A stretch of DNA of 64,000 nucleotides, taken from a virus. The notes under the pieces are model-generated. The model was not told where the DNA came from. It saw only the letters and a program-made list of their open reading frames with translations, and made no database searches. This document shows, piece by piece, positions 1 to 64,000 of the stretch (position 1 is the stretch's first letter; the number at the start of each line of letters is the position of its first letter). The stretch is taken from the IMG/VR virus record IMGVR_UViG_3300030060_007200. One strand, written 5' to 3'. Both the position numbers and the translations under genes were made by a program.

Positions 1-1824
1 CTCTTCTTTTTTAGAATACTTTTTTTGTATCTTTATTTTTGTATCATTTAATTGTGCGTATACAGATTCGTATTCTAGCAAATTATCCTCTTCATCTATT
101 AGCTGTTGAGAATAATCTGTTTTTCCAAAATTCTTAAGAAGTATTTGTACCTCTTTAATCTCTTCGTTTGCAAGTTGATATAGCTCTTCAAATACTGTAA
201 TATCTAGAAATTGAGATAGTAAATCCTTTTTCTCTACCTGAGACTGGTCTATAAAACCTGTATTGTTATTTTGTACTGACATTGATGTTAAAACAAAGTC
301 ATTATATAATCCAAGATAGCCTCTTATATTTTTGTCTGTTTGAGTTCTTTGCTCGCCATTAAGTGATATTGGATTATCGTCCTCACCTATCATCCAAAAA
401 TCTACATCTACACGAACATGACCAGACTTCTCTTTTTTACCTCTACGTTCAATAAAATAATCTACACCGTCTATTTCAAAATTAAGTTTTGAATAAAAAT
501 TAGATTTCTTATTATTTAATACATCTGATGCAGATTTTGTTCTAGAGCATTTGTGAAATACATTAAACATTATAGCATCGAGTATTGCAGATTTACCTGC
601 GTGGTTAGGTGCAAATATACCTATAACATCTCTAAGTTTTGAAAAGTCTATTACGTTATCTTCTCCATAACTAAACATATTTGAGAACTCGAATTTTTTA
701 GGCAGCCACCTAACACCTCTAGAAACTTCTATTGTAGAAAGACTTTTATTTAATTCAGTGTTTATGTTTTTTATACGTCTTATTGTTTCATCGTCGGCAG
801 GATGGTTTGCACCTATATATTCTTCTAATAATTCATTTTGATATTGTACATCTCTAATATCTCTTGTTATTGACCTTGTTGTTTTATTTTGAGCATTTAG
901 CTTATCGTTTTTTATTATTACAATATCAGTTGTTCTACATTTACTTTTTATTTCTTTTATTATAGTTTTTAATTGTGCCTGAGTTGTATTTTCTGTTCTT
1001 ATTCTAACTCTAGGATATTTTGGTATATTGTCTATATTAGGCAGCTTTCCATTTTTTACATCTATTGTATAAAATCCATGTACGTTTTCAAAGTCTACAA
1101 AATCTGCTTTTCTGGTATCAACATTCCAAATTGCACATCCGTGATTCTCAAAAGACTCACCAAAATTTTGTTGTATAAGAGAACCTACTTGTAATATAGT
1201 TTTATCTTTATTGTAAAACTGTCTTTTATGTATATCACCTAACATGACCATATCATATCCATCAAACATAGATATTTTAAGGTCGTCGCTTTCAACTTTA
1301 TACCCTGTATCTGTATATGACATATCAAGTGCTCCGTGAAAAAGTGCAACCTTTGTTTCAGCATCGAATGAACTTGCCTTGATAAATGTTTGAGGGTCGT
1401 CAAATATACTAAACACAACAAAGTGAGTGCCTGCTATTTCGTGTACAGCAGAATCCTTAAGATAGTGTAATTGTGGATGCGCTAAAGATTCTATCATAGG
1501 AGACAAAGAGTCTAGTCTAGATGAGTTATTGAGATTCGCATCGTGATTTCCTGTAATTACAATAGTATGTCGCCTATCTGCTAAATTCTTAAGGAATTCT
1601 GTTGTAAGCTTTATTAGCTCAGGTGATATATCAGTTTTGCTATGTACAATATCACCTCCTACATATACTATCGAGTTTTTAGGCAGCCTATCTACCTGTT
1701 TATATAATTGCCTAAATACTTTTCTATATTCTTTATGTCGCTGATAATTTCTTATATGTATATCCGCAACGTGTAATACTTTTTCTAGCTTTTCAAACCC
1801 TACATCAATTTTATTAAAGTCCAA
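1..1824 (-). CDS. Mre11/SbcD metallophosphoesterase fused to Rad50/SbcC ATPase (gp47-gp46-like); runs off the window start
   Basis: Not in the ORF track; translated by hand from TTG at 1824. Motifs HVADIH, GGDIVH, ITGNHD, FHGA, GDIH and VGSLIQQNFGE, then Walker A GIFAPNHAGKS (about 590-625), a Q-loop (SMSVQ) and coiled coil, with no stop noticed. Confidence 0.9.
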   Translation of the reverse strand, partial: MDFNKIDVGFEKLEKVLHVADIHIRNYQRHKEYRKVFRQLYKQVDRLPKNSIVYVGGDIVHSKTDISPELIKLTTEFLKNLADRRHTIVITGNHDANLNNSSRLDSLSPMIESLAHPQLHYLKDSAVHEIAGTHFVVFSIFDDPQTFIKASSFDAETKVALFHGALDMSYTDTGYKVESDDLKISMFDGYDMVMLGDIHKRQFYNKDKTILQVGSLIQQNFGESFENHGCAIWNVDTRKADFVDFENVHGFYTIDVKNGKLPNIDNIPKYPRVRIRTENTTQAQLKTIIKEIKSKCRTTDIVIIKNDKLNAQNKTTRSITRDIRDVQYQNELLEEYIGANHPADDETIRRIKNINTELNKSLSTIEVSRGVRWLPKKFEFSNMFSYGEDNVIDFSKLRDVIGIFAPNHAGKSAILDAIMFNVFHKCSRTKSASDVLNNKKSNFYSKLNFEIDGVDYFIERRGKKEKSGHVRVDVDFWMIGEDDNPISLNGEQRTQTDKNIRGYLGLYNDFVLTSMSVQNNNTGFIDQSQVEKKDLLSQFLDITVFEELYQLANEEIKEVQILLKNFGKTDYSQQLIDEEDNLLEYESVYAQLNDTKIKIQKKYSKKEE

Positions 1825-2725
1825 ATTTCATCTCCAACAGCTTTGCAAAATCTACGGTTTTAGAATTAGATATTAAATCATTTATTTTTTTATGACCTAA
1901 TGTACTTGGGTCTTCACCGTCATTCATTTCTATTATTCTTACATCTATATTTTCTGATTGTAAATATTCACATAGTTTCACTGCTTCATTTTTTGCATCA
2001 TTATCTAAAACTATGTTTACTCTTTTTACATTTCTTTCTTTTATTTTCATTTTCAAAGATTTTGGCATAAACTTACCAAATATAGGAATTGAGTTTTCTC
2101 CTATAGCTATTGCATCAAAAACACCTTCGCAAATATTTATATCCTCATTCCAGTTTACCAAAAGCTCAAAACCTATTACGTCTTTAGAAGTTTTAGGATT
2201 TTTATGCTTAAAATCTGTATCGTAATAAGACCTTCCTACAAAATAATTTAGTATACCTCTATCATCATAACTAGGTATTATTACCATACCGCTATATTCT
2301 CCAGATTCACAATATCCTATATTATATCTTAACACATCTGTTTTTGTTATACCTCTTGACCTTAAATATTTTGCTGCATTTCTAAATTCAGGACTGTTTC
2401 TGTTTCCTGATATAAGAGGTATAAAACTCATAGGTAAAGAAACATGCTCCTCAACCTTTGATTTATCTGTATTGTGTCTAACGCCTGTTAATGTATTCAG
2501 CTCTTGTATTTTTCCTAATGCGCCAACCTTTCTAAATATACGTTCAGCACCTATACCTTTAATACCGCAAACCCAACAGTGCCATTTCTGAGTAATTATA
2601 TTTATTACTAATTTCTTTTTATGGTGATTGCAATAAGGACATGAAAACGTTGCCTCATTACCACTTGTCATGGATTTACCTAATACATTCTCAAACAAAT
2701 TGAGTAAACGTCTACTTTTATTCAT
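1814..2725 (-). CDS. DNA primase (zinc-binding domain + TOPRIM)
   Basis: CPYC..HCWVC zinc finger, YLRSRGI, YFVGR, ICEGVFDA and LDND motifs. Confidence 0.93.
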   Translation of the reverse strand: MNKSRRLLNLFENVLGKSMTSGNEATFSCPYCNHHKKKLVINIITQKWHCWVCGIKGIGAERIFRKVGALGKIQELNTLTGVRHNTDKSKVEEHVSLPMSFIPLISGNRNSPEFRNAAKYLRSRGITKTDVLRYNIGYCESGEYSGMVIIPSYDDRGILNYFVGRSYYDTDFKHKNPKTSKDVIGFELLVNWNEDINICEGVFDAIAIGENSIPIFGKFMPKSLKMKIKERNVKRVNIVLDNDAKNEAVKLCEYLQSENIDVRIIEMNDGEDPSTLGHKKINDLISNSKTVDFAKLLEMKFGL

Positions 2726-2726
2726 G

Positions 2727-2758
2727 TATATAATATAACAAATATTTGTGAATTATTA
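2727..2758 (-). promoter_or_regulatory. Early/middle-type promoter upstream of primase
   Basis: TTTAATAATTCACAAATATTTGTTATATTA matches the repeated promoter family (TC...TTTGTTATATTA). Confidence 0.55.
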
Positions 2759-3196
2759 AAACTTTATTTCGTTTATTTTTCTTTCTGTTTCGTCTGTAAA
2801 CTTGACTCTTGCAAACCGTCTTGGTCCTATACAGTCATTATAAAAATCATCTTTTACAGAAACATGATATCTATGGTGTATATTTTCTTCGAGATAATTA
2901 ACCTGGCCTTTTGTTTCTCCCATTATAAGTATTTCAAATTGAAAAGCCTTTTTTCCTAATTTTTTTATATCATTATTTAATACCTTAGAAGAACCAGTAT
3001 ATTCTCTCCAGTTAGAATCTTTTCTTACAACCTTGCGTCGTTTTTTACCAGCTACCTTTACACGCCTTGTTGTACCAAAGTATTTTCGGCCAATATATTT
3101 TTTACCTGACTTTATGTTGGTAATTAGATAAACAAAACCGAAATAATTATCTGGTGCTTCTTCTAGTATTTTTCCTTTATATAACCAATGACTCAT
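2756..3196 (-). CDS. GIY-YIG endonuclease (T4 EndoII/Seg-like)
   Basis: GFVYLITN..KKYIGRK, YTGSS, conserved E and FYN. Confidence 0.88.
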   Translation of the reverse strand: MSHWLYKGKILEEAPDNYFGFVYLITNIKSGKKYIGRKYFGTTRRVKVAGKKRRKVVRKDSNWREYTGSSKVLNNDIKKLGKKAFQFEILIMGETKGQVNYLEENIHHRYHVSVKDDFYNDCIGPRRFARVKFTDETERKINEIKF

Positions 3197-3199
3197 ATT

Positions 3200-5122
3200 T
3201 TATGTATCGAATCCTACAATAAAAGTTGTATCATAATCTAATGATTTTTTTATAGCTCGTGATAATTTACCTACAGCTAATAACCTAGCATTGTCGTCAT
3301 ACAAACCTATTGTTGTCACATAAGGTGACCAGGCAGAGCCTGTTGTAAATGGGTGTATTGTTCCTAGCTTTGGGTCATCGATTATTGTTGGATTCATTGT
3401 AAAACCGTATTCTCTTTCTTTTATATGACAAGCATATTCATGTTCTATTATTGTATGTGTATTTTTGAATGATAAAGTACATTCTGAAAATATATTATCT
3501 ACTGCAGTTGTATAGTTTGTTGACGGAGCTGTAAATGTTAATATTCCGTGATTGTAAAATACATTACCTACTTTATTTTCCATAGTTGGATATGTAGCTG
3601 TCCAACCAGCCTCTGCAGCTGTTATATTTTTACTAAACATCATTACATTGCTGACAGCACCTTTGAAGTGATTTGTAAATTCTGTTGCAGGTCTAAATTT
3701 TCTAGAATATCTTGTTCTTTTATCTCTAAATCTAAATTTTGTACCTGCATCTCTAGCTCTTGCTCCTACAATGATATCGCTGTCATTATATAGTGAGCCG
3801 GAAGGTATACTTCCGTGAGACTGTAATACACCATTAACATACAAATACGCAAAGCTTCCAGATTTTGTTAGCAGCACGCTATCAAATGCGTTACTCGTAC
3901 TAACAACTGTAGGACTATTAAGATATAGTGTATCAACACCATCGCTTATTGCAGCTTGATATGTACCTGCATTACCTATATTAGCACTACCTGAATTTTG
4001 TATTGCGTGTTTATTGACATATCTTATAGAAAAAGGAAACGAACCTTTTTTATGCGGGTCGTGTTTTGATATTATATGGTTGTGATGATATTGGTCTGTA
4101 AAATCTGCAGATTGAGATTCCTGAAAACGAGAAGAAGATACTCGTACATAAACTGCAAAATCATCAGCCTCAGTATTTCTTCTTGTTGGTCTTGTACGAA
4201 AATCAAATTGATGCCTATGTTTTATTCTCATCATACTTTGGTTTTCTATGTTTATTCGAGACTTAGTTGTTGCAGGTTTTATACCATCTAATTCAATAAA
4301 TGTTTGCTCAGCAACTGAGCTTGTTTGAGGTCTTATATTGTGAGCCTCTACACGATTTGGATATCTCGATCTTTCAAAAAATCTTGTTTTGTTTTTAAGG
4401 TTGAAATATTCCTTTCCATTATCTCTATAATAACTACTACTTGCTAATGCGTTTATACTATGAGCGCTTAATTTACTTCCAGCTTGGTTGTACATATCTA
4501 CAAAGTTAAGAGCTACCAAACTTGTTGTTACAAAACTTATTGATTCTGTAGGATTACCATAAAGCTGTACACTATTATCTATAAGATTTCCAAATCCATC
4601 ATCTGTTATTGTTGTACTACCTGACTGTATTTTTACAGAACCTTTTTTAATTGATTCGCCAAACATTTTTTGTGGTACTGATATTATCTTTGCAGATTTT
4701 CCAAGTGTTCTTATTTCTTTTTCATATCCACTATTATCTAATGTCCAACATGGGTCATCAGGATTTGTATAGTACATACCTTGTAACGAATCGTGTAAAG
4801 CTCTTTTGTAAAAGTGGTTTGTTGTTACTTCATGAGGAGAGGTTGTTAAAGCATTTAGATAAGAGCCGTATTCAGTAGGAGTAAAGTCACTTCCATCATA
4901 TTGTGTCTCATAAGAAAAAACACTTAATGAAACTATTCTTATATCTTGTGGTACATTAAAAGTAGAGCCTGTTATCCACGGGTCGAAAACTCTAAACTGC
5001 TCGTAACCTTTTTCAAAATAACTACCAGTATAATTTGTTAAACGTACTGTATATTCCTTGTTGGCCTCGAACGGAGTAATTTGTATTTCGTCCTTTCTAA
5101 ATTTCCTAAATATGCCGGACAT
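3200..5122 (-). CDS. Virion structural protein with LamG/ConA-like domain
   Basis: LamG-like YLYVNG...IIVGAR...FKGAVSNVMMF. C-terminal YVTTIGLYDDNARLLAVGKLSRA is shared with the next gene. Confidence 0.7.
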   Translation of the reverse strand: MSGIFRKFRKDEIQITPFEANKEYTVRLTNYTGSYFEKGYEQFRVFDPWITGSTFNVPQDIRIVSLSVFSYETQYDGSDFTPTEYGSYLNALTTSPHEVTTNHFYKRALHDSLQGMYYTNPDDPCWTLDNSGYEKEIRTLGKSAKIISVPQKMFGESIKKGSVKIQSGSTTITDDGFGNLIDNSVQLYGNPTESISFVTTSLVALNFVDMYNQAGSKLSAHSINALASSSYYRDNGKEYFNLKNKTRFFERSRYPNRVEAHNIRPQTSSVAEQTFIELDGIKPATTKSRINIENQSMMRIKHRHQFDFRTRPTRRNTEADDFAVYVRVSSSRFQESQSADFTDQYHHNHIISKHDPHKKGSFPFSIRYVNKHAIQNSGSANIGNAGTYQAAISDGVDTLYLNSPTVVSTSNAFDSVLLTKSGSFAYLYVNGVLQSHGSIPSGSLYNDSDIIVGARARDAGTKFRFRDKRTRYSRKFRPATEFTNHFKGAVSNVMMFSKNITAAEAGWTATYPTMENKVGNVFYNHGILTFTAPSTNYTTAVDNIFSECTLSFKNTHTIIEHEYACHIKEREYGFTMNPTIIDDPKLGTIHPFTTGSAWSPYVTTIGLYDDNARLLAVGKLSRAIKKSLDYDTTFIVGFDT

Positions 5123-5139
5123 ATTATACTCCTATTTTT

Positions 5140-6372
5140 TTAGAACTCAAGTTTAATTCGTATCAATGCTTCTCGTGTAAATGATTTCAATAGCGGTTTA
5201 CTTAATTTTGCTGTTGCCAATAATTCGTTATTGTCATTGTACATACCAACTGTTGTAATATAAACCTTAGGGTCTCTATACATTGATGGGTGTGCAAACT
5301 GTCCTTGTGAACCTGATGTAAATGTTGGATTATTACTAAAATTATATTCAGCGTTTTTAAGTCTACAGAAATAATGAGTTGCAAAAACTCTTTCAGAGCT
5401 ACGTGCTGCAAATGAACTAGATGTTTGTCCTTGTGGTATTAGTGAGTTAGAGCCTGTAAAGAATCCAACAACTCTATTTAATGTAGGGTTAACGTTTGTA
5501 CTACCTACGTTATTAGCATTACCAGGACACCAACAGTAATTTGTTTCTACTATATCCATTTGTAAAAGTCTAGGTGAAAGCATGATAACTCCCATATCTG
5601 GATAAAACCATCCATATTGAGTTGGGTTTGTTATTGATGCGCCTCCTGCATCTGTGATTCCTATAGAACCTGTTACTACTTTATATAGCTGTCCATAATC
5701 TCCAAGAGTTGCCAAGTTAGCTGCACTGTCATCTGTAAGTGTAATTTGAGAACCTACCGTTGGATTTGGTGAGTGACCTGCATGTATATAAGAACTAGAT
5801 ATTGTAAGCTCCCAATTACCTGGGTCAATTCTTTCCTTAAACCTTTGTCTGTTAACGTTAATAAAAATAGATGATGTTTCATTAACACTGTTTATTGTAA
5901 ATTGCTCATCACCTGGAGCTAAAAGTAAATTTGAATATTGAGAGTAAACAGCCTTCGTAGGTGTTTTACCAGATGAAGCATATTGACTAATAGGTGCCGA
6001 GCCTGAACCAAAATAATGTCCATAAGCAATTGCAAATTGAGGTTCTGCATCTGCAGTTACCTGTGGTTCGTCTCTATAAAATTCTTTGTAATATAATCCT
6101 GATGCTGCGTCTTGAACTGATGATGTGAATATTTCAGACTGTGACATCTTTAATTCACCATCATTGTTTGACCACATTGCTGCAGTAATAATATCAGCTT
6201 GTGCGTTTTCTACAATATCGCCAGGCTCAAATTGTGTATATAATGGTGTTATAGGTCTTCTATAAGGTCTAGATAATCTTCGATTACTTCGTCCTACTCG
6301 TGTAGAAAAGTTTCTTGATAATGCGCCTTCTCTTTCAAAACGCGGTGATGTGCCTCTATCGTATGTTGCCAT
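5140..6372 (-). CDS. Virion structural protein (baseplate/tail-fibre attachment type)
   Basis: C-terminal YITTVGMYNDNNELLATAKLSKP is paralogous to 3200..5122; baseplate gene context. Confidence 0.65.
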   Translation of the reverse strand: MATYDRGTSPRFEREGALSRNFSTRVGRSNRRLSRPYRRPITPLYTQFEPGDIVENAQADIITAAMWSNNDGELKMSQSEIFTSSVQDAASGLYYKEFYRDEPQVTADAEPQFAIAYGHYFGSGSAPISQYASSGKTPTKAVYSQYSNLLLAPGDEQFTINSVNETSSIFINVNRQRFKERIDPGNWELTISSSYIHAGHSPNPTVGSQITLTDDSAANLATLGDYGQLYKVVTGSIGITDAGGASITNPTQYGWFYPDMGVIMLSPRLLQMDIVETNYCWCPGNANNVGSTNVNPTLNRVVGFFTGSNSLIPQGQTSSSFAARSSERVFATHYFCRLKNAEYNFSNNPTFTSGSQGQFAHPSMYRDPKVYITTVGMYNDNNELLATAKLSKPLLKSFTREALIRIKLEF

Positions 6373-6384
6373 TTTTATTCCCTA

Positions 6385-7062
6385 TTATTTTTCAAAGTAA
6401 TAATCTTCTACTAAATTGGTAGCTGTAGCTTCCTTCTTAACAGTTACATTAAGCGTAACATATCCACCAGTTTCATTACCGATTATAGTAAGAGTTGTTG
6501 TTAAATCTGCTGTAGGTTGTGGTTTAGCAACTAACTCGAATCTTGTACCTACAGATGTTACAGAATTACCAGTATCTCCAATATAATCTGCAGTTGTAGG
6601 AGCCATTCGTGAAGCTATTTTTCCACCAGGTGCAACATTAAGATATGCAGCATCTGAATTAGCTAATATTGCTGTATATCCATAAGTTCTATTACCATTT
6701 GCAAAGTTTGCAGTGTTAGGCGTTACAGGTGCTTTATCTCCACCGTATGTTAACGTTATATCAGTAACACCAACAGTTACCTGTGGCATTCTTGAAATAT
6801 TTTTTGGTAATGTTACCAATTTGTGTTTCATTACGTAATTTTCGTTTGGTACAGCTTCTACTAACGGCATAGCCTCTATTGCTTGTCCATAATAATTTGT
6901 ACCTAGTTGATGATTAACATCCCATAAACCATAATCGATTTCGTCATCTGCTAGTGCAAATTGAGTGATATTAAAAAACTCACTTCCTTTTGCCAACAAT
7001 TCTCTACCCTTCTTTGTAAGAATTGCATCGACTGTGATTGTTGTTTTATCTAAATATCCCAT
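6385..7062 (-). CDS. Virion structural protein
   Basis: N-terminal DAILTKKGRELLA..ITQFALADDE resembles tail-collar/fibre-attachment N-termini; GGAG RBS and late motif upstream. Confidence 0.6.
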   Translation of the reverse strand: MGYLDKTTITVDAILTKKGRELLAKGSEFFNITQFALADDEIDYGLWDVNHQLGTNYYGQAIEAMPLVEAVPNENYVMKHKLVTLPKNISRMPQVTVGVTDITLTYGGDKAPVTPNTANFANGNRTYGYTAILANSDAAYLNVAPGGKIASRMAPTTADYIGDTGNSVTSVGTRFELVAKPQPTADLTTTLTIIGNETGGYVTLNVTVKKEATATNLVEDYYFEK

Positions 7063-7093
7063 AGTATTTTACTCCAAAATCTTTTTTATTATA

Positions 7094-7102
7094 TATAAAT
7101 AT
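7094..7102 (-). promoter_or_regulatory. Putative late promoter ATATTTATA
   Basis: The same 9-mer lies upstream of genes at 16859, 18763, 24793, 29080, 44825, 56996 and 57452. Confidence 0.6.
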
Positions 7103-7116
7103 ATAGTTCTCAGTTT

Positions 7117-10100
7117 TTATCTTATGCTACTATCAGCGTTTACTGCCTGTATCTGACTTTGTCCAGCAGCAGGTGTTGATATTACAAGTTGATTAGGATT
7201 TGTATCTGTAATTTCAACAACAGGACCTCCATCTATTGTATCTGTAACTGGCATGTTAAAGTCAGAACCTACAAGTTTACAACCTCCATATAACACATTA
7301 TTTTTTGCAAGTGAAATATAGTCTTGATGTTCAGCTCTTTTTAACGATCGGCTAACAGGTCTTATACCTGAACGATAAAATCCTTTTGAAAGTTCAGTTC
7401 CTGGATATCCACTCATACTAACTGATGAAAATTTACCACCTGTACTTCCACTATTACTCATGTTGTTTAACAATCCCATATAATGATATTCATAATCCCA
7501 ATATATTCTTGAAGCTCGTTGGTGATGGAAATATTTTATATTACCTCTATCATTCCATCTAGCTATTTTTACAGGACGTCGCACATGTCCATAAGCTGGG
7601 TGGTCGAATGCAAACTGCTTGTTCTTAAATGTGTCTGCCGAAAGTACCGATTGCGATGTATGTCTGTGCTGAAGATTGTCAAATCCAAAATACGTATCAG
7701 GTACAGTTTGTGCTGTAGTATCTGGTCCATAACCTATTGAAGCAGATAATGTACCATCAGATATATTAGATAAAAAGTCACCAGCATTTTCATAACTAGC
7801 TCCACCAATAACAACACTAGCGTTTGGATTATTATCCGGTAATGGCCCTCCGTTTGATGATGAGGGTACGTACCAAACCATGTTATCCCAATAATATCTT
7901 GAGCCATCTATATCTAAATCATGACCGTGGTGTTTTCTTGCATCTATATGCGCCTCGACCTCACCCGACGACTGGTCAGTTACAACAACACCATAACTAG
8001 AACCTGATTCAAGTGTTTGATATCCTGTGTGCGCTTGTATTGCCTTTGTTCCTGCTTGGTCTGAACCTGTTGACCATGCAAGATTTTTAGGGTTCTGCCA
8101 CTGGTGAAAAGGTCCACCTAGTGTTGTTGTATTTGCAGTAACTCTATATTTGCTTATATCAAGTGTACCTCCATAGTGGTTTTCCTCTACATATTCCTGT
8201 AAATTTTCAACCTTAGGTCTTTCCAATAAGTTTGCCTTAACCAAAAGTCCTACTTGAGCATTTGCTCTTGCAGGTATTAACATCTCTATCTGTCTAAATA
8301 ATGTATGGTCAATAAATTTAAGAATTCTTAAAAATTCAAAAAAGTTATATGGATTTGTGTGTTTTTTCCAATAAAAATTACGAAGTACTCTAAGTCTTTT
8401 ATATTCATCGTCTCTATAATCTAAAGGATTACCTACATAATTATGAAAATCAGCTCCACCTAATTCGTGAGCAATATCTAAATCTATTTCAAAGTGAGGT
8501 GCAAAATATACACCAAGTCTATTTGAGTCTAAAGGAGCTTTATCAAACTGGCTTCTTTCAACCTTCATTTTATCACTTAATCTACCTTGAAGCTTAGCAC
8601 TTTCTATTCTAACCTTGTCACTTATTTCTCTTGTTCTTACAAGGTCAGGCATTGCAGTATAATGTCTCTCTTCTTCGGTTGGCCAATCCTTGTTAACATC
8701 ACCATAAAACCTAGATGCGGTAGCATGTGTTTGATGATGAGGGAAAGAAGGCGTAAGACTTGAATATTGGTCGTATAATGTATTTACAGCCTGGTACTCA
8801 TCACCTGTGCTTGTCATATAGCGATGATTTACTTGAGGTGCTGATGATGGTAATACAACTCCATTTATCATACCTGCAGCGTGCCAGTTTGAAGATGTAA
8901 AGAAGTTAGCATTTGCTCTATTAAGGTCTAAACCTAAACTATGTCTTGCAGCTAATTGAGCGAACGACGATGTTGCAGAAACACCTTCTATAGAAAGCGG
9001 CGCTCTAACATGATTCCAAAATGGAGAAGGGTCACTACTTGTAGCATTATGATTGACGTGGTTAGGGTTCCAATAATTAAAGTGATATTGATGAGGTGGT
9101 ACATACCAAAATCTTATTTCTTGTAAAGAACCTGTATAACCTTGAGTAGGATTTCCAAGCGAGCTATTTAACTGGCCTGAACCCCATTGTATTTTTGTTA
9201 TAGCATCGTAAGACTCTTCATTAGAAACTGACAAGCTAAACGAACCTGTATGTGTTATTCTCGAATCTGAATGGTCGGGTGACTTTGCAACTGTTAATTC
9301 AAATATCTGTGCACCGGCTTGAAAGTTTGCCTTGTCTTTATTTCTACAAATCATTACTGTCCACCAATCATTATCATATAAAGGTAGATGTTCAGTACTT
9401 GCTGTTACATTTGTATTTGTAAATACATTGTTATTTATATCAACATATTCTAATCTTCCATATTTGTAATATGCTGATTTTGGATTTGTTGCTGATGGAT
9501 GAGGTATAATTCTAAGATTTGTTCTAGGGTTGACAGCACCGCTTTCATCATATCCTACAAATATAGATTGAGATACAGGGTGCCAGGTGTTGAACCTAAA
9601 TTCAATTGCATCAGCTGCTCTATCACCAGCACTAACTGTTTGGTATGGATGTACAGCCAATCTTGGCATTGGTGTTTCTAATATTGTTTGGTTATCCTTT
9701 CCAAATTCTAGTGAATAAGAAAACTTATCATATTTAACATAAGAATCTGTTTTCTTGGCTTTTTGCGGACCTCCATACTCAAATATTCTTAAAAGCGTTG
9801 GAGGCAAACCGTATGTTGTTGTTAGTGCACGTATACCTCTTTCACCACCTTTTGTTTTCATAAGATATGGAAGGTTGTTAAGCATTCTCTTCCAAGTCTC
9901 TCTAGATAAATCCTCGCGATTATTTAATTTTTTAGTTTGGTCTAAAGATGCGGTTATGTATTTAACAGAACCTGAGCGTACTACGTGCGCACCAGAACCT
10001 GATATATGTACGGCAAATGACTGGCTTGAATTTGCGTATGTGCCATCTTCATTTTGACCAAGCGCGTATTCCCAAAGGTCTGTAAAATGAAAACCTTGAT

Positions 10101-11544
10101 ATGATTCCCAACCAAATGACGATAATACATTGTATACAAGGTCTTTTGATAGTCCTTCATATAATGGATTACTACGCTTGTGTATTTGCATTGTGTAGTC
10201 AAGATAATTATATACAGTATCGAAATGGTGAGCTACCATATTTACAAATAATAAATAATTTTTATTATCCTCTCCATCACCTGCCTCTCTAATATGGAAA
10301 GGTATTGTATTTTCTAAATTGTGAGGATTATGTACATCATAATCTAATGCAACTGTTGATTGAGATGCAAACCAATTAACTGCTATAACATCATCTATTT
10401 TTCTATTTGTATATGGTTCAATGTCGTTAGATTTCGGCCACGTTCTTTCTACTCTTGAACCTTCACCCTGGTCAGGTTCGAACGAAGATGATTGAAAATA
10501 AAGATAACTTTCATATCCGTCAAATCCTTGAATAACCTCTTCTTTCTTTATTTTATACGAACCTAAATTTTGTTTTGTATGATAACCTGTATTAGACATT
10601 GCATTTATAGTTGCAATCTGACCATCATAATATTCAATCAGTCCTAATTTATACTTAAAGTTTTCTAATCTTTCTTTTGCAGAGCTAAAATGTACAAAGT
10701 TTTTATAGTTGTAATAATCTATATTTAGATGTGCTTGTTCATAAGCAGAGCCTGATGTGTATTTATTCATCAAGCTTTGTTTTGTTGTAGGGTTAGTACC
10801 TAATATAGAATTCCAAGTTTCCCAACCAGTCTCTCCACCAACACCTTTTGTTATATCCAATGTAAAATTAGGACCAGCAATAGCTTCTCCTACTGCAGGT
10901 TTTTCTTCAGGTATTAGTTTAATCATCTCAGTGTGAGATGTTACAACCTCTTTAACAATCCAAACTTGTTTCTTTAATTGTACGTCGCTAGGAAGAGGTT
11001 TGTATAATTTAAGAAGTATTCCATCATCATCATCTGACTGCCAGTTTGTTATAAGATATACATTGTTATCGCCACAATTAAGTAACAAATCCTGCCAATT
11101 ATCATCTACAAAATCTTCTATATTTTTACTTTGTAGTTCTTCAAACTGTTGTAAAAATTCTTCATCTGCAGAAGTTGTTCGTAATCTAATCTCTGTTCTA
11201 GAATCCGAAATTTCTGCCACATGCAATCCATTGTTTTCATTGTATGAGCCTAATACATCTCTAAAGAAATTATAGTGTACCTTATATAAACCTGAACTAA
11301 AACCTAAGTCCCTTATATCATTATGTATATCTAATTCTACTCTAGGTCTTCTTCTTTTTCTTCCTCTCTTTATATATCTATCAATTCTAAACGTATCGAT
11401 ATCATATTCTGTTGCCAGTAATGTTTCACCACCATATACATGAAGTTCGCACAGGTCAATCTCACCTTGTCCAAAGTTTGTAAACACCTTTTTTGAAGGT
11501 AGATTTTTTAAGTCCTCTATGTCGTATCTTTCTATTCTATCCAT
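7117..11544 (-). CDS. Large baseplate/virion structural protein (gp7-like position)
   Basis: 1475 aa, three genes downstream of the gp6-like gene. LPYLMKTKGGERGIRAL resembles the baseplate wedge KGT motif; central beta-rich LamG-like segment. Confidence 0.6.
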   Translation of the reverse strand: MDRIERYDIEDLKNLPSKKVFTNFGQGEIDLCELHVYGGETLLATEYDIDTFRIDRYIKRGRKRRRPRVELDIHNDIRDLGFSSGLYKVHYNFFRDVLGSYNENNGLHVAEISDSRTEIRLRTTSADEEFLQQFEELQSKNIEDFVDDNWQDLLLNCGDNNVYLITNWQSDDDDGILLKLYKPLPSDVQLKKQVWIVKEVVTSHTEMIKLIPEEKPAVGEAIAGPNFTLDITKGVGGETGWETWNSILGTNPTTKQSLMNKYTSGSAYEQAHLNIDYYNYKNFVHFSSAKERLENFKYKLGLIEYYDGQIATINAMSNTGYHTKQNLGSYKIKKEEVIQGFDGYESYLYFQSSSFEPDQGEGSRVERTWPKSNDIEPYTNRKIDDVIAVNWFASQSTVALDYDVHNPHNLENTIPFHIREAGDGEDNKNYLLFVNMVAHHFDTVYNYLDYTMQIHKRSNPLYEGLSKDLVYNVLSSFGWESYQGFHFTDLWEYALGQNEDGTYANSSQSFAVHISGSGAHVVRSGSVKYITASLDQTKKLNNREDLSRETWKRMLNNLPYLMKTKGGERGIRALTTTYGLPPTLLRIFEYGGPQKAKKTDSYVKYDKFSYSLEFGKDNQTILETPMPRLAVHPYQTVSAGDRAADAIEFRFNTWHPVSQSIFVGYDESGAVNPRTNLRIIPHPSATNPKSAYYKYGRLEYVDINNNVFTNTNVTASTEHLPLYDNDWWTVMICRNKDKANFQAGAQIFELTVAKSPDHSDSRITHTGSFSLSVSNEESYDAITKIQWGSGQLNSSLGNPTQGYTGSLQEIRFWYVPPHQYHFNYWNPNHVNHNATSSDPSPFWNHVRAPLSIEGVSATSSFAQLAARHSLGLDLNRANANFFTSSNWHAAGMINGVVLPSSAPQVNHRYMTSTGDEYQAVNTLYDQYSSLTPSFPHHQTHATASRFYGDVNKDWPTEEERHYTAMPDLVRTREISDKVRIESAKLQGRLSDKMKVERSQFDKAPLDSNRLGVYFAPHFEIDLDIAHELGGADFHNYVGNPLDYRDDEYKRLRVLRNFYWKKHTNPYNFFEFLRILKFIDHTLFRQIEMLIPARANAQVGLLVKANLLERPKVENLQEYVEENHYGGTLDISKYRVTANTTTLGGPFHQWQNPKNLAWSTGSDQAGTKAIQAHTGYQTLESGSSYGVVVTDQSSGEVEAHIDARKHHGHDLDIDGSRYYWDNMVWYVPSSSNGGPLPDNNPNASVVIGGASYENAGDFLSNISDGTLSASIGYGPDTTAQTVPDTYFGFDNLQHRHTSQSVLSADTFKNKQFAFDHPAYGHVRRPVKIARWNDRGNIKYFHHQRASRIYWDYEYHYMGLLNNMSNSGSTGGKFSSVSMSGYPGTELSKGFYRSGIRPVSRSLKRAEHQDYISLAKNNVLYGGCKLVGSDFNMPVTDTIDGGPVVEITDTNPNQLVISTPAAGQSQIQAVNADSSIR

Positions 11545-12817
11545 TGTAAACCGGTATGTTATTATCGCCTTGTATCAAATAAGGATTTTTACTATTTTCA
11601 TTTAATATTTCTATATCTGAAAAATCTCTAGGATATTCCATATCTTCTCTATGGTCATAGTATACATTCGCATTAGGGAATGAATATACATCATTAGAAT
11701 CAGACCAATATACTGTAGGACTATTATTATATTTCCAGTAGCCCATCTTTCTTTGTAGGTTAGATTGTATTGTATTTCCTTTCATAGAATTATCTTTAAT
11801 CCATTTGATTTTTGGATTTATATTCCAAGGTCGTTTTGTTATACCTCGTCCTGACCTAGCCTGTTGTCTTTCGAAAGATCGAGTTTGAGGATTATATCTC
11901 ATCTGCACCCATTGTTCTTCTTCTATAAAATAATCTTTATATGGTCTATTTTTTGGATGTCGTTTATCATATCCTTTTGTAGTACTTATAGGTGTCCACT
12001 CAAATCTTCCTGTAGGAATGTCGTTGTCACTACCTCCCATAATCTCTTTTATTCTTCCGTCTCTATATACATTGACATAGTGAGCAATTGTATTTGTTGT
12101 ACCTTTGTCGTTCTTTACTTCACAGTAATATCTACCAGTAGTCGATCGTTGTACATCATTAAGTACTAGTTTTCTTCCTTTACCTATAACTTTATTTTGT
12201 ACATCTGTATCAAAATTACGTTTTGTGTCTGCTGAAAAATACCAGGTAAATTGCAATAGGTCTCTATTTTTATTTCCTTTTTTATCTATATAGTTATATG
12301 CATTACATACAAATACAATTATTCCATTTGCCCAGCTAGATAATACATGTGTTTCTCCTATGTTATATGCTAGTCTTCTTGCACCTGCAATACCTTTGTC
12401 TGCTTTGTGGTATGTTACGTTTTCATATTCAAACTGGTCAACTATAGGTGTTCCATAATCTGGCTTTGCGGCTTTTGTTAGTTCTGTAAATTTTGTATCA
12501 GAAAATCTTTCTGTAGTGTCTCTATCAAATACATATCTTGCAGATGCTATTTCTAATTTCCACATATCTATATTTTCTCTAGATATAATTACACCAGCAC
12601 CGTTTCTTTCGTTTTCTTTTTTATCAATGTCGAATTCAAATTTTTCTCGTAGTACATAATTTTTATCGCTATGAAAATCATCGCCTTTTATTGATGTTGC
12701 GGCTCTAATAGGACTTACAGGCTTGCCTCTAACAATTATTTGACGTCCAGGAGTTTTAGTAACTCTTGCGTCTCTAACAAACTTTCTTTTATTACTTTTG
12801 TTTTTATTATGTGGCAT
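11537..12817 (-). CDS. Ig-like domain virion protein
   Basis: VFVC..FTWYF..KLVLNDVQRSTTGRYYCEVKN is an Ig I-set signature. Confidence 0.65.
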   Translation of the reverse strand: MPHNKNKSNKRKFVRDARVTKTPGRQIIVRGKPVSPIRAATSIKGDDFHSDKNYVLREKFEFDIDKKENERNGAGVIISRENIDMWKLEIASARYVFDRDTTERFSDTKFTELTKAAKPDYGTPIVDQFEYENVTYHKADKGIAGARRLAYNIGETHVLSSWANGIIVFVCNAYNYIDKKGNKNRDLLQFTWYFSADTKRNFDTDVQNKVIGKGRKLVLNDVQRSTTGRYYCEVKNDKGTTNTIAHYVNVYRDGRIKEIMGGSDNDIPTGRFEWTPISTTKGYDKRHPKNRPYKDYFIEEEQWVQMRYNPQTRSFERQQARSGRGITKRPWNINPKIKWIKDNSMKGNTIQSNLQRKMGYWKYNNSPTVYWSDSNDVYSFPNANVYYDHREDMEYPRDFSDIEILNENSKNPYLIQGDNNIPVYNG

Positions 12818-13992
12818 TATCTTACAACCTTAAATACATCTTTGATAGGATAGTAACCAATTGTATTTGTACTACTTCCACTTTCAAATAATTTTATTTC
12901 TAATTGATAATATCTTTCAGGACTTAAATTTGTTGAAAATATCTCAAAATAATTACCTTGCGTATCTAGACTTATTTTTGTAAATGTAGTGTCATAAGGT
13001 ATAACGGTTTCTCCTGTTTTAAGGTCTTTAACTGAATAGAATGCTGAACCAGAAGGTAAGTACTTTATTGATAAATCTGCTGATGTATTCGAATATGTTT
13101 TTGTAGGATATTTTTCTCTACCTACAATTCTAAATTTAATTTTTTCACCAAATTTATAACTACCTCTATTGTTTCTTAGATATATAAAAATCCTATCTGG
13201 ATAAGTTGTATCTAATTCTGATAATGATGATGCTGTCCATTTAGAATCATCCCAACAAAACTCTAATCTAGGTTGATATATTGTATGAGTATCAGATGAG
13301 TAAAATGAGAACGAGCCTAATTTTGAATTATCAACCTCAGCTCCTGTATCTCTTTTAATCATAAACCCTTGATTTGTTATTTTTGTAAGCCCGTTTACTC
13401 CGGCAGATGCCGTCATTTTTGCAATCCAATATGATACATCAAATTTTATATCTGTTCTTAAAGTATGACCTACATCATATAAATGAAAAGGTGTGTGTGC
13501 AGCAGTACTATCTATTGAGTGAGTTGAACCACCATACTGTATTATATTATCACTGTTTTTCCAAAAATTGCCACCATGCTCATCTAGATAATTCCAACTA
13601 CAACCTTCTGTTGTTATTGGCGTATTACTTCTTCTACCTATACCTGGTGACCATGATTGAGATATAGCCTTTACCTCTAAATAATCTGATGTACCTAATA
13701 ATTTATCTTGATTAGCAGAATAAAATTTTAGAAATGTAGTAGGTGGTGAAAACTCTGTACCATCTGGATTTGTAAATGTATTTAATGTATCTGAGCCGGA
13801 TTTTATAGAATCTGGCAAATCAAATTTAATTAAAAATCTAGAATTAAAAGGTCCAAATCCTAGTGAGCTAGACATCTCTTTTTTAATTTCAAGTATCTCA
13901 TCGATTCCTGTATTTGCGCTTGCAGAAAACACTCCATCTTTTACCTTTTCGTAAAGTGTTGCATCAACTGAAGATGTAATTGAATAAATCAT
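12817..13992 (-). CDS. Virion protein with DNRLRE/CBM96-like N-terminal domain
   Basis: DATLYE..NTGIDEILEI..SRFLIKFDL..FYSSD..PRLEF pattern. Confidence 0.5.
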   Translation of the reverse strand: MIYSITSSVDATLYEKVKDGVFSASANTGIDEILEIKKEMSSSLGFGPFNSRFLIKFDLPDSIKSGSDTLNTFTNPDGTEFSPPTTFLKFYSANQDKLLGTSDYLEVKAISQSWSPGIGRRSNTPITTEGCSWNYLDEHGGNFWKNSDNIIQYGGSTHSIDSTAAHTPFHLYDVGHTLRTDIKFDVSYWIAKMTASAGVNGLTKITNQGFMIKRDTGAEVDNSKLGSFSFYSSDTHTIYQPRLEFCWDDSKWTASSLSELDTTYPDRIFIYLRNNRGSYKFGEKIKFRIVGREKYPTKTYSNTSADLSIKYLPSGSAFYSVKDLKTGETVIPYDTTFTKISLDTQGNYFEIFSTNLSPERYYQLEIKLFESGSSTNTIGYYPIKDVFKVVR

Positions 13993-13994
13993 TT

Positions 13995-15920
13995 TTAGTA
14001 CCCTACAATTCTACCTTTAATATCGGTGTCTAAATTTTTAACTTCAAATATACATGGGTCCATTGAAGGATATACAACTCCGTCCCTCGTAGCGCCTTTT
14101 ATATCATATATGTTTCCACTATAACCTGATTCTCTATCAAAAAGATTAAATATTCTCAAGCTTTTAACAGTTTGTACTCCTTCTACTTTATCTAATTCTG
14201 TAGCTATTTTAGGAAGTATTATTGGTTCGTTTATTGACCAGTTATCCGGGTCAAATATACATCGTAATTTTTTAATGCATCGAAGCAACACATCTTTATT
14301 TTGATAACCTGGTCTAGGTAAAACACCAAAATCTACACCTATGTTTATTATGTGTGCGTCTTTAATGTTTATTGCATCAGTTAACATTCTATATTGAGAA
14401 AGATATGTTTGCATATTCTTCTTTGCCAACGGTGTTAAAGGTACATAATTTTTATTATCATTATATGCCAATGCGTATAGGTTAATAGCAAGAGGATTTT
14501 TTATTTCATGAGTACCTACAGTCTGAATCCAATACTGCTCATCTTTATCTAAATATGCCTTAGCTATAGAACCGAATTTTGCTGGCATCGCATATATTCT
14601 TGCAATATAATCTTCTCTTGTTACAGCTCTGTTTTGAGATGCGAAGTGAGCAAGTGCATTATATTTTATATCGTCTGTTGTTTCAGCAGAACGACCTCCT
14701 ACTGCAGGTTTTAGATTTATTGTAGCAAGGGACTCTTTAACTGTTTTTACAGTTGATGATGGCAACCCATCTTCTTCTAAAAACACTGAGCTTTCTATAA
14801 TTGTATCTATTGTTCTTGCAGCTACATTTGATATTATTCCACCACCTGCAATATATTTTATTGTCAATGTTGTATCTCTAGGTGCTTCACCATATTGTCT
14901 TGTAAACATTGTGTTTGCCGGGTCAAAAGCTATATCAACATAAGTTGTACCGTTCATATAGTTCTGTGTAGTATTACCATAAGGTAAAGCAAGACCTACG
15001 TTTGAAGGACTAGGAACGATTACCTCATCCGGCTGAGAAGAAACACCAGAACCAAACCACAGCTGTGTCATGTTATTTGCTTTTGTGTGAGTTGTAAATC
15101 TACGAGCAGTCCTTCTTAATTTAAGAATATAAGGTGCGTCATAATTATAAGCAGACATTGACGGGTCAGATGTCCAATTATTTATTACGTCTTCAAATAT
15201 ATTATCCTGTGCAAGGTAGTCAACCTCGTACCATTTATTGCCATCGCTATCTCTACAATCAACTATTGCAACAACATCATCTTTTGCAAGTGTTATTTTA
15301 TCGAATTTTTTAGGGTCAGTAAATACAAATTCTTCTGTTTCAATTTTACCTGCCATAGCACTTACTTCTTTCTTAAGAAGATAATATGTAGGTTCTCCTG
15401 TCGTGTCATCAATTTGGTATACTGATATTTCTGTTGGATTTGCAGAACTACTTGCCTTGAAGTCTACCTTGTCTTGTGTAATAAATTCAGAATCACCTCC
15501 ACTTAATACCATACCTTCTGCAACTTCCATTGCATATCTCATATCTGGTTTTACAACACCACCTCCTGGAAATATTGCAGGTACAATTTGATATACAGAT
15601 ATTTCTGCCAATGAAGGTACAGATGCATTTGTTTTATATCCAAGAGCTCTAGCTAAATCTACAACATTTGCTCTTTCTTCTGCATGCATTAACATGCTTT
15701 CTTTAAGTTGGTCATCGACGTAATATGATAAAGAGTCACCAACATAAGATGCCATTTCTATAAACATCATACCTGGTGATGATTCGTTAAAATCGTTATA
15801 TGTTTCAGGGAAATAAGATTTTGCAAACTTTATTAAATCATTTCTAAAGCCACTAAAATCTTTATTAAGATACTTTATATCCTTTACCTGTCTTTTATCT
15901 AAATTACAATCATTTGCCAT
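13995..15920 (-). CDS. Baseplate wedge subunit (T4 gp6/baseplate J-like)
   Basis: DF..SSPGMMFIEMASYVGD, LARALGY, FGSG, AVGGRSAET and QNRAVTREDY motifs. Confidence 0.92.
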   Translation of the reverse strand: MANDCNLDKRQVKDIKYLNKDFSGFRNDLIKFAKSYFPETYNDFNESSPGMMFIEMASYVGDSLSYYVDDQLKESMLMHAEERANVVDLARALGYKTNASVPSLAEISVYQIVPAIFPGGGVVKPDMRYAMEVAEGMVLSGGDSEFITQDKVDFKASSSANPTEISVYQIDDTTGEPTYYLLKKEVSAMAGKIETEEFVFTDPKKFDKITLAKDDVVAIVDCRDSDGNKWYEVDYLAQDNIFEDVINNWTSDPSMSAYNYDAPYILKLRRTARRFTTHTKANNMTQLWFGSGVSSQPDEVIVPSPSNVGLALPYGNTTQNYMNGTTYVDIAFDPANTMFTRQYGEAPRDTTLTIKYIAGGGIISNVAARTIDTIIESSVFLEEDGLPSSTVKTVKESLATINLKPAVGGRSAETTDDIKYNALAHFASQNRAVTREDYIARIYAMPAKFGSIAKAYLDKDEQYWIQTVGTHEIKNPLAINLYALAYNDNKNYVPLTPLAKKNMQTYLSQYRMLTDAINIKDAHIINIGVDFGVLPRPGYQNKDVLLRCIKKLRCIFDPDNWSINEPIILPKIATELDKVEGVQTVKSLRIFNLFDRESGYSGNIYDIKGATRDGVVYPSMDPCIFEVKNLDTDIKGRIVGY

Positions 15921-16444
15921 TATAAGTCACCTATTTCTAATGCAATTGTTTGAGTGTCCATAGCATTACCTTTGAACATCGACCAATCTATTTTTATATT
16001 CATTCTGTTACCATTTGTAGGAGGTTGTTCTACATTAACAGACTTTAGGTCTACATAAGGAAGCCATATAGCTACCTGCTCCTTAATCAATTCTTCTAAA
16101 CCTTCTCTTAAATCTGGTGTATTATTTTCAAAAAGAGATTTCCATACATCGCAACCAAATTGAGGATGCATAGGTCTTTCACCTCTGTTTGTAAGTACAA
16201 GATTTATTAGATTAGATTTTGTTTGCTCTACTGTTGTATAAGATTGTTGAAAATCACCTCCATCTTTACCTTTACTACTTTCGTTTCTAGGTATTACAGC
16301 CGTGTTACTTCCAGAAGGTGCCAATATTTCATAGCTATATCTTCTTTCAGCACTTGCATTATTTGTAAGAGGTAGTGTTAAACCTATTGCTACATCTCTT
16401 TCAAAATCAAGCGGGTTGTATTTATATTGAGGTCTTTTTCTCAT
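15920..16444 (-). CDS. Baseplate gp25-like protein
   Basis: NLINLVLTNRGERPMHPQFGC..LFE motif. Confidence 0.92.
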   Translation of the reverse strand: MRKRPQYKYNPLDFERDVAIGLTLPLTNNASAERRYSYEILAPSGSNTAVIPRNESSKGKDGGDFQQSYTTVEQTKSNLINLVLTNRGERPMHPQFGCDVWKSLFENNTPDLREGLEELIKEQVAIWLPYVDLKSVNVEQPPTNGNRMNIKIDWSMFKGNAMDTQTIALEIGDL

Positions 16445-16836
16445 TACTTAAATCTTTTTACTAACTCTGAATAATCTCTTGTTAATGCTTTATCTAAACC
16501 ATCACCTAAATTAGATACGTCTACAGGTCTGTTGTTTATATCTGTCATTTGAGTTGCAGGACTTGCATTACCTTGCATTGCCATAAATTGACTTCTCATG
16601 TCACTCTTAAAATTACCCATTGTAGGATAATCTTCAAATTCACCTATTGATGTATCGTTTAATACCTCGTTTAGCATAGGGTTGTTAGTGTAATTTTTTG
16701 TAACCTTTTTTGCTTTTGTTTTTGATACCTGCTTCTCCATCACATTCATCGCCTCATTAAGCTCTCGCTTAACTTGACTTTTTATTTCAATTTTTACAAC
16801 CTCTCGAATAAGTTTTACCAATTCTTTTTTTGTCAT
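16444..16836 (-). CDS. Hypothetical late protein with LIRE/LNE putative cleavage motifs
   Basis: Start moved to ATG at 16836 (AAGGAG RBS and late motif upstream); MTKKELVKLIRE..ELNE..MLNE. Confidence 0.6.
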   Translation of the reverse strand: MTKKELVKLIREVVKIEIKSQVKRELNEAMNVMEKQVSKTKAKKVTKNYTNNPMLNEVLNDTSIGEFEDYPTMGNFKSDMRSQFMAMQGNASPATQMTDINNRPVDVSNLGDGLDKALTRDYSELVKRFK

Positions 16837-16882
16837 GTGTACACTCCTTAGCTTTATATATAAATATCTTAAAGAATTGTTT

Positions 16883-17365
16883 TTACACCCAAGGACCGGT
16901 TGCACCGTTAGATGTTTGTGTCCAAGTACCTTGTTGTAACCAGTTTGCTATTACCTGTCCACAATTCATAGCCCATTGTGTATGAGGCAAACCACCCATT
17001 CCTGATGGGAATGTATTTTCTATAGGGCATTGAGTTGGTGGTATTGCTGCAAATGCAGGTAAACAACCTGGTGCGTATGTAGCATAGAATGCGTCTATAC
17101 CTGCCTTTATTATATTACCTTGTGTATCGGCAACATGACTTGTTCCGGATATTACACCAAACGCTGCTGCTTCTGCAGCTGCTATTGTTGCTGATGGTGG
17201 AAATATAGAAGGCGACGCAAGTTTTAGAGATTCTGCCCAAGCTTTTGCAGTTCCTGGTGAAGCCACACCTGATACGTCTCCAGCTGGAGGACCTTGAAAC
17301 AAAGGTGATTCGGCATCAAAATATTTTGCCATGTTGTTTGCAAATATCGGCACTAAAAAAGGCAT
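16883..17365 (-). CDS. Hypothetical Ala/Gly/Pro-rich protein, possible spike-associated structural protein
   Basis: Translationally coupled to the gp5-like gene. Confidence 0.45.
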   Translation of the reverse strand: MPFLVPIFANNMAKYFDAESPLFQGPPAGDVSGVASPGTAKAWAESLKLASPSIFPPSATIAAAEAAAFGVISGTSHVADTQGNIIKAGIDAFYATYAPGCLPAFAAIPPTQCPIENTFPSGMGGLPHTQWAMNCGQVIANWLQQGTWTQTSNGATGPWV

Positions 17366-18405
17366 TATTGTTTCATCAGCTCCATTTGTCCTTTAAGTAA
17401 TGTGTATATCGGTGCTTGAACTGGAGGTCCTGATAGACCACATGATGTTGGATGCGTTTCCTGAGCCAGCTGTGTTAACATTTCCAAAACAATATCTGCA
17501 AGTGCACTAACATTTAATTTCCAGGTTGCAGTAGAAAGACCTATTTCTTTTTTCGCTGAAAGTATTATATTTTCATTTTTTGCATTAAATATAAGTCTGT
17601 CTGAATTTATTATTACCTGAGATTTTCCCATATATGCATTTATTGGTAACATAGGTATTGCAGGTCCTGTAGGTACTGGTACTGTTTGAGCTGCAGGTGC
17701 GTTTGCAGGCTTTAGGTCTATTTTTTGTTTACTTGTTAATAGTACTGTAGAGTCATTGTCGTTAACATCTTCTATATGAGTATCACCTGTGTCAGCATGT
17801 CCATTTGTTATATACATTATAGGGTCACCATCAGCAGAACCTATTGACCATGTATTACCAGGCTTACCTAAAAGCTGAGTAGAGCCTAGTCTTATACTAT
17901 TATCAAACCTACCTTGTATTATTGTATCACCTTCATAATGCTGTACAGGCTTTATATCTTTTTCTGGAAATGTTTCACCTAATACATCATTGGTAAATTC
18001 AGTATTGTTAAACGCCATATTAGGTACCGCGTTGACATTTGTGTCACCAAACATCTGTATAGTATCAACCCAATAAAATTGAGTCTGTCCAGGTCTTATC
18101 TGACCACCTAATGAAGGACCTCTTACCAAAAGTACAATCTCTCCTTTAAGAGGATATGAAGCTATATTTTTATTTAGAGGCGGAATCCAAGCACCTATCT
18201 CTTCCAAATTTTGTGTAGGTCTTTGTCTGTCTTCTCCCAAAAACTTAACCTTAACATATCCTATTTCAGCACCTCCAAATTCCGAGTAAAGCCATTCGTG
18301 AGAATCGTTCATTACAACATCTACAACCTCACCTGCTGATACAAGAGTGTTTGCATTAGAATCATTATTTGTAAAACTTGCTGCTCTTCCTTTATTTCCA
18401 AACAT
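17365..18405 (-). CDS. Baseplate hub/central spike protein (gp5-like, no lysozyme domain)
   Basis: OB-fold-like N-terminus (YPLKGEIVLLV), GDTIIQGRFDNSIRLG, and C-terminal THPTSCGLSGPP. Confidence 0.65.
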   Translation of the reverse strand: MFGNKGRAASFTNNDSNANTLVSAGEVVDVVMNDSHEWLYSEFGGAEIGYVKVKFLGEDRQRPTQNLEEIGAWIPPLNKNIASYPLKGEIVLLVRGPSLGGQIRPGQTQFYWVDTIQMFGDTNVNAVPNMAFNNTEFTNDVLGETFPEKDIKPVQHYEGDTIIQGRFDNSIRLGSTQLLGKPGNTWSIGSADGDPIMYITNGHADTGDTHIEDVNDNDSTVLLTSKQKIDLKPANAPAAQTVPVPTGPAIPMLPINAYMGKSQVIINSDRLIFNAKNENIILSAKKEIGLSTATWKLNVSALADIVLEMLTQLAQETHPTSCGLSGPPVQAPIYTLLKGQMELMKQ

Positions 18406-18743
18406 TATTTATTGTCCTCTAAATCTTGTACAGAATCTAATAACTGTCTTTTTTCCGCCTCAGTTAATAAACCTTCTGTGTTATTACCAGTATCTCTTGT
18501 CATTGCTCTTTGTACAATTGCTGCCATTTTAATTAAATGCTCATCATTTTTTACACTGACTTCTAAATATTCTTTTATTATAGGTACAAGTATTGTTGCG
18601 TCTCCCATGTTTTTAATCATAGGCTGTAATTGTAATATAAGGTCATTTATCTGCTTTTCTTTTTTAGCAGAATTGTCGTATATATCTTTCAGTAAACCTT
18701 CAAAAGATTTACCTTCAAATATTTCGTCTTCGTTTATTGCCAT
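18405..18743 (-). CDS. Hypothetical helical protein
   Basis: Intact ORF with AGGAG RBS and late motif upstream. Confidence 0.7.
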   Translation of the reverse strand: MAINEDEIFEGKSFEGLLKDIYDNSAKKEKQINDLILQLQPMIKNMGDATILVPIIKEYLEVSVKNDEHLIKMAAIVQRAMTRDTGNNTEGLLTEAEKRQLLDSVQDLEDNK

Positions 18744-18773
18744 GCTAACACTCCTATTTATATATAAATATAC

Positions 18774-18806
18774 AAAAGAAAAAACCTGGAGCTTTCACCC
18801 CAGGCT
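18774..18806 (-). terminator. Rho-independent terminator
   Basis: GCCTGGGGT-GAAA-GCTCCAGGT followed by TTTTTCTTTT. Confidence 0.85.
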
Positions 18807-18832
18807 TCTTATTATATAACAATTGTAATTAC

Positions 18833-19057
18833 TTACTTCTTAATAAAGAATGACATCACAACTACTAATACTATCAATCCTACAAATCCACCATTACCTA
18901 GTGAATTTACAAGTGCAGTTAAATTAGCAATTACGTCCATTCCAAATACAGTACCGCCAGTTAAGACAGTCCATAGGATTGTTACAGGAAGAACTGCCAT
19001 CATGATTGATAGAAGTCCACCGAAAAATCCATTTACGTATTTGATTGCTGAATCCAT
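18833..19057 (-). CDS. Small membrane protein (two or more TM segments)
   Basis: Hydrophobic throughout; AAGGAG RBS before the ATG at 19057. Confidence 0.7.
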   Translation of the reverse strand: MDSAIKYVNGFFGGLLSIMMAVLPVTILWTVLTGGTVFGMDVIANLTALVNSLGNGGFVGLIVLVVVMSFFIKK

Positions 19058-19129
19058 AATTCTCTCCTTGTTTTTAATTTTGTTTTGTGGCATTATTGCC
19101 AGCGCGCATTTTTGTTAATTTCTAGTTAA

Positions 19130-19540
19130 TTAAAATTTAAGACCAAATCCTAAAGTAAGATTTGTAGTCTTAAGACCTGTATTGTATACAACTTTAGGGT
19201 CAACATAAATACCCTTATGAATTGTAAATAATTTACCTGCACCGATTGCCATATTATCAGTACTTAAACCATCAGTCGCTACGTAAGCGAAATATCCTTT
19301 CCAGAAATATCTTGCATGAAAGTCTAACTCCATGTCAACTGTTGAGTCTGCTTGAGCAACTGAACAACCTATCATTAGATTTTCGGTTACACCATACCCT
19401 ACAGTAGGGCTAACTGACCATTCAGTCCAAGCAACGTTTGCAACATCACCAGTACCTACGTACCAGTCACCTTTGTTTTGCGCTTGAGATGCGAAAGCAA
19501 ATCCACATACTAAAGCGATTGTTAAAATTAAATTTTTCAT
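19130..19540 (-). CDS. Small outer-membrane beta-barrel protein
   Basis: Signal peptide ASQA|Q, alternating strands and C-terminal LGFGLKF (BAM-type terminal Phe). Confidence 0.8.
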   Translation of the reverse strand: MKNLILTIALVCGFAFASQAQNKGDWYVGTGDVANVAWTEWSVSPTVGYGVTENLMIGCSVAQADSTVDMELDFHARYFWKGYFAYVATDGLSTDNMAIGAGKLFTIHKGIYVDPKVVYNTGLKTTNLTLGFGLKF

Positions 19541-19579
19541 ATTAAATTCTCCTTCTTGTTTTGGTTAGCTGCGCGCTAT

Positions 19580-20350
19580 TTAATTACGAGATATACTCTC
19601 ATAAATTTTGTACTTCTCTTTGAAGTCACGTTTTATTACATTTACAACTCGAGATATATCCTGTGTCTTTTCATTTGTCATTTCTCGAATTAAAACGTAT
19701 AAAGCCTTTTTATTATATTTTTCTATATTATCTCTACGTCTAAATAATTCCAATACTGCATAAGCTATTTTCTTATCTGCATCTTTATTAAATTTTTCAT
19801 CTACGCTATTATCATATTTTTCAACAAATAAATCTGTAAAATCTTTTAGCGATTCTTTTCTTGCAGCTTGGTGTTCTTCATTTGTAACATCTCTTTGCCT
19901 GTCGACTGCTAGTAAATTGTCTTTTGATTTTAGTAATTTATATGCTTTGTTATTTGTTTGTATACAATAGTTTTTTGCTACAATACTAAAATATGAAAAT
20001 GCTCTACCTTTATCCTCTGTGTATTTTGGAAGTTTTTGTAATAAAAATCCTATTACCTCATATTGCTTATCCTCTGTTGTACCATTCATATAAGGAAACT
20101 TAAATCTGTTAATTATATTTTGTGATAATTTCCATATAGGATAATGTATGTGTTCAGAATAAACCTTGTTTCGTTTATGCTGGCTTTTTTCAGCATTGTA
20201 AGCTACAATAGCTTTTTCTGTAACAGGTGTAAAATACATTTTGTTTTTTCTTTTTCTACCTCTCTTACTCTTGCTGTTCATGTACTCAAGAAAATCCTGC
20301 TCATATTTTTCAGCGTTTTCGTAAAATATATCTACAGGACTCTTACTCAT
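19580..20350 (-). CDS. Putative late-transcription sigma factor (T4 gp55-like)
   Basis: KYTEDKGRAFSYFSIVAKNY resembles sigma region 2 of gp55-type proteins; GGAG RBS before the ATG at 20350. Confidence 0.62.
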   Translation of the reverse strand: MSKSPVDIFYENAEKYEQDFLEYMNSKSKRGRKRKNKMYFTPVTEKAIVAYNAEKSQHKRNKVYSEHIHYPIWKLSQNIINRFKFPYMNGTTEDKQYEVIGFLLQKLPKYTEDKGRAFSYFSIVAKNYCIQTNNKAYKLLKSKDNLLAVDRQRDVTNEEHQAARKESLKDFTDLFVEKYDNSVDEKFNKDADKKIAYAVLELFRRRDNIEKYNKKALYVLIREMTNEKTQDISRVVNVIKRDFKEKYKIYESISRN

Positions 20351-20621
20351 CTTTTTTCTCCAAATCATTTTTAAGGTCTTCAATAATTCCTTTTAGTTGA
20401 CTGAATACTTGTCCTATCTCATCGTCAGATTCAAATCCGCCTTTTTGGTCTGCTGACTTCATTTGCGTATACGCATCATCAAATCTTTTATATAAATTTA
20501 TTATTATATCTTCTTGCTCTAATACAATGTCCTCTAACTTATCATGCTTTCTTAGCATGTTAACAATAATATAAGTAGATATTAAAATAACAGGTAGTGT
20601 TGTATATAATATCCATTCCAT
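20343..20621 (-). CDS. Membrane-anchored coiled-coil protein
   Basis: N-terminal TM segment, then GGFESDDEIG. Confidence 0.65.
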   Translation of the reverse strand: MEWILYTTLPVILISTYIIVNMLRKHDKLEDIVLEQEDIIINLYKRFDDAYTQMKSADQKGGFESDDEIGQVFSQLKGIIEDLKNDLEKKDE

Positions 20622-21376
20622 TATTTAGCCTCTCCAAATAATCCTGAAAATATATCATCAACTGATTTATTTGCTGTTGCTGTATCTAAAGATTTTTTCT
20701 TGTATGTTTTCTTTGCAGCCTTTTTAACTTCGCCTTCTACCTTGTTAATCTCACCTTCTATTTTAGAAGCCATTAAATCTGCTTGATGTAATACCAAAGG
20801 CATATTTGTTTTGAAATTTCTATCTGAATTATAGTGTTTGAAGTATTGTGTGTTTGCGTCATCATATAAACCGTCGTGAACCATAATAGTTATCATTTCG
20901 TTTTCAGAAAACTCAATACCAAATTTTTGTAGCAACCATAAACTTCTATGTTGTACTGGCATCCAGTTTAGTTCTGAATTTAGATTCCAAAGTGAGCCTT
21001 GATTTTTTCTATGCCATTCGCTTGGGTTAGGTACATATAAGTCTTTTTCTAAATCACCGTACTTACCTAAGTCGTGATTAAGTGCACAAAACATTAATTC
21101 TTCTAATGTATAACCTTCCATACTTGAGCCCATGTGTTTCCAAAGGTCATATGTATGCTTTGCTGCTTTACAAACTCTAATTACATGTTCTACATATCCA
21201 CCTACAAATGCGTTGTGGTAGTTTATGTTACCTGATGCAGGTGTAAACATCATTCTTTCTTGGAATGACTTATACATAGTTACAAGTTTTTCTTTTCTTT
21301 CACCATCAAAATTTTCCTCGATAATATCCATCAAGGAATTCCAGTTTTGTAGTAATTGTTCTTCTGTTAAATTCAT
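20621..21376 (-). CDS. HD-domain phosphohydrolase
   Basis: YH..GGYVEH, LNHDLGK, HDGLY and LHQAD. Confidence 0.88.
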   Translation of the reverse strand: MNLTEEQLLQNWNSLMDIIEENFDGERKEKLVTMYKSFQERMMFTPASGNINYHNAFVGGYVEHVIRVCKAAKHTYDLWKHMGSSMEGYTLEELMFCALNHDLGKYGDLEKDLYVPNPSEWHRKNQGSLWNLNSELNWMPVQHRSLWLLQKFGIEFSENEMITIMVHDGLYDDANTQYFKHYNSDRNFKTNMPLVLHQADLMASKIEGEINKVEGEVKKAAKKTYKKKSLDTATANKSVDDIFSGLFGEAK

Positions 21377-21897
21377 GAATTCTCCTCCATTTTGTTTTTA
21401 ACTCTACTCCAATAATTAACTGTTTGTGGTTTTGCCAATCCTCTTGGTCCACCATTCCAGCATCGAGCTATGTGCTCCGGAGTGTTGAGGTTATAGTGAT
21501 TACAATATATTTTTAACATCTCTATGGATTTTGTACGACTCCATCTATCGTTGTATGTATATATTTTATTTTTTAATATTCTGTTAACATCGTCTACCAT
21601 AGTCTTTCTTATTTGTAAACAACCAACAGCGTCTTCGCTTGCATTATATGCGGAATCGTTACCAGAGCTTTCAACAAAAATAAGAGCAGATATCATATTT
21701 GTTTCCATATCTACAAAATCATATATTTCCAATCTATTATTTAGAGTGTCTATTTCTTTATATAAACTATCTATAATATTTTCATACGATTCTAACTCTT
21801 TATGCATTTGCTTAATCTGGTTTTCTGAATCAAGCTGCATCATAAGTAACAATGCCATTGCCGAAACAATGAACAATACATATAATATATTTTTCAT
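21373..21897 (-). CDS. Membrane-anchored lysozyme-fold muramidase (i-type/SLT-like)
   Basis: N-terminal TM and coiled coil, then ALIFVESSG, AVGCLQI and ARCWNGGPRG. Confidence 0.82.
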   Translation of the reverse strand: MKNILYVLFIVSAMALLLMMQLDSENQIKQMHKELESYENIIDSLYKEIDTLNNRLEIYDFVDMETNMISALIFVESSGNDSAYNASEDAVGCLQIRKTMVDDVNRILKNKIYTYNDRWSRTKSIEMLKIYCNHYNLNTPEHIARCWNGGPRGLAKPQTVNYWSRVKNKMEENS

Positions 21898-21898
21898 A

Positions 21899-22117
21899 TT
21901 AGTCAAATAAAATTTTTAATTGTGCAGGGTCTCCGGTTTTTGTGTCTTTACCGAAATGCTCTTCGACTTGGTTGTTAGAATATCCTAACGCTTGAGCCAT
22001 ACGCTTGCAGGTTCTCTTAAATTCTTCAATAGTTAAATTGTTATTTACTTTGAATTCTATAATCTGTGGTTCTTTAGATATCAATGTGCGATGATATGTT
22101 AATTTATCTAATGCCAT
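21899..22117 (-). CDS. Hypothetical protein
   Basis: ORF with GGAG RBS and a promoter upstream. Confidence 0.6.
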   Translation of the reverse strand: MALDKLTYHRTLISKEPQIIEFKVNNNLTIEEFKRTCKRMAQALGYSNNQVEEHFGKDTKTGDPAQLKILFD

Positions 22118-22140
22118 TCATTTACTCCAATAGTTTTTAT

Positions 22141-22178
22141 TATATACTAATATAACAAATTTTTATGAATTATGAAAA
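22141..22178 (-). promoter_or_regulatory. Early/middle-type promoter
   Basis: TTTTCATAATTCATAAAAATTTGTTATATTAGTATA. Confidence 0.6.
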
Positions 22179-22181
22179 CAA

Positions 22182-22685
22182 TTAGCTGAATAATTTTGTA
22201 ACTAGTGATTCTGTAAATTTACCGTTTATTATTTTTGTGTAGTTTTTAATTTTTCTTGTAACTTCCTTCTTGTCTTTTTTCCAACGAAGGCCTTTTAGTT
22301 CTTTTTTAAGGTTTGCTATTTGCAAAGCCGCTTTATCTTTATATTCTTGTTTTTCTTTCTTAGAAAGTCTTTTCTTCTTTTCAATTTTTGTTGGTTGTAG
22401 AGTACCTTTCAGCTTAGGTTGTTCTACTCCTTTATGGTATACATTACCATTCCTATCAACAAATTCTTTCATAAAGTGCCAGCCTGATGGTTTACCTGTA
22501 TTACCTCTAACATTTATTACAGGCGGCTCGGTCATTTCCATTACGCATTCGTGACATACAGTAGATGTTGTATCTTCTGAAACAGGTGAAAACTGTCCAC
22601 ATATTTTACATTCCATGTATTTATACAATCTATCTGGATTCTGATTCCATTTATGTCCTTTTCTATATTCTATTGCGTATTCCAT
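22182..22685 (-). CDS. Zinc-ribbon, Lys-rich hypothetical protein
   Basis: CKIC..CHEC and a basic C-terminus. Confidence 0.65.
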   Translation of the reverse strand: MEYAIEYRKGHKWNQNPDRLYKYMECKICGQFSPVSEDTTSTVCHECVMEMTEPPVINVRGNTGKPSGWHFMKEFVDRNGNVYHKGVEQPKLKGTLQPTKIEKKKRLSKKEKQEYKDKAALQIANLKKELKGLRWKKDKKEVTRKIKNYTKIINGKFTESLVTKLFS

Positions 22686-22689
22686 ATTC

Positions 22690-23670
22690 TTATTTTTTAC
22701 CTTTTACTTTATTTCTTATATTATTAAGTATACCGCTTACAGAGTTTATTTTATCCTCAAAGTCCTTAATTTTACGTAAACCATTGGCTACCTCACCATT
22801 AAGTGTTTCAACTTTTTCTAAGCGATTCATTCCAGACATGTCCAAACCTAAATCTTCCATCTCGTCTTTAGTTGTTATTCTACTAAATGCAAAGTTTGCT
22901 GTTACAACTAATGCTATTGCTAATGGGTCAAATACAAAAACTATTAAAAGTAAAAACCAATTAACAACCTTATCCATAGTTGCGCCTGTCATGTCTGATA
23001 AATATTTTAGAGGACCTAGCTCTCTTTGTTCTTCATTGCCTATTTCCAATTTTAATAAATCAGTATCTAATTTCATTATAGAATCTTGTACAGCTTCTAA
23101 TTTTAGATTTATATTATTTCTATCATCGATTGTTGTATTTAATTCTGACTGCAAAGCTTTTCTAGCAGATGATGAAGTGGTTGTTATTAACTGGCCAGAT
23201 TCTCTATCAACATATTGTACCTGTGCTGGATTTGATAGTGAAACCCTTAATTCTTTTATAGTATTATTTAATTGAGTTTTTTCTATTATTAGGTCGTTTT
23301 TATTATCCTCAAATCTATCCTGCTTTACTTGTAATACTGCCAATGACTTGTCTAAAAACTCAGACTTTGTTGCAGTCTCTTGATATGCTCCTGATAAAAA
23401 TCCGTATATACCACCTGATGTAATTACCATTAAAACAAATACTGCAATTGATAAATATATTTTTAGAGCCTTGCTTATTTCTTTCCAGTATTGGTAAAGC
23501 AGGGATGCGGTGACTAACTTTGCAAACTCTAAACTACCAGCCATTATTATTACCTGGGTACTTGCGCCTGCAAACAGTTTGCTCAAACCAAATACAGAAT
23601 AAAATGCTGCTGACGCTGAAACTGACAATGCACTAAACGCTATTAAATAAGGAAGGATTTTTGTTTTCAT
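22690..23670 (-). CDS. Multi-pass membrane protein with long coiled coil
   Basis: Three N-terminal TM segments, coiled coil, ELGPLKY and a TM segment containing FDPLAI. Confidence 0.75.
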   Translation of the reverse strand: MKTKILPYLIAFSALSVSASAAFYSVFGLSKLFAGASTQVIIMAGSLEFAKLVTASLLYQYWKEISKALKIYLSIAVFVLMVITSGGIYGFLSGAYQETATKSEFLDKSLAVLQVKQDRFEDNKNDLIIEKTQLNNTIKELRVSLSNPAQVQYVDRESGQLITTTSSSARKALQSELNTTIDDRNNINLKLEAVQDSIMKLDTDLLKLEIGNEEQRELGPLKYLSDMTGATMDKVVNWFLLLIVFVFDPLAIALVVTANFAFSRITTKDEMEDLGLDMSGMNRLEKVETLNGEVANGLRKIKDFEDKINSVSGILNNIRNKVKGKK

Positions 23671-24536
23671 GATTTGCTTGGTGGTTGGTTAGAACTATAT
23701 ACCAATGTATATATTACCTTGCCATCTAAATCTTCTTTGATTCTTATTTCAGAATCCACAATTCCTAGTTTTTCTATAATTGTTTGAAGCCTAGATATTT
23801 TTTCAGAATCATAATTGCTTATACAAATATATTCACCAATAATTGTTACAACCATATTGTTGTAGTCATATCTTTTTTCGAATAAATTATATACCTCTTC
23901 ATCTAAAACAGGTACTAAAGGTAAATCATGTATAAGTCTTTCTGAATAATATTTTTGATTTTTTATGTCTAAATTTTCAAACCACTTTTTGAATGATGTA
24001 TAATCACCTTCAAAAATATTTTTGTCATTGTCTTTCATTAACGACCACATCTCTACAGTTGTTAATGCCTCGGGTATATATTTTTTATCTTTACCCATTT
24101 TCCAAGTACCATCTTTATTCGATTCGAAGTTTGTTCTATATTGCTTAAATAAATTTATTAAATTATCTATAGAATTCAACCCCTGTCTATTTGTATCTTT
24201 TATTTTAGGTGGCACATAATCTGAGTATGTATTGTCTAACGTTATTTCCTTAATAAGTTTTGTTAAACCTTTTTTACCAGAATCTAATAAATTTTTTAGT
24301 TCCTGGCATTTTTCGTATTCTTCTGTTTCAATAAAATAATCTATGATGTCATTTAGAATATCAGTAAGTTCTTTTACATCTAGACTAAATGGGTCGTATA
24401 ATATATAATGCGTTTCATTACCTGCTACGGCGAAGTTATCGATTTTTGATTTACCGGTAACTAACCTATAGGTATTTAGAAATGCTACATCCAAACCTTC
24501 AGTGTTTAATTCTTGTGATTCATACGATTCCATCAT
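23667..24536 (-). CDS. Hypothetical protein with UVR-like helical motif
   Basis: YFIETEEYEKCQELKN resembles a UvrB/C motif. Confidence 0.6.
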   Translation of the reverse strand: MMESYESQELNTEGLDVAFLNTYRLVTGKSKIDNFAVAGNETHYILYDPFSLDVKELTDILNDIIDYFIETEEYEKCQELKNLLDSGKKGLTKLIKEITLDNTYSDYVPPKIKDTNRQGLNSIDNLINLFKQYRTNFESNKDGTWKMGKDKKYIPEALTTVEMWSLMKDNDKNIFEGDYTSFKKWFENLDIKNQKYYSERLIHDLPLVPVLDEEVYNLFEKRYDYNNMVVTIIGEYICISNYDSEKISRLQTIIEKLGIVDSEIRIKEDLDGKVIYTLVYSSNQPPSKS

Positions 24537-24558
24537 ACTCCAATTATTTATTTTGTTA

Positions 24559-24791
24559 CCTCTAACCTCCGAAGCTTATACGGTGTGCTTCTTCTACCGT
24601 TGGTTTAGGGTGCCTTATCAGGCAGCCATCGCCATTTCAACTTGTGCGCCAGTTATGCGTTGAACTTCCTTATATCCTTTTCACCGTGTCAAATCCAGTC
24701 ACCCCCATGTTTTAACCTAAATCTTCTTGTGGAGGTGGAGGGTATCGAACCCTCGTCCAACAATGCAGCTAATATAAGTAATAGCGTTCAA
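24559..24791 (-). ncRNA. ssrA: Circularly permuted (two-piece) tmRNA; tag GAQVEMAMAA
   Basis: T-arm GAGGG-TTCGATA-CCCTC and 3' acceptor strand CACCTCCA (24754-24730) precede the 5' strand GGGGGTG-ACTGGATTTGAC (from 24706). Acceptor stem has G3:U70. ATAACT precedes the tag ORF at 24650-24621, followed by TGA TAA. Three inter-piece helices can be drawn. Confidence 0.93.
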
Positions 24792-24800
24792 ATATAAATA

Positions 24801-25028
24801 TCACTTCTCTACCTGTTTTTTAGGTTTTCTTCTATAAGTTCTGCGATTATTTTTAGGTGCAGATTTCCTAGAATTTTTTCCAAGTGATTTGATTTCGTTT
24901 TTTAGTAATTCATTTACTAGAATTTTATCTTCTAATAATTGTTTAACTGTAACGAATCTTTTGTTTAGATATAGTACTGTTCCTAATATACCTAAACCAA
25001 ATGCTAGTATTACTGATAATGTTATCAT
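24801..25028 (-). CDS. Small membrane protein with basic tail
   Basis: N-terminal TM segment and K/R-rich C-terminus. Confidence 0.6.
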   Translation of the reverse strand: MITLSVILAFGLGILGTVLYLNKRFVTVKQLLEDKILVNELLKNEIKSLGKNSRKSAPKNNRRTYRRKPKKQVEK

Positions 25029-25300
25029 TTCTTATACCCTTTCCATGTTCCTGTTCCCTCTTCAAGCATGCCAAGTCTTTGTCCTACTTTATACATTTTC
25101 TGCATATCATACATAGTCTCTATAACTCTATTTGTTTCAGAGAATGTTAATTCAATTCTCTTACCATCTATAAAGAATGTACCGATTAAAGGTTGATTAG
25201 CATCTCCTTGCGGACGTAATGCTTTAGCTCCTTTCATTAACTCACAGTCAATTGTTGACCAAACTTTCCCATACTTTTGGGGATTAAATTTCTTTGCCAT
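25025..25300 (-). CDS. Hypothetical protein
   Basis: Intact ORF in operon context. Confidence 0.65.
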   Translation of the reverse strand: MAKKFNPQKYGKVWSTIDCELMKGAKALRPQGDANQPLIGTFFIDGKRIELTFSETNRVIETMYDMQKMYKVGQRLGMLEEGTGTWKGYKK

Positions 25301-25365
25301 GTTTTATTTTTTTTAGCAAATTATGTCTACTCTTTTACATTTAGGATTTTCGACTTTCTCCTTAG

Positions 25366-25470
25366 AATTATCTAATATATTATTTTAATTTATTAGTTAA
25401 TTATTATATTAGTATACTAATTATTAGTATTATTAGTAATTACTATTATTAGTTTTTTACTACTAATATA
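25366..25470 (-). repeat. Extremely AT-rich tract of degenerate ACTAATAAT repeats
   Basis: Almost entirely A/T non-coding sequence directly downstream of the promoter at about 25461-25500. Confidence 0.7.
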
Positions 25471-25500
25471 TTAAAAATTTCCGACAAATAAAAATATTTT
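25461..25500 (-). promoter_or_regulatory. Early-type promoter
   Basis: AAATATTTTTATTTGTCGGAAATTTTTAATATATTAGTAGTA. Confidence 0.65.
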
Positions 25501-25511
25501 CAGAACTTTTT

Positions 25512-25748
25512 TTATTTTAATGGATATAAACCTTCTAGTAATTGTATCATATATACATTTATCAGGTTTTGTTTATATTCCAATGATTCGTTTTTAGACA
25601 TTATCTTTTCTATATAATGACATACAGGACTATCAGTCGGCTGTATTATAGCGTCGGCTCTATATAAATCAGTGACGCCTTCTGCACCATTATACTTAAA
25701 TGCAGATATAATTCTATCTTTGTCCAAATATCTTTTATTGAACCCCAT
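25512..25748 (-). CDS. Hypothetical protein (MGFNKRY N-terminus)
   Basis: Intact ORF overlapping the upstream stop. Confidence 0.6.
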   Translation of the reverse strand: MGFNKRYLDKDRIISAFKYNGAEGVTDLYRADAIIQPTDSPVCHYIEKIMSKNESLEYKQNLINVYMIQLLEGLYPLK

Positions 25749-26484
25749 GCTTTTCCTCTTTCAATCTTTTGTTAAATAATCTATTTGATTCGTAATTATA
25801 TGTATACAAATGAATCACAGATGCCTGGCTCTTACTAGCAGTGCCTGTAAGTACACCTCCATTGAATATTGAAGACATAATTTTATTTCCTTTTGGTATG
25901 TGTCCTCCCTCGCCATCAGCTGTCCAAGTTATATCTTTATAATGAGCAACAATTTTTCCTTTGCATCTTACAAGTATTTCATTAGCCATAGTTTTATATG
26001 GCTTGTTTTTATATCCTCTACAATAGTCTATCCAGTCTTTATCGCCGTATGGGTCTAGCTTTGTAGATTTTCTAACATTTAATACAACTATTTTTCTATC
26101 TGTATTTCTTAATTCTTTTTTCAGTCCCCATAGGTCAATGTTTATACCTGTGTTTAGCTCGTCTTCAAGCCTATCAAATTTCTTAAAATAATGCTTACCT
26201 CCATGACCGCGTTTTATATTTAACAGTCCTTCAGGTATACAAATCTGAGGATACTTCCAACAAGTTTCTATCAACATTGTTTCGGCATTTGTAGCGTCCT
26301 CTTCTGTCTTAAATCTTCCAAGAAGTCTAAACGAATATTCGTTGTTTCTTAACCAATCGACTTTTTTACCTGTATCGTTTTCTTGTATATGTTGAGTAAC
26401 TCTATCTGTCTGGCCTTTACCTACGTAAGCATGTAAACCTTTTTTAGAGAAATAACCATATACATAATATTTATATGCTTCCAT
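25735..26484 (-). CDS. GIY-YIG-like nuclease (LEM-3/Ankle-like)
   Basis: YYVYGY..AYVGKGQTDRVTQH..AETMLI..LLN. Confidence 0.72.
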   Translation of the reverse strand: MEAYKYYVYGYFSKKGLHAYVGKGQTDRVTQHIQENDTGKKVDWLRNNEYSFRLLGRFKTEEDATNAETMLIETCWKYPQICIPEGLLNIKRGHGGKHYFKKFDRLEDELNTGINIDLWGLKKELRNTDRKIVVLNVRKSTKLDPYGDKDWIDYCRGYKNKPYKTMANEILVRCKGKIVAHYKDITWTADGEGGHIPKGNKIMSSIFNGGVLTGTASKSQASVIHLYTYNYESNRLFNKRLKEEKHGVQ

Positions 26485-26800
26485 TTAGAAAATCTTTTTG
26501 GTCTTTAAGAGCCTGCTTAAGTTCATCTGACTTAATTTTTTTAGACTTTTTCTTACCTCCTTCACTAGCTTTCATTACAGCTAAAGCAGTTTTATCTCTT
26601 CGTATAATCCTTTCGTGTGTCATACAAGGATATATTGTAAAACCTACTCTTGATTTAGAGTTTTCATCTACTTGTATTTTATAGTCAGGAGTACCGTTAT
26701 CCTTAAATGTTAATTCTTTAATTTTACCAGTAAGTATTTCGCCGGTTAGAAATTTGAATGTGACTATGTCACCAACGTTGTATAAATGTTTTTTTGCCAT
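26471..26800 (-). CDS. Hypothetical SH3-like protein
   Basis: YNVGDIVTF..TGKIKE..Y pattern. Confidence 0.55.
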   Translation of the reverse strand: MAKKHLYNVGDIVTFKFLTGEILTGKIKELTFKDNGTPDYKIQVDENSKSRVGFTIYPCMTHERIIRRDKTALAVMKASEGGKKKSKKIKSDELKQALKDQKDFLNGSI

Positions 26801-26801
26801 A

Positions 26802-27263
26802 TTATTTATTTAAGTTATTTAATAAGTTTTCTACAGGTGTTAACAATTCTATTGTGTTAACTGTTGTTGGCCAGTCAAATCCGTTTTGGCCAAAATGAAT
26901 CCAAGTACCTTTGAAGTCAGATTGACCTCTGGTATTTGTATCGTCGATTAGTATGTCTCCAATCAACAAATCTTTTCTATGTGTTAAGAACATTTTTCTA
27001 GACAGTTCAGGTAGATGTTTTGCAATCCAGTTTCTTTTCTGTCCCCAAGAATCCGGGTGGTTCCAGGGTGGAGTTGTAGCAATGAATACCTCATGACCCA
27101 TATCCAATATTTTTTTAACTGCATCTATTGCACCAGGCATTGGCTCGAACTTTGAAAAGTCCAGTACCTCATCAGGATTTTTTACGTGTGGTATTTCGTT
27201 AGCTGCCTTTTGAAAGTTGGCAAGTACACCATCCATATCTATATAAATTCTTAATTTTTCCAT
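26802..27263 (-). CDS. 5'(3')-deoxyribonucleotidase (HAD, NT5C-like)
   Basis: YIDMDGVLANF, PMPGA, K and ILIDD motifs. Confidence 0.9.
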   Translation of the reverse strand: MEKLRIYIDMDGVLANFQKAANEIPHVKNPDEVLDFSKFEPMPGAIDAVKKILDMGHEVFIATTPPWNHPDSWGQKRNWIAKHLPELSRKMFLTHRKDLLIGDILIDDTNTRGQSDFKGTWIHFGQNGFDWPTTVNTIELLTPVENLLNNLNK

Positions 27264-27266
27264 ATA

Positions 27267-27506
27267 TTAAATTGATTCGTTATACCATTCATTGTCTAAT
27301 TCTTTAGAGCAAGGAACGCTGTCATTAGAAAGTGCTGATACAAAACAAAATACAGCAATTAGTAAATTGCAAATACAAAATGCCATTTCGTTAAGTGGGT
27401 CAGCAAAGTTAATGTAATTTAGAATATCGCCAGTACCAGTAATGTATGCGATGTATAGGGCGGCCAAACCTAGTGTAGCGTAGCCAAATTTTTTAATCTT
27501 ATTCAT
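27267..27506 (-). CDS. Small two-TM membrane protein
   Basis: Two hydrophobic segments; has its own promoter. Confidence 0.65.
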   Translation of the reverse strand: MNKIKKFGYATLGLAALYIAYITGTGDILNYINFADPLNEMAFCICNLLIAVFCFVSALSNDSVPCSKELDNEWYNESI

Positions 27507-27522
27507 GTTTCAATTGTTATTA

Positions 27523-27570
27523 TTTATACTATAAATATACGCAAAATTTCCGAGATATAAAAGGATTTTG
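27523..27570 (-). promoter_or_regulatory. Early-type promoter with upstream TTATTAACA boxes
   Basis: AAAATCCTTTTATATCTCGGAAATTTTGCGTATATTTATAGTATA; boxes at 27588 and 27600. Confidence 0.75.
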
Positions 27571-27602
27571 CTGCCTTTTTTTTAATTTTATTAACAAAGT
27601 TA

Positions 27603-28913
27603 TTAACAATCTCTTTGTGCATTGTAGACGTGTTTTAGTACAGGGAATCGCAATGAGTATTCTCCTTGTTTGTTTTGTGACTCTTCAAAGTATTGAACTG
27701 TAACAATTTTTCCAAGAATTTTGGTATGGTCTTTGTAGTATTCTTTTCTTTGTTCTAGTGTAAAACCAGAACCTACACCAACCTTATTACCTTTGTGCTC
27801 TATTACGATATTACTTAAACAAGGTATTGTTTTTTCTACACCGTCCTCTATAATCCTTATATCTCCATTGACAGCACCGATAACTTTGTATTCAGCATCA
27901 TGCATTTGTTTTACCTTGAGAATATCCTTAGAACGTTTACCTTTATATCCTGAGTTTTTACGAATCATAATACCTTCATGACCGGCAGCTATAGCCTCGT
28001 CGTTTATGTGGTTGAAGTATTTTACATTAGGTATAAAATCCTGGTCAAGTACATCGATAATATTATCGTTACAGTTAGATATATGTAGTTGGTGTATGGA
28101 ATTTTCATATCGAACATATAGTGGCGTATCGCCTTCTTGTTTCGCAAATTCCTGAAGTGTAAGCATATCGAATACAAACATCTTAGGGTTATCAATGGTG
28201 TGGTTTTTACGTCTTATTTGTTTCATAATATCTTGGAAGTTTTCGTTTCCATTATCATCTACAATACATACCTCACCGTCAAGAACAAAGTCGCCTTCGA
28301 TTTTATTAACCTCGTCAATTAAATTACCTAGTGTTTCAAACTCCTTGCCTTGTCTAGAATAAGCCTTTGTGATACCGTTTTCTTTAAGTATAATACATCT
28401 TACGCCATCTAGTTTCCTAGAACCAAACCATTCCTCGTTTTCAAAATCCGGCATGTCCTTAATAGCTTCAGCCAATGCAACCTTGAACTGTGGTATAAGT
28501 CCAGGTATTGACTTGTTAATTAAACTAGCGCCAGCACGTGTTTTTAAGTCCTTGTCAATTATATTGTATATGATATCCTCATATTCTTTATTTGCCAATA
28601 CAAAACCATTAACCGCAGATATTGCAGCATGGCCAGTAAGTACCTTGTTGTCCAAGTCGTCAAGTAAATCGAATAGTAAATAAAGGTCGTCGCTATCGCA
28701 TAGGTCATGACGCTTTTTACAATTGTCTGATGTTACACCAAACTGTATATAAGGACTATATACATATTGTAGTACTTGGCAAAGCCATTTGTTTTGAGAA
28801 TATGATTTGATTATTTCTTTCTTTTCGTTGGAGCTTGATGTAGCTTGTAATTCCTGTGAAAAGTTTTTGACCGCCTGAAGGGTCCTTTGTGTTTCTAGTT
28901 TGTTCCAGTTCAT
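27603..28913 (-). CDS. ATP-dependent DNA ligase
   Basis: KLDGVR (motif I), LDGEV, FVFD, EGIMIR, LKVK, VGSG and SLRFP. Confidence 0.95.
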   Translation of the reverse strand: MNWNKLETQRTLQAVKNFSQELQATSSSNEKKEIIKSYSQNKWLCQVLQYVYSPYIQFGVTSDNCKKRHDLCDSDDLYLLFDLLDDLDNKVLTGHAAISAVNGFVLANKEYEDIIYNIIDKDLKTRAGASLINKSIPGLIPQFKVALAEAIKDMPDFENEEWFGSRKLDGVRCIILKENGITKAYSRQGKEFETLGNLIDEVNKIEGDFVLDGEVCIVDDNGNENFQDIMKQIRRKNHTIDNPKMFVFDMLTLQEFAKQEGDTPLYVRYENSIHQLHISNCNDNIIDVLDQDFIPNVKYFNHINDEAIAAGHEGIMIRKNSGYKGKRSKDILKVKQMHDAEYKVIGAVNGDIRIIEDGVEKTIPCLSNIVIEHKGNKVGVGSGFTLEQRKEYYKDHTKILGKIVTVQYFEESQNKQGEYSLRFPVLKHVYNAQRDC

Positions 28914-28927
28914 TTGTTAATTATTAT

Positions 28928-28972
28928 TTATATATAAATATAATAAAAATATACGACATATGAAAGGATTAT
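28928..28972 (-). promoter_or_regulatory. Early-type promoter (ligase)
   Basis: AATCCTTTCATATGTCGTATATTTTTATTATATTTATA; box at 28992. Confidence 0.7.
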
Positions 28973-29131
28973 AGCAACTATTTTAGAAAAGTTATTAACA
29001 ATTATATTCCTAGAAGAAATACAATTACCATAATTGCTATATACATAAACGGTGTTATATCTATTTTGTTTTCCATATCTATAAATATTTTACTACAATC
29101 CCAAGTATGTTAACAAATTATTAACAAATTG

Positions 29132-29476
29132 TTATTTAACTTGCCATTTATACTCAGTAATATACCAGACCTCATCTGCATAGTATTTGTTTCTCGTGAA
29201 ATATATTCTTCTTTCGGCCTCCCATTTATTAGAAGACCAATAAACAATGTTGTTTTTAGCCTCCGATTTTCGATCGGTGTAATACACAATCTTGTCAGCC
29301 TGCCATTTGTTCTTTGTTTCATAAACCTTTACAACATCTTTCTCCCATTTATATTCGGTAGCATATAACACCTGAGCATTACATGACTCTGCAAATATTA
29401 CAAAGAAAACCATCAGTGCTGTAAGTATTATCAACAGTCTATTGGCATATTGTGCGCCTCTTTCTTCTTCTGTCAT
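29132..29476 (-). CDS. Exported protein with Y-x-T-x-x-K-W/Y-x-A-D repeats (DUF6150-like)
   Basis: Signal SCNA|Q followed by about six short internal repeats. Confidence 0.6.
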   Translation of the reverse strand: MTEEERGAQYANRLLIILTALMVFFVIFAESCNAQVLYATEYKWEKDVVKVYETKNKWQADKIVYYTDRKSEAKNNIVYWSSNKWEAERRIYFTRNKYYADEVWYITEYKWQVK

Positions 29477-29477
29477 T

Positions 29478-29675
29478 TTAATCTAATTCTAAGTATTTTA
29501 ATAAAAAATCTAATTTTGCATCTATAGCATCCATCTTTTTAAGAACCTCGTCCATCGTCTTAATCATGTCGGCCGCCTCACTCTTTCTCGCTTGCCCGTT
29601 CGGGGCGCGGTAGCCATAATTTTTAATTTGGCGTAGTTGGTTAAGGGTTCTTGGTTTTTTTCTTTTTCCGTCCAT
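29478..29675 (-). CDS. Hypothetical protein
   Basis: Intact ORF with a coiled-coil C-terminus. Confidence 0.5.
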   Translation of the reverse strand: MDGKRKKPRTLNQLRQIKNYGYRAPNGQARKSEAADMIKTMDEVLKKMDAIDAKLDFLLKYLELD

Positions 29676-29850
29676 TGTTTTTCTCTTTGTAAATTTCGTA
29701 CGCACGTTCGAACTTGTCTCCCATAGTGCGATATTTGTTAGTATCTAGTGTTTTACTAATCTTCATGACACCTTCGTATACATGTTCGCCTTCGTTATAA
29801 AATTGCATTAACAAATCTTCTACTCTATCAAACCCCATTACATCTTCCAA
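29641..29850 (-). CDS. Hypothetical protein
   Basis: Intact ORF coupled to its neighbours. Confidence 0.55.
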   Translation of the reverse strand: MEDVMGFDRVEDLLMQFYNEGEHVYEGVMKISKTLDTNKYRTMGDKFERAYEIYKEKNNGRKKKKTKNP

Positions 29851-30356
29851 TTTCTAAACGCATAAGCTATTTCGTCGTCCACTTTATTATCCTCAGTATA
29901 AGCAATTTTATCAGGTAGAGGTAATAAGGTATTAACAATAGTACGTAGATTAAATACATGGGTAGAACTAATGGTATGACTAGCGTATAAGGATTCTATC
30001 CAATCGATACACCAGTCGCGTCCACGGTCCAGATTAAATTCCAAATCCTTTAGGGTACGCGCATAATCTTCGTCGGTAGGAATGCGAAATACTCGAACAG
30101 AACCTGTAAGCTTTGTATTAGACTTTGGAGATTTACCACCACGTAGTCCACGCATAATACCGTAACCTGCACGCTGCGATAACTTGTTAACCTTGTCTGC
30201 TGTGGCCTTGTCCATAACCTGAATTGTATTACCTGTTTTGTGATAGGTAATATCTACACACGAAACGGCCTCGACGGTACTGCAATCGACACATTCCTTG
30301 TAGCCTAGGTCTACACGACCTTGTGGTATTACTGATTTACACTTTATGCAATGCAT
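29838..30356 (-). CDS. Protein with N-terminal DksA/TraR-type C4 zinc finger
   Basis: MHCIKCKSVIPQGRVDLGYKECVDC (CxxC..IP..R..CxxC). Confidence 0.62.
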   Translation of the reverse strand: MHCIKCKSVIPQGRVDLGYKECVDCSTVEAVSCVDITYHKTGNTIQVMDKATADKVNKLSQRAGYGIMRGLRGGKSPKSNTKLTGSVRVFRIPTDEDYARTLKDLEFNLDRGRDWCIDWIESLYASHTISSTHVFNLRTIVNTLLPLPDKIAYTEDNKVDDEIAYAFRNWKM

Positions 30357-30544
30357 AGCTTTTCCTTTAGTCGACGTATATGTTTGCAGTCCTGATAAGG
30401 TCGGTACATATGACCTATACAATCGCAACTGGCACTAGACGTCTTGTGATTAAGTGTTACTGTATAGTAATTTAGCTTGCCGGTCTTTTTATTACGCGAC
30501 CCCATTTCGCTATAGTCGCTTGTATATGAAAAAGGATTATCCAT
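30344..30544 (-). CDS. SWIM zinc-finger protein
   Basis: YTVTL..SCDC..CKHI. Confidence 0.7.
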   Translation of the reverse strand: MDNPFSYTSDYSEMGSRNKKTGKLNYYTVTLNHKTSSASCDCIGHMYRPYQDCKHIRRLKEKLCIA

Positions 30545-30683
30545 TTACTGCACGTTTTTTATTGTACGTCCACTCCTTTTCCTCTTTGGTAAGGTGTTTG
30601 CCTTTTACCGGCTCCATAACATAGTAGTATCCGCCGCAACCGTCGGACTTTTCTACTACCTCGTATAACATTTGTTTATCCAT
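30537..30683 (-). CDS. Small hypothetical protein (48 aa)
   Basis: Hand-translated MDKQMLYEVVEKSDGCGGYYY...; first gene after a promoter. Confidence 0.55.
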   Translation of the reverse strand: MDKQMLYEVVEKSDGCGGYYYVMEPVKGKHLTKEEKEWTYNKKRAVNG

Positions 30684-30701
30684 ATTTTTACAATTTTAAT
30701 T

Positions 30702-30748
30702 TATACTACTAATATAATAAATCTTTTCGACATAGAAAAGGATTTTGC
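30702..30748 (-). promoter_or_regulatory. Early-type promoter
   Basis: AAAATCCTTTTCTATGTCGAAAAGATTTATTATATTAGTAGTATA; box at 30756. Confidence 0.7.
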
Positions 30749-30889
30749 TGAAAAGTTATTAACAATTTTTGTTGTTTGCTTGTGGTGTACCATCATGTCA
30801 AAAACAGTTGTTTCTAGGGAAAAAATTTCAGCCCCGATGTGGGAGCAGCCTAAAGCGTTATGACAAAATGTCATATTGCACTGCTTACA

Positions 30890-30934
30890 GTTAATTAGAC
30901 CAGGAACGCATTTTTACGTCCCCAGCCAATTAAC
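30890..30934 (-). other. Long hairpin after the AAA gene (terminator or processing site)
   Basis: GTTAATTGG-CTGGGGACG...CGTTCCTGG-TCTAATTAAC inverted repeat with no U-tract. Confidence 0.55.
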
Positions 30935-30941
30935 CCCCTAA

Positions 30942-32144
30942 TTAAGCTTGTACCTCATCTTCAACGTTAAATAACTCTTCGTTTGAATCTACGTTGTTTG
31001 GGTCATATGACCACTTTTGTACAAGTTGTTTTACGAATGTTCTTTCGGAATCTAGACCTCCAGCGTTGTCGTATTGTGGATAGATACAAACCTCTGCTGC
31101 CTCCTCTAATGAGAAGCCATCGTAAATTAAGCTAGCCATTTCCACCGAGTTCCTGGTAGATATAGCCGTAGATATACGTGGTGTATCTGTACCTATTTCT
31201 ATTCTTGTACCACCTACTATATCCCCTATAGCCTCTATTGATTTGCCATCTAATTTAGGATATAAGTACGTTAGAAGGTCTATCTCTCCTTCCTTATCCA
31301 ATACATCCATTTCCACTATAATGAATCTGTCTAACAGTGCTCTATCCATAACTCTTGTAGCTGTATATTCATTACCTATATTAGCAGTAGCTATGAATGT
31401 AACTCCTTTTGCTACCTCTATAGTTGGCGAATCGTCAGCTTCATCCAATCTTAGGTACCTTTGGCCTTCGTCCAATACCGTCATTAGGATATTGTGGGCA
31501 TCAGGGTGAGCTCTTGATAATTCGTCTAATAGTATAACCGCATCCTCGGTCTGTATAGCTTTGACGAATAGAGCTTCTGAGAAGAACGTTCCATCTTGTT
31601 TATTGAAGTGTGTATTACCTATTAAGGTAGAACGTGGGTCCTGAGTGGCACCTAAGTTGAAATAAAAGCTTGGCCTATCCAGTACTTCAGATACTGATTT
31701 TGCAGCCATTGTCTTACCACATCCAGCCGGACCAGTCATCATGATGTTTTTACCACGAGCTGCCGACCTCATCAAGTATTTCCATTTAAGAGGCTGCATT
31801 TTCAATACCTCTGGTTTAAGGTCCACAGAAGTCTTGATAAAATCCATAAGGGCAACTTGCTCTTCCGGTAAATCTACAACCTCAGCTTTAGCTGCCTTAA
31901 ATTTGGTATCAGGTAGAGGTTGTGACCAGTTAGTGATATTACCACTAGATGAGGTACCAAATGTAGCTCTGCCGTCCCATCCTTGGTCGGCGTCGTCATC
32001 CAACTTAACGGATACCAATATTTCGTTTTTGTACGAATATTTAATCTTTTCAGCCGCCTTCGTATTTGGCTTAGCTGTCCAAACATCACCTGATTTGTTA
32101 ACCATTTGTGTGTCTGAGATAGGTGTAAAAAATAATTTTGTCAT
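30942..32144 (-). CDS. MoxR/CbbQ/CobS-family AAA+ ATPase
   Basis: GPAGCGKT, ILLDELSRA, ATAN and DRALLDRF. Confidence 0.92.
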   Translation of the reverse strand: MTKLFFTPISDTQMVNKSGDVWTAKPNTKAAEKIKYSYKNEILVSVKLDDDADQGWDGRATFGTSSSGNITNWSQPLPDTKFKAAKAEVVDLPEEQVALMDFIKTSVDLKPEVLKMQPLKWKYLMRSAARGKNIMMTGPAGCGKTMAAKSVSEVLDRPSFYFNLGATQDPRSTLIGNTHFNKQDGTFFSEALFVKAIQTEDAVILLDELSRAHPDAHNILMTVLDEGQRYLRLDEADDSPTIEVAKGVTFIATANIGNEYTATRVMDRALLDRFIIVEMDVLDKEGEIDLLTYLYPKLDGKSIEAIGDIVGGTRIEIGTDTPRISTAISTRNSVEMASLIYDGFSLEEAAEVCIYPQYDNAGGLDSERTFVKQLVQKWSYDPNNVDSNEELFNVEDEVQA

Positions 32145-32169
32145 AATTAGGGTTTAATGATTATTGATT

Positions 32170-32215
32170 TATACTATAAATCTACGCAATTTTTTTGATA
32201 TATGAAAGGAAAAAG
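32170..32215 (-). promoter_or_regulatory. Early-type promoter (AAA gene)
   Basis: TTTCCTTTCATATATCAAAAAAATTGCGTAGATTTATAGTAT; boxes at 32224 and 32235. Confidence 0.75.
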
Positions 32216-32244
32216 AGCAAAACTTATTAACAAGTTATTAACAA

Positions 32245-32442
32245 TTATACGTTTGGCCATGTAGAAGAGCGGTCCCCTACTGCTTCGTAATAGTTGAATA
32301 TACTCCATCCTGGGTACATAGATAATGCTTTTTGCTTTGCAGATTGTAAATTTTCTGCCTCTACAGTAGATAGTTTTACTTTTCCTGGGAATACAGGGTT
32401 GGATAGATAGATTTGCCAGATGTTTTCGTTGTCTAGATTCAT
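32245..32442 (-). CDS. Small hypothetical protein
   Basis: TVEAENLQSAKQKA motif common in small early phage proteins; has its own promoter. Confidence 0.6.
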   Translation of the reverse strand: MNLDNENIWQIYLSNPVFPGKVKLSTVEAENLQSAKQKALSMYPGWSIFNYYEAVGDRSSTWPNV

Positions 32443-32465
32443 AATTGATATTTGTTATTAGTTAT

Positions 32466-32512
32466 TTATACTATAAATATACGCTATTTATACGACATAA
32501 AAAAATTTTTCA
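32466..32512 (-). promoter_or_regulatory. Early-type promoter
   Basis: AAAAATTTTTTTATGTCGTATAAATAGCGTATATTTATAGTATA; box at 32543. Confidence 0.7.
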
Positions 32513-33110
32513 GCGATTATTTTTATGACAATGTGGCAAAAGTTATTAACAATTGGTGACAAACTGTCATTGCTCTATTTCAGTGTCTAAGTATGCTTTA
32601 AGCTACCCCGCCACACCCTATACTACAGCTCTAGAGTACGTATAACAACGCCAAATTTCAGTATAATGTACCACTCGATACACTCCAGATATGCTCTCTA
32701 GGGCTCTAAAAATGCGACTACGACGCGAATGTGCAAGGTCAAAATGAAATTCTGATATATCTTAAGCACCATATATAGGTATATATCCATCGTTATCCTC
32801 CATGAAACGAGTATATGAGTAGTCTTGATATATGTGAATAGAAGGGTGGGGAGATATTAAGCTACCCGATGTCGTTAAGCTACCTATTCTCAATCTCCCC
32901 CATGCCTTCCGTATACTAGAAGTTAGTGTCATCTGAATCTATTTGTTCGCTATCCCATATTATACTGTATATCATATAAGCCATTCCTATAACTAGTATT
33001 CCTGCTACTATCATCTTGATTCCTTTAATCTTTCTTGATGCATTTTAATCTGCTTATCAATCTTTCTCTTCTGCTCTTTCAATACTCTTATTCTTGCTCT
33101 GTGATAAAAT

Positions 33111-33302
33111 TTACCTGTCATTGTATATCTCTTCTATTACTATGATTCCTATTATTGCTATCCCAAATAAGGCTGCAATTGGCCACCACCACCAAATAGG
33201 TAAAAATACCCATATCCATCCTATATCTATTATACCTGCTATCTTTAATATAGCCAATAATATCATTAATGATGTCCACGGATTAGCTTTTATTTTTTTC
33301 AT
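33111..33302 (-). CDS. Small membrane protein
   Basis: LKIAGIIDIGWIWVFLPIW, a recurrent phage membrane-protein motif. Confidence 0.7.
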   Translation of the reverse strand: MKKIKANPWTSLMILLAILKIAGIIDIGWIWVFLPIWWWWPIAALFGIAIIGIIVIEEIYNDR

Positions 33303-33416
33303 CCCATTCTCTTAAATTCTTTTCAAGCTCTTTATGTCTTTGTCTGTTATCTATATGTGATGCTATTTGACTAGTCACGTATATACCTATTACGACTCCA
33401 ACTCCTATTCCTATAA

Positions 33417-33677
33417 CTAACTCCATGGGAATACTATTCTAACCTTTCCGCCTTTATATACAATAGGATATTCGTAGTCCTTGCTACCAAATCTTACCTT
33501 TACGTTTGCATCCGGATTACTCGCGAATATACGCATAGCGTACGCAAGTGGATTTGCCACGTTATCGTATACCCCACCGTCATGGACTATTTCTACCGCT
33601 CCGGGCCTCGCCTGGGATGATAGATAATGGGCGTCGTGTTGTGATTTACTTCTGTCTACTTTGAATTCTGTTTTCAT
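33417..33677 (-). CDS. Hypothetical protein
   Basis: Intact ORF. Confidence 0.6.
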   Translation of the reverse strand: MKTEFKVDRSKSQHDAHYLSSQARPGAVEIVHDGGVYDNVANPLAYAMRIFASNPDANVKVRFGSKDYEYPIVYKGGKVRIVFPWS

Positions 33678-33692
33678 AACCGTTTCCTTTTT

Positions 33693-33992
33693 TTAATTGT
33701 TAATTAGTGTTAATATAAATACTGTTGATAATATACCCATAGCTGCAATTAGAAATATTGTCATACTATCAGCATATTGCTTTTCTGTTCTACCTTGTAG
33801 CCAATCATGTCTTTTCTTTCCTATCTCTCTCCACTGTTCTCCTATTTTCTTTCTGCCTGTCCCTATATATGTTTGGCCTGTTTCCATATCTTTTAATAAC
33901 CATTTGGCTGGTACTTTTGTAATGATTTTTAGCTCCACTGGTTTATTCAATTCTTTTACTTTTGTACCTGCAACTTTTCTTATCTTACTCAT
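33693..33992 (-). CDS. Hypothetical protein with C-terminal TM segment
   Basis: TKVPAKWLLKDMETGQTYIG domain plus hydrophobic tail. Confidence 0.6.
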   Translation of the reverse strand: MSKIRKVAGTKVKELNKPVELKIITKVPAKWLLKDMETGQTYIGTGRKKIGEQWREIGKKRHDWLQGRTEKQYADSMTIFLIAAMGILSTVFILTLINN

Positions 33993-33995
33993 ATC

Positions 33996-34160
33996 TTATC
34001 TTTTATATACAGATTCGTCTGTAACTACATTTACAATTAGTCTAGTTACTGATATACCTGCTAGTACTAATGCCATAGTTGTTGAACCTTCAATATATGT
34101 TCCTAATGCTATGGTCAATAGGTATATTGGTACTTCTAATATTCTTATCATCTTAATCAT
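33996..34160 (-). CDS. Small membrane protein (54 aa)
   Basis: Hand-translated MIKMIRILEVPIYLLTIALG...; fills the gap between genes. Confidence 0.5.
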   Translation of the reverse strand: MIKMIRILEVPIYLLTIALGTYIEGSTTMALVLAGISVTRLIVNVVTDESVYKR

Positions 34161-34950
34161 CTTTATTCTCCTTATATTTTAGGTAGTGCTCTTGTTGGTC
34201 TTTATCTACCTCTCTCTTTTTTACCTCTTCGAATATATCTCTGTATGATAGTGGACTGCCTTGTGGCAATACAATATCGCTATCTACCTTATCAGGGTCT
34301 ATATCTACATTATCGAAGTCTTTTAGATTTGTTGGATATCCTTCATCATCTACCTGTATACCTTCATATCCTTTGCCAAGCTTTTTAAGCCAATCCTTTG
34401 GCATTCTTTTATCTCTACCAAATACGTTACCAGATATAAGAAAATAACAATTATAGCAAAGTATTTCCAAATTATCTATATCGTAATTCTCTCTATTACC
34501 ATCTTTTTGTGATAACAATAATGGTATTTTACCATCTATTACTCTTGCGTGGTCAAAGCCACATGATTCACAACAATTAGGCTTTAATCCTGCATTAAAC
34601 AATCTATCCTTCAAATGATTTAATGGATATTTTTCGTACTTACCATCAAGTACATCTTCCAATTTTTGCTTGTGCCTACCTTTGTTGATTTTTCTAGATT
34701 TACCTCTTGGTATATACGTTTTTATTGTATTTGTTTCGTAATCCCAAGCTGAATGTAATTCCAATAATGTTTTACCTGTTTCAGAATCTATATATGATTC
34801 TGCCCATTTCTTATATGTGTTGTATGATATACCTAGATATTTAGCCGCAGAAAGATTAGAACGCGTTACTCTCATAGCATCTCGAATATCAGATTCAAGT
34901 ACTATATAGCCTTTACGAGTTCTTTTTACCTTTGGCTTTAATGGCTTCAT
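34153..34950 (-). CDS. HTH + degenerate HNH-fold zinc-binding protein
   Basis: SAAKYLGISYNTYKKWA (HTH); CESCG..LLLSQKDGNRENYDIDNLEILCYNCY, with no His at the catalytic positions. Confidence 0.7.
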   Translation of the reverse strand: MKPLKPKVKRTRKGYIVLESDIRDAMRVTRSNLSAAKYLGISYNTYKKWAESYIDSETGKTLLELHSAWDYETNTIKTYIPRGKSRKINKGRHKQKLEDVLDGKYEKYPLNHLKDRLFNAGLKPNCCESCGFDHARVIDGKIPLLLSQKDGNRENYDIDNLEILCYNCYFLISGNVFGRDKRMPKDWLKKLGKGYEGIQVDDEGYPTNLKDFDNVDIDPDKVDSDIVLPQGSPLSYRDIFEEVKKREVDKDQQEHYLKYKENKDD

Positions 34951-35075
34951 CTTTTGATTTTACCTTTTATTCTGTATACAACATAACTCAATATTGGTGT
35001 ACCCATTAACAATGTTAATAAGCTTGGATGTGGTTCTCCACAAAGTCCTAGTGCGTGTCTTAAAAATTCTACCAT
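34947..35075 (-). CDS. Small membrane protein (42 aa)
   Basis: Hand-translated MVEFLRHALGLCGEPHPSLLTLL... Confidence 0.5.
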   Translation of the reverse strand: MVEFLRHALGLCGEPHPSLLTLLMGTPILSYVVYRIKGKIKR

Positions 35076-35512
35076 TATCCCCAGTCTTCCATTCTATCGT
35101 ATGAGTAGTCTACCTCATCAAATACCTCCTCATCGATTTTAATTTTACTCTTTCTCTCTTTATCAATTGTAGGTTGGTTATGAGGTAAATTTGTATCGTC
35201 CCCAACCATATTAACAATTGATGCCTGTACCTTTTTAGGTTTTTTATTATACTGCCTAGTCCAAAATTCAGATGTAAATGCGTTGTGATAGGCATCATAT
35301 ACTGTATCTGCAAATTGTAAATCAGGCCACTCTGGATTAACTACGTTTTTGCCATTTGCCTGTATGGTATACCTACCACCTGTATATACGACTTTTGCTC
35401 CTTTGAACTTTCTTTGTACGACCTTTTTCATTTTTTGAAAATCAGCCTGTCTTTTTTCTATATTCATATTAGTTTCTTTTATTATCTTGTACGCCTCTTT
35501 GTAATTTATCAA
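35075..35512 (-). CDS. Hypothetical protein
   Basis: Intact ORF; the true start may be the internal MNIEK. Confidence 0.6.
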   Translation of the reverse strand: MINYKEAYKIIKETNMNIEKRQADFQKMKKVVQRKFKGAKVVYTGGRYTIQANGKNVVNPEWPDLQFADTVYDAYHNAFTSEFWTRQYNKKPKKVQASIVNMVGDDTNLPHNQPTIDKERKSKIKIDEEVFDEVDYSYDRMEDWG

Positions 35513-35933
35513 ACCTTTCCTTATCCTGCTCTGTCAATTTGCTATACCATCCTTGAAAATTACCTAATTTCATATCTTTGTATTCAGGAAATGCTTCGTA
35601 TATAGTTCCAGTATAATCTTTTGATTCTCCTTCGTCCATATCCTCATCACCTTTATCTGCACCGTGATATACCTCGTTTCCATAATCGCCAGCCTTTCTG
35701 CTTCTTATCTGGCCAGTGTCTGGATTACGTTCGTGTATTACTCCATCAAACATACTGTTGATTTTTTCTACACCTCTATTCCAATTATCCTGGCAGTATT
35801 CCTGGTCATTAAGTCTAGCAAATTTGTCTTGTGTTATCGAAACCTGTACATAATCTGTTACCGGATATGTATACCAATTTTTTATGTTACCGCTGATTGC
35901 GTCTTCTTTTTTTATCCAAATGTGTATTTTCAT
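35469..35933 (-). CDS. Hypothetical protein
   Basis: Intact ORF. Confidence 0.6.
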   Translation of the reverse strand: MKIHIWIKKEDAISGNIKNWYTYPVTDYVQVSITQDKFARLNDQEYCQDNWNRGVEKINSMFDGVIHERNPDTGQIRSRKAGDYGNEVYHGADKGDEDMDEGESKDYTGTIYEAFPEYKDMKLGNFQGWYSKLTEQDKERFDKLQRGVQDNKRN

Positions 35934-35934
35934 A

Positions 35935-36150
35935 TTAGTTTAATATTGTTTGTCTGTGAACATTTATATGCTCGATTAGTTTTTTACCAAAACGGCTTTC
36001 AATATCAACCTCTTCTGTGATATACCATTTGCCGTGTACATTAGTTACACTGTATATGTTTTCGTATCCATCTGCATCTTTAAGATGTATGTCGTATACA
36101 AATCCATTTTCGTGTCCCATTCCGTTTGTAATTGTTAGTTCTGCTTTCAT
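35935..36150 (-). CDS. Hypothetical protein
   Basis: Intact ORF. Confidence 0.6.
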   Translation of the reverse strand: MKAELTITNGMGHENGFVYDIHLKDADGYENIYSVTNVHGKWYITEEVDIESRFGKKLIEHINVHRQTILN

Positions 36151-36155
36151 AATTT

Positions 36156-38129
36156 TTATTTAGTTGCGAATTTTTTATTAAGTGATTTAGTTAATTGATT
36201 AAGTTGTGTAACAGATATCATTTCTGCATCTTTACCGTACATTTTTTTGAAGTTTTCTCCATCACCACCATAACCACCAGTAACAAAGAAGCTTAGTACC
36301 TTGATACCTCTTGCCTTCATATTGTCAACCTGTGTTTTAGTGTGTTTTTGTGCCTGCTGTCCCCAGTAATTGATATTTTTGTTTTCAAAGTATGGTTCGC
36401 CGTCACTGAAATTGATAAAGTAACTGTCAACACCAGTACCATCAAGTATGTGATTTTGTATAGCCTCAAAACATAATCCTTCAGGTGTTGTACCAGGGCA
36501 AGTAATGTATTTGAAAAGTTTTGTAATTTTTGTAATTTTATCTTTACGTGAATCGTAAGCAATAAATATAGCCGGTATAGTAACAGAGCCAACTTGTTCA
36601 GTGGTTCTGAATGAGATTACAATATCCAAATTAGATACCATAGATGCAGCTTTTGCAATAGCCACAGCTGATGTCATTGAATTGTACCATTTGTCACCAG
36701 ACATAGAGCCTGAAGCATCGATTGAGATATGTGCAATACCTGGTTTGAATTTATCGATAAATGTTTGGCTGAATACCTGTTCGCTGCCAAATCCTAGTGA
36801 TGATATCATTCGCTTATCGATTTTACCTTTTCGAAGTCTTGTATATGTTAATGAATTTGAATCGTTACGAACTTGAAGTTTTTTACCAAGCATTGTACCA
36901 AGTCTGATACCTTTTATAACTGATTCCTGATTTGCCTCTAATCTGTATTCGTATTGATTAGCTGTAATTGTTTCGTAAATATTTGCATCGATAAGAGCTT
37001 GTGTAATATTTTTTACAACCAAGCAATCTGTACCAGTACCTTTTTGATAATAGTTTTTTTGAATTCCATTACCAACAGATTTTATTTCTGAACCAGATTC
37101 CTGTACCGCATCCACCTTTTTCTTATCTGATTTTGAAATTGTTTTCTTTTTAGTTTCGCCATCATTAAATTCGTTTTGCTTTTTGATTGCGTTTCGTAAC
37201 TGATGTTTTTGAGAATTAGTTAAAGGATTTGAAGCACCAGATGAACCATTTTGATTTTGGTTAACCTCGTTTCCATCACCTTCTTTGCCTTTACCATCAT
37301 TACCTTCACCATCTTCATTATCTTCTTCGACAGGTTCCGGTATATAACTTTCAACAATTTTGAATATTTGAAATGCAACATCCAATGAATCCTGAGTTGA
37401 TTTTAATCTGTCAACATTTCTTAAATCCAATAATTTCCAGATATCGTTAAGGCCAGGTAAAGCATTTAGGTCACGATTAGGATTTGTTAAATTGATAATC
37501 CTAAACATGTAAGATTCCCAATCGTTGTTACGCATTTCATCTGATTTAAGACCTTTGTCAACAATTTTTGAATTGAAATATTTATCGTACATTGCCTGGT
37601 AATAACCTTGATAACCAGGTGCCGAACGGTAAACAAAACTATCGATTCGTCTATCTTCTACATAATTAAGAAGAGATTTTACATGATTTCTAATATAATT
37701 ACAAACAATCCATGTTTTATCCTCCAAGTCATCTGCATTTTTAGCATATTTATTAGCTATCATATCGAATATCTCTTGCGGAACTACATTAGGATTATCC
37801 ATTAGATTTTTAAGAATTTTGAAGTCTGTAAGTTTACAGTGTGAACCTTCGTGAAGTGCCAAGCCAACCGTAGGGTCAAAGTCTTTTTCCTTGATGTTAC
37901 CAGATATAACCACCTGTTTACCATCTGTAAAGCTTTCGTCCTTTGAAGAATATGTAACTGGTATAGATTGTCCAGTAACAATATTAACAAAGTTTCCAAT
38001 AGCTCTTTTTGTAGCCGACATCTTTACGTAATCCTTGCCAGGTTTTATTGTTTCGCCTGTAAGAACATCGTAATTATCTGTGTCATCCATCCAGAAGCTT
38101 GAGTTGTTGTATTTTTGCCAGTTTGCCAT
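36156..38129 (-). CDS. CobT-like protein: HExxH metallopeptidase-like N-domain, acidic linker, vWA domain
   Basis: LALHEGSH, NYVEDRRID, E/D/G-rich linker, MIDAS IDASGSM, GTTPEG and NFSDGEP. Confidence 0.9.
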   Translation of the reverse strand: MANWQKYNNSSFWMDDTDNYDVLTGETIKPGKDYVKMSATKRAIGNFVNIVTGQSIPVTYSSKDESFTDGKQVVISGNIKEKDFDPTVGLALHEGSHCKLTDFKILKNLMDNPNVVPQEIFDMIANKYAKNADDLEDKTWIVCNYIRNHVKSLLNYVEDRRIDSFVYRSAPGYQGYYQAMYDKYFNSKIVDKGLKSDEMRNNDWESYMFRIINLTNPNRDLNALPGLNDIWKLLDLRNVDRLKSTQDSLDVAFQIFKIVESYIPEPVEEDNEDGEGNDGKGKEGDGNEVNQNQNGSSGASNPLTNSQKHQLRNAIKKQNEFNDGETKKKTISKSDKKKVDAVQESGSEIKSVGNGIQKNYYQKGTGTDCLVVKNITQALIDANIYETITANQYEYRLEANQESVIKGIRLGTMLGKKLQVRNDSNSLTYTRLRKGKIDKRMISSLGFGSEQVFSQTFIDKFKPGIAHISIDASGSMSGDKWYNSMTSAVAIAKAASMVSNLDIVISFRTTEQVGSVTIPAIFIAYDSRKDKITKITKLFKYITCPGTTPEGLCFEAIQNHILDGTGVDSYFINFSDGEPYFENKNINYWGQQAQKHTKTQVDNMKARGIKVLSFFVTGGYGGDGENFKKMYGKDAEMISVTQLNQLTKSLNKKFATK

Positions 38130-38155
38130 ATAGTTTATGTTTAATGTTTTTGATT

Positions 38156-38200
38156 TATACTATAAATCTACGCAATTTTTCCGATATATAAAAGGATTTT
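38156..38200 (-). promoter_or_regulatory. Early-type promoter (vWA gene)
   Basis: AAAATCCTTTTATATATCGGAAAAATTGCGTAGATTTATAGTATA; boxes at 38210 and 38221. Confidence 0.78.
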
Positions 38201-38223
38201 TGCATAAAGTTATTAACAAGTTA

Positions 38224-38475
38224 TTAACAATTTTTTCTAACAATATTGTAATTCCATAATTCACCACAATCTTCATCTTCATCTACAAGATTTAGCTGCA
38301 AACAAAGGTGATTAGGTAAAATTTCATTGACCTTTACTACATCAGAGTCTGATAATTTTTGCCAATATCCGAATCTTAGTGTAAGTCCAGAATTATTACA
38401 ACCAACCTGTATGTCATTACAGTCGAAGCGGTCTAGCTTGATTGTTGAAAGTGTTTGAATGTTTATTCTATCCAT
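38224..38475 (-). CDS. Hypothetical protein
   Basis: Intact ORF with its own promoter. Confidence 0.65.
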   Translation of the reverse strand: MDRINIQTLSTIKLDRFDCNDIQVGCNNSGLTLRFGYWQKLSDSDVVKVNEILPNHLCLQLNLVDEDEDCGELWNYNIVRKNC

Positions 38476-38491
38476 AGTTAATTTGTTTGAT

Positions 38492-38538
38492 TTATACTAT
38501 AAATCTACGCAATTTTTCCGACATAAAAAAATATTTTA
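38492..38538 (-). promoter_or_regulatory. Early-type promoter
   Basis: TCGGAAAAATTGCGTAGATTTATAGTATA, identical to the core at 38156. Confidence 0.78.
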
Positions 38539-38707
38539 GCAACTTTTTTTGTAAAATATGCTAATTTATATTCAGTCTAAATAAGCTTGAGGAAAGCTTT
38601 CTTTTTGTGCGTAAATATCATCTACATCTTCAACAGTATATGAAGTAGCATAAATATATTCATATATTATTTCCACCTCTTCATTCAATGTAGTTGTTGT
38701 TACCCAA

Positions 38708-38902
38708 TCAATCATATTTATTCTCCACTGTTTTTCTTTTTAATGCGCATTTTTCCATAAGTTTTTTAGTTAATTCGTCACAGCCTTGCCATTTGCCAAA
38801 TAGTACTCTAAAATTATGTATGAAATTATACGCACCTATTATATGCGAGCTGTTATTACAGCTGTATATAACTCTTAGTGCTTTTGTGTATGCTTTTTTC
38901 AT
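38708..38902 (-). CDS. Small hypothetical protein
   Basis: Start moved to MKKAYTKA at 38902, just after a promoter motif at 38903-38940. Confidence 0.55.
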   Translation of the reverse strand: MKKAYTKALRVIYSCNNSSHIIGAYNFIHNFRVLFGKWQGCDELTKKLMEKCALKRKTVENKYD

Positions 38903-38939
38903 AATACTAATATAACAAAATTTTCCGATATAAAAAAAT

Positions 38940-41900
38940 TTATTGAGGTCTATTTGAAAAACTTGTAAACTGTTGTTCGTTTTTATAAGCACCGCCTGAA
39001 CCTGTATAATGTCCCATTACAGCAGAAGCTCTACCTTGAGGACTTCTACTTTCTAATTTATATTGGTCGAATGTCCAGCAATTTAGTCCAATAAATCCTA
39101 CGTACAATCCGTTTTCTAACATCAACATTCCATCTGTCAATACACTACCTGAATGGTTAGGTCCCCAATAATTTTTAGGATAGTCTGTTCGAACTTGATA
39201 TGCGAAAGGTGTAAACTGTCCTTCTTGTTCTCCACATAAACCATTTTGTAATAAAAATTGAGCATTTGCCTGATTTGGTCCATATTCTGCCAAATGGTCA
39301 GGTGCGTGTGAAGGACTTACAACTCTTCTCTTTATACTTTTAAGTCGAACATATCCACTAGTTTTGGTAGTTCCTGGTATTATATCAGCACATTTAATAA
39401 ATCCAATTGAGTTGTTATTGGTATATGTTGAAACACTTGCACTAACATATCCAAGATGTCCTAATACTGGTGCAGAACCTGTAAAGTGATATAATTCATG
39501 AACAGATACAGCTCTTAAATCTTTTGGCCAATCTGCAGAGTCTGGAATAAGTGGATGTATTGGTGTTCCTTCACTTGGAAATAAAGGATTGTATATATAT
39601 AAATTTAGACCTCCAAGAGCTGAGAATTTATATCCATCTGTAAATTCTAAATCAAATACCTCATCATTTCTTACAGTTTTTAATGCTCTCCATGCAAATA
39701 TTTCATTACACGTACATGTTGGCCGCTTTGAATAGTATTGCTGGTTATCTGCAAACGTTACCCATCTTCCATAATGCTGTAAAGTTACCTCAACACCTCC
39801 ACCACCTGAACCAAGAGTTGTTCCAAAATTACTCCAGAAATGTCCAGCAACTGAATTGTCATCATTGAAGTCATGTATAACACCCATATCAAGGATGTTT
39901 GCACCCATTGGAGTACCTCCATTTATCATATTTTGTCTATTGTGGCCTCCATACATACTATTATTATGAGTCTGAGTTTGATAGCAACTTTCTCCACTTG
40001 CCAATGCTCTTGCACGAACAACAGAAGCAGTATACATAAATCGATATATATTTTGCTCTGAAGCTGAATCTAATAATTGATATTTTTGTAACATCTGTGA
40101 ATCAAAAAACCCTGAATTCAATGGGTCGTTTTTCTCTACAGGTAATATTCTTTTAATTGAAGGGAAATATCCTAATGAATAAGGTACAGTATTATTTCCT
40201 GTATATGTTCCAAATGGGTCTGACGATATAAATGATGCTGTTGCAGCCGAACCTACAAGATATACAAATAAACTTGAAGGATTACCTATTACTGCATCGT
40301 TTGCGCCATCTCCATTTGTATCGATTGTATTTGTATCAGGGTCTGTTTTTGTAAAATACCAAGCAACACCTGGAAATGTTGGAGGGCCGCCAAATGGAAA
40401 CTTCCCTGCATTAAACGTTCCATTGTATTTATAATATGAAGGTCCTGTTTGTGCTCCCCATTCAGATATTGAATATGTCTGATTACTAAAGATTGTAACT
40501 GAAAAAGGTTTTGGTGTTCTTCTTGTGTGCTTAGGCATATTTATTTCCCAGCGCAATCCTATATGTTCCGGACCAGTTGTATGCCTGCTACTTCCTGTTG
40601 TAAAATGATTCATCTCAACAAACATGGATTCATCATGAAGAGGCCTTCCGTTATCAGAACTAGAAGTATAAAATGCACCAAAGTTAGGTGAATTTGGGTC
40701 TTGATTTCTAGCCCAAGCTGGTTTCATTATTGCATACGCTATTTCACCACCCTGTCTAGGAAAAGACCATAATTCAGAATGTAATTGTGATTTCATATCG
40801 TGCGTACCTTGAAATAAATAAGATGCAGTTACGCCTGTATCTGCTATTTGCTTCCATAAATCCCAAGAAAACCTTATAGCTCTTGGATTATTAACATAGA
40901 ATCCATTTACTGATTGTGAAAATCCACTGTTTATTAAATAAGCTGTTGTTGTTCCATCTGGATTGTCAAAGTCTGCACTAAATGTTGTATATCCTCTTGC
41001 ACCTGGTATAACTACACTTCCTGTTCTAAACATTCCTTTTAATGGTTGAGTAGAATGAGAATAAGGACGATAATGGTTAGGACTATAATCATATCCAGCA
41101 AATTCATCAGGATATTGAGTTCCTTGAGGATGGGTAATATCTACAGGAGGCTGTCCATCACCTGGTCTAGGTCCTTCATACCAAGCAAGTACTGTATTCT
41201 GTTGATTATGTATTCTTGAGCCAGAACAAAAAGAGCTAGTATATATTAACACATCATTAGCTCCAACTGACCAAGAATAAGGAGCTCTCATATATGCAGC
41301 TTTGCCTAATAGTCCATGATATCCATAATAATTACCTCCACCTGAAGCAGACATATGAGGTGTTGGGTCCCAATGTTGAGCTGCTACTGCTTGATTAGCT
41401 CGTGAATGGTCCATAGTTCCCCAAAACTGGCCATAAAAATTAAGAGCTAGTGCTAATGATTCTGCCTTTGACCTTGTCCCTTCAGGCATCCAATCACCAT
41501 TAACTTTAGTTGTGACCGTTGATGCTGTACTAAAATACATAGGTAAAAAGAATTCACCGCCAACATAATTTCCACTAACATTTCTTTTTACAATACTACC
41601 AAACGACTCCCAATCATCTATATACCATAGGTCCTTAAATAATTGTTTTCTATTCAAGTCCATAGTACTACCGACATCCATACCATATACAATATCACCT
41701 GAAGAATGTGTATACAGACCTGCGTGATATTGAACTCCATTTGAAACACCAGATGCAGATGACATAGAAATATAAAATGCTATATTGTTACCACCAACAC
41801 TTTGAAAAAGAGTTTCTAATTGAGTGCTCGCCTCATAAAAATAATTATCAACCTGTCTACCAGCAGGTAAATACGTAGGCCAGTTTTTCCACCAAGCACT

Positions 41901-42878
41901 AACAAATGTCATATTACCAACTGTTACTCCTCCTGGATGATGTTTTAATACTGAACCTGAAGGTTCAAGAGAGTATATCGAATTAGGATATTGAGCATTA
42001 TTTTCTAGTGTATTTATATTTCTTTCAAACTCAAAATGTTGTGATGCTGTAGTTTGGTAATTATTGTGAGGCCAATGCCATCCAATATCACCTGCGTTAT
42101 ATGGTCCATATCCACTACCTGTAGTCCATGCAGACATTGTAACTTTAACACCTGTTTTCATTACGTGTGTTGGTGTACCGTTAATATAAACCATATAATC
42201 ATTTGTCAATACTTTACCTTTGTCATAAGGATATTGATATAATGCTGATGCTGTTCCTGATGAACCAAGACTTGAGGAATATCTATCATTTTTTATATGA
42301 CTTAATACTCTATTTCCATAAGATGTAATTCGACTTGAACTTCTAAAAAATTCAAATATATCGTAGTTATGGTTTGAAGGATATGTTTTGCTATAATGCT
42401 TTGCGTGCTTAAAACCATTCAACCAATCTGTTCTTATACTTCCTGATACTTCTTTACAACCACAGTCATCATCGTGAAAATCTTCTGTTGTAAAATCAGG
42501 TGGTTGCAATCCAGCAGGTATATATGGTGTATTGTTACCTGCCAAACTCGCTACTGTTCCATAACTAGCAGACCCCATATTTTGATACGTTGCCACAAAT
42601 GAAGAGCTCATATTTTGCTCAATATCAAAGTTTATAGGTTGACCTATACCATGACTTAATCTATCAAAATTTGTAAGAAATGGGTCACCGTGACCTCTTA
42701 TCCAGAAATTAGTATTACCCATTAACGCTGCTTTCAAATGATATGCAACATTTCCAGGATATTGATATGTACCATTATCACTATAAACAAGTTGCTGATG
42801 AAGGTCTATATTAGACCAGAACAATAATTCTTCTGGAATTTGAGGATTCGCATTACCTGCAGGTAAAAATGTTGCCAT
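38940..42878 (-). CDS. Large G/S/T/aromatic-rich virion-like protein; C-terminal region paralogous to 42878..43579
   Basis: 1312 aa with about 26 [ST][GASQ]S motifs; shared blocks YFPSIK, KRPTCTC, FTDGY and MLENGLY. Confidence 0.6.
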   Translation of the reverse strand: MATFLPAGNANPQIPEELLFWSNIDLHQQLVYSDNGTYQYPGNVAYHLKAALMGNTNFWIRGHGDPFLTNFDRLSHGIGQPINFDIEQNMSSSFVATYQNMGSASYGTVASLAGNNTPYIPAGLQPPDFTTEDFHDDDCGCKEVSGSIRTDWLNGFKHAKHYSKTYPSNHNYDIFEFFRSSSRITSYGNRVLSHIKNDRYSSSLGSSGTASALYQYPYDKGKVLTNDYMVYINGTPTHVMKTGVKVTMSAWTTGSGYGPYNAGDIGWHWPHNNYQTTASQHFEFERNINTLENNAQYPNSIYSLEPSGSVLKHHPGGVTVGNMTFVSAWWKNWPTYLPAGRQVDNYFYEASTQLETLFQSVGGNNIAFYISMSSASGVSNGVQYHAGLYTHSSGDIVYGMDVGSTMDLNRKQLFKDLWYIDDWESFGSIVKRNVSGNYVGGEFFLPMYFSTASTVTTKVNGDWMPEGTRSKAESLALALNFYGQFWGTMDHSRANQAVAAQHWDPTPHMSASGGGNYYGYHGLLGKAAYMRAPYSWSVGANDVLIYTSSFCSGSRIHNQQNTVLAWYEGPRPGDGQPPVDITHPQGTQYPDEFAGYDYSPNHYRPYSHSTQPLKGMFRTGSVVIPGARGYTTFSADFDNPDGTTTAYLINSGFSQSVNGFYVNNPRAIRFSWDLWKQIADTGVTASYLFQGTHDMKSQLHSELWSFPRQGGEIAYAIMKPAWARNQDPNSPNFGAFYTSSSDNGRPLHDESMFVEMNHFTTGSSRHTTGPEHIGLRWEINMPKHTRRTPKPFSVTIFSNQTYSISEWGAQTGPSYYKYNGTFNAGKFPFGGPPTFPGVAWYFTKTDPDTNTIDTNGDGANDAVIGNPSSLFVYLVGSAATASFISSDPFGTYTGNNTVPYSLGYFPSIKRILPVEKNDPLNSGFFDSQMLQKYQLLDSASEQNIYRFMYTASVVRARALASGESCYQTQTHNNSMYGGHNRQNMINGGTPMGANILDMGVIHDFNDDNSVAGHFWSNFGTTLGSGGGGVEVTLQHYGRWVTFADNQQYYSKRPTCTCNEIFAWRALKTVRNDEVFDLEFTDGYKFSALGGLNLYIYNPLFPSEGTPIHPLIPDSADWPKDLRAVSVHELYHFTGSAPVLGHLGYVSASVSTYTNNNSIGFIKCADIIPGTTKTSGYVRLKSIKRRVVSPSHAPDHLAEYGPNQANAQFLLQNGLCGEQEGQFTPFAYQVRTDYPKNYWGPNHSGSVLTDGMLMLENGLYVGFIGLNCWTFDQYKLESRSPQGRASAVMGHYTGSGGAYKNEQQFTSFSNRPQ

Positions 42879-43579
42879 TAGTATGAACCTCCTGTTGGTG
42901 TGTGAAATATATATACACCATTTTCTAACATCATTGATGCTCTAATAACACTGTTTGAAAAAATATCTTGAGGATAAGTTGTTTCAGGAAAACCTGCCAT
43001 CATTCCAGTACCTGAATTTATTGTAAAGTCTGCAACGCTTTCTACCTTAATACAGCCTGATGAAACATCTTGTGTTTTGCCATAAGATTGACATGCAACA
43101 ACATATTCTCCTGCAGTAGGATTATCGAATTGAAGTCCAGTATTTTTTACTACTAACATTTTATTTCCTAGACCTAATGTTATTGCATAGCCATCTGCAA
43201 ATGTATATGTATCAACAAGAGTTGTGTTTGTTGAGCCTTGATAATTTGTTACAACAAATTTATCTAAACTAGTACATTCACAATTAGGTCTCTTAACCTG
43301 CACTCCTGTATTAACAGTTGCTGTAGCATTCGCAGAAGGATTTGCAACACCTGCTTGTGCTTGTAGTTGAGCAAATGTTGTTAATACACCTTCATGAGTA
43401 GCTCTAAAAGGTTTAATCGTAGGAAAATAAGAATATATCTGTCCATTTGCAGTACCTGGTCCATAGGTAAAAGCAGCACTTGCAGCTCGTGTCACAAGAA
43501 GTTGTGAATTGTTAACAGGTGATTGACATCCTCCTCCTACTGGTGGTGGTCCTAATTGTGTCGAAGCTCTTAACGCCAT
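42878..43579 (-). CDS. Hypothetical protein, possible degenerate Hint fold
   Basis: GGGC..SQLLV, YTFADGY, IKVESV and MMLENGVYIFH. Confidence 0.5.
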   Translation of the reverse strand: MALRASTQLGPPPVGGGCQSPVNNSQLLVTRAASAAFTYGPGTANGQIYSYFPTIKPFRATHEGVLTTFAQLQAQAGVANPSANATATVNTGVQVKRPNCECTSLDKFVVTNYQGSTNTTLVDTYTFADGYAITLGLGNKMLVVKNTGLQFDNPTAGEYVVACQSYGKTQDVSSGCIKVESVADFTINSGTGMMAGFPETTYPQDIFSNSVIRASMMLENGVYIFHTPTGGSY

Positions 43580-43681
43580 ATTTCATCTTCTAAATCTGTC
43601 TTTACTATTCTTGCTTTTAATTTTTGACCTGTTTCGCTTACCAAATATATAATATATTCAGTGTCGTTTAATTTTTTAATT

Positions 43682-43948
43682 TCAACTGTCATTTCTTTTT
43701 CTCCAATAACCTTGAGGACATTCCTCTACTTTTAATCTTGCTTTAACTTTTATATAACAACCACAATCCATACATCTTATTTGTGCTGCATTAAAAAAAG
43801 GACACGCATAACAAATTGATTTTCTTTCTTCATATTCAGTCTGTGAAACGTTTTTGAATCCTGATTTTATATTTAACCACATTGACTTAAAAAATCCTTT
43901 TGCCTGCCTAAGGAATTTTCGTCTTTTATACCTATTGCAACATGCCAT
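43682..43948 (-). CDS. Small Cys-rich zinc-binding protein (DUF6171-like)
   Basis: ERKSICYACP..RCMDCGCYIKVKA..CPQGYW. Confidence 0.75.
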   Translation of the reverse strand: MACCNRYKRRKFLRQAKGFFKSMWLNIKSGFKNVSQTEYEERKSICYACPFFNAAQIRCMDCGCYIKVKARLKVEECPQGYWRKRNDS

Positions 43949-43951
43949 AAC

Positions 43952-44809
43952 CTATTCTCCTTTTGAATTTTTTACATATTCTACTTTTATCTTTATTTTT
44001 GGCTCGTAACTATCAGGTGTTCTATCATCGATACCAAAATATTCTGATTTATCTTTATCCATTCTTAATGTAAATTCTAAATCTGTCACATTCATCATTA
44101 GCTGGCCTGTGGTAGAAAGAATATCTTTTTCTGTAGGTCCTTTGACCATATCTACATTTCTATATGGATTGTTTCTCATATTCTTTGCATGATATGCAGA
44201 CAAGCCATTTAATACATCGCTAGGTGTTTTTACCTTTGAAAGCATATCTTGTGCGTATTTCCATCTTAATTCTGATGATTTTTTATTAAGTCCTGAGGTA
44301 TATCCAGAATCATCATAATCATATCCGTGATTTGTTCTCACATGATTATGACCTCTATTTAATTTTTTAATAACTGGCTCGTGTTCAGATGTCATTTCTA
44401 TTGAATATGTATGTTTTGGTGTCGCTACAAATGTATGTCCTTTAACACCAACATCTCTTTTGTCGTCACCTTTGAAATTAACTATTGATAATATTGATTC
44501 AGACGCTTTTCTAAACATAAGAGCTCGTCTTATTTTTTTACCGTCTTCTGATGGCTTGCCTTTTTTCTTTGCTAACTTCTTTTCTTTTTCATCTGCATTT
44601 ACCATAAGAGCAGAATTGATAACAGCAGTACCATAATTATTCATACCTTCTGACCAATCAGTATCTTCGTCAACAATATAAACCATTTCTACATCATTGA
44701 TTAGCTCTCTTACAACTTTAACTCTTGCTGTATAAGAACGGTCTCTATTTTTTGCTAAAATAATTTTATTATTAACAACAGTATGTGCTATTGTACATTC
44801 GTTTATCAT
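43952..44809 (-). CDS. Ntn hydrolase (Cys nucleophile; C45/C59/TANGO2-like) with MINE leader
   Basis: MINE|CTIA..LAKNRDR..EGMNNYG..VRTNH; AAGGAG RBS before the ATG at 44809. Confidence 0.82.
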   Translation of the reverse strand: MINECTIAHTVVNNKIILAKNRDRSYTARVKVVRELINDVEMVYIVDEDTDWSEGMNNYGTAVINSALMVNADEKEKKLAKKKGKPSEDGKKIRRALMFRKASESILSIVNFKGDDKRDVGVKGHTFVATPKHTYSIEMTSEHEPVIKKLNRGHNHVRTNHGYDYDDSGYTSGLNKKSSELRWKYAQDMLSKVKTPSDVLNGLSAYHAKNMRNNPYRNVDMVKGPTEKDILSTTGQLMMNVTDLEFTLRMDKDKSEYFGIDDRTPDSYEPKIKIKVEYVKNSKGE

Positions 44810-44840
44810 TTGCTCTCCTTTATATATAAATATCAAACTA

Positions 44841-45368
44841 CTATTTAACCAGTGAAGTTACAATAGTTGTTTCAGGGTATTTCTTTTTAAGAGCGTCGAC
44901 TGCCTTTATATTTTTAGGTGAATCGTCCATAAAATATATTGGGTCATAACCTTTTTGAATTTCTTTTTCTATATAATCTGCTTTTTTCTGTGGGTCTCCA
45001 CTACCTAATGTAATTACATAAGGCTGAATTCCTATTGATTTGAAGAAAGAGTTAATTGGTGCGCCAAGTCTTCTCGCTGTAAGTATCGTTACTTTTCTAC
45101 CACCTTTCTTTAATTGTTTTTTCAATAAATCTGCATTCTTTTTTATTAACCTGGGATTTCTTATTGGCCTATCAAAATCTCTAAAATCATATGACTGTCC
45201 TTTTTTAAGACCTTTATGCACAGCAAACTGTGCCGCATCCAATGTATCTACAACACTTCCTTCATCGTCAACAACATATACCCATGAATCTGATTTTACT
45301 AATGTATCATCAAAATCAAAAATGCTTAACATTCTTTTTTCTAATAACAGGTCTTTTAATTTAATCAT
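44841..45368 (-). CDS. HAD-superfamily phosphatase (Swiss-Army-knife RNA-repair type) with MIKLKDLLLE leader
   Basis: IFDFDDTL, ILTAR, K and FMDDSPKN. Confidence 0.8.
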   Translation of the reverse strand: MIKLKDLLLEKRMLSIFDFDDTLVKSDSWVYVVDDEGSVVDTLDAAQFAVHKGLKKGQSYDFRDFDRPIRNPRLIKKNADLLKKQLKKGGRKVTILTARRLGAPINSFFKSIGIQPYVITLGSGDPQKKADYIEKEIQKGYDPIYFMDDSPKNIKAVDALKKKYPETTIVTSLVK

Positions 45369-45847
45369 AGATACTTTTTCCAATTCTTTTCAGCATTTCT
45401 AGCTTGTTTTTCCATAGGATTATTTGTATATCCTTTTTCTCTACCTTGCTTTATTTTCTTTGGGTCTTGTGTTGCGTGTGTATATTCATGAAGCATAGCA
45501 CGTATTACATCTTCCTCAGAATTAAGAGCAGCCTTATATAAATATATAGTATTGTCTTCATGTACAAATTCAGCATGCTCGTTTTCACCGCCTGGATAAT
45601 CATCAATTCCACTGTATCTTGCATAAACATTGCTGTGTATTTCGATTTTAGGTGTACCTTTTCTTGCTCTACCTAAATTTTTAACAACCTGAGGATATAT
45701 TCTATTAACGATTTTTAATATATCGTTTTTTGACATTCCTTCTGATAGTATTTCTTTTAATTTTATCATTTTATACGGACAGTTTTTACAACCACAGTTA
45801 CAACAGAATCCTCGATTTAATAAAAATTCTCTTGATAGAGGCTTCAT
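45365..45847 (-). CDS. Zincin-like HExxH protein; N-terminal DUF5522-like Cys cluster and internal MIKLKEILSE leader
   Basis: RGFCCNCGCKNCPY, LHEYTHATQ and NPMEKQA. Confidence 0.72.
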   Translation of the reverse strand: MKPLSREFLLNRGFCCNCGCKNCPYKMIKLKEILSEGMSKNDILKIVNRIYPQVVKNLGRARKGTPKIEIHSNVYARYSGIDDYPGGENEHAEFVHEDNTIYLYKAALNSEEDVIRAMLHEYTHATQDPKKIKQGREKGYTNNPMEKQARNAEKNWKKYL

Positions 45848-46036
45848 TTATTCCCATTTTCTTTCGTATTTTTCTCGTTGGTCAACAAGAACATATTCGA
45901 CAATATCATTTTTGCCACAGTGAGGACAGTTTAATCTTTCTAAATTAGTTGCCTCGTTTATCTTCCACTCACCTTTACACGTTTTGTCACTGCACTTATA
46001 GATATATGTGTGTCGTATAAATACTTTGTGTCCCAT
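45848..46036 (-). CDS. Small zinc-ribbon protein
   Basis: YKCSDKTCKGEW..LNCPHCG; start moved to 46036 to avoid overlap. Confidence 0.65.
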   Translation of the reverse strand: MGHKVFIRHTYIYKCSDKTCKGEWKINEATNLERLNCPHCGKNDIVEYVLVDQREKYERKWE

Positions 46037-46040
46037 TTTA

Positions 46041-46604
46041 CTACCATTTTCTACATGACCAGTAACGAGCTTTCGTTTTAGGTCCAGGATTATCACAGTT
46101 GTGTCTTGCTCTAAATGATTTACGTCTTTCAGGATTGTTCTTTTTGATTCTGTTCTCTGCACCTTTTGCACCAAAACTAACTTTCTTTACCTTGTCTCCA
46201 TCTTTAACGTATACCTTAAATTTACTATTACCATCACCTTGCATAGGTTTGTTGAGTTTAACTTTACGACCTTGATATTCAGCTTCTGAGATGCGTTTAA
46301 CAGCTTCAACTAACCATTCTGTAAAGCAACCGATGTCTTCCTTTTTAACAAAAAGTTCATTTTCTGTAATATTATTTATTACCTCATCTAGCTTTCCTTC
46401 GAAAAAATACATATCTCTTTGCATCCAACCATCAAGGTTTTCCCATTTACCATCAACCAAATCGTAATCAATATCATCTGGGTCTTTTACTACAGAAAGC
46501 ATTGCCTGCTCTCTTTCGTCTTCGCTGGCTTTTTTCCACCATTTTTTGGTAACTTTTACACCTTTACCAACTCTTCGTTCATTAAGAATTTGTTTTAGCT
46601 TCAT
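46041..46604 (-). CDS. Putative head-internal protein with MKLKQILNE leader
   Basis: C-terminal basic domain KKVSFG..RRKSFRARHNC..KARYWSCRKW; several x-x-E sites. Confidence 0.7.
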   Translation of the reverse strand: MKLKQILNERRVGKGVKVTKKWWKKASEDEREQAMLSVVKDPDDIDYDLVDGKWENLDGWMQRDMYFFEGKLDEVINNITENELFVKKEDIGCFTEWLVEAVKRISEAEYQGRKVKLNKPMQGDGNSKFKVYVKDGDKVKKVSFGAKGAENRIKKNNPERRKSFRARHNCDNPGPKTKARYWSCRKW

Positions 46605-47577
46605 AATATCTCCATAATTCTTTTCCTAGTTTTTTACCAAATAAAGAATCTGATAAAAAATGTTGTTTTGCAATATTTCTACTATATGATATTTCCTCTG
46701 CAATTTTCAAAAAACGCATTTTATGCTCAGGATAAATATCACCTAACACATAAGCTAATAAATAACCTTGCGCTGAATGACCACTTGGATATGATGGTGT
46801 CATTGCACTATCGAGAGGTTGGTCATGAAATTTAAGACCATACGATTTAGCAACTTGTACAGGTCTAGGTCTATTGTAATGATATTTCAATGATTTAATT
46901 ATCCATCTTGTTTGTTTCATAACATTTTTCATTAAGTCATAAGAAACATTTATATTTAAGTCTTGAGTTCTTTCAATGAAATATTTTTTTATTTTGTCTG
47001 CCTTTAATACAAATTCAGGATTAGGTTTTAATTTATCGATTTGCATTAACTCTTTTCTTGTTTCTATTGAATCGTTAGGTGGAAATGGAAGATTGTGAAA
47101 GTTACTGATAGGAAATTCTTTCCATGCACCTTTTTTATCTGACATGTGACTGATGGCCTTTTCATCAGGTTCGCCAAATTTTATGTCATTTCTTCCTTCA
47201 GTTACCTTATCAGGAAGCTCCTCATAATCTTTCTTAGTCATTTTACTATCCATTTTCTTTGCAGCTTTTGGGTCTGTCGCAAACATAAATCTTTGTTGTG
47301 CCTTGCTAGCAAATTTTTCAAAAAGAAATGAATGTACACCACCTCCTGTACCAATACTAGACCATTTGTCATGTTTTATTTTTATTGAAGGATATAATTT
47401 TTTTATTGATTTAATTACATCCTTTGGATTTACCTTATATCCATAAAACACACTCATACCATTTTTATTCAGTTTCGTAACTTTAGGTCTTGTTCTTCCT
47501 GAATAATCAATAGATAATTGATATGAAATATCTTTTTTATTTATCTTTTCAAATAATATGTTTTGTAATTTAATCAT
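46582..47577 (-). CDS. PAP2/vanadium-haloperoxidase-family phosphatase with MIKLQNILFE leader
   Basis: KYHYNRPRP, PSYPSGHS and SR..A..HF.SD. Confidence 0.85.
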   Translation of the reverse strand: MIKLQNILFEKINKKDISYQLSIDYSGRTRPKVTKLNKNGMSVFYGYKVNPKDVIKSIKKLYPSIKIKHDKWSSIGTGGGVHSFLFEKFASKAQQRFMFATDPKAAKKMDSKMTKKDYEELPDKVTEGRNDIKFGEPDEKAISHMSDKKGAWKEFPISNFHNLPFPPNDSIETRKELMQIDKLKPNPEFVLKADKIKKYFIERTQDLNINVSYDLMKNVMKQTRWIIKSLKYHYNRPRPVQVAKSYGLKFHDQPLDSAMTPSYPSGHSAQGYLLAYVLGDIYPEHKMRFLKIAEEISYSRNIAKQHFLSDSLFGKKLGKELWRYYEAKTNS

Positions 47578-47915
47578 CGGTTTAAGTATTGTCGCCATTT
47601 ACTATAATCAGGTGCCATATTAGTTCCACCAACATTAACATTAGCTTTTAATTTATCTTGAGCATCTAAGTAAGTTGTACGTCCACTTGTGATTTGAAAA
47701 GCAAATTTCTTTTTAAGGTTAACAGCAAATAGACCACCAGGCAGACCAATTAAGAATGTACCTTTAGGAACTTTGGCATAACTTTTACCAGCCATTTGTG
47801 TTCCTACACCAGGAATACCACCAGCTGGACGAGTATTATATTTTACCATTGCATCTTTTAATATGATAGCTTGGAAGTTAATTCCTTCTCTTAATATGTC
47901 TTTTAATCTTGCCAT
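47574..47915 (-). CDS. Hypothetical protein with MARLKDILRE leader
   Basis: Leader motif; intact ORF. Confidence 0.65.
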   Translation of the reverse strand: MARLKDILREGINFQAIILKDAMVKYNTRPAGGIPGVGTQMAGKSYAKVPKGTFLIGLPGGLFAVNLKKKFAFQITSGRTTYLDAQDKLKANVNVGGTNMAPDYSKWRQYLNR

Positions 47916-47916
47916 T

Positions 47917-48426
47917 TTATTTTCCTCTTACTTTTTTAGCCAAGTCTTTATCTGCCTTACCCCAAGTACCAGGACTCTTTGTTGTAAATGAATTTACTCG
48001 AGCATATCCCCATTGTTGTTGAGTTGCACCAGGTCTATGTCCAGTTTTCCATGCAGCCATACCTCTGTTAAATACCTGCTTTAATATACCAAAAGGCATA
48101 CCTGATTTTTCAGCCTTCTTTTTAAGACCTTTTTTAACAGCAGCGCTCATTTCGTTAATACCTTTTGACATTTTATATACTTCTTTTATGGTTTTCCAAC
48201 CGGATTCACCATACATCTGCTTGAATTTTTTTGTATGTGTCGACACTTTTGTTTTCTCCCCTTTATCACTTCTAAAATCTTTATATGCATCAGGGTCATC
48301 GTCATCCATTTTACTTCTTTTTGCGATAACTCTTTCGCGTTCTTCTTTATCGTCTTTTGATAAACCTTTGAAATATGTAGGGTCTTTTTCTGGTGTTGCA
48401 GCTTCAGCTAATTTTTTTAATTTCAT
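47917..48426 (-). CDS. Basic protein with MKLKKLAE leader (DUF5824-like)
   Basis: LKKKAEKSG..RGMAAWKTGHRPGATQQQWGYARVNSF..ADKDL. Confidence 0.7.
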   Translation of the reverse strand: MKLKKLAEAATPEKDPTYFKGLSKDDKEERERVIAKRSKMDDDDPDAYKDFRSDKGEKTKVSTHTKKFKQMYGESGWKTIKEVYKMSKGINEMSAAVKKGLKKKAEKSGMPFGILKQVFNRGMAAWKTGHRPGATQQQWGYARVNSFTTKSPGTWGKADKDLAKKVRGK

Positions 48427-48893
48427 GAGTGTGCCTCGTGTATGTATCTTGTCTTACCATTAACTCGCTTTGCAATTGTTAATTTCTTTCTGTTTTCTCT
48501 ATGTGTCACATAGCTAACATGAATCCAGTTAGGATTTTTATCATCACCGAACTCCCAAATTAACTGGTCAAAATCTAAATTATCTTTTATGTAATGATAC
48601 ATCTCTGCATTTGTTTTATATCCAAAAGTATCATCTAAATCTAAAGCCTGTCCTTTCATATGTTGAGAATATTTTGAACCACCAATTGCAGTGTTAACTG
48701 GTTCGCCTCTGAAAAAGCTATTTATTTTTATAGGTCCGCCAACCCATTCTCTTAATGGCTCAAACAAACCTTCTGCTATTTCTTTCATGCATTTTATTTG
48801 GTCTTCATTTGGTGTGTTATCAAGACCTCTTCTTAATGCAGTGTTACTATGTGTACCTTCTTTCCAACTTACGTGTTTACTAAATCTTTCCAT
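48423..48893 (-). CDS. Peptidase M15 (peptidoglycan endopeptidase, probable endolysin)
   Basis: INSFFR, SQHMKGQALD and WIHVS. Confidence 0.88.
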   Translation of the reverse strand: MERFSKHVSWKEGTHSNTALRRGLDNTPNEDQIKCMKEIAEGLFEPLREWVGGPIKINSFFRGEPVNTAIGGSKYSQHMKGQALDLDDTFGYKTNAEMYHYIKDNLDFDQLIWEFGDDKNPNWIHVSYVTHRENRKKLTIAKRVNGKTRYIHEAHS

Positions 48894-49126
48894 TATTTCC
48901 CCTTAATTTTTTCAAATGCACTAATACCAAAACAGCCTAGTGTTACCATAACAAAAGAATTATATATCGTATCATTGATTTCTAGTTGACCACCTCCTAC
49001 ATATCCCATAAACCATATACCAGTAACCAAATCAGCCACTGCAAATAACACCATTACTGCAAAAGATACAAATCCAACTATATTCTTTTCATTGATATTA
49101 TTTTTATCTCTAAATATTTTCCACAT
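48893..49126 (-). CDS. Two-TM membrane protein (holin candidate)
   Basis: Two TM segments; directly upstream of the M15 peptidase. Confidence 0.55.
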   Translation of the reverse strand: MWKIFRDKNNINEKNIVGFVSFAVMVLFAVADLVTGIWFMGYVGGGQLEINDTIYNSFVMVTLGCFGISAFEKIKGK

Positions 49127-49485
49127 TAGAATCCCTCCATTATGATTTCATCTATTTTAGCCTGTACTTCTTTTTGTGTTGCTTCCATTGTCATCATAAT
49201 GTTGGCTTGAAACCTTGCAACTTCTTCTCCATCATTATATATTACAATTGTTGGTACTACTACAATTTTATACTTTGCTGCAGCCTTTTGGTCTGCTGCG
49301 ATATCTATAAATTTTGTATCACATTCTTTTAATTTACCTACCCAAGGTACTTTATTTTGAGCATTGAAACTTGCATTGAACTGTACGACACATAACCCAT
49401 CAGTCTTGCAGGGTGTCTGGCCTACAGCAGATGTAACAAATAACCAAAATAATATTACTAATAAATATGCTAGTTTTCTTTTCAT
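49126..49485 (-). CDS. Exported thioredoxin-fold protein lacking CxxC
   Basis: Signal SAVG|Q; VVQFNASFN in place of WCxxC; YKIVVVPTIVIYNDGEEVARF. Confidence 0.78.
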   Translation of the reverse strand: MKRKLAYLLVILFWLFVTSAVGQTPCKTDGLCVVQFNASFNAQNKVPWVGKLKECDTKFIDIAADQKAAAKYKIVVVPTIVIYNDGEEVARFQANIMMTMEATQKEVQAKIDEIIMEGF

Positions 49486-49784
49486 TTATCAAGCTCCTCA
49501 ATTTTTTCTAAAATATCATTGATATGTATTTTTATTGTATCGACCTCATACTGAGTCTGTTGAATGATTTGAAACATACTGTCTTGATATTGTATATCTT
49601 CTTGTGTAGGTATCCAGATTTCAGATTCTGGTTCTTTCTCGATTACTTTTATTTCTTCTTTTGGTGATGCAGAAATAACTCCTGCTACAACTATTCCACT
49701 AATAAAAACGGCTATCATTACCATTATAGAGCTTTTTGATGTTAAGCATATTTTTTTACAAAATATTTCGTTAAGTCTTTTCAT
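49482..49784 (-). CDS. Membrane-anchored coiled-coil protein
   Basis: TM segment followed by an acidic coiled coil. Confidence 0.6.
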   Translation of the reverse strand: MKRLNEIFCKKICLTSKSSIMVMIAVFISGIVVAGVISASPKEEIKVIEKEPESEIWIPTQEDIQYQDSMFQIIQQTQYEVDTIKIHINDILEKIEELDK

Positions 49785-50068
49785 TATCTTAATTTATCTA
49801 TCTTTTCTTCTAAACGCTTTATAGATTCTTTTAATTCTTTAACATCTTCTTGTGTAGTCATAATTGTCTGTCTAACTAATTGGTCTTTCATGTCAAATTC
49901 CATTCTAGTTATTTCTGCAGGTGGAGGTACAGGTAATTCTTTTGCCTCTTGTATATCTGCTTGAAGAGCGAACCACATACCTACAATAGTAAATATTAGT
50001 ACTGCTATACCTGCTAGCGTTTTTATACTGATATTAAAACTAGTTTCTTCGTTAAGTTGCTTCGCCAT
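49784..50068 (-). CDS. Single-TM coiled-coil protein
   Basis: TM segment, PVPPP linker and coiled coil. Confidence 0.65.
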   Translation of the reverse strand: MAKQLNEETSFNISIKTLAGIAVLIFTIVGMWFALQADIQEAKELPVPPPAEITRMEFDMKDQLVRQTIMTTQEDVKELKESIKRLEEKIDKLR

Positions 50069-50078
50069 TCTTATTCCC

Positions 50079-51134
50079 CTAAAATACTCTATAATTTATC
50101 CCAGCACTAAATCCGTGCCATGTTCTGTTCCAATATTTATTATATGTTCCTTCTACAAAAAGTCCTAAATTTTTACTTAACCAGTGTCCGAAAATAACAC
50201 CTCCTGAATAATCTATCCATTGGCCTCCATTAAAATTGTAATAACTAAATTCATTTTCATCATCACTGTAATGTAATGGCATTACGTTGCCCCAAGCATG
50301 TAGCCAACTAGATTTTGTATATTTGTAATAATCAAATCCTGCTACCCATGAATGTGTCCACTGAATAGGTAACTCATCTCTTTTCTTTTCTGTATAATTA
50401 GCCAGTGCTTGTGGTATTACAACTGCTTCCCATACTTCTGAACTTGTAGCTACTGAAATACCTGCAGGGTCAAAATATTCTGCACCACCTTGTCCATCAA
50501 ATTCTACTGTATACCCTTCTTGTAAAGCTAATTGAGTATAGTGTAGATTGCCTGTTGATAATTTCCATTCTTCTAATGGGTCATATCCATAAGGCTCTGA
50601 CATTCTTTGAGCTATACCAATATTAAGTGATATGCCTTTCCATTGTTTTCTTAGTCTTTGAGAAGATTCAAAATATTGTACATCAGCAAATCCATCTTTA
50701 AGATATTCAACCTTAGCAAGCCATTTATCATCAATATATCTTATCATATGATTAAGGTCAAAATATTCCTGACCTTGTTGTCTTTTATATTCATGTTGAA
50801 ATAAAAATTCAACCTCGTTTTTCCATAAACCTTCAGTAGCGCCATCACTAAACGAAGCCTCCAAACCTCTTTTGAAAGCCTCTTTTGGTTCATATCCAAA
50901 TCTTTTTATCTTTCTAACACCAAGTATAAGTGAGTAGTCATAAGGAGTTTTAATTGTAGATGTCTCCAAACCATTTGTAACGCTGTATACATCTACATCT
51001 GAAATAGAATTACCACCGTTTACGGCACCATAAAGAGTAGAATATTTGAAAAAGTCTTTAACTTGGCCGCAACATTCTTTTGGTGCAGCGCAAGATGCTA
51101 AAACAACTAATAATAAAAGCAATATTTTTTTCAT
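50079..51134 (-). CDS. Putative outer-membrane beta-barrel protein
   Basis: MKKILLLLLVVLASC signal/lipobox, aromatic-rich strands and C-terminal AGINYRVF. Confidence 0.7.
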   Translation of the reverse strand: MKKILLLLLVVLASCAAPKECCGQVKDFFKYSTLYGAVNGGNSISDVDVYSVTNGLETSTIKTPYDYSLILGVRKIKRFGYEPKEAFKRGLEASFSDGATEGLWKNEVEFLFQHEYKRQQGQEYFDLNHMIRYIDDKWLAKVEYLKDGFADVQYFESSQRLRKQWKGISLNIGIAQRMSEPYGYDPLEEWKLSTGNLHYTQLALQEGYTVEFDGQGGAEYFDPAGISVATSSEVWEAVVIPQALANYTEKKRDELPIQWTHSWVAGFDYYKYTKSSWLHAWGNVMPLHYSDDENEFSYYNFNGGQWIDYSGGVIFGHWLSKNLGLFVEGTYNKYWNRTWHGFSAGINYRVF

Positions 51135-51145
51135 AATTATTATCC

Positions 51146-51382
51146 CTATTTTGTCATTCTTTGTGTCCAATCTTTTAGCTTATCCTGCAGTTGTTTTTTA
51201 ATTCCAGGTCCTCTAAAAGTTCCGCCTATCTTCATTGCGTCTTTGATAAAGCTATTATATTCTTTGTTCCATTTTACTACCAAAGTTTTTTCAAAATCAT
51301 TTAATAATTTTGCTCGCTCTTTGTCTTCGCCTTTTGAGATTGTTCCGTCAGGATTAGCCTCAATAATTTTTTTTAATTTCAT
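51146..51382 (-). CDS. Small protein with MKLKKIIE leader
   Basis: Leader motif. Confidence 0.6.
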   Translation of the reverse strand: MKLKKIIEANPDGTISKGEDKERAKLLNDFEKTLVVKWNKEYNSFIKDAMKIGGTFRGPGIKKQLQDKLKDWTQRMTK

Positions 51383-54300
51383 TGTTTTATCACCCTTGTT
51401 GTAAATCTTTTGTTATTATATATAAGTATCAAGTTATATACACCATTACTGTAATTTGATAAATCTATTCTTTTAGATTTTTCTCTTGTCATTAACTTAC
51501 CTTGTAAATTGTATATTTCAACCTCCACATCCAATCTTGTATCTATATTTAATACATCGCCTGTTGGATTTGGATAAACCATAATTCCCATAGATGTTAT
51601 ATCTTCAACATTTGTTGGCCAACCTAATTGGCAATAATCATACATTGATATACATGATGCATCCCAATCTGTAGTACAGCAATAGTCGTCTACTGATATC
51701 ACCCAAGCATAACATCCATCATTTAACCAATAAGGTATACCAGGCCCTCCATAACATCCTGCATCGTATAAACATGCTGTAGAATCAGTTACATTTGCCA
51801 GTGGATTGTAATTATATGCCGCTACATCTGTACAACCTGAAACAATTTCGATACATGAATTATCATCAAAGCATGCTGCCGGGTCATAATTCAATGCTGT
51901 AGGGTCAGTACAACCTGAAATATAACAACATGTATTATCAGATGTGTTTGCCAATGGATTGTAGTTTAATGCTACTGGGTCGTTACATCCGTATACAAAA
52001 GGTTCACATGAACCGTTATCAACATTAGCCAATGGATTATAGTTCCACATTGTCGAATCTGTACAACCATAAATTGGTAAAATACAGCTAAAATCATCTG
52101 TGTTTGCAAGTGGGTCGTAATTTAATGCTGATGGGTCTGTACAACCGTAAACAATAGATTGACAAGTGCCATTATCTGTATTAGCTAATGGGTCATAATT
52201 AAATGCCGTTGAATCCATACATCCATATATAAACGGTATACAATTTCCTGATGATGTATTTGCTGTTGGGTCGTAGTTCCACATTGTATTATCCATACAT
52301 CCAATTATTACAGGAATACAACTACCATCATTTGTATTTGCTGTTACATCATAATTAAACATTGTTGGGTCTGTACAACCGTAAATATAAGGTATGCAAG
52401 AACCATCATCTGTGTTAGCTGTTAAACTATAATTATACATTGTTGAATCAGTACAGCCGTATACAATACCTACACATGTTCCGTCATCATCTGTAGCAGC
52501 AGGATTAAAGTTTATTGAAAGTGGATTTGTACAACCTGCAATTTCCAATTCATCGCAAACTCCATCACCATCTGTATCTAATATACAAGCTCCATAACAA
52601 TCATAATATTGAACTGGATATGTACAACCTCCATTATCTACATTTGCAATTGCGTCGTAATTACAAGCTGTTACATCTGTACAGCCTAAATAAATACAAG
52701 AACCATCATCTACATTTGCTAATGGATTGTAATTATATCCTATAGAATCCATACAGCCATTCACAATTGGAATACATGAATTATCATCTACTGTTGCTAA
52801 TGAATCATAATTAAGAGCAAATTCATTTGTACAGCCATATATAATAGGAATACAATTGCCATCATCAGTATTTGCCAGTGGGTCGTAATTTGCTGCTGTT
52901 GAATCCATACAGCCTAATATTACTGGTACACAAGTATTACCACAAAATGGAATACCTACATATTTTGTCCAGAAAGGAGATTCAAAAGATTGTAAAGCTC
53001 CTTGACCGTTATTAGCAAAAGGATTTTGTCCTTCATGCATTAAAACAAAGCCATCTGCATTTGTTAATTTGAATGAGTTATGCCAAGTTTGAAATTGAAC
53101 CTCTTGCGGTGGTTGTTGTGGTCCACCTACTTCAAAATAAAATACTTCAACTGGAATTCCTGGGTCTAAAATAATATTCCATGAACCACCATAATTACCA
53201 GGTCCCATTGTATATGTACCAATTATCAATCCGTTTTGATAAACTCCTATATAAGAATTACCCCAACCATCTCCTGCAGCATCGAATATTTCTAATAAAT
53301 AATTACAGTCAGGTATTAAATCCATCATTGTTGCTGCTGGGTCATAATTAAATGCAGCTGGGTCTGTACAGCCGTATGTATGTAATGTTGCACATGAACT
53401 GTCATCTACTGTCGCAGCAGGATTAAATTCTACGTAATCATCATCTGTACATCCTGGTATTGGAGGTATTATAGGACAAGGTGTTGCCATTTGCTGGCCT
53501 GAATACAATACGGAACCAAAACCTGGATTGTCCATATACCAAATTGTATCACCATCACAGTCGTATATAACAATAGCTCCATCCATCGAACCACCTGAAG
53601 TAGAGCCTGCCATACCGTCACCAAAATCATCGTTAACAATAAGTTCGAATCCTGCAGTTTGGTCTACACAGAAAGTATAAGTGTATGTTTGTCCGATATC
53701 GTTAAAATCATATGTTCCTACTGTAGCTTCATCAATAACTCCTAAACTATTCATTATCCACGATGTTTCTCCTGGCCAATTATCTAGTGTAATTTCCATT
53801 GTTATTTGATATTGAGTTGCAGTATCACAAGATGTACCTGCACAACTTCCATCATCATATGTAGCCCATGGGTTATATGATATTTGAGTAGGGTCTGTAC
53901 AACCTGATATACAAGAAGTAGGTGTGTAAGCTATTGTATCTGATAAACTACCATCTAAAAATTCTACCCAACCATAATGTTCTACTGACCAGTTAGGTGG
54001 CATCTGACCGTTACCTGCGTAAACTGCAAAGTCTAATGAGTTAGGACCAAGTCCATACTGAAAAGGACCTGCGCCATTTTCATTGGAATACCAGAATTTT
54101 ACAGGTGTACAATTTGTATTGCTATCAAGAGTCCAGTTAAAAAGTACAAGTGTTTGTCCACCTGGTAAGCAATTTTGTGATGCTGTAGAAGTTAAAAAAC
54201 CCTGACATGGGTCAAATTGACAAATGCTAGGGTCAGAAATATATGCTGTTGAGTCATAATTTAATGCTGAAGGGTCTGTACAACCTACTGTTGGTGGAGC

Positions 54301-54678
54301 ACAAGGAGCAGTTGTTAATGTTTCTACCAAACTATCTCCAAAATTACCTGCAGCATACATTAAAGTATCTTGGCATGAATTGCTAATTAAAAACCATCCA
54401 TCAGTCCCACCCCATTGAGATGCAGCTAATCCATCACCATAACTATCGTATATACTTGCAATAAAAGTACCTTGTATAGGAATGATAGTATCATATAATG
54501 TATTAGGTAACATACCACTATCATTTTGCAAAATAATTGGTGAGCCTCCTGGAGGTGTGATATCCCAACTTGTTTCAGAAGGATAATTGTCTGTTAATAA
54601 TTGTACGTGAATCCAACTGTCAATTTGTGAAAATACAACCGTTGGTATAACCATTAGTAAAAATACTAGTTTTTTCAT
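51379..54678 (-). CDS. T9SS type A sorting-domain protein with about 18 GC(T/M)D Cys repeats
   Basis: Signal VFS|Q; repeats GCTDxxAxNYDPxAxxDDGSC; C-terminal VYPNP..YNLQGK..IDLSNYSNGVY..RVIKQ. Confidence 0.9.
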   Translation of the reverse strand: MKKLVFLLMVIPTVVFSQIDSWIHVQLLTDNYPSETSWDITPPGGSPIILQNDSGMLPNTLYDTIIPIQGTFIASIYDSYGDGLAASQWGGTDGWFLISNSCQDTLMYAAGNFGDSLVETLTTAPCAPPTVGCTDPSALNYDSTAYISDPSICQFDPCQGFLTSTASQNCLPGGQTLVLFNWTLDSNTNCTPVKFWYSNENGAGPFQYGLGPNSLDFAVYAGNGQMPPNWSVEHYGWVEFLDGSLSDTIAYTPTSCISGCTDPTQISYNPWATYDDGSCAGTSCDTATQYQITMEITLDNWPGETSWIMNSLGVIDEATVGTYDFNDIGQTYTYTFCVDQTAGFELIVNDDFGDGMAGSTSGGSMDGAIVIYDCDGDTIWYMDNPGFGSVLYSGQQMATPCPIIPPIPGCTDDDYVEFNPAATVDDSSCATLHTYGCTDPAAFNYDPAATMMDLIPDCNYLLEIFDAAGDGWGNSYIGVYQNGLIIGTYTMGPGNYGGSWNIILDPGIPVEVFYFEVGGPQQPPQEVQFQTWHNSFKLTNADGFVLMHEGQNPFANNGQGALQSFESPFWTKYVGIPFCGNTCVPVILGCMDSTAANYDPLANTDDGNCIPIIYGCTNEFALNYDSLATVDDNSCIPIVNGCMDSIGYNYNPLANVDDGSCIYLGCTDVTACNYDAIANVDNGGCTYPVQYYDCYGACILDTDGDGVCDELEIAGCTNPLSINFNPAATDDDGTCVGIVYGCTDSTMYNYSLTANTDDGSCIPYIYGCTDPTMFNYDVTANTNDGSCIPVIIGCMDNTMWNYDPTANTSSGNCIPFIYGCMDSTAFNYDPLANTDNGTCQSIVYGCTDPSALNYDPLANTDDFSCILPIYGCTDSTMWNYNPLANVDNGSCEPFVYGCNDPVALNYNPLANTSDNTCCYISGCTDPTALNYDPAACFDDNSCIEIVSGCTDVAAYNYNPLANVTDSTACLYDAGCYGGPGIPYWLNDGCYAWVISVDDYCCTTDWDASCISMYDYCQLGWPTNVEDITSMGIMVYPNPTGDVLNIDTRLDVEVEIYNLQGKLMTREKSKRIDLSNYSNGVYNLILIYNNKRFTTRVIKQ

Positions 54679-54821
54679 ATTTCAAACCCCAAATTACATA
54701 TCATAAATCGAAATTTACCTTTTTCGACCTTTATTTCTAATACTGTAAAAGTACCAAGTCTAAATGTTAGACTGTACTTCTCTTTTTTATTTCCTGCGTC
54801 AAAGCCGTTAATCCAATTCAT
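54675..54821 (-). CDS. Small hypothetical protein (48 aa)
   Basis: Hand-translated MNWINGFDAGNKKEKY..RFMICNLGFEI; coupled to the T9SS gene start. Confidence 0.55.
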   Translation of the reverse strand: MNWINGFDAGNKKEKYSLTFRLGTFTVLEIKVEKGKFRFMICNLGFEI

Positions 54822-54823
54822 AA

Positions 54824-54967
54824 TTACTTCTTTTTTGTTTTTTTAACTTTTTTTGCTTTCTTTGTTTTTTTCACTGTGCAGTTTTCTTCTACACATTCTT
54901 CGCACCATCCGATACATACTTTACCAAATGTGATTGCGCATAATAATTTACAAATAAATGATTTCAT
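54824..54967 (-). CDS. Small Cys/Lys-rich protein
   Basis: MKSFICKLLCAITFGKVCIGWCEEC. Confidence 0.5.
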   Translation of the reverse strand: MKSFICKLLCAITFGKVCIGWCEECVEENCTVKKTKKAKKVKKTKKK

Positions 54968-54968
54968 T

Positions 54969-55358
54969 TTAATCTCCAAATACTTTTTTCTTGCCACCGT
55001 GGTATTCATAAGCATGACCTTCGGCTTTAAGTGTTTCGTTTATATTATATTGTTTACCGTCCTTATCCTGTATAAATATCTCACCTAAAACTCGGCCATA
55101 TTTTCCAACACCATGACTTTTTAATCTAAAGTAGCCAGCCTTGTCGCTGACCTCCATTAGTAATTCTTTATTACGAGCCTTAGCCTCCAAACCTTTTGCT
55201 TTTTCTGCCAAGTCTCTTGTTCTACTTTCCCAAGTATCTATGCCTGTATATCGAATTCTTTTCTTAACCCAAATATCAAAGCCAACATCTATAAGAGCAT
55301 CGATAGTATCTCCATCGACAACTCGTTCTAGCTTTCCTCTATAAATATATTTGTCCAT
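54969..55358 (-). CDS. Thermonuclease (SNase-like)
   Basis: RVVDGDTID, RIRYTGIDTWES and GKYGRVLG. Confidence 0.9.
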   Translation of the reverse strand: MDKYIYRGKLERVVDGDTIDALIDVGFDIWVKKRIRYTGIDTWESRTRDLAEKAKGLEAKARNKELLMEVSDKAGYFRLKSHGVGKYGRVLGEIFIQDKDGKQYNINETLKAEGHAYEYHGGKKKVFGD

Positions 55359-55585
55359 TACTTTATATTTTTCTTTAAGTAAGCAACGCAAAAATTTAAT
55401 AATTCTTTTCTTGCTGGAGCTATATCACCTTTTTCAGTCATAGGACCAGTTTTCCATTCAACCCATCCTTCTACTATAGTTTCTAAACCTTCTTCCATAC
55501 CAGGCATAAGCTCGATATATTCCTCGTTGATTTTTTCTTCGTTTATCTTTCTCAACCAAGCATGTGTGTTAAATTCTTTTGCCAT
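55358..55585 (-). CDS. Small protein with INE|EKINE|E leader
   Basis: Tandem INE motifs. Confidence 0.6.
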   Translation of the reverse strand: MAKEFNTHAWLRKINEEKINEEYIELMPGMEEGLETIVEGWVEWKTGPMTEKGDIAPARKELLNFCVAYLKKNIK

Positions 55586-56958
55586 TAGTATTGCTCCATT
55601 TTATCTAATTTAGCCATAAGTTTTTTGAACTCAGCTTTTTTCTTTTTATATTCTTTTTCTTTTTTATCTATTTCTTTACCATATCTAGTAGCTTTAGGGC
55701 CACCTTCTGGTTCTGCTTCCTGTTCCATGTCTATATGTAACTGTTTAAGATCGTTAGTTATCGTTTTCATATCATATTCAAGGTCCATGATAGTATCTTG
55801 TAGTTTCATTTTTGCATCGAAGTGTTTCCAAAGATTTGTTGCTTCGTTTACAGATTCTTTTGCCATCATGACAGCAAGTCCTAAGTCATCAATAATCTTT
55901 TTAGCATCATTAAAGTATTTTTTATCCAACTTCAGTGCTGTCAAAGTTGTAGATAATCTATTCATTGAATATCCTTTTATTTTAGCTTTATCCAATGCTT
56001 TTTGTAAGTCTGCAGGTTTGAAGTTTCCAGCAGTCTTTATACCAATCATACTTTCATTTAATTCGTTAACACCTTCGCCAAAATTCATAGCTCTTAATTG
56101 AAATTCAATAATTCCTTCAGCGCGCTTTCTGTTTTGTTTACCAACAAGCTTTGCGAATGCCAATTTGTCAAAAATTACCTTTGCTGCTTTTACAGGATTT
56201 AATCCTTCATTTAATTTGCCTTCTATAATAAAATCATCAAATCCTCCAATATGACTTGCAAGAGCCTGGCTGTGCATTAGTCTTCCTGTTTTTGGATTCT
56301 TCCAAGAATTTCCTGATATTTTTAAGAACGGTCCATAACCACCGCCTTTTGCTTTTGCACCTTTTTTAGCTTTTACCAAATCTTTTTCTACAGATTCGTT
56401 TACAGATTCATTCCTCATGTTGTATTCTACATCTTCAATCCAGTCAGCAACGTCAAACTTTTCATAATCTTTTACAAACTGTCCTGGTTTTTTTCTAGCA
56501 ATTTGCTCGATAGATTTTAGATAGTCTTTAACATATCTTTGGTCTAGTCTTCTGCCTTTTGTAGTTTGAAGTAGAGCCTCTTTGGCAAATTTGAAAACAT
56601 CTTTTGCCATGCTTTCATTTAATTCGCCTCTAACTATATTTTCTAAATGAAGTTCAGCATCTTTATCCAACTGTACAATCATTGAATTTAATAATTTTTG
56701 AGCTTGCTTTTTCTTTGCTGTTAATGCTGCAGCAACCTTTTTATATTTTTCCTTGTCAGAATCTGTAGTTGCGTCTTTGTAAGATTTTAGATTTTTTAAT
56801 AATTCAGCTGTAACTTTTGCCAACGCATCATATGCTTTTGAAACCTTTAACGGTGTCACTTTTGCTTCATCTAGGTCGTGTAAAATCTTTCGTTTTTCTT
56901 TTTCTGTAAGTTCAGAAAGCTCTTCACTCACTATTTTTTGAATATCAAGTTTACCCAT
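55585..56958 (-). CDS. Putative head-internal polyprotein with many [LIV]-x-E sites
   Basis: ELNE|S, RNE|SVNE|S, KLNE|G, GVNE|LNE|S and SVNE|A separate unrelated helical modules. Confidence 0.65.
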   Translation of the reverse strand: MGKLDIQKIVSEELSELTEKEKRKILHDLDEAKVTPLKVSKAYDALAKVTAELLKNLKSYKDATTDSDKEKYKKVAAALTAKKKQAQKLLNSMIVQLDKDAELHLENIVRGELNESMAKDVFKFAKEALLQTTKGRRLDQRYVKDYLKSIEQIARKKPGQFVKDYEKFDVADWIEDVEYNMRNESVNESVEKDLVKAKKGAKAKGGGYGPFLKISGNSWKNPKTGRLMHSQALASHIGGFDDFIIEGKLNEGLNPVKAAKVIFDKLAFAKLVGKQNRKRAEGIIEFQLRAMNFGEGVNELNESMIGIKTAGNFKPADLQKALDKAKIKGYSMNRLSTTLTALKLDKKYFNDAKKIIDDLGLAVMMAKESVNEATNLWKHFDAKMKLQDTIMDLEYDMKTITNDLKQLHIDMEQEAEPEGGPKATRYGKEIDKKEKEYKKKKAEFKKLMAKLDKMEQY

Positions 56959-57008
56959 CGGGATTTCTCCTTTTGTAACGTTAGTACTATTATGATATAA
57001 ATATCAAA

Positions 57009-57230
57009 CTATTTTATTAAAATGTCGTTGTTTTCAACCCAATAACGTCTGCCAGCATGCTGTACTGATATATTTTTCTTGGTTTTACAGCTGCATATTT
57101 TATCTAGTACTTTTACCTTGCTACCTTTATATAGCATTCCACTTTCTGTTTGAGTGTCCTTAACAACCGTTGCTGTTTTTCCTATAATTACCATATCATT
57201 TTTCGTGCTTATTATATCTGAAGCCTTCAC
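57009..57230 (-). CDS. Hypothetical SH3-like protein
   Basis: Intact ORF. Confidence 0.55.
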   Translation of the reverse strand: MKASDIISTKNDMVIIGKTATVVKDTQTESGMLYKGSKVKVLDKICSCKTKKNISVQHAGRRYWVENNDILIK

Positions 57231-57447
57231 TCATAAGTGTTGTAGCAGAATTTATGGCTTCAATGTGAGACTTAAAAGGACCTGAAACTTTATTTTTGCC
57301 GTGAAAAACAAACACCTCTACTTTTCCAGGTATGGTTTGTATATCACCATTGTTTAACCTTCTTTTGCGAGGCATGTCAATTTTTTGACGGACATCAAAA
57401 TATCCTATCTTACATATATAGCTTCCGTATTTTTCCTTTTTTCCCAT
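57196..57447 (-). CDS. Hypothetical protein
   Basis: Intact ORF with late motif upstream. Confidence 0.6.
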   Translation of the reverse strand: MGKKEKYGSYICKIGYFDVRQKIDMPRKRRLNNGDIQTIPGKVEVFVFHGKNKVSGPFKSHIEAINSATTLMSEGFRYNKHEK

Positions 57448-57464
57448 CGTATATAAATATATAT

Positions 57465-57611
57465 TTATTTAGTTTTGGCTTTTCTAGCCTTCTTCTCTTT
57501 TAATCGAGCTAGCTCTTGTTTGAATGCATTTATCACCCAGCCATCTTGTCTACCGTGAGCAGTTAACTCACTTTCAAGATATTTAATTCGCTCGTCTAAA
57601 CTTTGTTTCAT
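57465..57611 (-). CDS. Small hypothetical protein (48 aa)
   Basis: Hand-translated MKQSLDERIKYLESEL..DGWV. Confidence 0.5.
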   Translation of the reverse strand: MKQSLDERIKYLESELTAHGRQDGWVINAFKQELARLKEKKARKAKTK

Positions 57612-57856
57612 TAGTTTACCCTTACTTTTAATCCTTTTATTTCTGTTAAAAATTCTTCAACAGTTAGCGTTTTGCCTTTATCAGTTTTTATTTTTACATC
57701 TGGTAGCATTTCAGGTTTACTATCTACCATTTTCATTAAAATTTTTAATCCTGCTCCTGCCCAAAATACACCAAATCCTGTATTCTCTCCTAATAAATTA
57801 GAATCAAAATAAACTTCCTTTTCAGTATCTCCTGGCATCATTACAAAATATGTCAT
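57611..57856 (-). CDS. Hypothetical protein
   Basis: Intact ORF coupled to the sugar cluster. Confidence 0.6.
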   Translation of the reverse strand: MTYFVMMPGDTEKEVYFDSNLLGENTGFGVFWAGAGLKILMKMVDSKPEMLPDVKIKTDKGKTLTVEEFLTEIKGLKVRVN

Positions 57857-58569
57857 TTTTTATATTCCAATATTAAATCAAGAGCTTTACTTTCAAACTC
57901 TTCAGCCAATATTTCTGTATTAGGTATTACACAATGACCTCCAATACCTCCTTCAGGTGGATATAAATTAGGTCTTACAACATTCTGCATATCCAAACCA
58001 TAATATCCTAAATTATATGAAAGAGTCCATTTGTTAATAACGTCAAAATCTATATTGTGTTTATCACACATCTTTTTCATTTCACCATGCCATGCTATGC
58101 AAAGACCATAATATGTCGTACTTGTTAACTTGGCAAGTTCAGTAGAATCTGAATTGTGTACAGGATAAAATACTATTCCTAAATCTTCATAATGCTCTTT
58201 CGCAAGAGCTAGGTCCACAGGGTCATTATATCCTATAAATTTAACAAACTTTTCAATACCTTCTTTTAGATTAGGATGCACACCTCTTACAGGTGAATGT
58301 ACACAAGGTCTTTTTATTTGTTTTGTTGTACCAACAGGTACCGTAGAATGAATTATTGTTATTTTTGGTAAATACTCATCGATATAATCATTGACTACAT
58401 TTACGAATTCTTCACCGTGAGGCAAACAAATATCTAACACATCTACCTTTCCGTGTATTGTATTGAAATTTATATCTCGAATCATAGGCTCTTTACCTTT
58501 TGCCTTATATACCTCTGCAAGTGACGAGCCTATTTCTCCATTTCCTATTATTGCAATTCTAGTTTCCAT
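57853..58569 (-). CDS. NDP-sugar 6-dehydrogenase family protein (lacks the C-terminal domain)
   Basis: GNGEIG Rossmann motif, STVPVGTT, HSP, ELAK and GGIGGHCV. Confidence 0.85.
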   Translation of the reverse strand: METRIAIIGNGEIGSSLAEVYKAKGKEPMIRDINFNTIHGKVDVLDICLPHGEEFVNVVNDYIDEYLPKITIIHSTVPVGTTKQIKRPCVHSPVRGVHPNLKEGIEKFVKFIGYNDPVDLALAKEHYEDLGIVFYPVHNSDSTELAKLTSTTYYGLCIAWHGEMKKMCDKHNIDFDVINKWTLSYNLGYYGLDMQNVVRPNLYPPEGGIGGHCVIPNTEILAEEFESKALDLILEYKK

Positions 58570-58945
58570 TTAATATCTCCGTTGTTGAATAACCTTCTAT
58601 TCTTTCAAAAAATCTTACATGTTGAGCGTGCTCATCTCCAATTACTTCTTTGTTTTTCCAGTCAGAACCTACAATTAAAACATGAGGTTTTACATTAGAA
58701 ATTATCTCATTTAATTTTTCTGCAGTGTCGAAAACAAAAACCTTGTCGATATATTTTATTGATAAAAGCATCTCAACTCTATCTTCTAATTTATTAAAAG
58801 GTCTATTTTCACCTTTATCTTTTTTTACTTTTTCATCAGAATCAATTCCTACATACAATTTATTACCTAGTGTTTTTGCATGTTTGAATAATTCTATGTG
58901 ACCTCGATGTAATACATCAAAGCATCCATTTGTCCATACTGTCAT
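58559..58945 (-). CDS. hldC: Heptose-1-phosphate nucleotidyltransferase (RfaE domain II)
   Basis: TNGCFDVLHRGH, KGENRPFN, GSDW and GYSTT. Confidence 0.88.
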   Translation of the reverse strand: MTVWTNGCFDVLHRGHIELFKHAKTLGNKLYVGIDSDEKVKKDKGENRPFNKLEDRVEMLLSIKYIDKVFVFDTAEKLNEIISNVKPHVLIVGSDWKNKEVIGDEHAQHVRFFERIEGYSTTEILNGN

Positions 58946-59667
58946 ATTGTTACTACACCTCTTTTTTGTACAACTTCTGAAGCACATTTATTTGCAAAAT
59001 CAATCGATTCTTCAACAGAATTTGTAATTATATATTTGTATACCAAACCTGCAAGGAATGTATCACCAGCTCCTGAAACATTTGATACCTTTACTTTCTT
59101 CTTTGTTTTGAACGCATCATTTCTATACCAAGCACCTTCAGCTCCTTTTGTTACGATTACATTATCAGAATCGTAGTCTGTATTGCTGTTCCATTCATGT
59201 TCGTTAATTTTAATAAAATCTATATCGTGACACCATTTGCCTAGTTTCTTTTTTGTATCTAAAAACGTAGGACATTTACATATCTCTGCAACATTACTAA
59301 TAATATCTTCTGTTAAAAATCCTTTATTATAGTCAGATATTACTACAGCATCAAATTTATATTGTTCTAAATATTCATTAAAATCTAATTCACATTTACG
59401 TGCAAAATCATTTTCATCGAACCTCATAACCATTTGGCCTGATTTGTCATCTACATATCTTGTCTTTTTTATTGGAGAAGAATTTGTTACGATGTATGTT
59501 TCACAGCCTAATGATTCTAAATTTGCAACTACATTACCTGCCATTCCAGGATTTTCTGTTTCACACACAGGATTCAAAACTGGTACTGGTGCCTCAGGAC
59601 AAAGTCTATTTATATTACAATAAATAAATTTATCAATGCAGCTGTCACCTATAACTAAAACTCTCAT
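58942..59667 (-). CDS. hldA: Heptose-7-phosphate kinase (RfaE domain I, PfkB family)
   Basis: VIGD..D, RLCPEAPVPV, GMAGNV, ISDYNKG and SGAGDTFLAG. Confidence 0.88.
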   Translation of the reverse strand: MRVLVIGDSCIDKFIYCNINRLCPEAPVPVLNPVCETENPGMAGNVVANLESLGCETYIVTNSSPIKKTRYVDDKSGQMVMRFDENDFARKCELDFNEYLEQYKFDAVVISDYNKGFLTEDIISNVAEICKCPTFLDTKKKLGKWCHDIDFIKINEHEWNSNTDYDSDNVIVTKGAEGAWYRNDAFKTKKKVKVSNVSGAGDTFLAGLVYKYIITNSVEESIDFANKCASEVVQKRGVVTI

Positions 59668-60026
59668 TGACTATCTCCTTTTCTTACTCTATAACTATCA
59701 GGGTCAAAGTGTTGAGTTGAAACTTCAAATATTTCTGAATTATCTTGAAGAGCTACCAGTTGATGTGGCTGTCCTCTTTCAATTGTAATACATGTACCAA
59801 TACCTATAACTGTCGAATGCTCTTCTGCACTTTCAGTATCTATCCACCTATATTCGAAACTACCTTTTCCTACATACCAAGATTCTTTTTTAATTACATG
59901 ATAATGCATTGAAAATTTATTTCCTTTTTTATTAAATCTTAAAAGCTTTCCACAATATTCTTCATCATTATGAATCCATATCTCTTGTCCCCAAGCTTTA
60001 TCTACAACTTTTGGTTTTACTATCAT
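59664..60026 (-). CDS. Cupin-fold sugar isomerase
   Basis: KAWGQE, SMHYH..K.ESWYV, PHQL, EVST and DSYRVRKGD. Confidence 0.85.
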   Translation of the reverse strand: MIVKPKVVDKAWGQEIWIHNDEEYCGKLLRFNKKGNKFSMHYHVIKKESWYVGKGSFEYRWIDTESAEEHSTVIGIGTCITIERGQPHQLVALQDNSEIFEVSTQHFDPDSYRVRKGDSQ

Positions 60027-60799
60027 AATAAAATTTCCATTTTCCTTTTTATATCTTTCACAGAAGGATTCCAATCTTCACAAATAATATATTCTACATT
60101 TGTATTAAAAGGATTCCAGTCTTTTGTATATCTTTTCTTATTCGATTGTCCATAAGGTTTGCCGCACCAAGTCAGCTGGTTCAATCCACATAGTGATGCA
60201 AGATGCATAGGTCCTGACGAAGGTCCTATAATTAAATCTGCGCTTTTCATATAATCCTGTATTTCAATATCTCTTAAATCTTCTGTACCTTCTATATGGT
60301 GTGCAGCATTTTTTGTACCTACACTCGCAAATTTGTATTCTGGAAAGCTATCTACAATTTCAGAAAAATTATCAATACTCCAATTTCTTATTTGAGTCCC
60401 TGCCTTATTTGTATTTCTTGCATGTATTAAAATTTTTATATCTGTATCTATTTTATTTCCATATTCTATAAAGCTTTGTTGCAAACTAGGTCTCCAACCA
60501 TGTTCAGGAGTATAATGTGTTAACATGTGATTGTATGGAATATATGTACAACCTTTTGGAGGTTTAGGTATATTTGTCATTTTTCCACGATTAAAATAAG
60601 AATCTGGTTCGTATGAATCTGGTTCATATGAAATATATTCATCACAAAAATCTTCATATAAAAATTTTGTAGATTTTCTTCCTGACACTATTACTTTTTC
60701 AAAATCATTTACCTCAACATATTTTCTTAAAATACCTTGCCAGCAAAATAATTCCCAACCAAATTCTCCAACCCATGGTCCTGCAAATAGTGTTTTCAT
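60023..60799 (-). CDS. Glycosyltransferase family 9-like (heptosyltransferase-like)
   Basis: RNWS..F and ADLIIGPSSGPMHLASLCG. Confidence 0.78.
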   Translation of the reverse strand: MKTLFAGPWVGEFGWELFCWQGILRKYVEVNDFEKVIVSGRKSTKFLYEDFCDEYISYEPDSYEPDSYFNRGKMTNIPKPPKGCTYIPYNHMLTHYTPEHGWRPSLQQSFIEYGNKIDTDIKILIHARNTNKAGTQIRNWSIDNFSEIVDSFPEYKFASVGTKNAAHHIEGTEDLRDIEIQDYMKSADLIIGPSSGPMHLASLCGLNQLTWCGKPYGQSNKKRYTKDWNPFNTNVEYIICEDWNPSVKDIKRKMEILL

Positions 60800-60832
60800 A
60801 TCTTTAATATAACAAATTTTTATGAATTAAGT
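60800..60832 (-). promoter_or_regulatory. Internal early/middle-type promoter in the sugar cluster
   Basis: TTAATTCATAAAATTTGTTATATTAAAG matches the 22141 promoter. Confidence 0.55.
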
Positions 60833-61602
60833 AAATAATCTTTGTACTTTTTTGTTCCTAATTTAACATTATTTTTTGGTTGCCAACCTGGCATAAATTT
60901 TTCTTTGTCAGCCTGTGTAAAATATTGATACCATCCAGGTATTTTATCTGGTGTATGATATTCATAATCTATACCTATACCTCCAACAAGACTTTCAAAT
61001 GTTTCTGCATTTCCTGAACCTACATCGAACAAACCTCTTTCAAGAGTTGCAGCATGTATATTAGCATCTACAACATCATCGATATATACAAAATCTCTTT
61101 TTATATCACCTGGAAATAATTTGAACTCTCCTGCTTTCCAAGCTTGATATGCAACTGATGCCATTTTTCCTTTGTGTTCCTCGCCTGGTCCATAAACATT
61201 AAAATATCTTAAAGCAACAAATCTTTCGCAAGCCTTTAATCCATAGTCCTCTGCAAGTAATTTAGACCATCCATAAATATTGTTAGGTATACCATCACCT
61301 CCTCCGTAATTTGCAGCAGAGCTTGAATACACAACCTTAACATTGTATTTTCTTGCTAAATCAAATATTCTTTTACTTAATGTGTAATTATAGTAAAGCA
61401 TCTCATTCGAGTCCTGTAATGTAGTATCAGATATTGCACCAACATGAAATATAACATCACATTGTTTAATAATTGTTTCTAAATTATAATCTTCATAAAC
61501 GCCATCTCTTTCCAAACAATAAGCGTAATGACCTAATTTTTTTAATTTTTTTAATAGATTAGAACCTATAAATCCTTTATGTCCTGTTAACAATGCTTTC
61601 AT
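60820..61602 (-). CDS. hldD: ADP-L-glycero-D-manno-heptose 6-epimerase
   Basis: TGHKGFIG, HVGAISDTT, SSAANYG, YGWSK, RYFNVYGPGEEHKGKMASV and YQYFTQAD. Confidence 0.88.
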   Translation of the reverse strand: MKALLTGHKGFIGSNLLKKLKKLGHYAYCLERDGVYEDYNLETIIKQCDVIFHVGAISDTTLQDSNEMLYYNYTLSKRIFDLARKYNVKVVYSSSAANYGGGDGIPNNIYGWSKLLAEDYGLKACERFVALRYFNVYGPGEEHKGKMASVAYQAWKAGEFKLFPGDIKRDFVYIDDVVDANIHAATLERGLFDVGSGNAETFESLVGGIGIDYEYHTPDKIPGWYQYFTQADKEKFMPGWQPKNNVKLGTKKYKDYLLNS

Positions 61603-62300
61603 AATCCTTTTATCATTCTCCATCTTTTTTTATCTAATATCATTTGCTCTAATTTATTGCTTATACCTTTTTCAAATATACCAGCCCCTCCATAGTGTAT
61701 CGCATACGAATCAAATCTATTTGCATTGTTGTTCCAGTCTTCTGAAAACATTGTCATATGATTCCACTTATATGATAATTCATGTACCTTATGTTTGTAT
61801 TTGTTTATTAGATATCCCATGTGTACATCGTCATATCCAAAACCTATCCAATATTCTCCATTTATCTTTTCATATATGTTACTGTGGCATTTAGATGTTA
61901 ATAAAAATGCAGAATCAATATATCCACTTTGCCATCCTACGTTACCCCATTTTGCCTGTGCCTGCATAATACATTGTCTTCTTGCTGCTGCTCTACTTCC
62001 TTTGTCTTCATAAACACTAGCTATACAATCATAAGGTACAATATCAAATATGTTAGGACAGTCAGGTGAAAGAAGTACATCTGAATCTATGTGAAGTATT
62101 CTATCGTATTTTTCATGAAGTTGTTTATGTTTGAAAATTCTGTAGTGCCATTTTCCATCACCATCATTACAGTCTGACTTATGACTCATTATTTCAAAAT
62201 CAGCACCAACATTTTCTGCATATTTTTTTATTATCGGATGTGTTATATCTGTCCAATTTTTTATACCTTCATCTGCTCTAGTTGTAATTAAAAGCTTCAT
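61599..62300 (-). CDS. GT-A glycosyltransferase (GT8-like)
   Basis: YDRILHIDSDVL (DxD), KWN and IHYGG. Confidence 0.78.
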   Translation of the reverse strand: MKLLITTRADEGIKNWTDITHPIIKKYAENVGADFEIMSHKSDCNDGDGKWHYRIFKHKQLHEKYDRILHIDSDVLLSPDCPNIFDIVPYDCIASVYEDKGSRAAARRQCIMQAQAKWGNVGWQSGYIDSAFLLTSKCHSNIYEKINGEYWIGFGYDDVHMGYLINKYKHKVHELSYKWNHMTMFSEDWNNNANRFDSYAIHYGGAGIFEKGISNKLEQMILDKKRWRMIKGL

Positions 62301-63208
62301 TTTATCTCGTCCATAAATTTAAGTCTTCTACAAGTGTTATTTCTTTTTAATTCTAGACAATCTTCTGATATAAAATATTTAATCATATTTTCAAAATGGT
62401 CAGCTTTTTCTATTTCAATATTTTTTACATTTCCATTTTTAATAATCTGTATAGGATTTGTACATTCAGGTGTTCTAGAAAATGCTCGTTGAAGTTTTAG
62501 TACCTCATCTTCACAACTTATTGTTATTTCATTTCTATATGCCTGGCCAAATCCAAAATTTATATTGGCTATAGAATCCATATATGTAAAACATATTGTA
62601 CCTCTTTCTATTACCTCAGACTCAATACATGTAAATGTATGGCCTTCAGGTGTGTCTCCTAATATCCTATAAACAAAACTTAAAGGATATATAAGTGAGT
62701 CGTGTATTGAACCACCGCCTAGCTTCTTTGAATATCTTATATCATTTTCATTTGCAAAATAAGGAAAACAGAAAGTTGCATCGATATGTTTAACATCACC
62801 CATATCTTTTAATAATTCATCTATTTTATTATGTACTGGGTGGAATTCATACATCAACGCCTCCATACATTTTAAGCCTTTTTGCTTTGCTATGTTAAAT
62901 AATTCTACAGCTTCTATTGTTGATGTTGTAAAGGTTTTTTCCATAAGAAGATGCTTTCCTGATAATAAAACTTTTTTGCCCCATTCGTAGTGAAGAGCAG
63001 GTGGCAATGAAACATATATTATATCTACGTCACTTTTTAATAACTCATCGTATGTATATGGGTTTGTATAATATTCAAATCCCCAATCGATTGCTTTGTT
63101 AATATCTCTTGACGCTACACCATAAAGCGTTAAATCTTTTACTTTTTTTATTGCAGGGATTACACATCTCTTTGCAATTGATGAACAACCTAAAATTCCT
63201 ATTTTCAT
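62297..63208 (-). CDS. Gfo/Idh/MocA oxidoreductase, NDP-hexose 3-ketoreductase-like
   Basis: GCSSIA, VASR, LLMEK, DIRY..LGGGS..D..YP. Confidence 0.85.
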   Translation of the reverse strand: MKIGILGCSSIAKRCVIPAIKKVKDLTLYGVASRDINKAIDWGFEYYTNPYTYDELLKSDVDIIYVSLPPALHYEWGKKVLLSGKHLLMEKTFTTSTIEAVELFNIAKQKGLKCMEALMYEFHPVHNKIDELLKDMGDVKHIDATFCFPYFANENDIRYSKKLGGGSIHDSLIYPLSFVYRILGDTPEGHTFTCIESEVIERGTICFTYMDSIANINFGFGQAYRNEITISCEDEVLKLQRAFSRTPECTNPIQIIKNGNVKNIEIEKADHFENMIKYFISEDCLELKRNNTCRRLKFMDEIK

Positions 63209-63209
63209 T

Positions 63210-63953
63210 TTAACAATGTGCTATAATACTTCTTAAGCAATGACCTACCCAAGCATCTTGCTTACAGCATTCCTTTATTTGATGTAAACTCATCCAAATA
63301 AAATTGTCGTTAACTAAATCAATTTCACAATCAACTTCAACAATCATATTTAGATTTCTTTTATTATATAATCTACCTCCATCTTCAGCAAGCCATTTTT
63401 TGTAAATTACATTGTATTTATCGTCCTGAAAATATTCAAGATAATTAGGTGTGTTACCTAAATGTGCTTTTTTAATATTACTAAATGTAGCTTGAAGTGT
63501 AGGACTTATTTGTACCATATTAGGATTACCTGGTTCACATTTTGCCTCAACCAAATAATGAGGTACACCTTCAAATCTTTTTCTTAATACTCCTAAAATA
63601 CCACCATCCCATCCTGTCTGCTTTACAATAGGCTGGTCCCAACCTCCTTTGCATTCACGAACATCAGTTGAAACTCTTAATCCTAATATAGAAAAGAACT
63701 CTCCGCTATCATGAAATATTTTTTCGCCATCAATATTCCATTTTTCACATTCGCTCAAAGATATTTCCTCGACAGTCATTTGTTTTTTATTGATGATATT
63801 TTTATACCATTTTTCAATTTGCTCAAACGTATGAAATAAAGACCAATCATTGAGAGACTCAAAGTTAAATTCAAGTGTATTTATATCAGTATCTATTCCT
63901 AACTTTGCAACCTCATTTTTATATTCTGAAAATTTTTCCTTGTATGTTTTCAT
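63210..63953 (-). CDS. NDP-hexose 2,3-dehydratase (single-domain)
   Basis: HDSGEFFSI.G, WDQPIV.Q, EPGN..QISPTLQAT.SN and EDGGRLYNKRN.NM. Confidence 0.87.
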   Translation of the reverse strand: MKTYKEKFSEYKNEVAKLGIDTDINTLEFNFESLNDWSLFHTFEQIEKWYKNIINKKQMTVEEISLSECEKWNIDGEKIFHDSGEFFSILGLRVSTDVRECKGGWDQPIVKQTGWDGGILGVLRKRFEGVPHYLVEAKCEPGNPNMVQISPTLQATFSNIKKAHLGNTPNYLEYFQDDKYNVIYKKWLAEDGGRLYNKRNLNMIVEVDCEIDLVNDNFIWMSLHQIKECCKQDAWVGHCLRSIIAHC

Positions 63954-64000
63954 ATATTATATCCAAAGTGATTAAGACATGGGATAAGATTTACAAATAA
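63950..64000 (-). CDS. C-terminal fragment of an upstream gene (partial)
   Basis: Open frame LFVNLIPCLNHFGYNI* whose TGA overlaps the ATG of the dehydratase. Confidence 0.4.
   Translation of the reverse strand, partial: LFVNLIPCLNHFGYNI

What the first reader, a model, noticed from the sequence alone, without database searches (positions are those of the whole stretch)
3200..63953. Candidate phage virion-glycosylation system: a [S/T]-[G/A/S/Q]-S motif plus encoded heptose/deoxysugar machinery
Seen: the tripeptide [ST][GASQ]S (TGS, SGS, SAS, TAS, SQS, SSS) recurs through virion-type proteins. Manual counts are about 26 in the 1312-aa protein, 21 in the 1475-aa, 11 in the 640-aa, and 9 each in the 410-aa and 391-aa proteins. 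A rough composition-based expectation for the 1312-aa protein is only about 6. The motif is scarce in ligase, primase, the AAA ATPase and the S/T/G-rich 1099-aa exported protein. The same window encodes HldA/HldC/HldD, a GT9-like and a GT8-like transferase, and deoxysugar enzymes. Established: ADP-heptose is the donor for serine O-heptosylation of bacterial autotransporters by Aah/TibC. Inference: the motif is a sequon for cytoplasmic, phage-encoded O-glycosylation of the virion surface.
Basis: partly seen in the sequence, partly recalled or inferred. Interest (0 to 1): 0.88.

Follow-up and report, generated by a model that had tools for sequence, protein, structure and literature searches.

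The report
Serine tag on phage tail proteins
The outer tail proteins of this uncultured marine phage and its relatives carry the short motif Ser/Thr-(Gly/Ala/Ser)-Ser about four times too often; it is probably, though not chemically shown to be, the attachment signal for a phage-made sugar coat, and the likely enzymes are a conserved transferase pair rather than the heptose genes.

Summary
Observation confirmed. [ST][GASQ]S occurs 27, 21, 11, 10 and 9 times in the 1312-, 1475-, 640-, 410- and 391-aa proteins, against 6.1, 4.5, 3.2, 2.4 and 2.6 expected. The control [ST][GASQ]T is not enriched, codons vary, and local shuffles give the same result.

The excess holds across a large marine/freshwater myophage clade. 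That clade includes the cultured Microcystis phage Mel-JY01 and Flavobacterium phage immuto. Sites turn over rapidly while their number is kept. A homologous protein in phage LR756508 lacks the excess, and so do T4 fibres. This argues against a fold-dictated motif.

Interpretation partly supported. The heptose/Aah-TibC link fails: Mel-JY01 and immuto have the motif but no heptose adenylyltransferase. What is conserved is an adjacent pair of GT4-like GT-B glycosyltransferases (468 + 426 aa). The pair lies about 6-9 kb beyond the window end and is predicted to form a heterocomplex. It is present in every relative that has the excess and could be tested. LR756508 lacks the 426-aa partner.

No chemistry exists, and the association rests on one negative relative plus T4. 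This scan has reported the same tag and a transferase pair before on other DNA; I treated those notes as leads. Confidence in a glycosylation sequon is about 0.5.

The parts
38940..42878 (-). 1312-aa protein of unknown fold and location, the richest carrier of the motif (27 sites)
   Evidence: 27 observed against 6.1 expected; seven homologues (31-96% identity) all carry 22-28 sites against 6-8.5 expected. About 10 sites are conserved in position, with motif-preserving swaps (TAS/TSS, TGS/SGS, SGS/SSS). There is no Pfam or PHROG family and no match in cultured phages. Its virion membership is an assumption.
7117..11544 (-). 1475-aa baseplate-distal protein, 21 sites
   Evidence: Across 36 family members the mean is 21.6 sites, yet only 8 alignment columns carry the motif in at least 50% of sequences and 210 columns in under 20%. 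It is syntenic with Mel-JY01 and immuto downstream of the wedge.
12817..13992 (-). 391-aa protein directly after the baseplate wedge, 9 sites; it contains a CBM-like jelly-roll domain
   Evidence: in 69 homologues the mean is 8.8 sites, and only 3 columns are conserved in at least 50%; in 150 representatives, 1904 observed against 476 expected. AF2 model with pLDDT 79.5, all 9 sites in coil at strand ends or hairpin loops; the best folds are polysaccharide-binding CBMs (8wab, 7vbo).
5140..6372 (-). 410-aa distal tail protein, 10 sites
   Evidence: Homologues in G014-G016 are also enriched.
3200..5122 (-). 640-aa fibre-type protein with a ConA-like/Laminin_G_3 domain, 11 sites
13995..15920 (-). 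Baseplate wedge (gp6/J-like); it anchors the module and is not enriched (1 against 1.2)
   Evidence: (phrog_10646, phrog_219, phrog_6).
11537..12817 (-). 426-aa Ig-like protein between two enriched proteins, with zero sites (internal negative control)
   Evidence: Its counterparts in more than 60 loci also carry about 0 sites.
6385..7062 (-). 225-aa protein with zero sites (internal negative control)
57853..63953 (-). The part of a ~15-kb glycan gene cluster that lies inside the window. It holds an NDP-sugar dehydrogenase-like gene, an HldC-like adenylyltransferase, an HldA-like kinase, a WbuC-type cupin, a 258-aa faint GT9, an HldD-like epimerase, a 233-aa weak GT8, a Gfo/Idh/MocA reductase and an NDP-hexose 2,3-dehydratase.
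   Evidence: The cluster continues beyond base 64000 (locus L006). That stretch holds a sulfotransferase, DegT, a methyltransferase and a Glyco_trans_1_2 gene. Then comes the conserved pair: 426 aa (L006:2352-3632) and GT4 468 aa (L006:946-2352). In window numbering these would be about 70.3-73.0 kb. This lineage-specific cargo is not shared with Mel-JY01 or immuto.

Best explanation
The tripeptide [S/T]-[G>A,S,(Q)]-S is the acceptor signal for cytoplasmic O-glycosylation of the phage's outer baseplate and fibre proteins. It is usually flanked by an aromatic residue at -2, Val/Ile/Ala at -1 and Leu/Phe/Tyr after it, with Pro and charged residues disfavoured.

The proposed initiating enzyme is a conserved heterodimeric pair of GT4-like GT-B glycosyltransferases (468 aa + 426 aa). 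The pair is encoded at the head of the glycan cluster, about 6-9 kb past the window end.

The variable genes behind the pair would then supply and extend a lineage-specific glycan. In this phage they encode heptose-type, 2-deoxy/amino-sugar, methyl- and sulfo-transferase functions.

- Shown: the motif statistics, their conservation and turnover, the distribution among proteins and phages, and the fold and adjacency of the enzyme pair.
- Inferred: that the pair acts on these proteins, that Ser is the modified residue, and that the heptose is part of the glycan.
For: 1. **The excess is strong and directional.** It is 4-5x in five proteins, while [ST][GASQ]T is at or below expectation. It survives local shuffles and is not a DNA repeat.

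2. **An extended context holds over 1888 sites.** Trp is 4.9x enriched at -2, Val 2.4x at -1 and Leu 2.2x at +1. Pro is at 0.1x at +1, and K/R/D/E are depleted.

3. **The number of sites is maintained, not their positions.**
   - The 391-aa family has 8.8 sites per protein, but only 3 columns are conserved in at least 50% of sequences. Sites in variable columns are still 3.4x over expectation.
   - The 1475-aa family has 21.6 sites per protein, 8 conserved columns and 210 rare ones.
   - In 31%-identical homologues of the 1312-aa protein, the position-3 Ser is 63% conserved against 30% for other Ser.

4. **The fold does not require it.** The LR756508 homologue is 25% identical to the window protein. 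Mel-JY01's homologue, at 26.5%, is equally divergent and is enriched. LR756508 has 7 sites against 2.9 expected, no better than its own xT control (5 against 1.9). It also has non-motif residues at 7 of the 8 conserved columns. T4 outer baseplate and fibres give 25 observed against 24.6 expected.

5. **It is protein-specific within the virion.**
   - The wedge, the Ig-like protein and the 225-aa protein carry about 0 sites in more than 60 loci.
   - In immuto the capsid, portal, tape measure and replication proteins are not enriched. The tail spike has 61 sites against 21.7, and a 373-aa protein has 18 against 3.1.

6. **The enzyme pair is conserved.**
   - 468 + 426 lie adjacent and in the same order in Mel-JY01 and immuto, each time after a PD-(D/E)XK nuclease gene.
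   - They are adjacent in 76 of 76 IMG/VR loci.
   - The pair is present in G002, G014, G015 and G016, and G014-G016 all show the excess.
   - The 426-aa partner is absent from the complete LR756508 record, whose lone 468-like gene has no GT-B neighbour.

7. **Both proteins look like glycosyltransferases.**
   - The 426-aa protein models as a GT-B fold (pLDDT 91.7). Its best solved match is the chlorovirus NY-2A glycosyltransferase B736L, with Foldseek E 1.8e-17.
   - The 468-aa protein carries PF00534.

8. **Complex prediction supports binding of the two, but does not show it**.
   - Score 0.85, best of 3 controls 0.00.
   - That mark was reached by 58 of 80 solved complexes and 2 of 110 mismatched pairs. 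These counts hold only roughly, because my own alignments were used.
   - Runs agree in at least 94% of contacts, and partner pLDDT is at least 87.

9. **Site placement fits accessible positions.** All 9 sites of the 391-aa model lie in coil next to strand ends or in hairpin loops.
Against: - No chemical evidence of any modification exists.
- The link between pair and motif rests on one clade plus one negative relative (LR756508) and T4. Shared ancestry could therefore produce it.
- The pair sits next to nuclease and DprA-like genes, about 58 kb from the baseplate genes. Its substrate could be something else.
- Loop placement is not discriminating. In the model 73% of all Ser are in coil, so 9 of 9 has p of about 0.06.
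- Solvent exposure could not be computed.
- The hydrophobic flanks could mean partly buried strand ends.
- In immuto some fibre proteins are enriched for [ST][GASQ]T instead, so the rule may be looser than stated.
- The 1312-aa protein is not shown to be in the virion.
Confidence: 0.5

Rival explanations
1. The motif is an unmodified physico-chemical or structural preference of this clade's tail proteins. It could be a favoured strand-end or beta-hairpin turn (small residue plus hydroxyls), or a surface pattern that aids folding, solubility or polysaccharide contact. On this view the glycosyltransferase pair is unrelated and co-inherited.
For: All sites in the 391-aa model sit at strand ends or hairpin loops. 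The flanks are hydrophobic, as at strand termini. The carriers are beta-rich, CBM-like or ConA-like proteins. The association with the pair has only one independent negative.
Against: Positions are not conserved: 80 of 94 motif columns in the 391-aa family occur in under 20% of sequences. The LR756508 homologue, which shares the fold, and T4 fibres do without the motif. Thr is excluded at position 3 although it is a good turn and strand residue. Neighbouring beta-rich proteins, such as the Ig-like 426 aa, have none.
Confidence: 0.2
2. The motif marks a different event on the same proteins, such as another post-translational modification (phosphorylation, acylation, a phospho-sugar or sulfate ester) or recognition by an assembly factor. 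The GT pair would then work on another substrate, such as phage DNA or the host envelope.
For: The pair lies beside PD-(D/E)XK nuclease and DprA-like genes, and in Mel-JY01 it lies near replication genes. T4-type DNA glucosyltransferases are also GT-B enzymes (own knowledge). The window also encodes a PAP2 phosphatase-family protein, and the cluster encodes a sulfotransferase.
Against: The pair always heads a multi-gene glycan cluster with several further transferases. No flippase or polymerase family was matched among the called genes. Immuto already encodes a 7-deazaguanine DNA-modification pathway with DpdA. No protein kinase or acyltransferase was found to track the motif, although this was not searched exhaustively.
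Confidence: 0.2
3. One reading: serine O-heptosylation by a GT9-type (Aah/TibC-like) transferase using phage-made ADP-heptose.
For: The best family hits for three genes are the HldE kinase domain, the HldE adenylyltransferase domain and HldD. There is a faint GT9 hit on the 258-aa protein.
Against: All Hld hits are under the curated cut-offs. No GmhA or GmhB was seen in the cluster. The GT9 hit scores 14.8 bits against a cut-off of 22, and the protein matches no solved chain. Mel-JY01, immuto and G002 have the motif or the pair but no HldC-like gene.
Confidence: 0.07

Closest known systems
Virion glycosylation of mycobacteriophages by phage-encoded glycosyltransferases (Freeman et al. 2023, Cell Host Microbe 31:1216; seen here only as reference 80 of PMC12582341, with details from my own knowledge)
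   Same: Phage-encoded glycosyltransferases are proposed to decorate the phage's own virion proteins in the cytoplasm. The 426-aa protein has weak hits to glycosyltransferases that lie in the structural region of Arthrobacter phages.
   Different: In those phages the targets are capsid and tail-tube subunits, and no short sequon is known to me. Here the targets are outer baseplate and fibre proteins, and immuto's capsid protein is not enriched. A defined tripeptide is involved. The enzyme genes lie about 58 kb from the tail genes. Nothing has been shown chemically here.
GtfA/GtfB O-GlcNAc transferase complex of serine-rich-repeat adhesins (own knowledge)
   Same: Two adjacent, distantly paralogous GT-B proteins are predicted to form a heterocomplex. 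The acceptors are serines in small-residue contexts (S-A-S, S-G-S), and the modification would be cytoplasmic.
   Different: GtfA/GtfB chains were not among the 50 best structural matches of the 426-aa model. Both phage proteins keep the E-x7-E region, so neither looks like a dead subunit. The acceptors are dispersed single tripeptides in folded beta-rich proteins, not long serine-rich repeats.
Chlorovirus NY-2A B736L / PBCV-1 A546L, a virus-encoded GT-B glycosyltransferase (PDB 3oy2/3oy7; PMC9614988)
   Same: It is the closest solved relative of both phage enzymes by sequence and of the 426-aa model by structure. It belongs to a virus that glycosylates its own capsid with its own enzymes.
   Different: B736L's acceptor is unknown (PMC9614988). 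Chlorovirus glycans are N-linked. Identity is only about 15%.
Bacterial autotransporter heptosyltransferases Aah/TibC acting on AIDA-I/TibA
   Same: Cytoplasmic serine O-glycosylation of beta-rich surface proteins, together with a nucleotide-heptose pathway in the same genome.
   Different: No convincing GT9/BAHT enzyme is present. The heptose genes are absent from relatives that have the motif.
General O-glycosylation of Bacteroidota, sequon D-(S/T)-(A/I/L/V/M/T) (own knowledge)
   Same: A three-residue O-glycosylation sequon in the probable host phylum. A T9SS sorting domain on the phage's 1099-aa protein points to that phylum.
   Different: The motif differs, and Asp is depleted near these sites. 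The host system works in the periplasm, whereas virions assemble in the cytoplasm.

Membership tests
BAHT family (Aah/TibC autotransporter heptosyltransferases) | A GT9-fold heptosyltransferase recognisably related to TibC/Aah | tested here: not met
   The 258-aa candidate scores 14.8 bits on PF01075 against a cut-off of 22, over the C-terminal part only. A phmmer search against all PDB chains gave no hit at E up to 1.
BAHT family (Aah/TibC autotransporter heptosyltransferases) | ADP-heptose donor pathway available | tested here: inconclusive
   The best hits are rfaE_dom_I (130 bits, cut-off 345), rfaE_dom_II (120.5, cut-off 181.5) and heptose_epim (186, cut-off 274.6). No GmhA or GmhB family appeared among the cluster genes.
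BAHT family (Aah/TibC autotransporter heptosyltransferases) | The enzyme and donor genes accompany the acceptor motif in relatives | tested here: not met
   TIGR02199 gave no match in Mel-JY01, immuto, G002 or LR756508. Mel-JY01 and immuto carry the excess.
GT4-type retaining GT-B glycosyltransferases (Pfam PF00534 clan) | Two-Rossmann GT-B fold with the C-terminal E-x7-E nucleotide-sugar region | tested here: met
   The 468-aa protein carries PF00534, PF13692 and PF20706. The 426-aa protein gives an AF2 GT-B model with pLDDT 91.7, and its best matches are 3oy2, BshA, MshA and sucrose-phosphate synthase. Some 426-family members carry PF00534. Both show E...E in the aligned EG[FY]G segment. Catalytic activity was not tested.
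GtfA/GtfB-type two-component protein O-glycosyltransferase | Two adjacent GT-B paralogues that form a heterocomplex | tested here: met
   The genes are adjacent in 76 of 76 loci. They are 22% identical over their full length, E 3e-4. The complex model scores 0.85 against a best control of 0.00. That mark was reached by 58 of 80 solved complexes and 2 of 110 mismatched pairs. Runs agree in at least 94% of contacts, and partner pLDDT is at least 87. This is a prediction only.
GtfA/GtfB-type two-component protein O-glycosyltransferase | Specific structural kinship to GtfA/GtfB, and serine-rich-repeat acceptors | tested here: not met
   No GtfA or GtfB chain appears among the 50 listed Foldseek matches. 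The acceptors are dispersed tripeptides, not repeats.
Phage virion glycosylation (mycobacteriophage type) | Glycans demonstrated on virion proteins and dependent on phage glycosyltransferases | not testable with these tools
   This needs virion glycoproteomics or staining. Only the genes and the candidate acceptor motif are seen here.
Bacteroidota general O-glycosylation | Sequon D-(S/T)-(A/I/L/V/M/T) | tested here: not met
   The enriched motif is [ST][GASQ]S. Asp is depleted at -3 (0.2x), -2 (0.5x) and -1 (0.4x).

The most novel reading that the evidence does not exclude
A previously undescribed cytoplasmic protein O-glycosylation code exists in phages. A heterodimeric GT4-like enzyme pair would recognise [S/T]-[G/A/S]-S at strand-end loops. 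It would coat the host-recognition apparatus with a strain-variable glycan whose attachment sites drift like a viral glycan shield. The carriers would be a very abundant clade of marine and freshwater myophages of about 140-280 kb, with thousands of 50%-identity protein clusters.
Probability: 0.45. Interest if true: 0.9.

Novelty: new variant of a known kind. Interest (0 to 1): 0.74.

Why it matters
If the tag is a glycosylation sequon, tail and fibre glycosylation would be a common trait of abundant aquatic phages rather than a curiosity of actinobacteriophages. It would come with a readable code, which would allow three things:

- Glycosites could be predicted from sequence.
- Host range, grazing and particle stability could be studied in relation to the glycan.
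- The enzyme pair could be used for site-directed glycosylation of proteins.

Two cultured phages carry both the tag and the pair: Flavobacterium phage immuto and Microcystis phage Mel-JY01. The question is therefore directly testable. The heptose genes are lineage-specific cargo and not the conserved machinery.

Tried and rejected
- **DNA-level repeat or codon artefact: rejected.** All six Ser codons and varied Gly/Ala codons are used.
- **Local S/T/G-rich composition: rejected.** Block shuffles and the flat [ST][GASQ]T control rule it out.
- **Generic property of myophage fibres: rejected.** T4 gives 25 observed against 24.6 expected.
- **Fold-dictated motif: judged unlikely.** Site turnover and the LR756508 homologue argue against it.
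- **Heptose as the conserved link: rejected**.
- **Identity of the 1312-aa protein: unresolved.**
  - No PHROG or Pfam family.
  - No match in cultured phages or IMG/VR.
  - No Atlas hit.
  - Neighbours in two other contigs give only conserved synteny.
- **Whole genome of the window:** not held. The window-end pattern is not in IMG/VR. The window's own contig was reached through the look-up of encoding contigs.
- **A shared TATATTTATA box:** it lies upstream of the pair's operon, the baseplate operon and the 225-aa gene, but also upstream of the ligase. It therefore says nothing about timing.
- **Secondary-structure mapping:** consistent with loops but not discriminating (p about 0.06 against all Ser).
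- **Long IMG/VR contigs without the pair (G001, G003-G010):** uninformative. They are 28-83% complete, and the pair lies 33-80 kb upstream of the wedge in phages where both are seen.
- **Freeman et al. 2023:** could not be read.

Full report
**What the window is.** All genes lie on the minus strand and G+C is about 33%. The 641-aa protein at 13995-15920 is a gp6/J-type baseplate wedge. Its nearest cultured relatives are Microcystis phage Mel-JY01 (46%) and Flavobacterium phage immuto (42%). The uncultured 484-kb phage LR756508 is also related (42%).

Gene order after the wedge matches these relatives:
- wedge
- a ~390-aa protein
- an Ig-like protein
- a ~1300-1700-aa protein
- a ~220-aa protein
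- ~400-aa and fibre proteins
- a GIY-YIG endonuclease
- primase
- an SbcCD-like protein

The window's own contig is a 143-kb Tara Oceans assembly. A 1099-aa protein carries a type IX secretion sorting domain, which points to a Bacteroidota host.

Against 1000 shuffles per protein, [ST][GASQ]S is found as follows:

| Protein | Observed | Expected |
|---|---|---|
| 1312 aa | 27 | 6.1 |
| 1475 aa | 21 | 4.5 |
| 640 aa | 11 | 3.2 |
| 410 aa | 10 | 2.4 |
| 391 aa | 9 | 2.6 |

- No other protein in the window stands out comparably; a 326-aa protein (22690-23670) reaches 4 against 1.0 (z 3.0).
- The control [ST][GASQ]T is at or below expectation in all five.
- An unbiased scan of all tripeptides ranks SGS, TGS and TAS first among well-populated words.
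- Codons vary freely.
- Shuffling within blocks of 10-40 residues, which keeps local composition, leaves z at 3.9-8.5.
- Over 1888 sites in 139 enriched proteins the flanks are biased. Position -2 is aromatic (Trp 4.9x). Position -1 is Val/Ile/Ala. The residue after the motif is Leu/Phe/Tyr. Pro is almost excluded after it, and charges are depleted. These sites are not phylogenetically independent.

**It is a clade-wide, protein-specific property.**
- Seven homologues of the 1312-aa protein, down to 31% identity, each carry 22-28 sites against 6-8.5 expected.
- In more than 60 IMG/VR loci with a wedge 44-53% identical, the same proteins are enriched. The same neighbours (wedge, Ig-like protein, ~220-aa protein) have about none.
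- The 391-aa family has 3463 clusters at 50% identity. Its 150 best representatives carry 1904 sites against 476 expected (4.0x), and 140 of 150 have z above 3. The Thr control sits at 0.81x.
- Mel-JY01 and immuto show the excess too.
- Across almost the whole immuto genome:
  - Enriched: the post-wedge protein, a tail spike (61 against 21.7) and a 373-aa protein (18 against 3.1).
  - Less clearly enriched: other distal tail proteins.
  - Not enriched: the major capsid protein, portal, tape measure and replication proteins.

**Sites drift while their number is kept.**
- In 69 members of the 391-aa family there are 8.8 sites per protein. Only 3 alignment columns carry the motif in at least half of the sequences, and 80 columns carry it in fewer than a fifth.
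- Sites in variable columns are still 3.4x over expectation.
- The 1475-aa family behaves the same way, with 8 conserved columns and 210 rare ones.
- Where a site is conserved, its substitutions stay inside the motif (TAS/TSS, TGS/SGS, SGS/SSS). The position-3 Ser is twice as conserved as other serines.

This pattern is expected for a recognition tag selected for density. It is not expected for a residue pattern imposed by a fold.

**Negative controls.**
- The LR756508 homologue of the 1475-aa protein is as divergent from the window protein (25%) as Mel-JY01's (26.5%).
- It has 7 sites against 2.9 expected, no better than its own Thr control.
- It has non-motif residues at 7 of the 8 columns conserved in the ingroup.
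- T4's outer baseplate and fibre proteins give 25 observed against 24.6 expected.

**Structure.**
- The 391-aa protein models at pLDDT 79.5 as a beta-rich protein.
- One domain resembles polysaccharide-binding modules.
- All nine sites fall in coil right after or before a strand, or in hairpin loops.
- This is compatible with accessible sites, but it is weak evidence: 73% of all serines in the model are in coil.

**The sugar genes.**
- Inside the window, the best family hits for three genes are the two HldE domains and HldD. All are below the curated cut-offs.
- The GT8 and GT9 calls are sub-threshold.
- The 258-aa 'GT9' matches no solved chain.
- The cluster runs on past the window. That stretch holds a sulfotransferase, DegT, a methyltransferase and a Glyco_trans_1_2 gene. 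It ends with a 426-aa protein and a 468-aa GT4 enzyme, which lie next to DprA-like and PD-(D/E)XK genes.
- Mel-JY01 and immuto have no heptose adenylyltransferase, and their sugar genes are different. The heptose pathway therefore cannot be what the shared motif depends on.

**The conserved pair.**
- Conservation:
  - The 468- and 426-aa genes are adjacent, in the same order and after a PD-(D/E)XK nuclease gene in Mel-JY01 and immuto, at 41-46% identity.
  - In IMG/VR, 76 of 76 loci with enough upstream sequence have the 468 homologue directly upstream of the 426 homologue, with a median gap of 30 nt.
  - Each family has roughly 8000 or more detectable members, mostly marine.
- Relationship and fold:
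  - The two are distant paralogues (22% identity, E 3e-4), and both keep the E-x7-E segment.
  - The 426-aa protein folds as a GT-B enzyme (pLDDT 91.7).
  - Its best solved match, by sequence and by structure, is the chlorovirus glycosyltransferase B736L, followed by retaining GT4 enzymes.
  - B736L's own acceptor is unknown (PMC9614988).
- Complex prediction: it supports binding of the two proteins but does not show it.
  - The score is 0.85 and the best of 3 controls is 0.00.
  - That mark was reached by 58 of 80 solved complexes and 2 of 110 mismatched pairs. The counts hold only roughly, because my own alignments were used.
  - The runs agree in at least 94% of contacts, and partner pLDDT is at least 87.
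  - The contact runs through the C-terminal tail of the 468-aa protein (residues 449-456) against strand 262-271 of the partner.

**Does the pair go with the motif?**
- Six relatives hold both a wedge homologue and the pair:
  - Mel-JY01 and immuto.
  - G002.
  - G014 (168 kb, 94% complete).
  - The complete jumbo-sized G015 (202 kb) and G016 (276 kb).
- All six show the excess.
- LR756508 is a complete record with no excess. It has only a lone 468-like gene, with no 426-type partner anywhere and no GT-B neighbour.
- Other long contigs lack the pair, but they are 28-83% complete. The pair lies 33-80 kb upstream of the wedge in phages where both are seen, so they say nothing.
- The association is therefore consistent but thin. 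It amounts to one clade, one negative relative and T4.

**Relation to earlier notes of this scan.** Several earlier follow-ups on other genomes reported a [S/T]-[G/A]-S tag that tracks 'a pair of sugar-transferase genes'. That lead made me look beyond the window end for the pair. The statistics, the adjacency, the fold, the complex prediction and the controls above were all computed here. The notes themselves are not evidence. I found no paper in the held library that describes this motif.

**Verdict.**
- The most likely meaning is an O-glycosylation acceptor tag on outer tail proteins, served by the conserved GT4-like pair (about 0.5). The heptose and deoxysugar genes would be lineage-specific glycan cargo.
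- Rivals remain open:
  - an unmodified structural preference (about 0.2);
  - another modification or another substrate for the pair (about 0.2);
- Chemistry on immuto or Mel-JY01 virions would settle it.

Noticed in passing
window 51379-54678 (-): A 1099-aa phage protein ends in a type IX secretion C-terminal sorting domain (Por_Secre_tail, E 4.9e-11). It is therefore probably exported by the host's T9SS. It is not enriched for the motif (2 against 2.7).
   Followed up: partly
window 5140-6372, 3200-5122, 7117-11544 (-): A second over-represented word, Asn-Pro-Thr, occurs 8 times against 1.1 expected in the five enriched proteins. Four of these are in the 410-aa protein, often as [GTSN]-N-P-T.
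   Followed up: partly
L005/L092 (immuto record 89378-90589, 137911-139674, 142770-144542): Some immuto fibre-type proteins are enriched for [ST][GASQ]T rather than the Ser-ending form (8 against 2.4, 14 against 5.7, 13 against 6.0). The rule at position 3 may be relaxed in some lineages, or these may simply be Thr-rich regions.
   Followed up: no
window 45365-48426 (-): Three small proteins match domains of unknown function (DUF5522, DUF5754, DUF5824). To my knowledge these are described mainly from large eukaryotic DNA viruses. Both glycosyltransferases of the pair also have a chlorovirus enzyme as their closest solved relative.
   Followed up: no
L006:740-750; window 57003, 28940, 18770, 7101 (minus strand): The word TATATTTATA lies 27-46 nt upstream of five gene starts: the small gene heading the glycosyltransferase pair, the 457-aa gene, the ligase, the first baseplate-module gene and the 225-aa gene. 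It is a candidate phage promoter box of unknown timing.
   Followed up: partly
L091 (immuto record 18607-35000): Immuto encodes a full 7-deazaguanine DNA-modification set (QueC, QueD, QueE, QueF-like, FolE, DpdA). Its DNA is therefore probably modified by a route that does not need the glycosyltransferase pair.
   Followed up: no
window 2756-3196 (-): A SegE-type GIY-YIG homing endonuclease gene sits between the last fibre gene and the primase. Mel-JY01 has one in the same place.
   Followed up: no
L008 13498-14989 (Mel-JY01 record 83441-84932): In Mel-JY01 the 468-type glycosyltransferase is annotated as two CDSs (190 and 302 aa). The tblastn match also comes in two pieces. This may be a frameshift, a sequencing error or a genuinely split gene.
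   Followed up: no

Follow-up and report, generated by a model that had tools for sequence, protein, structure and literature searches.

Organisation of the locus

The window analysed here is a 64,000-nucleotide stretch of viral DNA (IMG/VR record IMGVR_UViG_3300030060_007200), low in GC (31-37%), with all its genes on one strand and distant from every isolate phage. The sole gene called by ARAGORN in the whole window is a permuted tmRNA gene, whose features are as follows.

24559-24802, minus strand: permuted tmRNA gene, including the promoter-like box.
24793-24802, minus strand: promoter-like box GATATTTATA, abutting the start of the acceptor piece and present at the same position in 22 of 30 family members.
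24730-24791, minus strand: acceptor piece, comprising the 5' strands of P2c, P2b and P2a, the T arm, CACCUCC and the discriminator A; supported by ARAGORN, RF04321, covariation and the minimum free energy (MFE) fold of the precursor.
24786-24791, minus strand: P2c strand UUGAAC, pairing with GUUCAA.
24771-24778, minus strand: P2b strand CUUAUAUU, pairing with GAUAUAAG.
24760-24765, minus strand: P2a strand CAUUGU, pairing with ACGGUG.
Within the acceptor piece, minus strand: T arm, GAGGG/CCCUC.
24730-24737, minus strand: acceptor 3' strand CACCUCC and discriminator A.
24707-24729, minus strand: intervening segment of 23 nt, poorly conserved and presumably removed in maturation.
24700-24706, minus strand: GGGGGUG, the acceptor 5' strand of the coding piece, completing a 7-bp acceptor stem with G3:U70.
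24651-24706, minus strand: 5' part of the coding piece, comprising GGGGGUG, the D-loop analogue ACUGGAUUUGAC, the 3' strands of P2a, P2b and P2c, and CGC-AUAACU; P2a-c supported by covariation.
24648-24650, minus strand: resume codon GGC.
24615-24650, minus strand: tag frame GGC...GCC, encoding GAQVEMAMAA, with tandem stops UGA UAA; supported by ARAGORN and by codon-position counts.
24611-24624, minus strand: helix 5 hairpin UGCC/GGCA with the stops in its loop; supported by covariation.
24571-24600, minus strand: the only pseudoknot, H-type (pk2 by position), with stems S1 ACGGU/ACCGU and S2 GAAGC/GCUUC; supported by compensated variants.
24555-24570, minus strand: G-rich 3' tail GGAGGUUAGAGGUAAC, whose conserved form in the family is GGUGGUnGGAGGU.

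This is the arrangement read from the letters by the first-pass annotation: the acceptor piece, the 23-nt spacer and the coding piece beginning with GGGGGUG were each located on the minus strand, and the 7-bp acceptor stem with its G3:U70 pair is present. The DNA after the discriminator reads CAA, so that CCA is, as had been stated, not fully encoded. Across the family the triplet at this point is CTA in 21 of 30 members, CAA in 8 and CCA in one, and the intervening segment is 16-23 nt long and variable in sequence. The next gene starts at 24536, just past the G-rich tail. No intrinsic terminator was found at the 3' end of the coding piece in the window; two relatives (L015 and L057) have one at the equivalent point.

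The 10-mer GATATTTATA occurs five times in the window, compared with 0.85 copies expected, and always on the coding (minus) strand, at 16859, 24793, 44825, 55071 and 56996; the copy at 24793 is the one that abuts the acceptor piece. The 10-mer is probably a phage promoter box, and the abutting copy adjoins P2c so tightly that the usual start site would fall within P2c itself. A DUF805b RNA motif (RF02914; 25324-25363, minus strand), scoring 37.8 bits where the gathering score is 35.6, is found some 530 nt upstream of the tmRNA and has the look of a phage cis-regulatory RNA. It lies just upstream of a conserved 91-residue open reading frame (25025-25300) that has no Pfam match and is not a recognisable DUF805 protein.

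Detection and folding

Two detectors identify the gene as a two-piece permuted tmRNA, as first proposed. ARAGORN reports it as tmRNA* (permuted), with the tag GAQVEMAMAA followed by two stops, and the merged permuted-tmRNA model of Rfam, RF04321, gives it 67.4 bits where 47 is the gathering score (E 8e-11, far outside chance expectation), in an alignment that spans 24618-24791 and the full model, positions 1-213, placing it among the permuted tmRNAs. In a sensitive rescan with the older, lineage-specific permuted models none reached its gathering score; beta_tmRNA came best, at 47 bits against 84, with a match confined to the tRNA-like domain, and the alpha and cyano models scored lower still. 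The tRNA-like domain has its 7-bp acceptor stem with G3:U70, its discriminator A and a GGUUCGA-type T loop, and the tag is a short frame that follows a conserved resume context, ends in a hydrophobic ...AA sequence and has its stops in the loop of helix 5.

In the MFE fold of the 233-nt precursor all three P2 helices form exactly as modelled, together with the T arm and the acceptor stem; the thermodynamic z-score of the precursor is only -0.83. When the two pieces are cofolded freely, other pairings are favoured over P2, whose helices are rich in AU and GU pairs; the energy is -57.4 kcal/mol with P2 enforced and -57.7 kcal/mol for the free MFE structure. We considered the unconstrained cofold as an argument against P2 and dropped it, since the P2-enforced fold lies within 0.3 kcal/mol and the precursor MFE fold agrees with the model.

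Homologues, covariation and the tag

A search pattern made up of the T arm, the 3' strand, the spacer and the 5' strand matched 65 IMG/VR contigs, 35 of which carry tags of the form G(E/A)(Q/H/T)VE(M/L)AMAA, as given by ARAGORN and translation. A profile of the coding piece minus its tRNA-like part recovered 39 viral loci, on marine viral contigs, and none of 120 bacterial loci. The family genes share one conserved gene block of related phages, with protein identities of 40-100%, and one contig (L039) is almost identical to the window.

Covariation among these related phages, proposed at the outset as a check on the call, was assessed in an alignment of 30 distinct homologous sequences. The named structure pairs in 93% of the cells, compared with about 43% when the partners are slid by 1-3 columns, and 20 pairs are changed on both sides, a level reached by none of 500 shuffles. 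The covarying elements are P2a, P2b, P2c, helix 5 and both pseudoknot stems. Compensatory changes thus support all three of the inter-piece helices that had been drawn by eye (ACGGUG/CAUUGU, CUUAUAUU/GAUAUAAG and GUUCAA/UUGAAC), and likewise the single downstream pseudoknot, both of whose stems covary. In helix 5 the pair 192/200 is CG in 12 sequences and UA in 11, and the pair 190/202 is GC or GU. For pseudoknot stem S2 an independent search of each sequence gave six fully compensated versions (GAAGC, GGGC, GGGAU, GAGAC, GAGGU and GGGU), and S1 has compensated variants too. Neither the acceptor stem nor the T arm varies in the 30 homologues, since the search pattern demanded both, and so they give no covariation evidence either way.

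Within the tag the minor-allele counts by codon position are 14, 9 and 53 over the 30 sequences. The variation is thus mainly in the third position, implying that the reading frame is under selection. Two family members, L022 (8430-8719, minus strand) and L049 (9921-10210, plus strand), have a tag frame of apparently about 37 codons (GTQIKSVKAG...YAMAA) rather than 10; ARAGORN mis-calls the tags of both.

RNAalifold also proposes that GCUA of the acceptor piece pairs with tag codons 7-8 in a 4-bp helix (alignment columns 20-23 with 179-182, about 24782-24785 with 24629-24632 in the window). It is paired in 98% of sequences, but we did not adopt it because its changes are one-sided only; together with P2c it would make a pseudoknot around the resume codon, which is unproven. 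Also present in IMG/VR are permuted phage tmRNAs with ANDNFALAA-type (AN) tags, inside tRNA clusters, on contigs L011, L050, L051, L052, L065 and L003.

Absence of pseudoknot 1

Pseudoknot 1 (pk1) is the most conserved of the tmRNA pseudoknots and touches the ribosome in translocation (PMC1168896, PMC8363625); it is nearly universal among tmRNAs (PMC1168896), and two-piece tmRNAs typically keep both PK1 and PK2 (PMC3985003). The first-pass annotation saw no room for it here, only CGC separating the last helix from AUAACU, and the family bears this out. The resume codon lies 56 nt from G1 in the window and 55-60 nt from it in 30 of 30 family members, compared with 93-97 nt in one-piece tmRNAs of Bacteroidota type that resume on Gly (68 sequences) and 82-87 nt in 29 alphaproteobacterial two-piece tmRNAs. 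The RF04321 model hairpin at 134-148 is deleted in the window sequence, and no pk1 lies between helix 2 and the resume codon, where the gap from P2c to GGC is only 9 nt (about 9-13 nt across the family, by eye).

In two examples of Bacteroidota one-piece tmRNAs, again by eye, 9-10 nt separate GGC from the end of the pk1 3' strand. P2c therefore ends where pk1 ends in host-type tmRNAs, so that the inter-piece helix sits in the place of pk1. On this structural model, P2c probably takes over the job of holding the region before the resume codon. Such a substitution is plausible because the pk1 of Escherichia coli can be reduced to a hairpin with tagging unimpaired (PMC4236655). A natural family that is conserved and selected without pk1 offers a minimal two-piece template, of about 200 nt, for asking what pk1 does.

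Host phylum

The description of the window as coming from a Bacteroidota-type phage is upheld by several signatures. A protein of 1099 residues (51379-54678, minus strand) ends in a type A sorting domain of the type 9 secretion system, T9SS (TIGR04183; 44.6 bits against a cut-off of 23). The T9SS is a Bacteroidota system, and this domain therefore indicates a Bacteroidota host. Further signatures come from the tmRNA itself. Its 5' 19-mer GGGGGTGACTGGNNTTGAC, scanned over one genome per species, occurs among the matches listed (at least 120) mainly in one-piece tmRNAs of Bacteroidales, Cytophagales and Chitinophagia, with tags such as GENNNYALAA, GENNYALAA and GESTYAMAA. Because the Bacteroidota comparison set was itself obtained with this 19-mer, unbiased evidence is limited to three other features, namely the resume context, the 3' domain and the CCA habit: the 12-mer ATAACT-GGCGAA, as in the window, is found in 19 of 68 Bacteroidota-type one-piece tmRNAs; the 3' part of the tRNA-like domain is identical at about 29 of 31 positions, by eye, to that of a Cytophagaceae metagenome-assembled genome (L164); and CCA is mostly not encoded in Bacteroidota one-piece tmRNAs, which have CTA, CTT or CAA instead. 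The gene thus has the 5' domain, the Gly resume codon and the resume context typical of the phylum, but not its collinear one-piece form. For uncultured phages, such a tRNA-like domain and resume context act in practice as a marker of the host phylum.

Proposed function

We put at about 0.8 the probability that the phage encodes a functional two-piece tmRNA of Bacteroidota type; what the sequence shows is its anatomy, with conservation and covariation, selection on the tag and the Bacteroidota signatures. By analogy, its function is most likely ordinary trans-translation with the SmpB, AlaRS, EF-Tu and proteases of the host, and processing by tRNA enzymes is expected, as for bacterial permuted tmRNAs. 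A single precursor containing the acceptor piece, the 23-nt spacer and the coding piece would be transcribed and then cut by host tRNA-processing enzymes, with RNase P acting at G1; after the discriminator, an activity that makes the 3' end would act first and the CCA-adding enzyme second. The two resulting RNAs would be held together by the 7-bp acceptor stem and the approximately 20 bp of helix 2 (P2a, P2b and P2c). Host AlaRS would charge the RNA through G3:U70, and host SmpB and EF-Tu would bring it to ribosomes stalled on broken mRNAs, where translation would resume at GGC, add (A)GAQVEMAMAA and stop at UGA UAA. The ...AMAA end would mark the product for host proteases, and the ribosome would be freed. 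What the phage gains is likely to be additional capacity to rescue ribosomes while it infects.

A phage SmpB was found neither in the window (best tblastn E 0.77) nor in four related contigs, all of which are fragments, and PHROGs and Pfam searches of the flanking open reading frames gave no SmpB or other tmRNA-related partner. The related contigs, 41-75 kb in length, are rated 23-45% complete, implying a genome of about 170 kb, and an SmpB gene could lie in the remainder.

Origin of the permutation

Where does this permuted gene come from? The first-pass annotation proposed an independent permutation in a phage lineage, and sequence comparison favours this as the more parsimonious reading: the simplest account is that a Bacteroidota one-piece gene was permuted separately from the three known bacterial permutations. 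We regard this as likely but not proven, the beta-type domain being fairly similar and the AN-tagged phage tmRNAs sharing the pk1-less layout. It would probably represent a further origin of tmRNA gene permutation, in viruses of a phylum whose sampled cells carry the one-piece form. To a wider proposal we give roughly even odds, namely that Bacteroidota phages, the large marine ones together with the gut crAss-like ones, have a permuted lineage of their own, derived from a host-type one-piece gene independently of the alphaproteobacterial, betaproteobacterial and cyanobacterial events, in which an inter-piece helix has permanently replaced pk1. If this is true, it amounts to a natural proof that pk1 is dispensable, and these phages have an apparatus for rescue and tagging that is theirs alone and uses a tag of its own.

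The Bacteroidota-like features could instead have been acquired. An older phage-borne permuted tmRNA, either beta-like or of the AN-tagged minimal kind, might have adapted to a new host with no separate permutation of a Bacteroidota gene, gaining the Gly resume codon, the resume context and a tRNA domain like that of Bacteroidota, and losing CCA, to suit a new SmpB, AlaRS, ribosome and CCA enzyme. The features concerned are all under host-specific selection, and of the older Rfam models it is beta_tmRNA that scores highest over the tRNA-like domain, with 47 bits. The AN-tagged tmRNAs (L011/L050 and L051/L052/L065/L003), moreover, have the same pk1-less layout, with 57 nt from G1 to the resume codon, the 5' end of their acceptor piece pairs just before that codon, and their 5' domain looks intermediate (GGGGGTGACCAGGCTTTTGACAG). 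Such an adaptation would nevertheless need many convergent changes, including the exact 12-nt resume context and the 19-nt 5' match; the beta model falls a long way short of its gathering score (47 against 84), matching only locally, and nhmmer detects no similarity to other permuted groups outside the tRNA-like domain. We therefore consider this origin unlikely.

It is still less probable, in our estimation only a slight chance, that the RNA is a decoy or modulator that ties up host SmpB, AlaRS or EF-Tu by titration, or gives host proteins a new tag, and so disables or redirects host trans-translation. There is a precedent in the mycobacteriophage DS6A type of phage RNA, which consists of the tRNA-like domain only and is described in the sources cited as inhibiting tmRNA (PMC4131195, PMC11915505); the phage tag GEQVEMAMAA is unlike the Bacteroidota tags GENNYALAA and GESTYAMAA, and no phage SmpB accompanies the gene in the window or the four related contigs. 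A decoy, however, would have no need of the tag frame, the resume context, the tandem or single stops in helix 5 and the ...AMAA end, all conserved under codon-level selection. That the locus is no tmRNA at all, and merely a tRNA-like fragment or attachment-site remnant beside a chance open frame, we regard as practically negligible: the weak thermodynamic z-score alone speaks for it, and it is refuted by the two independent detectors, ARAGORN and RF04321, by the covarying helices, and by the 39 homologues with their conserved tag.

Comparison with known tmRNAs

The claim of novelty is where the earlier reading has to be trimmed. The call itself stands, but comparable Gly-resuming permuted genes without pk1 are already annotated in the crAss-like phages cr114_1 (NC_055897) and cr50_1 (MT774375) and in Chryseobacterium phage MA9V-3 (PV245944), where they are automatically labelled merely 'tmRNA'. 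These three, which are phages of Bacteroidota or assigned to Bacteroidales hosts, are likewise permuted with the acceptor piece first, resume on Gly, do not encode CCA and, with 59-62 nt from G1 to the resume codon, have no pk1. They differ in their intervening segments, of 59-213 nt compared with 16-23 nt, and in their tags (GNFYVTDYTRIAA, GNNFVTDYTAIGA and GNVIDINKYVAKLEVAA), which are unlike those of the family. With nhmmer the window's family shows no similarity outside the tRNA-like domain to the crAss-like and other minimal Gly-type forms or to other permuted groups. The Gly-type minimal forms may all be of common descent.

Similar genes are present in other viral contigs. A second viral scan with the 5' 19-mer gave 106 contigs, several of which have further permuted tmRNAs of Gly type, whose resume codon lies 59-63 nt from G1. 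Many of the 106 have phage tmRNAs of the one-piece kind: on about 25-30 viral contigs (L193-L263; for example L193, L199, L208 and L213) these combine a 5' domain of Bacteroidota type with unusually long tags of about 35 residues, such as GKNNSRVVALGANAQIEANMNKVFSLLREEVAVAA. Three bacterial assemblies (L143/L186, a Bacteroidales metagenome-assembled chromosome, OY781463; L070; and L182) have a Gly-type permuted tmRNA without pk1 in addition to a normal one-piece tmRNA; these permuted copies end in a terminator and are probably prophage or mis-binned phage. The novelty of the present gene is thus limited, similar permuted tmRNAs being both annotated in phages and present in other viral contigs. 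Annotation pipelines name such genes simply 'tmRNA'. For Bacteroidota assemblies, a tmRNA database published in 2025 counts 48 calls as permuted and does not comment on them (PMC11915505), and in the literature we found no description of a Bacteroidota-type, fourth-lineage or pk1-less permuted tmRNA, or of crAss tmRNA structure.

At the nucleotide level, BLASTN of a 351-nt region against isolate phages gave no match at E 1e-5; it took a search with a short core, at E 10, to arrive at Bacteroidota phage tmRNAs, one of them the one-piece gene of Cellulophaga phage Calle_1. Two-piece ssrA genes are known from marine T4-like phages, namely the Methylophilales phage Melnitz and pelagimyophages, and 53 two-piece ARAGORN calls have been reported in isolate phages (PMC9004378). 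The tmRNAs of Melnitz and the pelagimyophages are of alphaproteobacterial type, that of Melnitz with a glutamine riboswitch, whereas the window's gene has a Bacteroidota-type domain and a Gly resume codon; an Rfam scan found no riboswitch at the window's tmRNA.

The alphaproteobacterial (RF01849), betaproteobacterial (RF01850) and cyanobacterial (RF01851) two-piece tmRNAs, merged as RF04321, have the same gene order as the window's gene. Our cyanobacterial sample yielded no permuted tmRNA for comparison. The alphaproteobacterial two-piece tmRNAs have GGGGGCGAAATAGGATCGACG at the 5' end and an odd T loop, GGGGGCGGTACCC, from both of which the window's gene differs. They encode CCA in 25 of 29 cases, the other four ending in CC, compared with no encoded CCA in the window, and they score 113-162 bits on RF04321 compared with 67. 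With the Bacteroidota one-piece tmRNA (RF00023), in contrast, the window's gene shares the 5' sequence GGGGGUGACUGGnnUUGAC, the Gly first codon, the ...A(L/M)AA end and ATAACT-GGCGAA at the resume site. The two differ in their architecture, the host-type tmRNA being a single piece of about 370-400 nt that has pk1 and further pseudoknots.

Follow-up and report, generated by a model that had tools for sequence, protein, structure and literature searches.

The 64-kb stretch of DNA analysed here (64,000 nucleotides; hereafter the window) comes from an uncultured marine phage, a T4-like myovirus of a deep T4-superfamily lineage. Seven of its genes, all on the minus strand and spanning 44841–51382, open with a leader of 8–10 residues that follows the consensus M-(I)-K-L-K-x-[IL]-[LIA]-(x)-E. 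Searching all six frames of the window with a regular expression returned exactly seven matches, each heading an open reading frame (ORF), and none elsewhere; the strict 10-codon DNA pattern matched four times, against 0.00 matches expected from 100 shuffles. All seven leaders reported by that annotation are present at the genes it named. It had drawn the tagged block at 43952–56958, a range of which the tagged genes occupy only 44841–51382; untagged genes within the range include those for an M15 peptidase, membrane proteins and lipoproteins, a 1099-aa T9SS-sorted protein, and an SNase homologue. The seven tags have no shared upstream sequence that we could find, and the T4 late-promoter word TATAAATA does not mark the tagged genes. 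ATGA stop/start overlaps back the start codons at 45368 and 47577. Our literature search found no paper on an MIKLKDLLxE tag.

The proteins behind the tag are mutually unrelated. A 175-aa HAD-type phosphatase (44841–45368, minus strand) carries MIKLKDLLLE at 45368–45339, and its DxDxT motif begins 8 residues past the terminal Glu; the HAD assignment relies on a match to phrog_415 (polynucleotide kinase, E = 3.5e-8) and on motifs, not on Pfam. Homologues at L001, L165, G014, and L086 bear the leader, and an untagged homologue at L148 has the N-terminus MGRILRVFDFDDT, its first residue being the one just past the tag. Its neighbor is a zincin-like HExxH protein (45365–45847, minus strand) with MIKLKEILSE at 45769–45740. 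This frame is open for 26 codons 5′ of the leader, encoding the CCxxGCxxCPY motif of DUF5522 (28.1 bits; cut-off 25), and the leader may therefore occupy an internal position in the window phage. Among clusters of homologues, 97 of 120 begin directly with the leader, and the first residue of untagged homologues is the one that follows the tag. The AlphaFold2 (AF2) model of the HExxH protein has an overall pLDDT of 89.7, with the leader block at 54 and the domain at 85–97. Residues H94, E95, and H98 are invariant in 47 sequences; the best fold matches of the ORF at 45365–45769 are all zincins, albeit weak ones (Foldseek E of 0.2 or worse, Z ≤7.8), and its score against Pfam DUF3920 falls under the cut-off.

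At higher coordinates lies a basic protein of 187 aa (pI 9.5; 46041–46604, minus strand), which begins MKLKQILNE (46604–46578) and ends in a DUF5754 module (E = 1.8e-8) that occurs behind other leaders at many IMG/VR loci. Next in coordinate order is a soluble PAP2-type phosphatase of 331 aa (46582–47577, minus strand; leader MIKLQNILFE at 47577–47548), whose membership is supported by PF01569 (E = 1.6e-13; 51 bits against a cut-off of 27.2) and by the KxxxxxxRP, PSGH, and SRxxxxxHxxxD signatures readable in the translation. This protein also contains an internal F-L-F-E at residues 84–87, followed by a 35-aa KFASKAQQ module (47313–47209) that is missing in the sibling. Three further basic proteins complete the set, each on the minus strand: one of 113 aa (pI 10.2; 47574–47915; MARLKDILRE at 47915–47886), one of 169 aa with DUF5824 (E = 2.9e-21; 47917–48426) and the short leader MKLKKLAE (48426–48403), and one of 78 aa (51146–51382) with the short leader MKLKKIIE (51382–51359), which is kept together with its leader in sibling G001. 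A Lys-rich 457-aa protein (55585–56958, minus strand) is a weak, tentative member: its N-terminus, MGKLDIQKIVSE, ends in I-V-x-E and gave no match to the leader regular expression. An internal V-N-E|A at its residue 372 precedes a conserved module, and the same module follows MKLKKIAE at L003. The proposal that catalytic domains start right after the Glu holds for the HAD protein and for a hydrolase at 43952–44809, discussed below, in which Cys comes immediately after Glu; it fails for PAP2 (domain at 226–315), DUF5754 (124–168), and DUF5824 (102–161).

One N-terminal peptide is thus shared by seven genes that differ in Pfam content, as in the T4 capsid-targeting sequence (CTS). The four 10-residue tags have L4, I/L7, L8, and E10, and the 8- and 9-residue forms retain [IL]-x-E. 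Mutagenesis of the T4 CTS has tied the hydrophobic residues at positions 4, 7, and 8, together with Glu 10, to targeting and processing (PMC9026906).

We searched IMG/VR with the tag pattern itself, such that conservation at pattern positions is by construction, and recovered at least 120 loci; among the loci listed, 116 had a tagged ORF and 47 had two or more. At least 193 tagged ORFs occur among the matches listed, and 176 of these 193 have 20 or fewer open codons upstream. The cargo of the 193 falls into at least 113 unrelated BLAST clusters, and by this measure the tag is a portable element carried by more than 100 families of cargo. Synonymous codon use in the tag mirrors that of gene bodies (Lys AAA, 0.83 versus 0.75; Leu TTA, 0.64 versus 0.51; Glu GAA, 0.83 versus 0.80), and therefore constraint acts on the peptide: as read from these codon frequencies, selection on the tag is at the protein level. 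Comparison with a sibling contig revealed that the 113-aa cargo at 47574–47915 is replaced there by an unrelated cargo of 102 aa, with homology stopping at 47885 and restarting at 47577. By this alignment, cargo is swapped exactly between two tags, an observation new in the present analysis.

The initial annotation had proposed locating the prohead protease; no gene for an S77 prohead protease lies in the 64-kb window, but one is present in sibling G026 and in the nearest isolates. G026 is collinear with positions 1–20510 of the window at 85.5% identity and encodes a gp21-type Peptidase_S77 (E = 2.8e-34) inside a T4-like head module, about 19 kb past the window end; the protease is attributed to the window phage via G026 only. 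Of 20 tag-bearing contigs, 11 encode S77, the two complete contigs among them; the nine in which it was not found are all fragments. It is also encoded by Mel-JY01, immuto, and LR756508. Of these, the Microcystis phage Mel-JY01 is a tag-bearing isolate in which paralogues start MIKLKSLLQE, and the related isolate immuto has the protease and lacks the tag, so that heads can be assembled without it. G014, a complete genome of 195 kb, has three tagged genes (MIKLKKLLGE, MIKLKDLVE, and MIKLKTILNE) located between that for the protease and those for scaffold and capsid, and two genes amid these carry the looser forms MIKLSDLLNE and MIKLTDLVKG. T4 gp23 has the maturation site FLTE|A; aligned to it, the capsid proteins of relatives show LLDE, LVTE, and LISE, and that of the sibling reads QLISE|S at the equivalent N-terminal place, the same ending as the tag. 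Capsid-protein maturation would thus take place at the same kind of site as the tag's end. Literature searches found no virion proteome of a tag-bearing phage (for MA9V-1 there is an SDS-PAGE gel only) and no paper on Mel-JY01.

Beside the block, the 285-aa product of 43952–44809 (minus strand) has no sequence match in Pfam or PDB. Its AF2 model (pLDDT 89.5) adopts the alpha-beta-beta-alpha fold of Ntn hydrolases, with a nucleophile Cys opening the first strand. Foldseek and VIA place it at Z of about 20 to acyl-CoA:isopenicillin N acyltransferase (AAT), NAAA, acid ceramidase, bile salt hydrolase (BSH), and penicillin V acylase (PVA), with Z = 19–20 and an rmsd of about 3–4 Å over 205–230 aligned residues. 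Cys5 aligns with residue 103 of AAT, the first residue of the NAAA beta chain, residue 2 of BSH, and residue 1 of PVA. What sets the phage protein apart from these Cys-Ntn hydrolases, beyond its lack of sequence similarity, is the invariant Glu of an [LI]-x-E site before the Cys: the minimal propeptide M-I-N-E puts Cys5 directly past I-x-E. Both the Cys-Ntn identity of the protein and its E|C junction are new in the present analysis. Among homologues, the residue before the Cys (P1) is Glu in 117 of 117 and P3 is Leu or Ile in 113 of 117; propeptides range from 4 to 144 residues, and 36 of the 117 start with an MIKLK-like sequence ahead of the same E|C junction. With an invariant Glu within [LI]-x-E preceding the Cys, sequence conservation points to the phage head protease as the likely activator, in preference to self-processing.

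Self-processing is nonetheless the rule in the structurally related AAT, NAAA, and acid ceramidase, precursor forms of which were among the fold matches, and Ntn hydrolases usually process themselves, so that the E|C junction could be autocatalytic and say nothing about a head protease. We consider this fairly unlikely. Other family members have M|C or [KR]-x-[AGS]|C at the junction, and Glu at P1 is accordingly unnecessary for the chemistry. In the wider family (n = 120), P3 and P1 are coupled as [LIVM]-x-E (40), [KR]-x-[AGS] (60), or M|C (16); such co-variation, with only 4 mixed exceptions in 120, is a signature of recognition by an outside protease. The MIKLK tag on 36 of 117 propeptides, and the presence of S77 in both isolates with the E|C form of the hydrolase, point the same way. 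A different doubt concerns whether the conserved element is a nucleic acid, namely a translation-initiation enhancer, a translational-repressor operator, or a recombination site for shuffling cassettes. The A/T-rich codons of the tag are in keeping with this, as is the stop of window–sibling homology exactly at tag edges, expected of crossover sites. But synonymous positions in the tag are as free to vary as those in gene bodies, Leu, Ile, and Lys codons differ among the seven window tags, and no common sequence precedes them. A recombination role is compatible with a peptide function but can account neither for the invariant Glu nor for the recurrence of [LI]-x-E ahead of internal modules and of the Ntn Cys; we regard the nucleic-acid reading as highly improbable.

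An address or control function with no link to the capsid (a phage-chaperone site, a degron, or a membrane-association helix) would fit the tag's short, amphipathic character, and yet seems quite improbable. The tag lacks a hydrophobic core sufficient for secretion or membrane insertion, its last residues match the capsid-protein maturation motif exactly, it co-occurs with S77, tagged genes sit in the head module, and untagged homologues begin just past it. Closer to our own reading is the idea that the prohead protease does cut the tag, which would serve latency or scaffolding and not delivery; the tagged proteins would be core components, or zymogens acting in assembly or lysis, then broken down or expelled, as T4 scaffold fragments are, and never injected. 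In its favor, the commonest tagged family comes immediately after the protease gene, the slot of the scaffold gene in T4; the logic of the Ntn hydrolase requires cleavage alone and not injection; and the window's tagged genes adjoin M15 peptidase and membrane genes that resemble a lysis cassette. However, the cargo is highly diverse and rich in enzymes (phosphatases, a kinase, a 2H phosphoesterase) and is swapped between close relatives, both of which fit accessory effectors better than structural parts, and the small basic cargo is similar to T4 internal proteins (PMC3012670). On balance we think it unlikely.

The T4 system provides the nearest comparison for a capsid-targeting propeptide. 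The T4 CTS (MKTYQEFIAE), borne by IPI–III, is likewise a 10-residue N-terminal peptide on unrelated, mostly basic proteins, hydrophobic at positions 4, 7, and 8 and ending in L/I-x-E with Glu at 10; in both cases the lineage has an S77 protease and cargo varies among related phages. T4 Alt also has a short N-terminal propeptide (ITE-6), removed by gp21 as is the CTS of IPI–III. The tag described here differs in its consensus (MIKLKxLLxE), in a lineage far from the T-evens, in its 8- and 9-residue forms and internal sites, and in an enzyme-rich repertoire that is far larger (at least 113 clusters) and known from sequence alone. The T4 genome contains no match to its pattern, and the tag lacks sequence similarity to the internal-protein CTS: as far as these comparisons reach, the tag would work like a CTS but is not of the same sequence family, with only format and ending in common. 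The closest T4 sequences are the N-termini of the vertex protein gp24, MAKINELLRE (compare MARLKDILRE at 47915), and of gp22, MLKEQLIAE, which, unlike the swappable cargo here, are on essential shell and scaffold proteins. T4 gp24 is annotated as cleaved by gp21.

In the giant phages phiKZ, 201phi2-1, and SPN3US, many head-internal proteins are cut after Glu by a gp21-related protease, and paralogous ejection or inner-body proteins have identical N-terminal propeptides in common (PMC5694885). Their proteases, however, belong to family S80 and cut at A/S/G-x-E, with small P3 residues, and their propeptides are longer. Unlike the window phage, these phages have no single short tag common to unrelated families. 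Encapsulin cargo-loading peptides, by which a short, portable peptide sends unrelated enzymes inside an HK97-fold shell, are C-terminal and are not removed, and they operate without scaffold, protease, or delivery to another cell. The resemblance would be one of analogy, that of a portable enzyme address; the phage tag differs in being N-terminal and predicted to be removed.

The sequences show the tag and its portability, the protease family of the lineage, a matching site in the capsid protein, the Ntn fold with its E|C junction, and the exchange of cargo cassettes. We put at about 0.7 the probability that the 8- to 10-residue leader is a T4-type capsid-targeting propeptide. Because the shared tag ends in the cutting site of the phage head protease, the seven tagged proteins probably enter the capsid in the manner of T4 internal proteins. 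The initial annotation's portable, T4-like tag cut after [IL]-x-E is partly supported; a role of injected cargo in anti-defence or RNA repair, also raised there, would be conjectural. On the sequence side the tag is supported by its portability, protein-level selection, sibling protease, and capsid-site ending, with further support from tagged head-module genes, untagged homologues starting at the tag's end, and the Ntn E|C junction.

We infer the steps of core binding, protease cleavage, virion retention, and injection as follows. Late in infection, the tagged proteins would attach to the scaffolding core as the prohead assembles, through the tag's hydrophobic face, which comprises positions 4, 7, and 8. 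A gp21-type serine protease of family S77 would then cut past the terminal Glu of [IL]-x-E, freeing the mature proteins within the head, where they would be retained in the virion. This cargo would comprise the HAD and PAP2 phosphatases, the zincin-like HExxH protein, four small basic proteins, and, via its minimal M-I-N-E propeptide, the Cys-Ntn hydrolase, which would be a zymogen, activated inside the prohead only when the cut bares its N-terminal Cys. The mature cargo would exit with the DNA at the next infection, and the tag-coding sequence may also mark the edges at which related phages exchange cargo cassettes.

The initial annotation had proposed that a shared leader heads otherwise unrelated proteins in the window, and scanning all six frames with the expression M-x(0,1)-[KR]-L-[KQ]-x-[ILVM]-[ILVMA]-x(0,1)-E supported this proposal. 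We obtained seven matches between 45368 and 51382, all on the minus strand and each heading an open reading frame (ORF); elsewhere in the window the expression had no match in any frame. A stricter 10-codon DNA pattern matched four times, against 0.00 expected. The seven tags differ in synonymous codons, and we found no common sequence upstream of the genes that carry them. The window contains 30 occurrences of the T4 late-promoter word TATAAATA, more than the 16.6 expected, and none was found upstream of the tagged genes. The cargo behind the tags consists of a HAD-type phosphatase (phrog_415), an HExxH protein, a PAP2 phosphatase bearing three of three signature motifs, DUF5754 and DUF5824 proteins, and two proteins lacking matches, and the mature parts of all tagged proteins are basic (pI 9.2–10.2). 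The HAD protein had no tblastn match in isolated phages. Ahead of the HExxH leader, 26 in-frame codons (45770–45847, minus strand) encode the DUF5522 motif CCxxGCxxCPY; this extension, which may reflect either gene fusion or another start site, is common only to the closest relatives (P0121, P0122, and P0207), and the leader is the start in most homologues.

The block of putative cargo genes had been placed at 43952–56958. The tagged genes do lie within these coordinates, but the interval exceeds the tagged set and also encloses untagged genes: those for an M15 peptidase, membrane proteins and lipoproteins, a protein with a type IX secretion system (T9SS) sorting domain, and a staphylococcal-nuclease homologue. 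The nuclease gene (54969–55391, minus strand; PF00565, E 1.6e-7) lacks the tag; staphylococcal nuclease has reportedly been packaged artificially by T4 workers via the capsid-targeting sequence (CTS). Tagged genes flank a lysis-like cassette (48423–51170, minus strand) comprising the M15 peptidase, matched to phrog_894 (endolysin), along with three small membrane proteins, a 363-aa protein with a lipoprotein signal, and a protein with a signal peptide that weakly matches thioredoxin. The sorting domain (PF18962, E 4.9e-11) is located at the C-terminus of a 1099-aa ORF (51379–54678, minus strand), which indicates a Bacteroidota host, and the protein is apparently exported by the host T9SS; it also has a signal-like N-terminal segment and many Cys-rich repeats of ~35 residues (GCTD...YNP...DDGSC). 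All genes of the window occupy the minus strand, and they include those for a T4-type baseplate wedge, primase, SbcCD, ligase, and sugar-nucleotide functions. The baseplate wedge protein is 42–46% identical to its counterparts in the Microcystis phage Mel-JY01, the uncultured 484-kb phage LR756508, and the Flavobacterium phage immuto. Isolated phages gave no Megablast match to the region, and a 50-mer taken from the end of the window had no exact counterpart among metagenome contigs.

The tag is portable. IMG/VR contains an 85% identical sibling contig (G001) but lacks the contig of the window itself. In this sibling, six of the seven tags are kept as such, and the seventh gene starts with MIKLSDILNE and carries different cargo; more distant contigs have other cargo behind the tag. 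Searching IMG/VR with a degenerate DNA pattern returned at least 120 loci. Among the matches listed, 116 of 120 loci contain a tagged ORF, which in 110 is preceded by no more than 20 open codons, and two or more are present in 47; the 193 tagged ORFs listed fall into 113 BLAST clusters. Conservation of the pattern positions in this set is by construction, and N-terminal placement, clustering, and cargo diversity are not. Pfam and PHROGs gave no match for the 113-aa and 78-aa cargoes of the window, the 102-aa cargo swapped in at the sibling, the Mel-JY01 paralogues, or the tagged genes in the head module of a complete 195-kb relative (G014). That relative also encodes a tagged (MKLRKILKE) 2H phosphoesterase (L184:708-1238, minus strand; G014 40708–41238), possibly a packaged degrader of cyclic-nucleotide signals, which scored below threshold against anti-CBASS Acb1 (25.3 bits, cut-off 27). 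A second sibling contig (G026) encodes a tagged (MIKLFDILNE) Zeta-toxin-like P-loop kinase (L216:14098-14799, plus strand; G026 31097–31798) immediately upstream of a cytidylyltransferase and the head module, and this kinase is probably also present in the window's phage, beyond the left end of the window.

Several explanations would account for a recurrent leader other than a packaging signal. Chance is rejected given seven matches confined to ORF heads, the excess of the strict DNA pattern, and a reversed-pattern control that found nothing in any genome scanned; the strict pattern itself occurred 3 times in Mel-JY01, 6 in LR756508, 7 in a complete 369-kb contig, and 0 in T4 and immuto. Descent from a common tagged ancestor does not fit the differing domains and the at least 113 cargo clusters and is rejected; a secretion signal is rejected because the tag has no hydrophobic core. 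Synonymous codon usage is the same in the tag as in the gene bodies, which argues for constraint on the amino acids and not for an RNA or DNA element.

The tags further delimit exchangeable cassettes, as homology breaks at them. Between the window and the first sibling, homology spans the tag of the gene at 47574–47915 (minus strand; leader MARLKDILRE), ends at 47885, and restarts at the ATG of the tagged gene beginning at 47577, so that in the sibling an unrelated 102-aa cargo takes the place of the window's 113-aa cargo. Likewise, a 35-residue module directly follows FLFE within the window's PAP2 protein, and the sibling protein is without it.

Homologues without the tag are consistent with a cut after its Glu. 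In an untagged HAD homologue (L148), and in untagged HExxH homologues from five clusters, the first residue is the one that follows the tag. An AlphaFold2 model of the HExxH protein (pLDDT 89.7) assigns the tag block a pLDDT of 54, and the folded domain begins at about residue 14. More generally, [LIV]-x-E precedes conserved modules at N-terminal and internal positions alike: a KFASKAQQ module follows the tag at three loci (L003, L006, and L013) and FLFE within the window's PAP2 protein, and the C-terminal module of a 457-aa protein follows VNE in the window and MKLKKIAE in L003.

Among the indirect evidence for this cut, the strongest comes from the gene at 43952–44809. Its model (pLDDT 89.5) matches Cys-Ntn hydrolases with Z about 20, and Cys5 superposes on the nucleophile of AAT (residue 103), NAAA, acid ceramidase, bile salt hydrolase, and penicillin V acylase. 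The residue before this Cys (P1) is Glu in all 117 homologue clusters, and P3 is Leu or Ile in 113. The propeptides range from 4 to 144 residues, with an MIKLK-like start in 36 of 117; 144-residue extensions precede the same E|C junction in three homologues, two of which start like the HExxH protein. A profile of the family had no match among PDB sequences. Self-processing by the Ntn enzyme could possibly produce the E|C junction. In the wider family, gathered by profile search of 1.8 billion representatives (n = 120), the junction is [LIVM]-x-E|C in 40, [KR]-x-[AGS]|C in 60, M|C in 16, and mixed in 4. The classes without Glu show that this residue is dispensable for the enzyme's own chemistry, and the co-variation of P3 and P1 looks like recognition by lineage-specific proteases. 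The isolate MA9V-1 encodes both an E|C-form Ntn hydrolase and a gp21-type prohead protease (Peptidase_S77). In the [KR]-x-[AGS]|C class (proteins P0248-P0386), the junction is frequently internal to giant proteins (as large as 2792 aa) or located at their residue 6, which suggests a different processing protease in another group of viruses or elements.

A candidate protease is present in relatives of the window. Pfam detects Peptidase_S77 in three of five related contigs, in Mel-JY01, immuto, and LR756508, and in 11 of 20 contigs that bear the tag, among them the two complete ones. Window positions 1–20510 are collinear with the second sibling in one alignment (85.5% nucleotide identity), and the S77 gene known from that contig (E 2.8e-34) lies ~19 kb past the left end of the window, in a head module ordered terminase, portal, core proteins, protease, scaffold, and capsid protein. 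In relatives' capsid proteins, the aligned counterparts of the T4 gp23 maturation site FLTE|A are LLDE|T, LVTE|N, and LISE|A, and this sibling carries QLISE|S at the equivalent N-terminal place. The lineage possesses the T4 head protease, and its capsid protein is probably cut at the same kind of site as the tag. In the complete relative, three tagged genes (MIKLKKLLGE, MIKLKDLVE, and MIKLKTILNE) are situated between the protease and scaffold/capsid genes, interspersed with two bearing looser MIKL forms (MIKLSDLLNE and MIKLTDLVKG), and the gene right after the protease forms the largest tagged family among the matches listed. Throughout the lineage, the protease–scaffold interval also holds a ribosomal protein S21-like gene (L188:3063-3305; L027:3955-4320; G026 43187–43501; Mel-JY01 22183–22410). 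Directly upstream of the protease, a small conserved gene with the motif DGY-x-TP-x-AF (L020, L170-L179, L188:8384-8815) encodes a helical N-terminus with repeated [IL]-[IV]-[KR]-E, ending E|A/M ahead of the conserved part; its product probably also belongs to the processed core proteins.

The first 10 residues of T4 IPIII are enough for packaging, with residues 4 and 7 serving targeting and 8 and 10 processing (PMC9026906), and the tag is conserved at precisely these four positions; T4 gp24 starts with MAKINELLRE, resembling MARLKDILRE. The principle would be that of the T4 CTS, with the tag having its own consensus, a distant lineage, and a far larger, enzyme-rich cargo set including a probable protease-activated zymogen. 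Full-text literature searches found no mention of the tag strings and no paper on Mel-JY01. By analogy with T4, tagged proteins would be packaged, cleaved by the protease, retained, and injected; any role in anti-defence or RNA repair is speculative. Our most far-reaching interpretation, to which we assign a probability of about 45%, is that in an abundant, mostly uncultured T4-like branch one 10-residue label loads the capsid with well over a hundred unrelated families (including phosphatases, kinases, a 2H/Acb1-like phosphoesterase, and peptidase-like enzymes) that are to be co-injected, with the head protease doubling as zymogen activator (at the Ntn E|C junction) and multi-module polyprotein cutter, and the label as crossover point for cargo swaps.

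If this is true, the injected "first-minute" proteome of such phages could be readable straight from metagenomic sequence. Should the tag work as in T4, a regular expression would suffice to list the proteins packed, and probably injected, by an uncultured phage, and the earliest infection step could be studied by sequence alone, including anti-defence, nucleotide and RNA-end chemistry, and envelope attack. The T4 internal-protein paradigm, built on three small proteins, would widen to cover an enzyme kit exchanged like cassettes, and the lineage would provide a natural case in which a packaged zymogen is activated by a head protease. Phage heads could also be loaded with foreign proteins by means of this second, compact tag.

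Follow-up and report, generated by a model that had tools for sequence, protein, structure and literature searches.

A viral cysteine Ntn hydrolase with a predicted prohead-protease site directly before its nucleophile

Ntn hydrolases are the textbook case of self-activating enzymes. In the known cysteine enzymes of this kind, the residue preceding the nucleophile is Gly in isopenicillin-N acyltransferase (IAT) and penicillin V acylase (PVA), Ile or Phe in acid ceramidase and NAAA, and Met in bile-salt hydrolase (BSH). The leader to be removed can be very short, as in the PVA precursor of B. sphaericus (2iwm), where only Met-Leu-Gly stands before Cys1. Removal of this leader is autocatalytic, and its last residue is Gly.

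A different kind of leader removal is found in the head proteins of phage T4. The cut made there by gp21 removes a sorting tag and is not known to create a catalytic residue. The T4 proteins IPI, IPII, IPIII, and Alt carry a short capsid-targeting sequence that ends in I/L-x-E and is removed by gp21 (PMC5694885, PMC3012670). The preferred site of this protease is I/LxE, with the cut falling after Glu, and one of its targets in vivo is a cytosolic protein (PMC12991175). Cleavage after Glu is common to every S77-type protease studied, and the length of capsid-targeting sequences is 10–20 residues (PMC5694885). In the activation loops of CBASS CD-NTases, an exposed I/L-x-E is cut by a T4-type prohead protease outside the capsid, and this cut switches the enzyme on (Hobbs and Kranzusch, 2026, preprint, PMC12991175).

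The protein analyzed here, P0001, is encoded in a 64,000-nucleotide stretch of DNA from a marine T4-like phage, the whole of which is referred to as the window. In the arrangement proposed here, P0001 joins an Ntn hydrolase zymogen to a T4-style protease-clipped leader, a combination not found described in the literature searched; the same search found no report of an Ntn hydrolase in a phage virion. As in T4, the lineage has an S77 protease, a Gp23 capsid protein, and a portal, and one type of leader is present on unrelated adjacent genes. Unlike in T4, the proposed cut would itself make the nucleophile, the leader in the window has only four residues, and no packaging has been shown. The resemblance to the B. 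sphaericus PVA lies in the very short leader that must go, whereas the P0001 tripeptide matches the site of a trans-acting protease and changes with the virus lineage. In the CD-NTase case a host sensor exploits the phage protease; here the enzyme is the phage's own, and the cut would create an active-site residue.

The P0001 gene and the predicted fold of its product

The DNA of the window is rich in A and T (33% G+C); P0001 and every other long gene are encoded on the minus strand (Table 1). The ATG of P0001 (44809-44807) and its stop codon (43954-43952) delimit a protein that begins with M-I-N-E-C-T-I-A. An earlier note on this DNA had proposed a start supported by a ribosome-binding site and giving MINE|CTIA, and this start was confirmed, with AAGGAGAG lying 3 nt upstream of the ATG at 44809. 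The ORF-finder listing had given a TTG start at 44836. This codon has no ribosome-binding site, and the frame starting from it would run through the GGAG; for these reasons, the ATG was taken as the start.

The gene had also been described as lying under a late-type motif, and this description held only in part. The promoter-like word TTGATAYTTATAT is indeed recurrent. Its exact copies at 44824-44836, 51420-51432, and 56995-57007 (minus strand) are each located just upstream of a gene, on the coding strand, and six matches with no more than one mismatch were found in the window against 1.45 expected. One more exact copy (L339:15085-15097) was found in a related head-module locus, ahead of a gene that follows closely on those for the capsid and PhoH-like proteins. 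Judged by this recurrence, the word at 44824-44836 is a real repeated promoter-like word, and only its late timing remains an inference. A one-mismatch copy is also present at 24792-24804.

Table 1. Positions of P0001, its sequence elements, and leader-bearing genes in the window
Feature	Position	Strand	Details
Cysteine Ntn hydrolase P0001, CDS with stop codon	43952..44809	-	285 aa; ORF and translation, model pLDDT 90, Ntn fold Z ~20
Four-codon leader Met-Ile-Asn-Glu, P4-P1 of the predicted prohead-protease site (I-x-E, cut after Glu4)	44798..44809	-	
Codon of Cys5, predicted N-terminal nucleophile once cleaved	44795..44797	-	Family-invariant; superposes on residue 1 of known mature chains
Codons of the invariant K20-N21-R22-D23-R24 motif	44738..44752	-	Columns invariant in all three N-terminal types
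Shine-Dalgarno-like AAGGAGAG (contains GGAG)	44813..44820	-	3 nt 5' of the P0001 ATG
Promoter-like word TTGATATTTATAT, 13 nt	44824..44836	-	Common to two other window genes
HAD/DUF2608-like protein, upstream neighbor	44841..45368	-	Leader MIKLKDLLLE
HExxH-type protein, weak DUF3920 match	45365..45769	-	Leader MIKLKEILSE
DUF5754 protein	46041..46604	-	Leader MKLKQILNE
PAP2-family protein	46582..47577	-	Leader MIKLQNILFE
113-aa protein	47574..47915	-	Leader MARLKDILRE
Protein with leader MKLKKIIE	51146-51382		

No match to P0001 was found in Pfam (E up to 1) or in PHROGs, and a PDB sequence search with it returned nothing usable. The NCBIfam model NF040521 (C45_proenzyme) gave only a weak match (E 2e-5, 24 bits, cut-off 85), in which residues 4-216 correspond to profile positions 89-292, and a precomputed PF03417 hit was found for one of 120 homologues. 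At the sequence level, P0001 is a distant relative of the Pfam PF03417 AAT / MEROPS C45 family that falls below the curated cut-off and is thus not a member. The N-terminal chain of the C45 proenzymes (about 90-100 residues, retained after Gly|Cys cleavage) is absent from P0001, in which the Cys comes after only four residues and Glu occupies P1. A canonical C45 alpha-chain was also sought in the N-terminal extensions of 93-144 residues that some homologues have. The C45 model does not cover these extensions, which therefore look like unrelated fused modules.

The fold was assigned from an AlphaFold2 model built with 88 homologues as input (pLDDT 90, pTM 0.89). A Foldseek search with this model gave a probability of 1.00 and a best E of 3.7e-10, to IAT; the other matches included choloylglycine hydrolases, penicillin V acylases, a C69 dipeptidase, and NAAA. 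The best-aligned structure in VIA-align was CV2077 (3gvz; Z 20.8, rmsd 3.1, 224 aligned residues), accompanied by the NAAA beta chains (Z 19.9-20.3), the IAT precursor (Z 19.9), acid ceramidase (Z 19.0), and the PVA precursor 2iwm (Z 16.6). By both Foldseek and VIA-align, the model has the four-layer alpha-beta-beta-alpha fold.

The structure alignments place Cys5 on Cys103 of IAT, Cys126 of NAAA, Cys143 of acid ceramidase, Cys2 of BSH, and Cys1 of PVA. Because the alignments with the mature chains begin at model residue 5, Cys5 is considered the structural equivalent of the N-terminal nucleophile. In those structures its counterpart is the first residue of the mature catalytic chain, and Cys5 would itself be N-terminal only if the MINE leader were gone. 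Identity as an Ntn hydrolase, a guess in the earlier note, is thus supported by the model and the fold searches alike, with Cys5 on the known nucleophiles. Both Cys5 and the K20-N21-R22-D23-R24 motif are invariant in approximately 370 sequences. The latter matches the [G/A]-[R/K]-N-x-D motif that in NAAA, ceramidase, and BSH holds the free amino group and the oxyanion; the role of this motif in P0001 is inferred from family resemblance.

In total, P0001 shares its fold with NAAA and acid ceramidase (C89), IAT (C45), BSH and PVA (C59), and CV2077 (Z 16-21 over 208-238 aligned residues). It also shares with the known cysteine enzymes a Cys at the position where their mature chains begin, a [K/R]-N-x-D sequence about 15 residues later, and a similar size of the catalytic chain. 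It differs from them in its low identity (only 10-18%), in the lack of an alpha-subunit, and in the Glu that stands before the Cys within I/L-x-E. On the strength of the model, P0001 is a cysteine Ntn hydrolase without an alpha-subunit, outside C45 by the curated thresholds, and it belongs to the NAAA / acid ceramidase / C45 / bile-salt-hydrolase superfamily of cysteine Ntn amidohydrolases.

Residues preceding the cysteine in the family

Homologues were collected by a word-indexed search (171, mostly from marine metagenomes), a profile search of 1.8 billion representatives (611), and three IMG/VR scans, which found the family in several hundred viral contigs. For 240 loci, the residues before the Cys were taken straight from the DNA, in addition to those read in called proteins, and the set was reduced to 370 non-redundant sequences. 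The family is almost wholly viral.

Glu at P1 was found in 266 of the 370 sequences, which form the T4-like branch. The P3 residue in these relatives is Leu (141), Ile (106), Val (14), Met (3), or Thr (2). The position P2 is variable (Asn in 46%), and the residues from P4 outward vary freely. An alignment of the homologues, proposed in the earlier note as a check for [ILV]-x-E before the Cys, thus gave a positive answer for the T4-like branch in the form [ILVM]-x-E, with Glu at P1 in 266/266 and an aliphatic residue at P3 in 264/266. The I2-N3-E4 sequence directly before Cys5 of P0001 matches the I/L-x-E rule of the gp21-processed head proteins. Taken alone, this single site is unremarkable, since [LIVM]-x-E occurs at approximately 1.3% of the positions in the window proteins (217 in 16,399 residues); the signal is its invariance across the 266 homologues.

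The leader ahead of the Cys in the I/L-x-E type comprises from 4 to about 24 residues or, alternatively, 90-340 residues of other sequence. Among the called proteins of this type, 39 have a leader of exactly four residues and none has a leader of one to three. This shortest form is always Met plus the tripeptide, and the sole other short form in the family is Met directly before the Cys (M|C). The four-residue leader arose more than once, each time as exactly M plus I-x-E. Such repeated retention, as read from the sequences, shows selection on the tripeptide, which is compatible with a protease cut and with self-cleavage alike.

Two other N-terminal types were found in the family. The sequence [K/R]-x-[A/S/G] precedes the Cys in 71 of the 370 sequences (P3 is K/R in 70/71, P1 is A/S/G in 69/71), and M|C is present in 33. 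On a FastTree tree built from the Ntn domain alone, with the leader left out, the three N-terminal states need only 10 changes. The [K/R]-x-[A/S/G] type is essentially one sister clade of 69 sequences. The M|C type forms one clade of 24 sequences, mostly from giant viruses and including contigs named giant-virus MAGs, together with at least six scattered single sequences (a few phage branches) nested in the I/L-x-E clades. The catalytic motifs are identical across all three types.

Since other branches have [KR]-x-[ASG] or M|C, neither the Glu nor the aliphatic residue is needed by the fold, and the enzyme, as far as these alignments can tell, folds and presumably works without them. The K/R-x-A and M|C clades differ by the kind of virus; therefore, the tripeptide follows the virus lineage, changing as a unit, and not the fold. 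Homologues lacking the Glu had been named beforehand as grounds for refuting a cut by the head protease. Those found favor the idea instead of refuting it, being restricted to the [KR]-x-[ASG] clade, for which neither S77 nor Gp23 was detected (see below), and to the M|C giant-virus clade and a few phage branches.

The K/R-x-A clade (members P0136-P0260; loci L168, L169, L172, L174, L175, L208, L214, and L230) is found in contigs of 27-288 kb, several of them >200 kb. Its Ntn module often heads, or sits inside, proteins of 500-2800 residues; between the modules of these long chains lie similar K-x-A joints together with RVAxRYL-like stretches that recur. This arrangement resembles a second leader-and-joint system, distinct from the first, the protease of which was not identified. 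The M|C form is present in the GVMAG-named contigs L088 (IMG/VR, 96.6 kb, two tandem copies), L089-L091, L098, L106, and L119.

Head protease and leader-bearing genes in the lineage

The Pfam domain Peptidase_S77 was found in all eight I/L-x-E-type IMG/VR contigs that are at least 90% complete by CheckV. It was also found in Chryseobacterium phage MA9V-2, the Ntn homologue of which is 41% identical. The homologues in phages MA9V-1 and MA9V-2 (MA9V1_182 and MA9V2_239) have a leader that ends with FLNE|C. In one related genome, the S77 gene is located approximately 1.7 kb from the Ntn gene. For the lineage of the window, S77 was found on a relative and not on the window's own record; extension from the first complete gene of the window reached only a contig of 2.7 kb. 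This relative, contig G019 (IMG/VR, reached via the first gene of the window), is 90% nucleotide-identical to window positions 1-3823 and, about 19 kb further on, encodes a 210-aa S77 protease (113.8 bits), a T4-type portal, and a Gp23 capsid protein.

The Gp23 capsid protein of G019 carries I-S-E62|S, close in position to the T4 gp23 cut site, L-T-E65|A. A scaffold-like protein of the same lineage starts with MSKDLLKE. The sequence [LIV]-N-E was found at the likely processing sites of the G019-lineage head proteins (for example, SLNE|S, RVNE|S, and PINE|S) and of the C-terminus of the S77 protease itself. In the window proteins at large, the share of Asn at P2 is only 6%.

No S77 match was found in contig G001 (IMG/VR, 96%-identical gene copy, ~90% DNA identity, 31% complete) or in two more incomplete I/L-x-E contigs; all three are fragments. 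Searches of five K/R-x-A-type contigs (1.1 Mb in total, one of them closed by direct terminal repeats, 13-79% complete by CheckV) gave no match to S77, S78/HK97-type, or Gp23 proteins. As a positive control, the Gp23 search found this protein in 5/5 I/L-x-E genomes. The M|C phage contigs (2-32% complete) are too fragmentary for the protease type to be judged. The link between the site type and the protease rests on few, phylogenetically clustered genomes.

The S77 domain of MA9V-2 (L001/L003, record positions 167084-167422) is located inside an open frame of 1213 residues, in contrast to the proteases of 200-270 aa in the other relatives. For phage MA9V-1, a 4,044-bp gene for a 'prohead core protein serine protease' is listed, and the protein data in that paper are limited to an SDS-PAGE gel (PMC10537231).

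Relatives of P0001 at 57-83% identity begin with MIKLKDII..KINE|C, MIKLKDILFKN..PLRE|C, or similar sequences; in most relatives, the I/L-x-E site closes an MIKLKDIL-type leader of 13-24 residues. The window copy, with its leader of four residues, does not meet the capsid-targeting length of about 10-20 residues. Six other window genes, five of them adjacent upstream and one 6 kb away, start with the same type of tag, ending in aliphatic-x-Glu. The tag was also found within fused proteins. In L252, a relative with 88% identity in the Ntn hydrolase, a single 433-aa protein comprises the PAP2 and HAD modules, with KLKEIMKE as the internal joint (L252:8666-9967), and a 441-aa protein strings together DUF3008- and DUF5754-type modules with an internal MIKFKDMIQE (L252:7347-8672). 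A similar joint links the Ntn domain with a HAD module in another relative. Because the tag doubles as an internal joint in these fusions, it seems to act at the peptide level and to mark module boundaries. Such behavior, inferred from gene organization, is that of a targeting-and-cutting signal and not of a self-cleavage signal.

The ORF at 45365-45847 (minus strand) opens with 26 Cys-rich residues (CCNCGCKNC, Pfam DUF5522, 28 bits), which the MIKLKEILSE leader of the HExxH protein follows at once. Either a mini-module has been fused ahead of the leader, or translation actually starts at the internal ATG (45769), for which there is no clear ribosome-binding site.

Proposed exposure of the nucleophile and possible function

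We consider it moderately probable that Cys5 is exposed by the head protease and not by self-cleavage; no cut has been measured. P0001 would be made as an inactive precursor, in which MINE blocks the amino group of Cys5, and the T4 gp21-type (Peptidase S77) prohead protease of the phage would remove this block by cutting Glu4|Cys5. Since activation would depend on the head protease, the enzyme would be active only late, once this protease is active. The leaders of 13-24 residues in the tagged relatives resemble the T4 capsid-targeting sequence, and these copies are therefore probably loaded into the prohead, where they would be clipped and from which they would be delivered with the DNA; this packaging, like the cut, is an inference. 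With four residues, compared with 10-20 in the T4 sequences, the leader of the window copy is unlikely to direct it into the prohead. This copy appears to have lost the tag and kept only the cutting site; its clipping may take place in the cytoplasm, giving an enzyme that is activated late. If S77 acts only inside proheads, the window copy would not meet the protease, which counts against a cut in trans; both a head-protease cut outside the capsid and self-cleavage remain possible for this copy. The earlier note had proposed a zymogen activated by the prohead protease during maturation. The conservation of the site and the presence of S77 in the lineage, known by comparison only, speak for the activation, and its placement inside the prohead is less sure for a copy with a four-residue leader.

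Classical autoproteolysis, the main rival, has to be weighed against this and is, in our estimate, unlikely without being negligible. The precursor would cut its own Glu4-Cys5 bond via an N-to-S acyl shift, with the Glu as general base and the P3 residue packed in a pocket, and the head protease would at most trim longer leaders upstream. Self-cleavage is the norm in Ntn hydrolases, including the removal of short leaders, and an acidic P1 residue can take part in it, as does Asp151 of glycosylasparaginase. Self-processing precursors are among the nearest folds (IAT 2x1c, NAAA 6dxw, acid ceramidase 5u81, PVA 2iwm), the model giving the weak sequence match is itself named 'C45 family autoproteolytic', and the four-residue leaders, which arose more than once, keep I-x-E despite the loss of the targeting tag. 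A residue required for self-cleavage is, however, hard to reconcile with a tripeptide that was swapped as a unit for [KR]-x-[ASG] in one clade and, on at least seven occasions, lost altogether (M|C), with the catalytic motifs remaining invariant. The same L-x-E also ends the leaders of unrelated neighbors that are unable to self-cleave and joins fused modules, and the preference for Asn at P2 mirrors the likely sites of the head proteins. Very improbable, in our view, is that the leader is retained or removed by a host peptidase, with P0001 functioning without a free N-terminal Cys (by binding, as a structural protein, or by another mechanism) and I-x-E kept for translation initiation or docking. 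There are no processing data to contradict it, and the codons ATG ATA AAC GAA, which directly follow the ribosome-binding site, could conceivably be under selection as RNA. The motif is nevertheless kept as a peptide with varied codon context, also at 90-340 residues from the start in fusions; the invariance of Cys5 and K-N-R-D-R in approximately 370 sequences fits catalysis; and the M|C relatives would expose the Cys by Met removal, which suggests that a free Cys matters.

If the head protease does expose Cys5, activation by another protease would be a new control of Ntn hydrolases, with a site rewritten as the gene moves between virus lineages, and it would be, to our knowledge, the first case of head-protease clipping creating the active site of a cargo enzyme. 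A widespread enzyme, present in hundreds of viral contigs, would also be added to the little-known proteins that large phages may carry into cells. A still wider reading is distinctly doubtful and is offered as speculation. The viral Ntn amidase family would have given up self-cleavage, leaving its N-terminus to be made by the capsid-maturation protease of each virus (at I/L-x-E in T4-like phages, at K/R-x-A in a second group of very large phages) or, in giant viruses, by plain Met removal. The enzyme would then be a protease-gated cargo or timer, and its tagged copies would be injected together with the DNA, their target being an amide-linked lipid or peptide of the Bacteroidota envelope.

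The catalysis of P0001 on an amide substrate is itself inferred. The enzymes with the nearest folds act on the amide bonds of lipids (NAAA, ceramidase), bile salts, penicillins, and dipeptides, and a gene for a PAP2-type phosphatase stands near the P0001 gene. A reasonable candidate for the substrate, though no more than a guess, is an N-acyl lipid of the Bacteroidota envelope. A Bacteroidota host is probable in view of the relatives among Chryseobacterium phages and a type IX secretion sorting domain on a neighboring phage protein. The latter protein (1099 aa, window positions 51379-54678, minus strand) ends in this domain (Por_Secre_tail, E 4.9e-11), which points to a possible use of the host secretion system.
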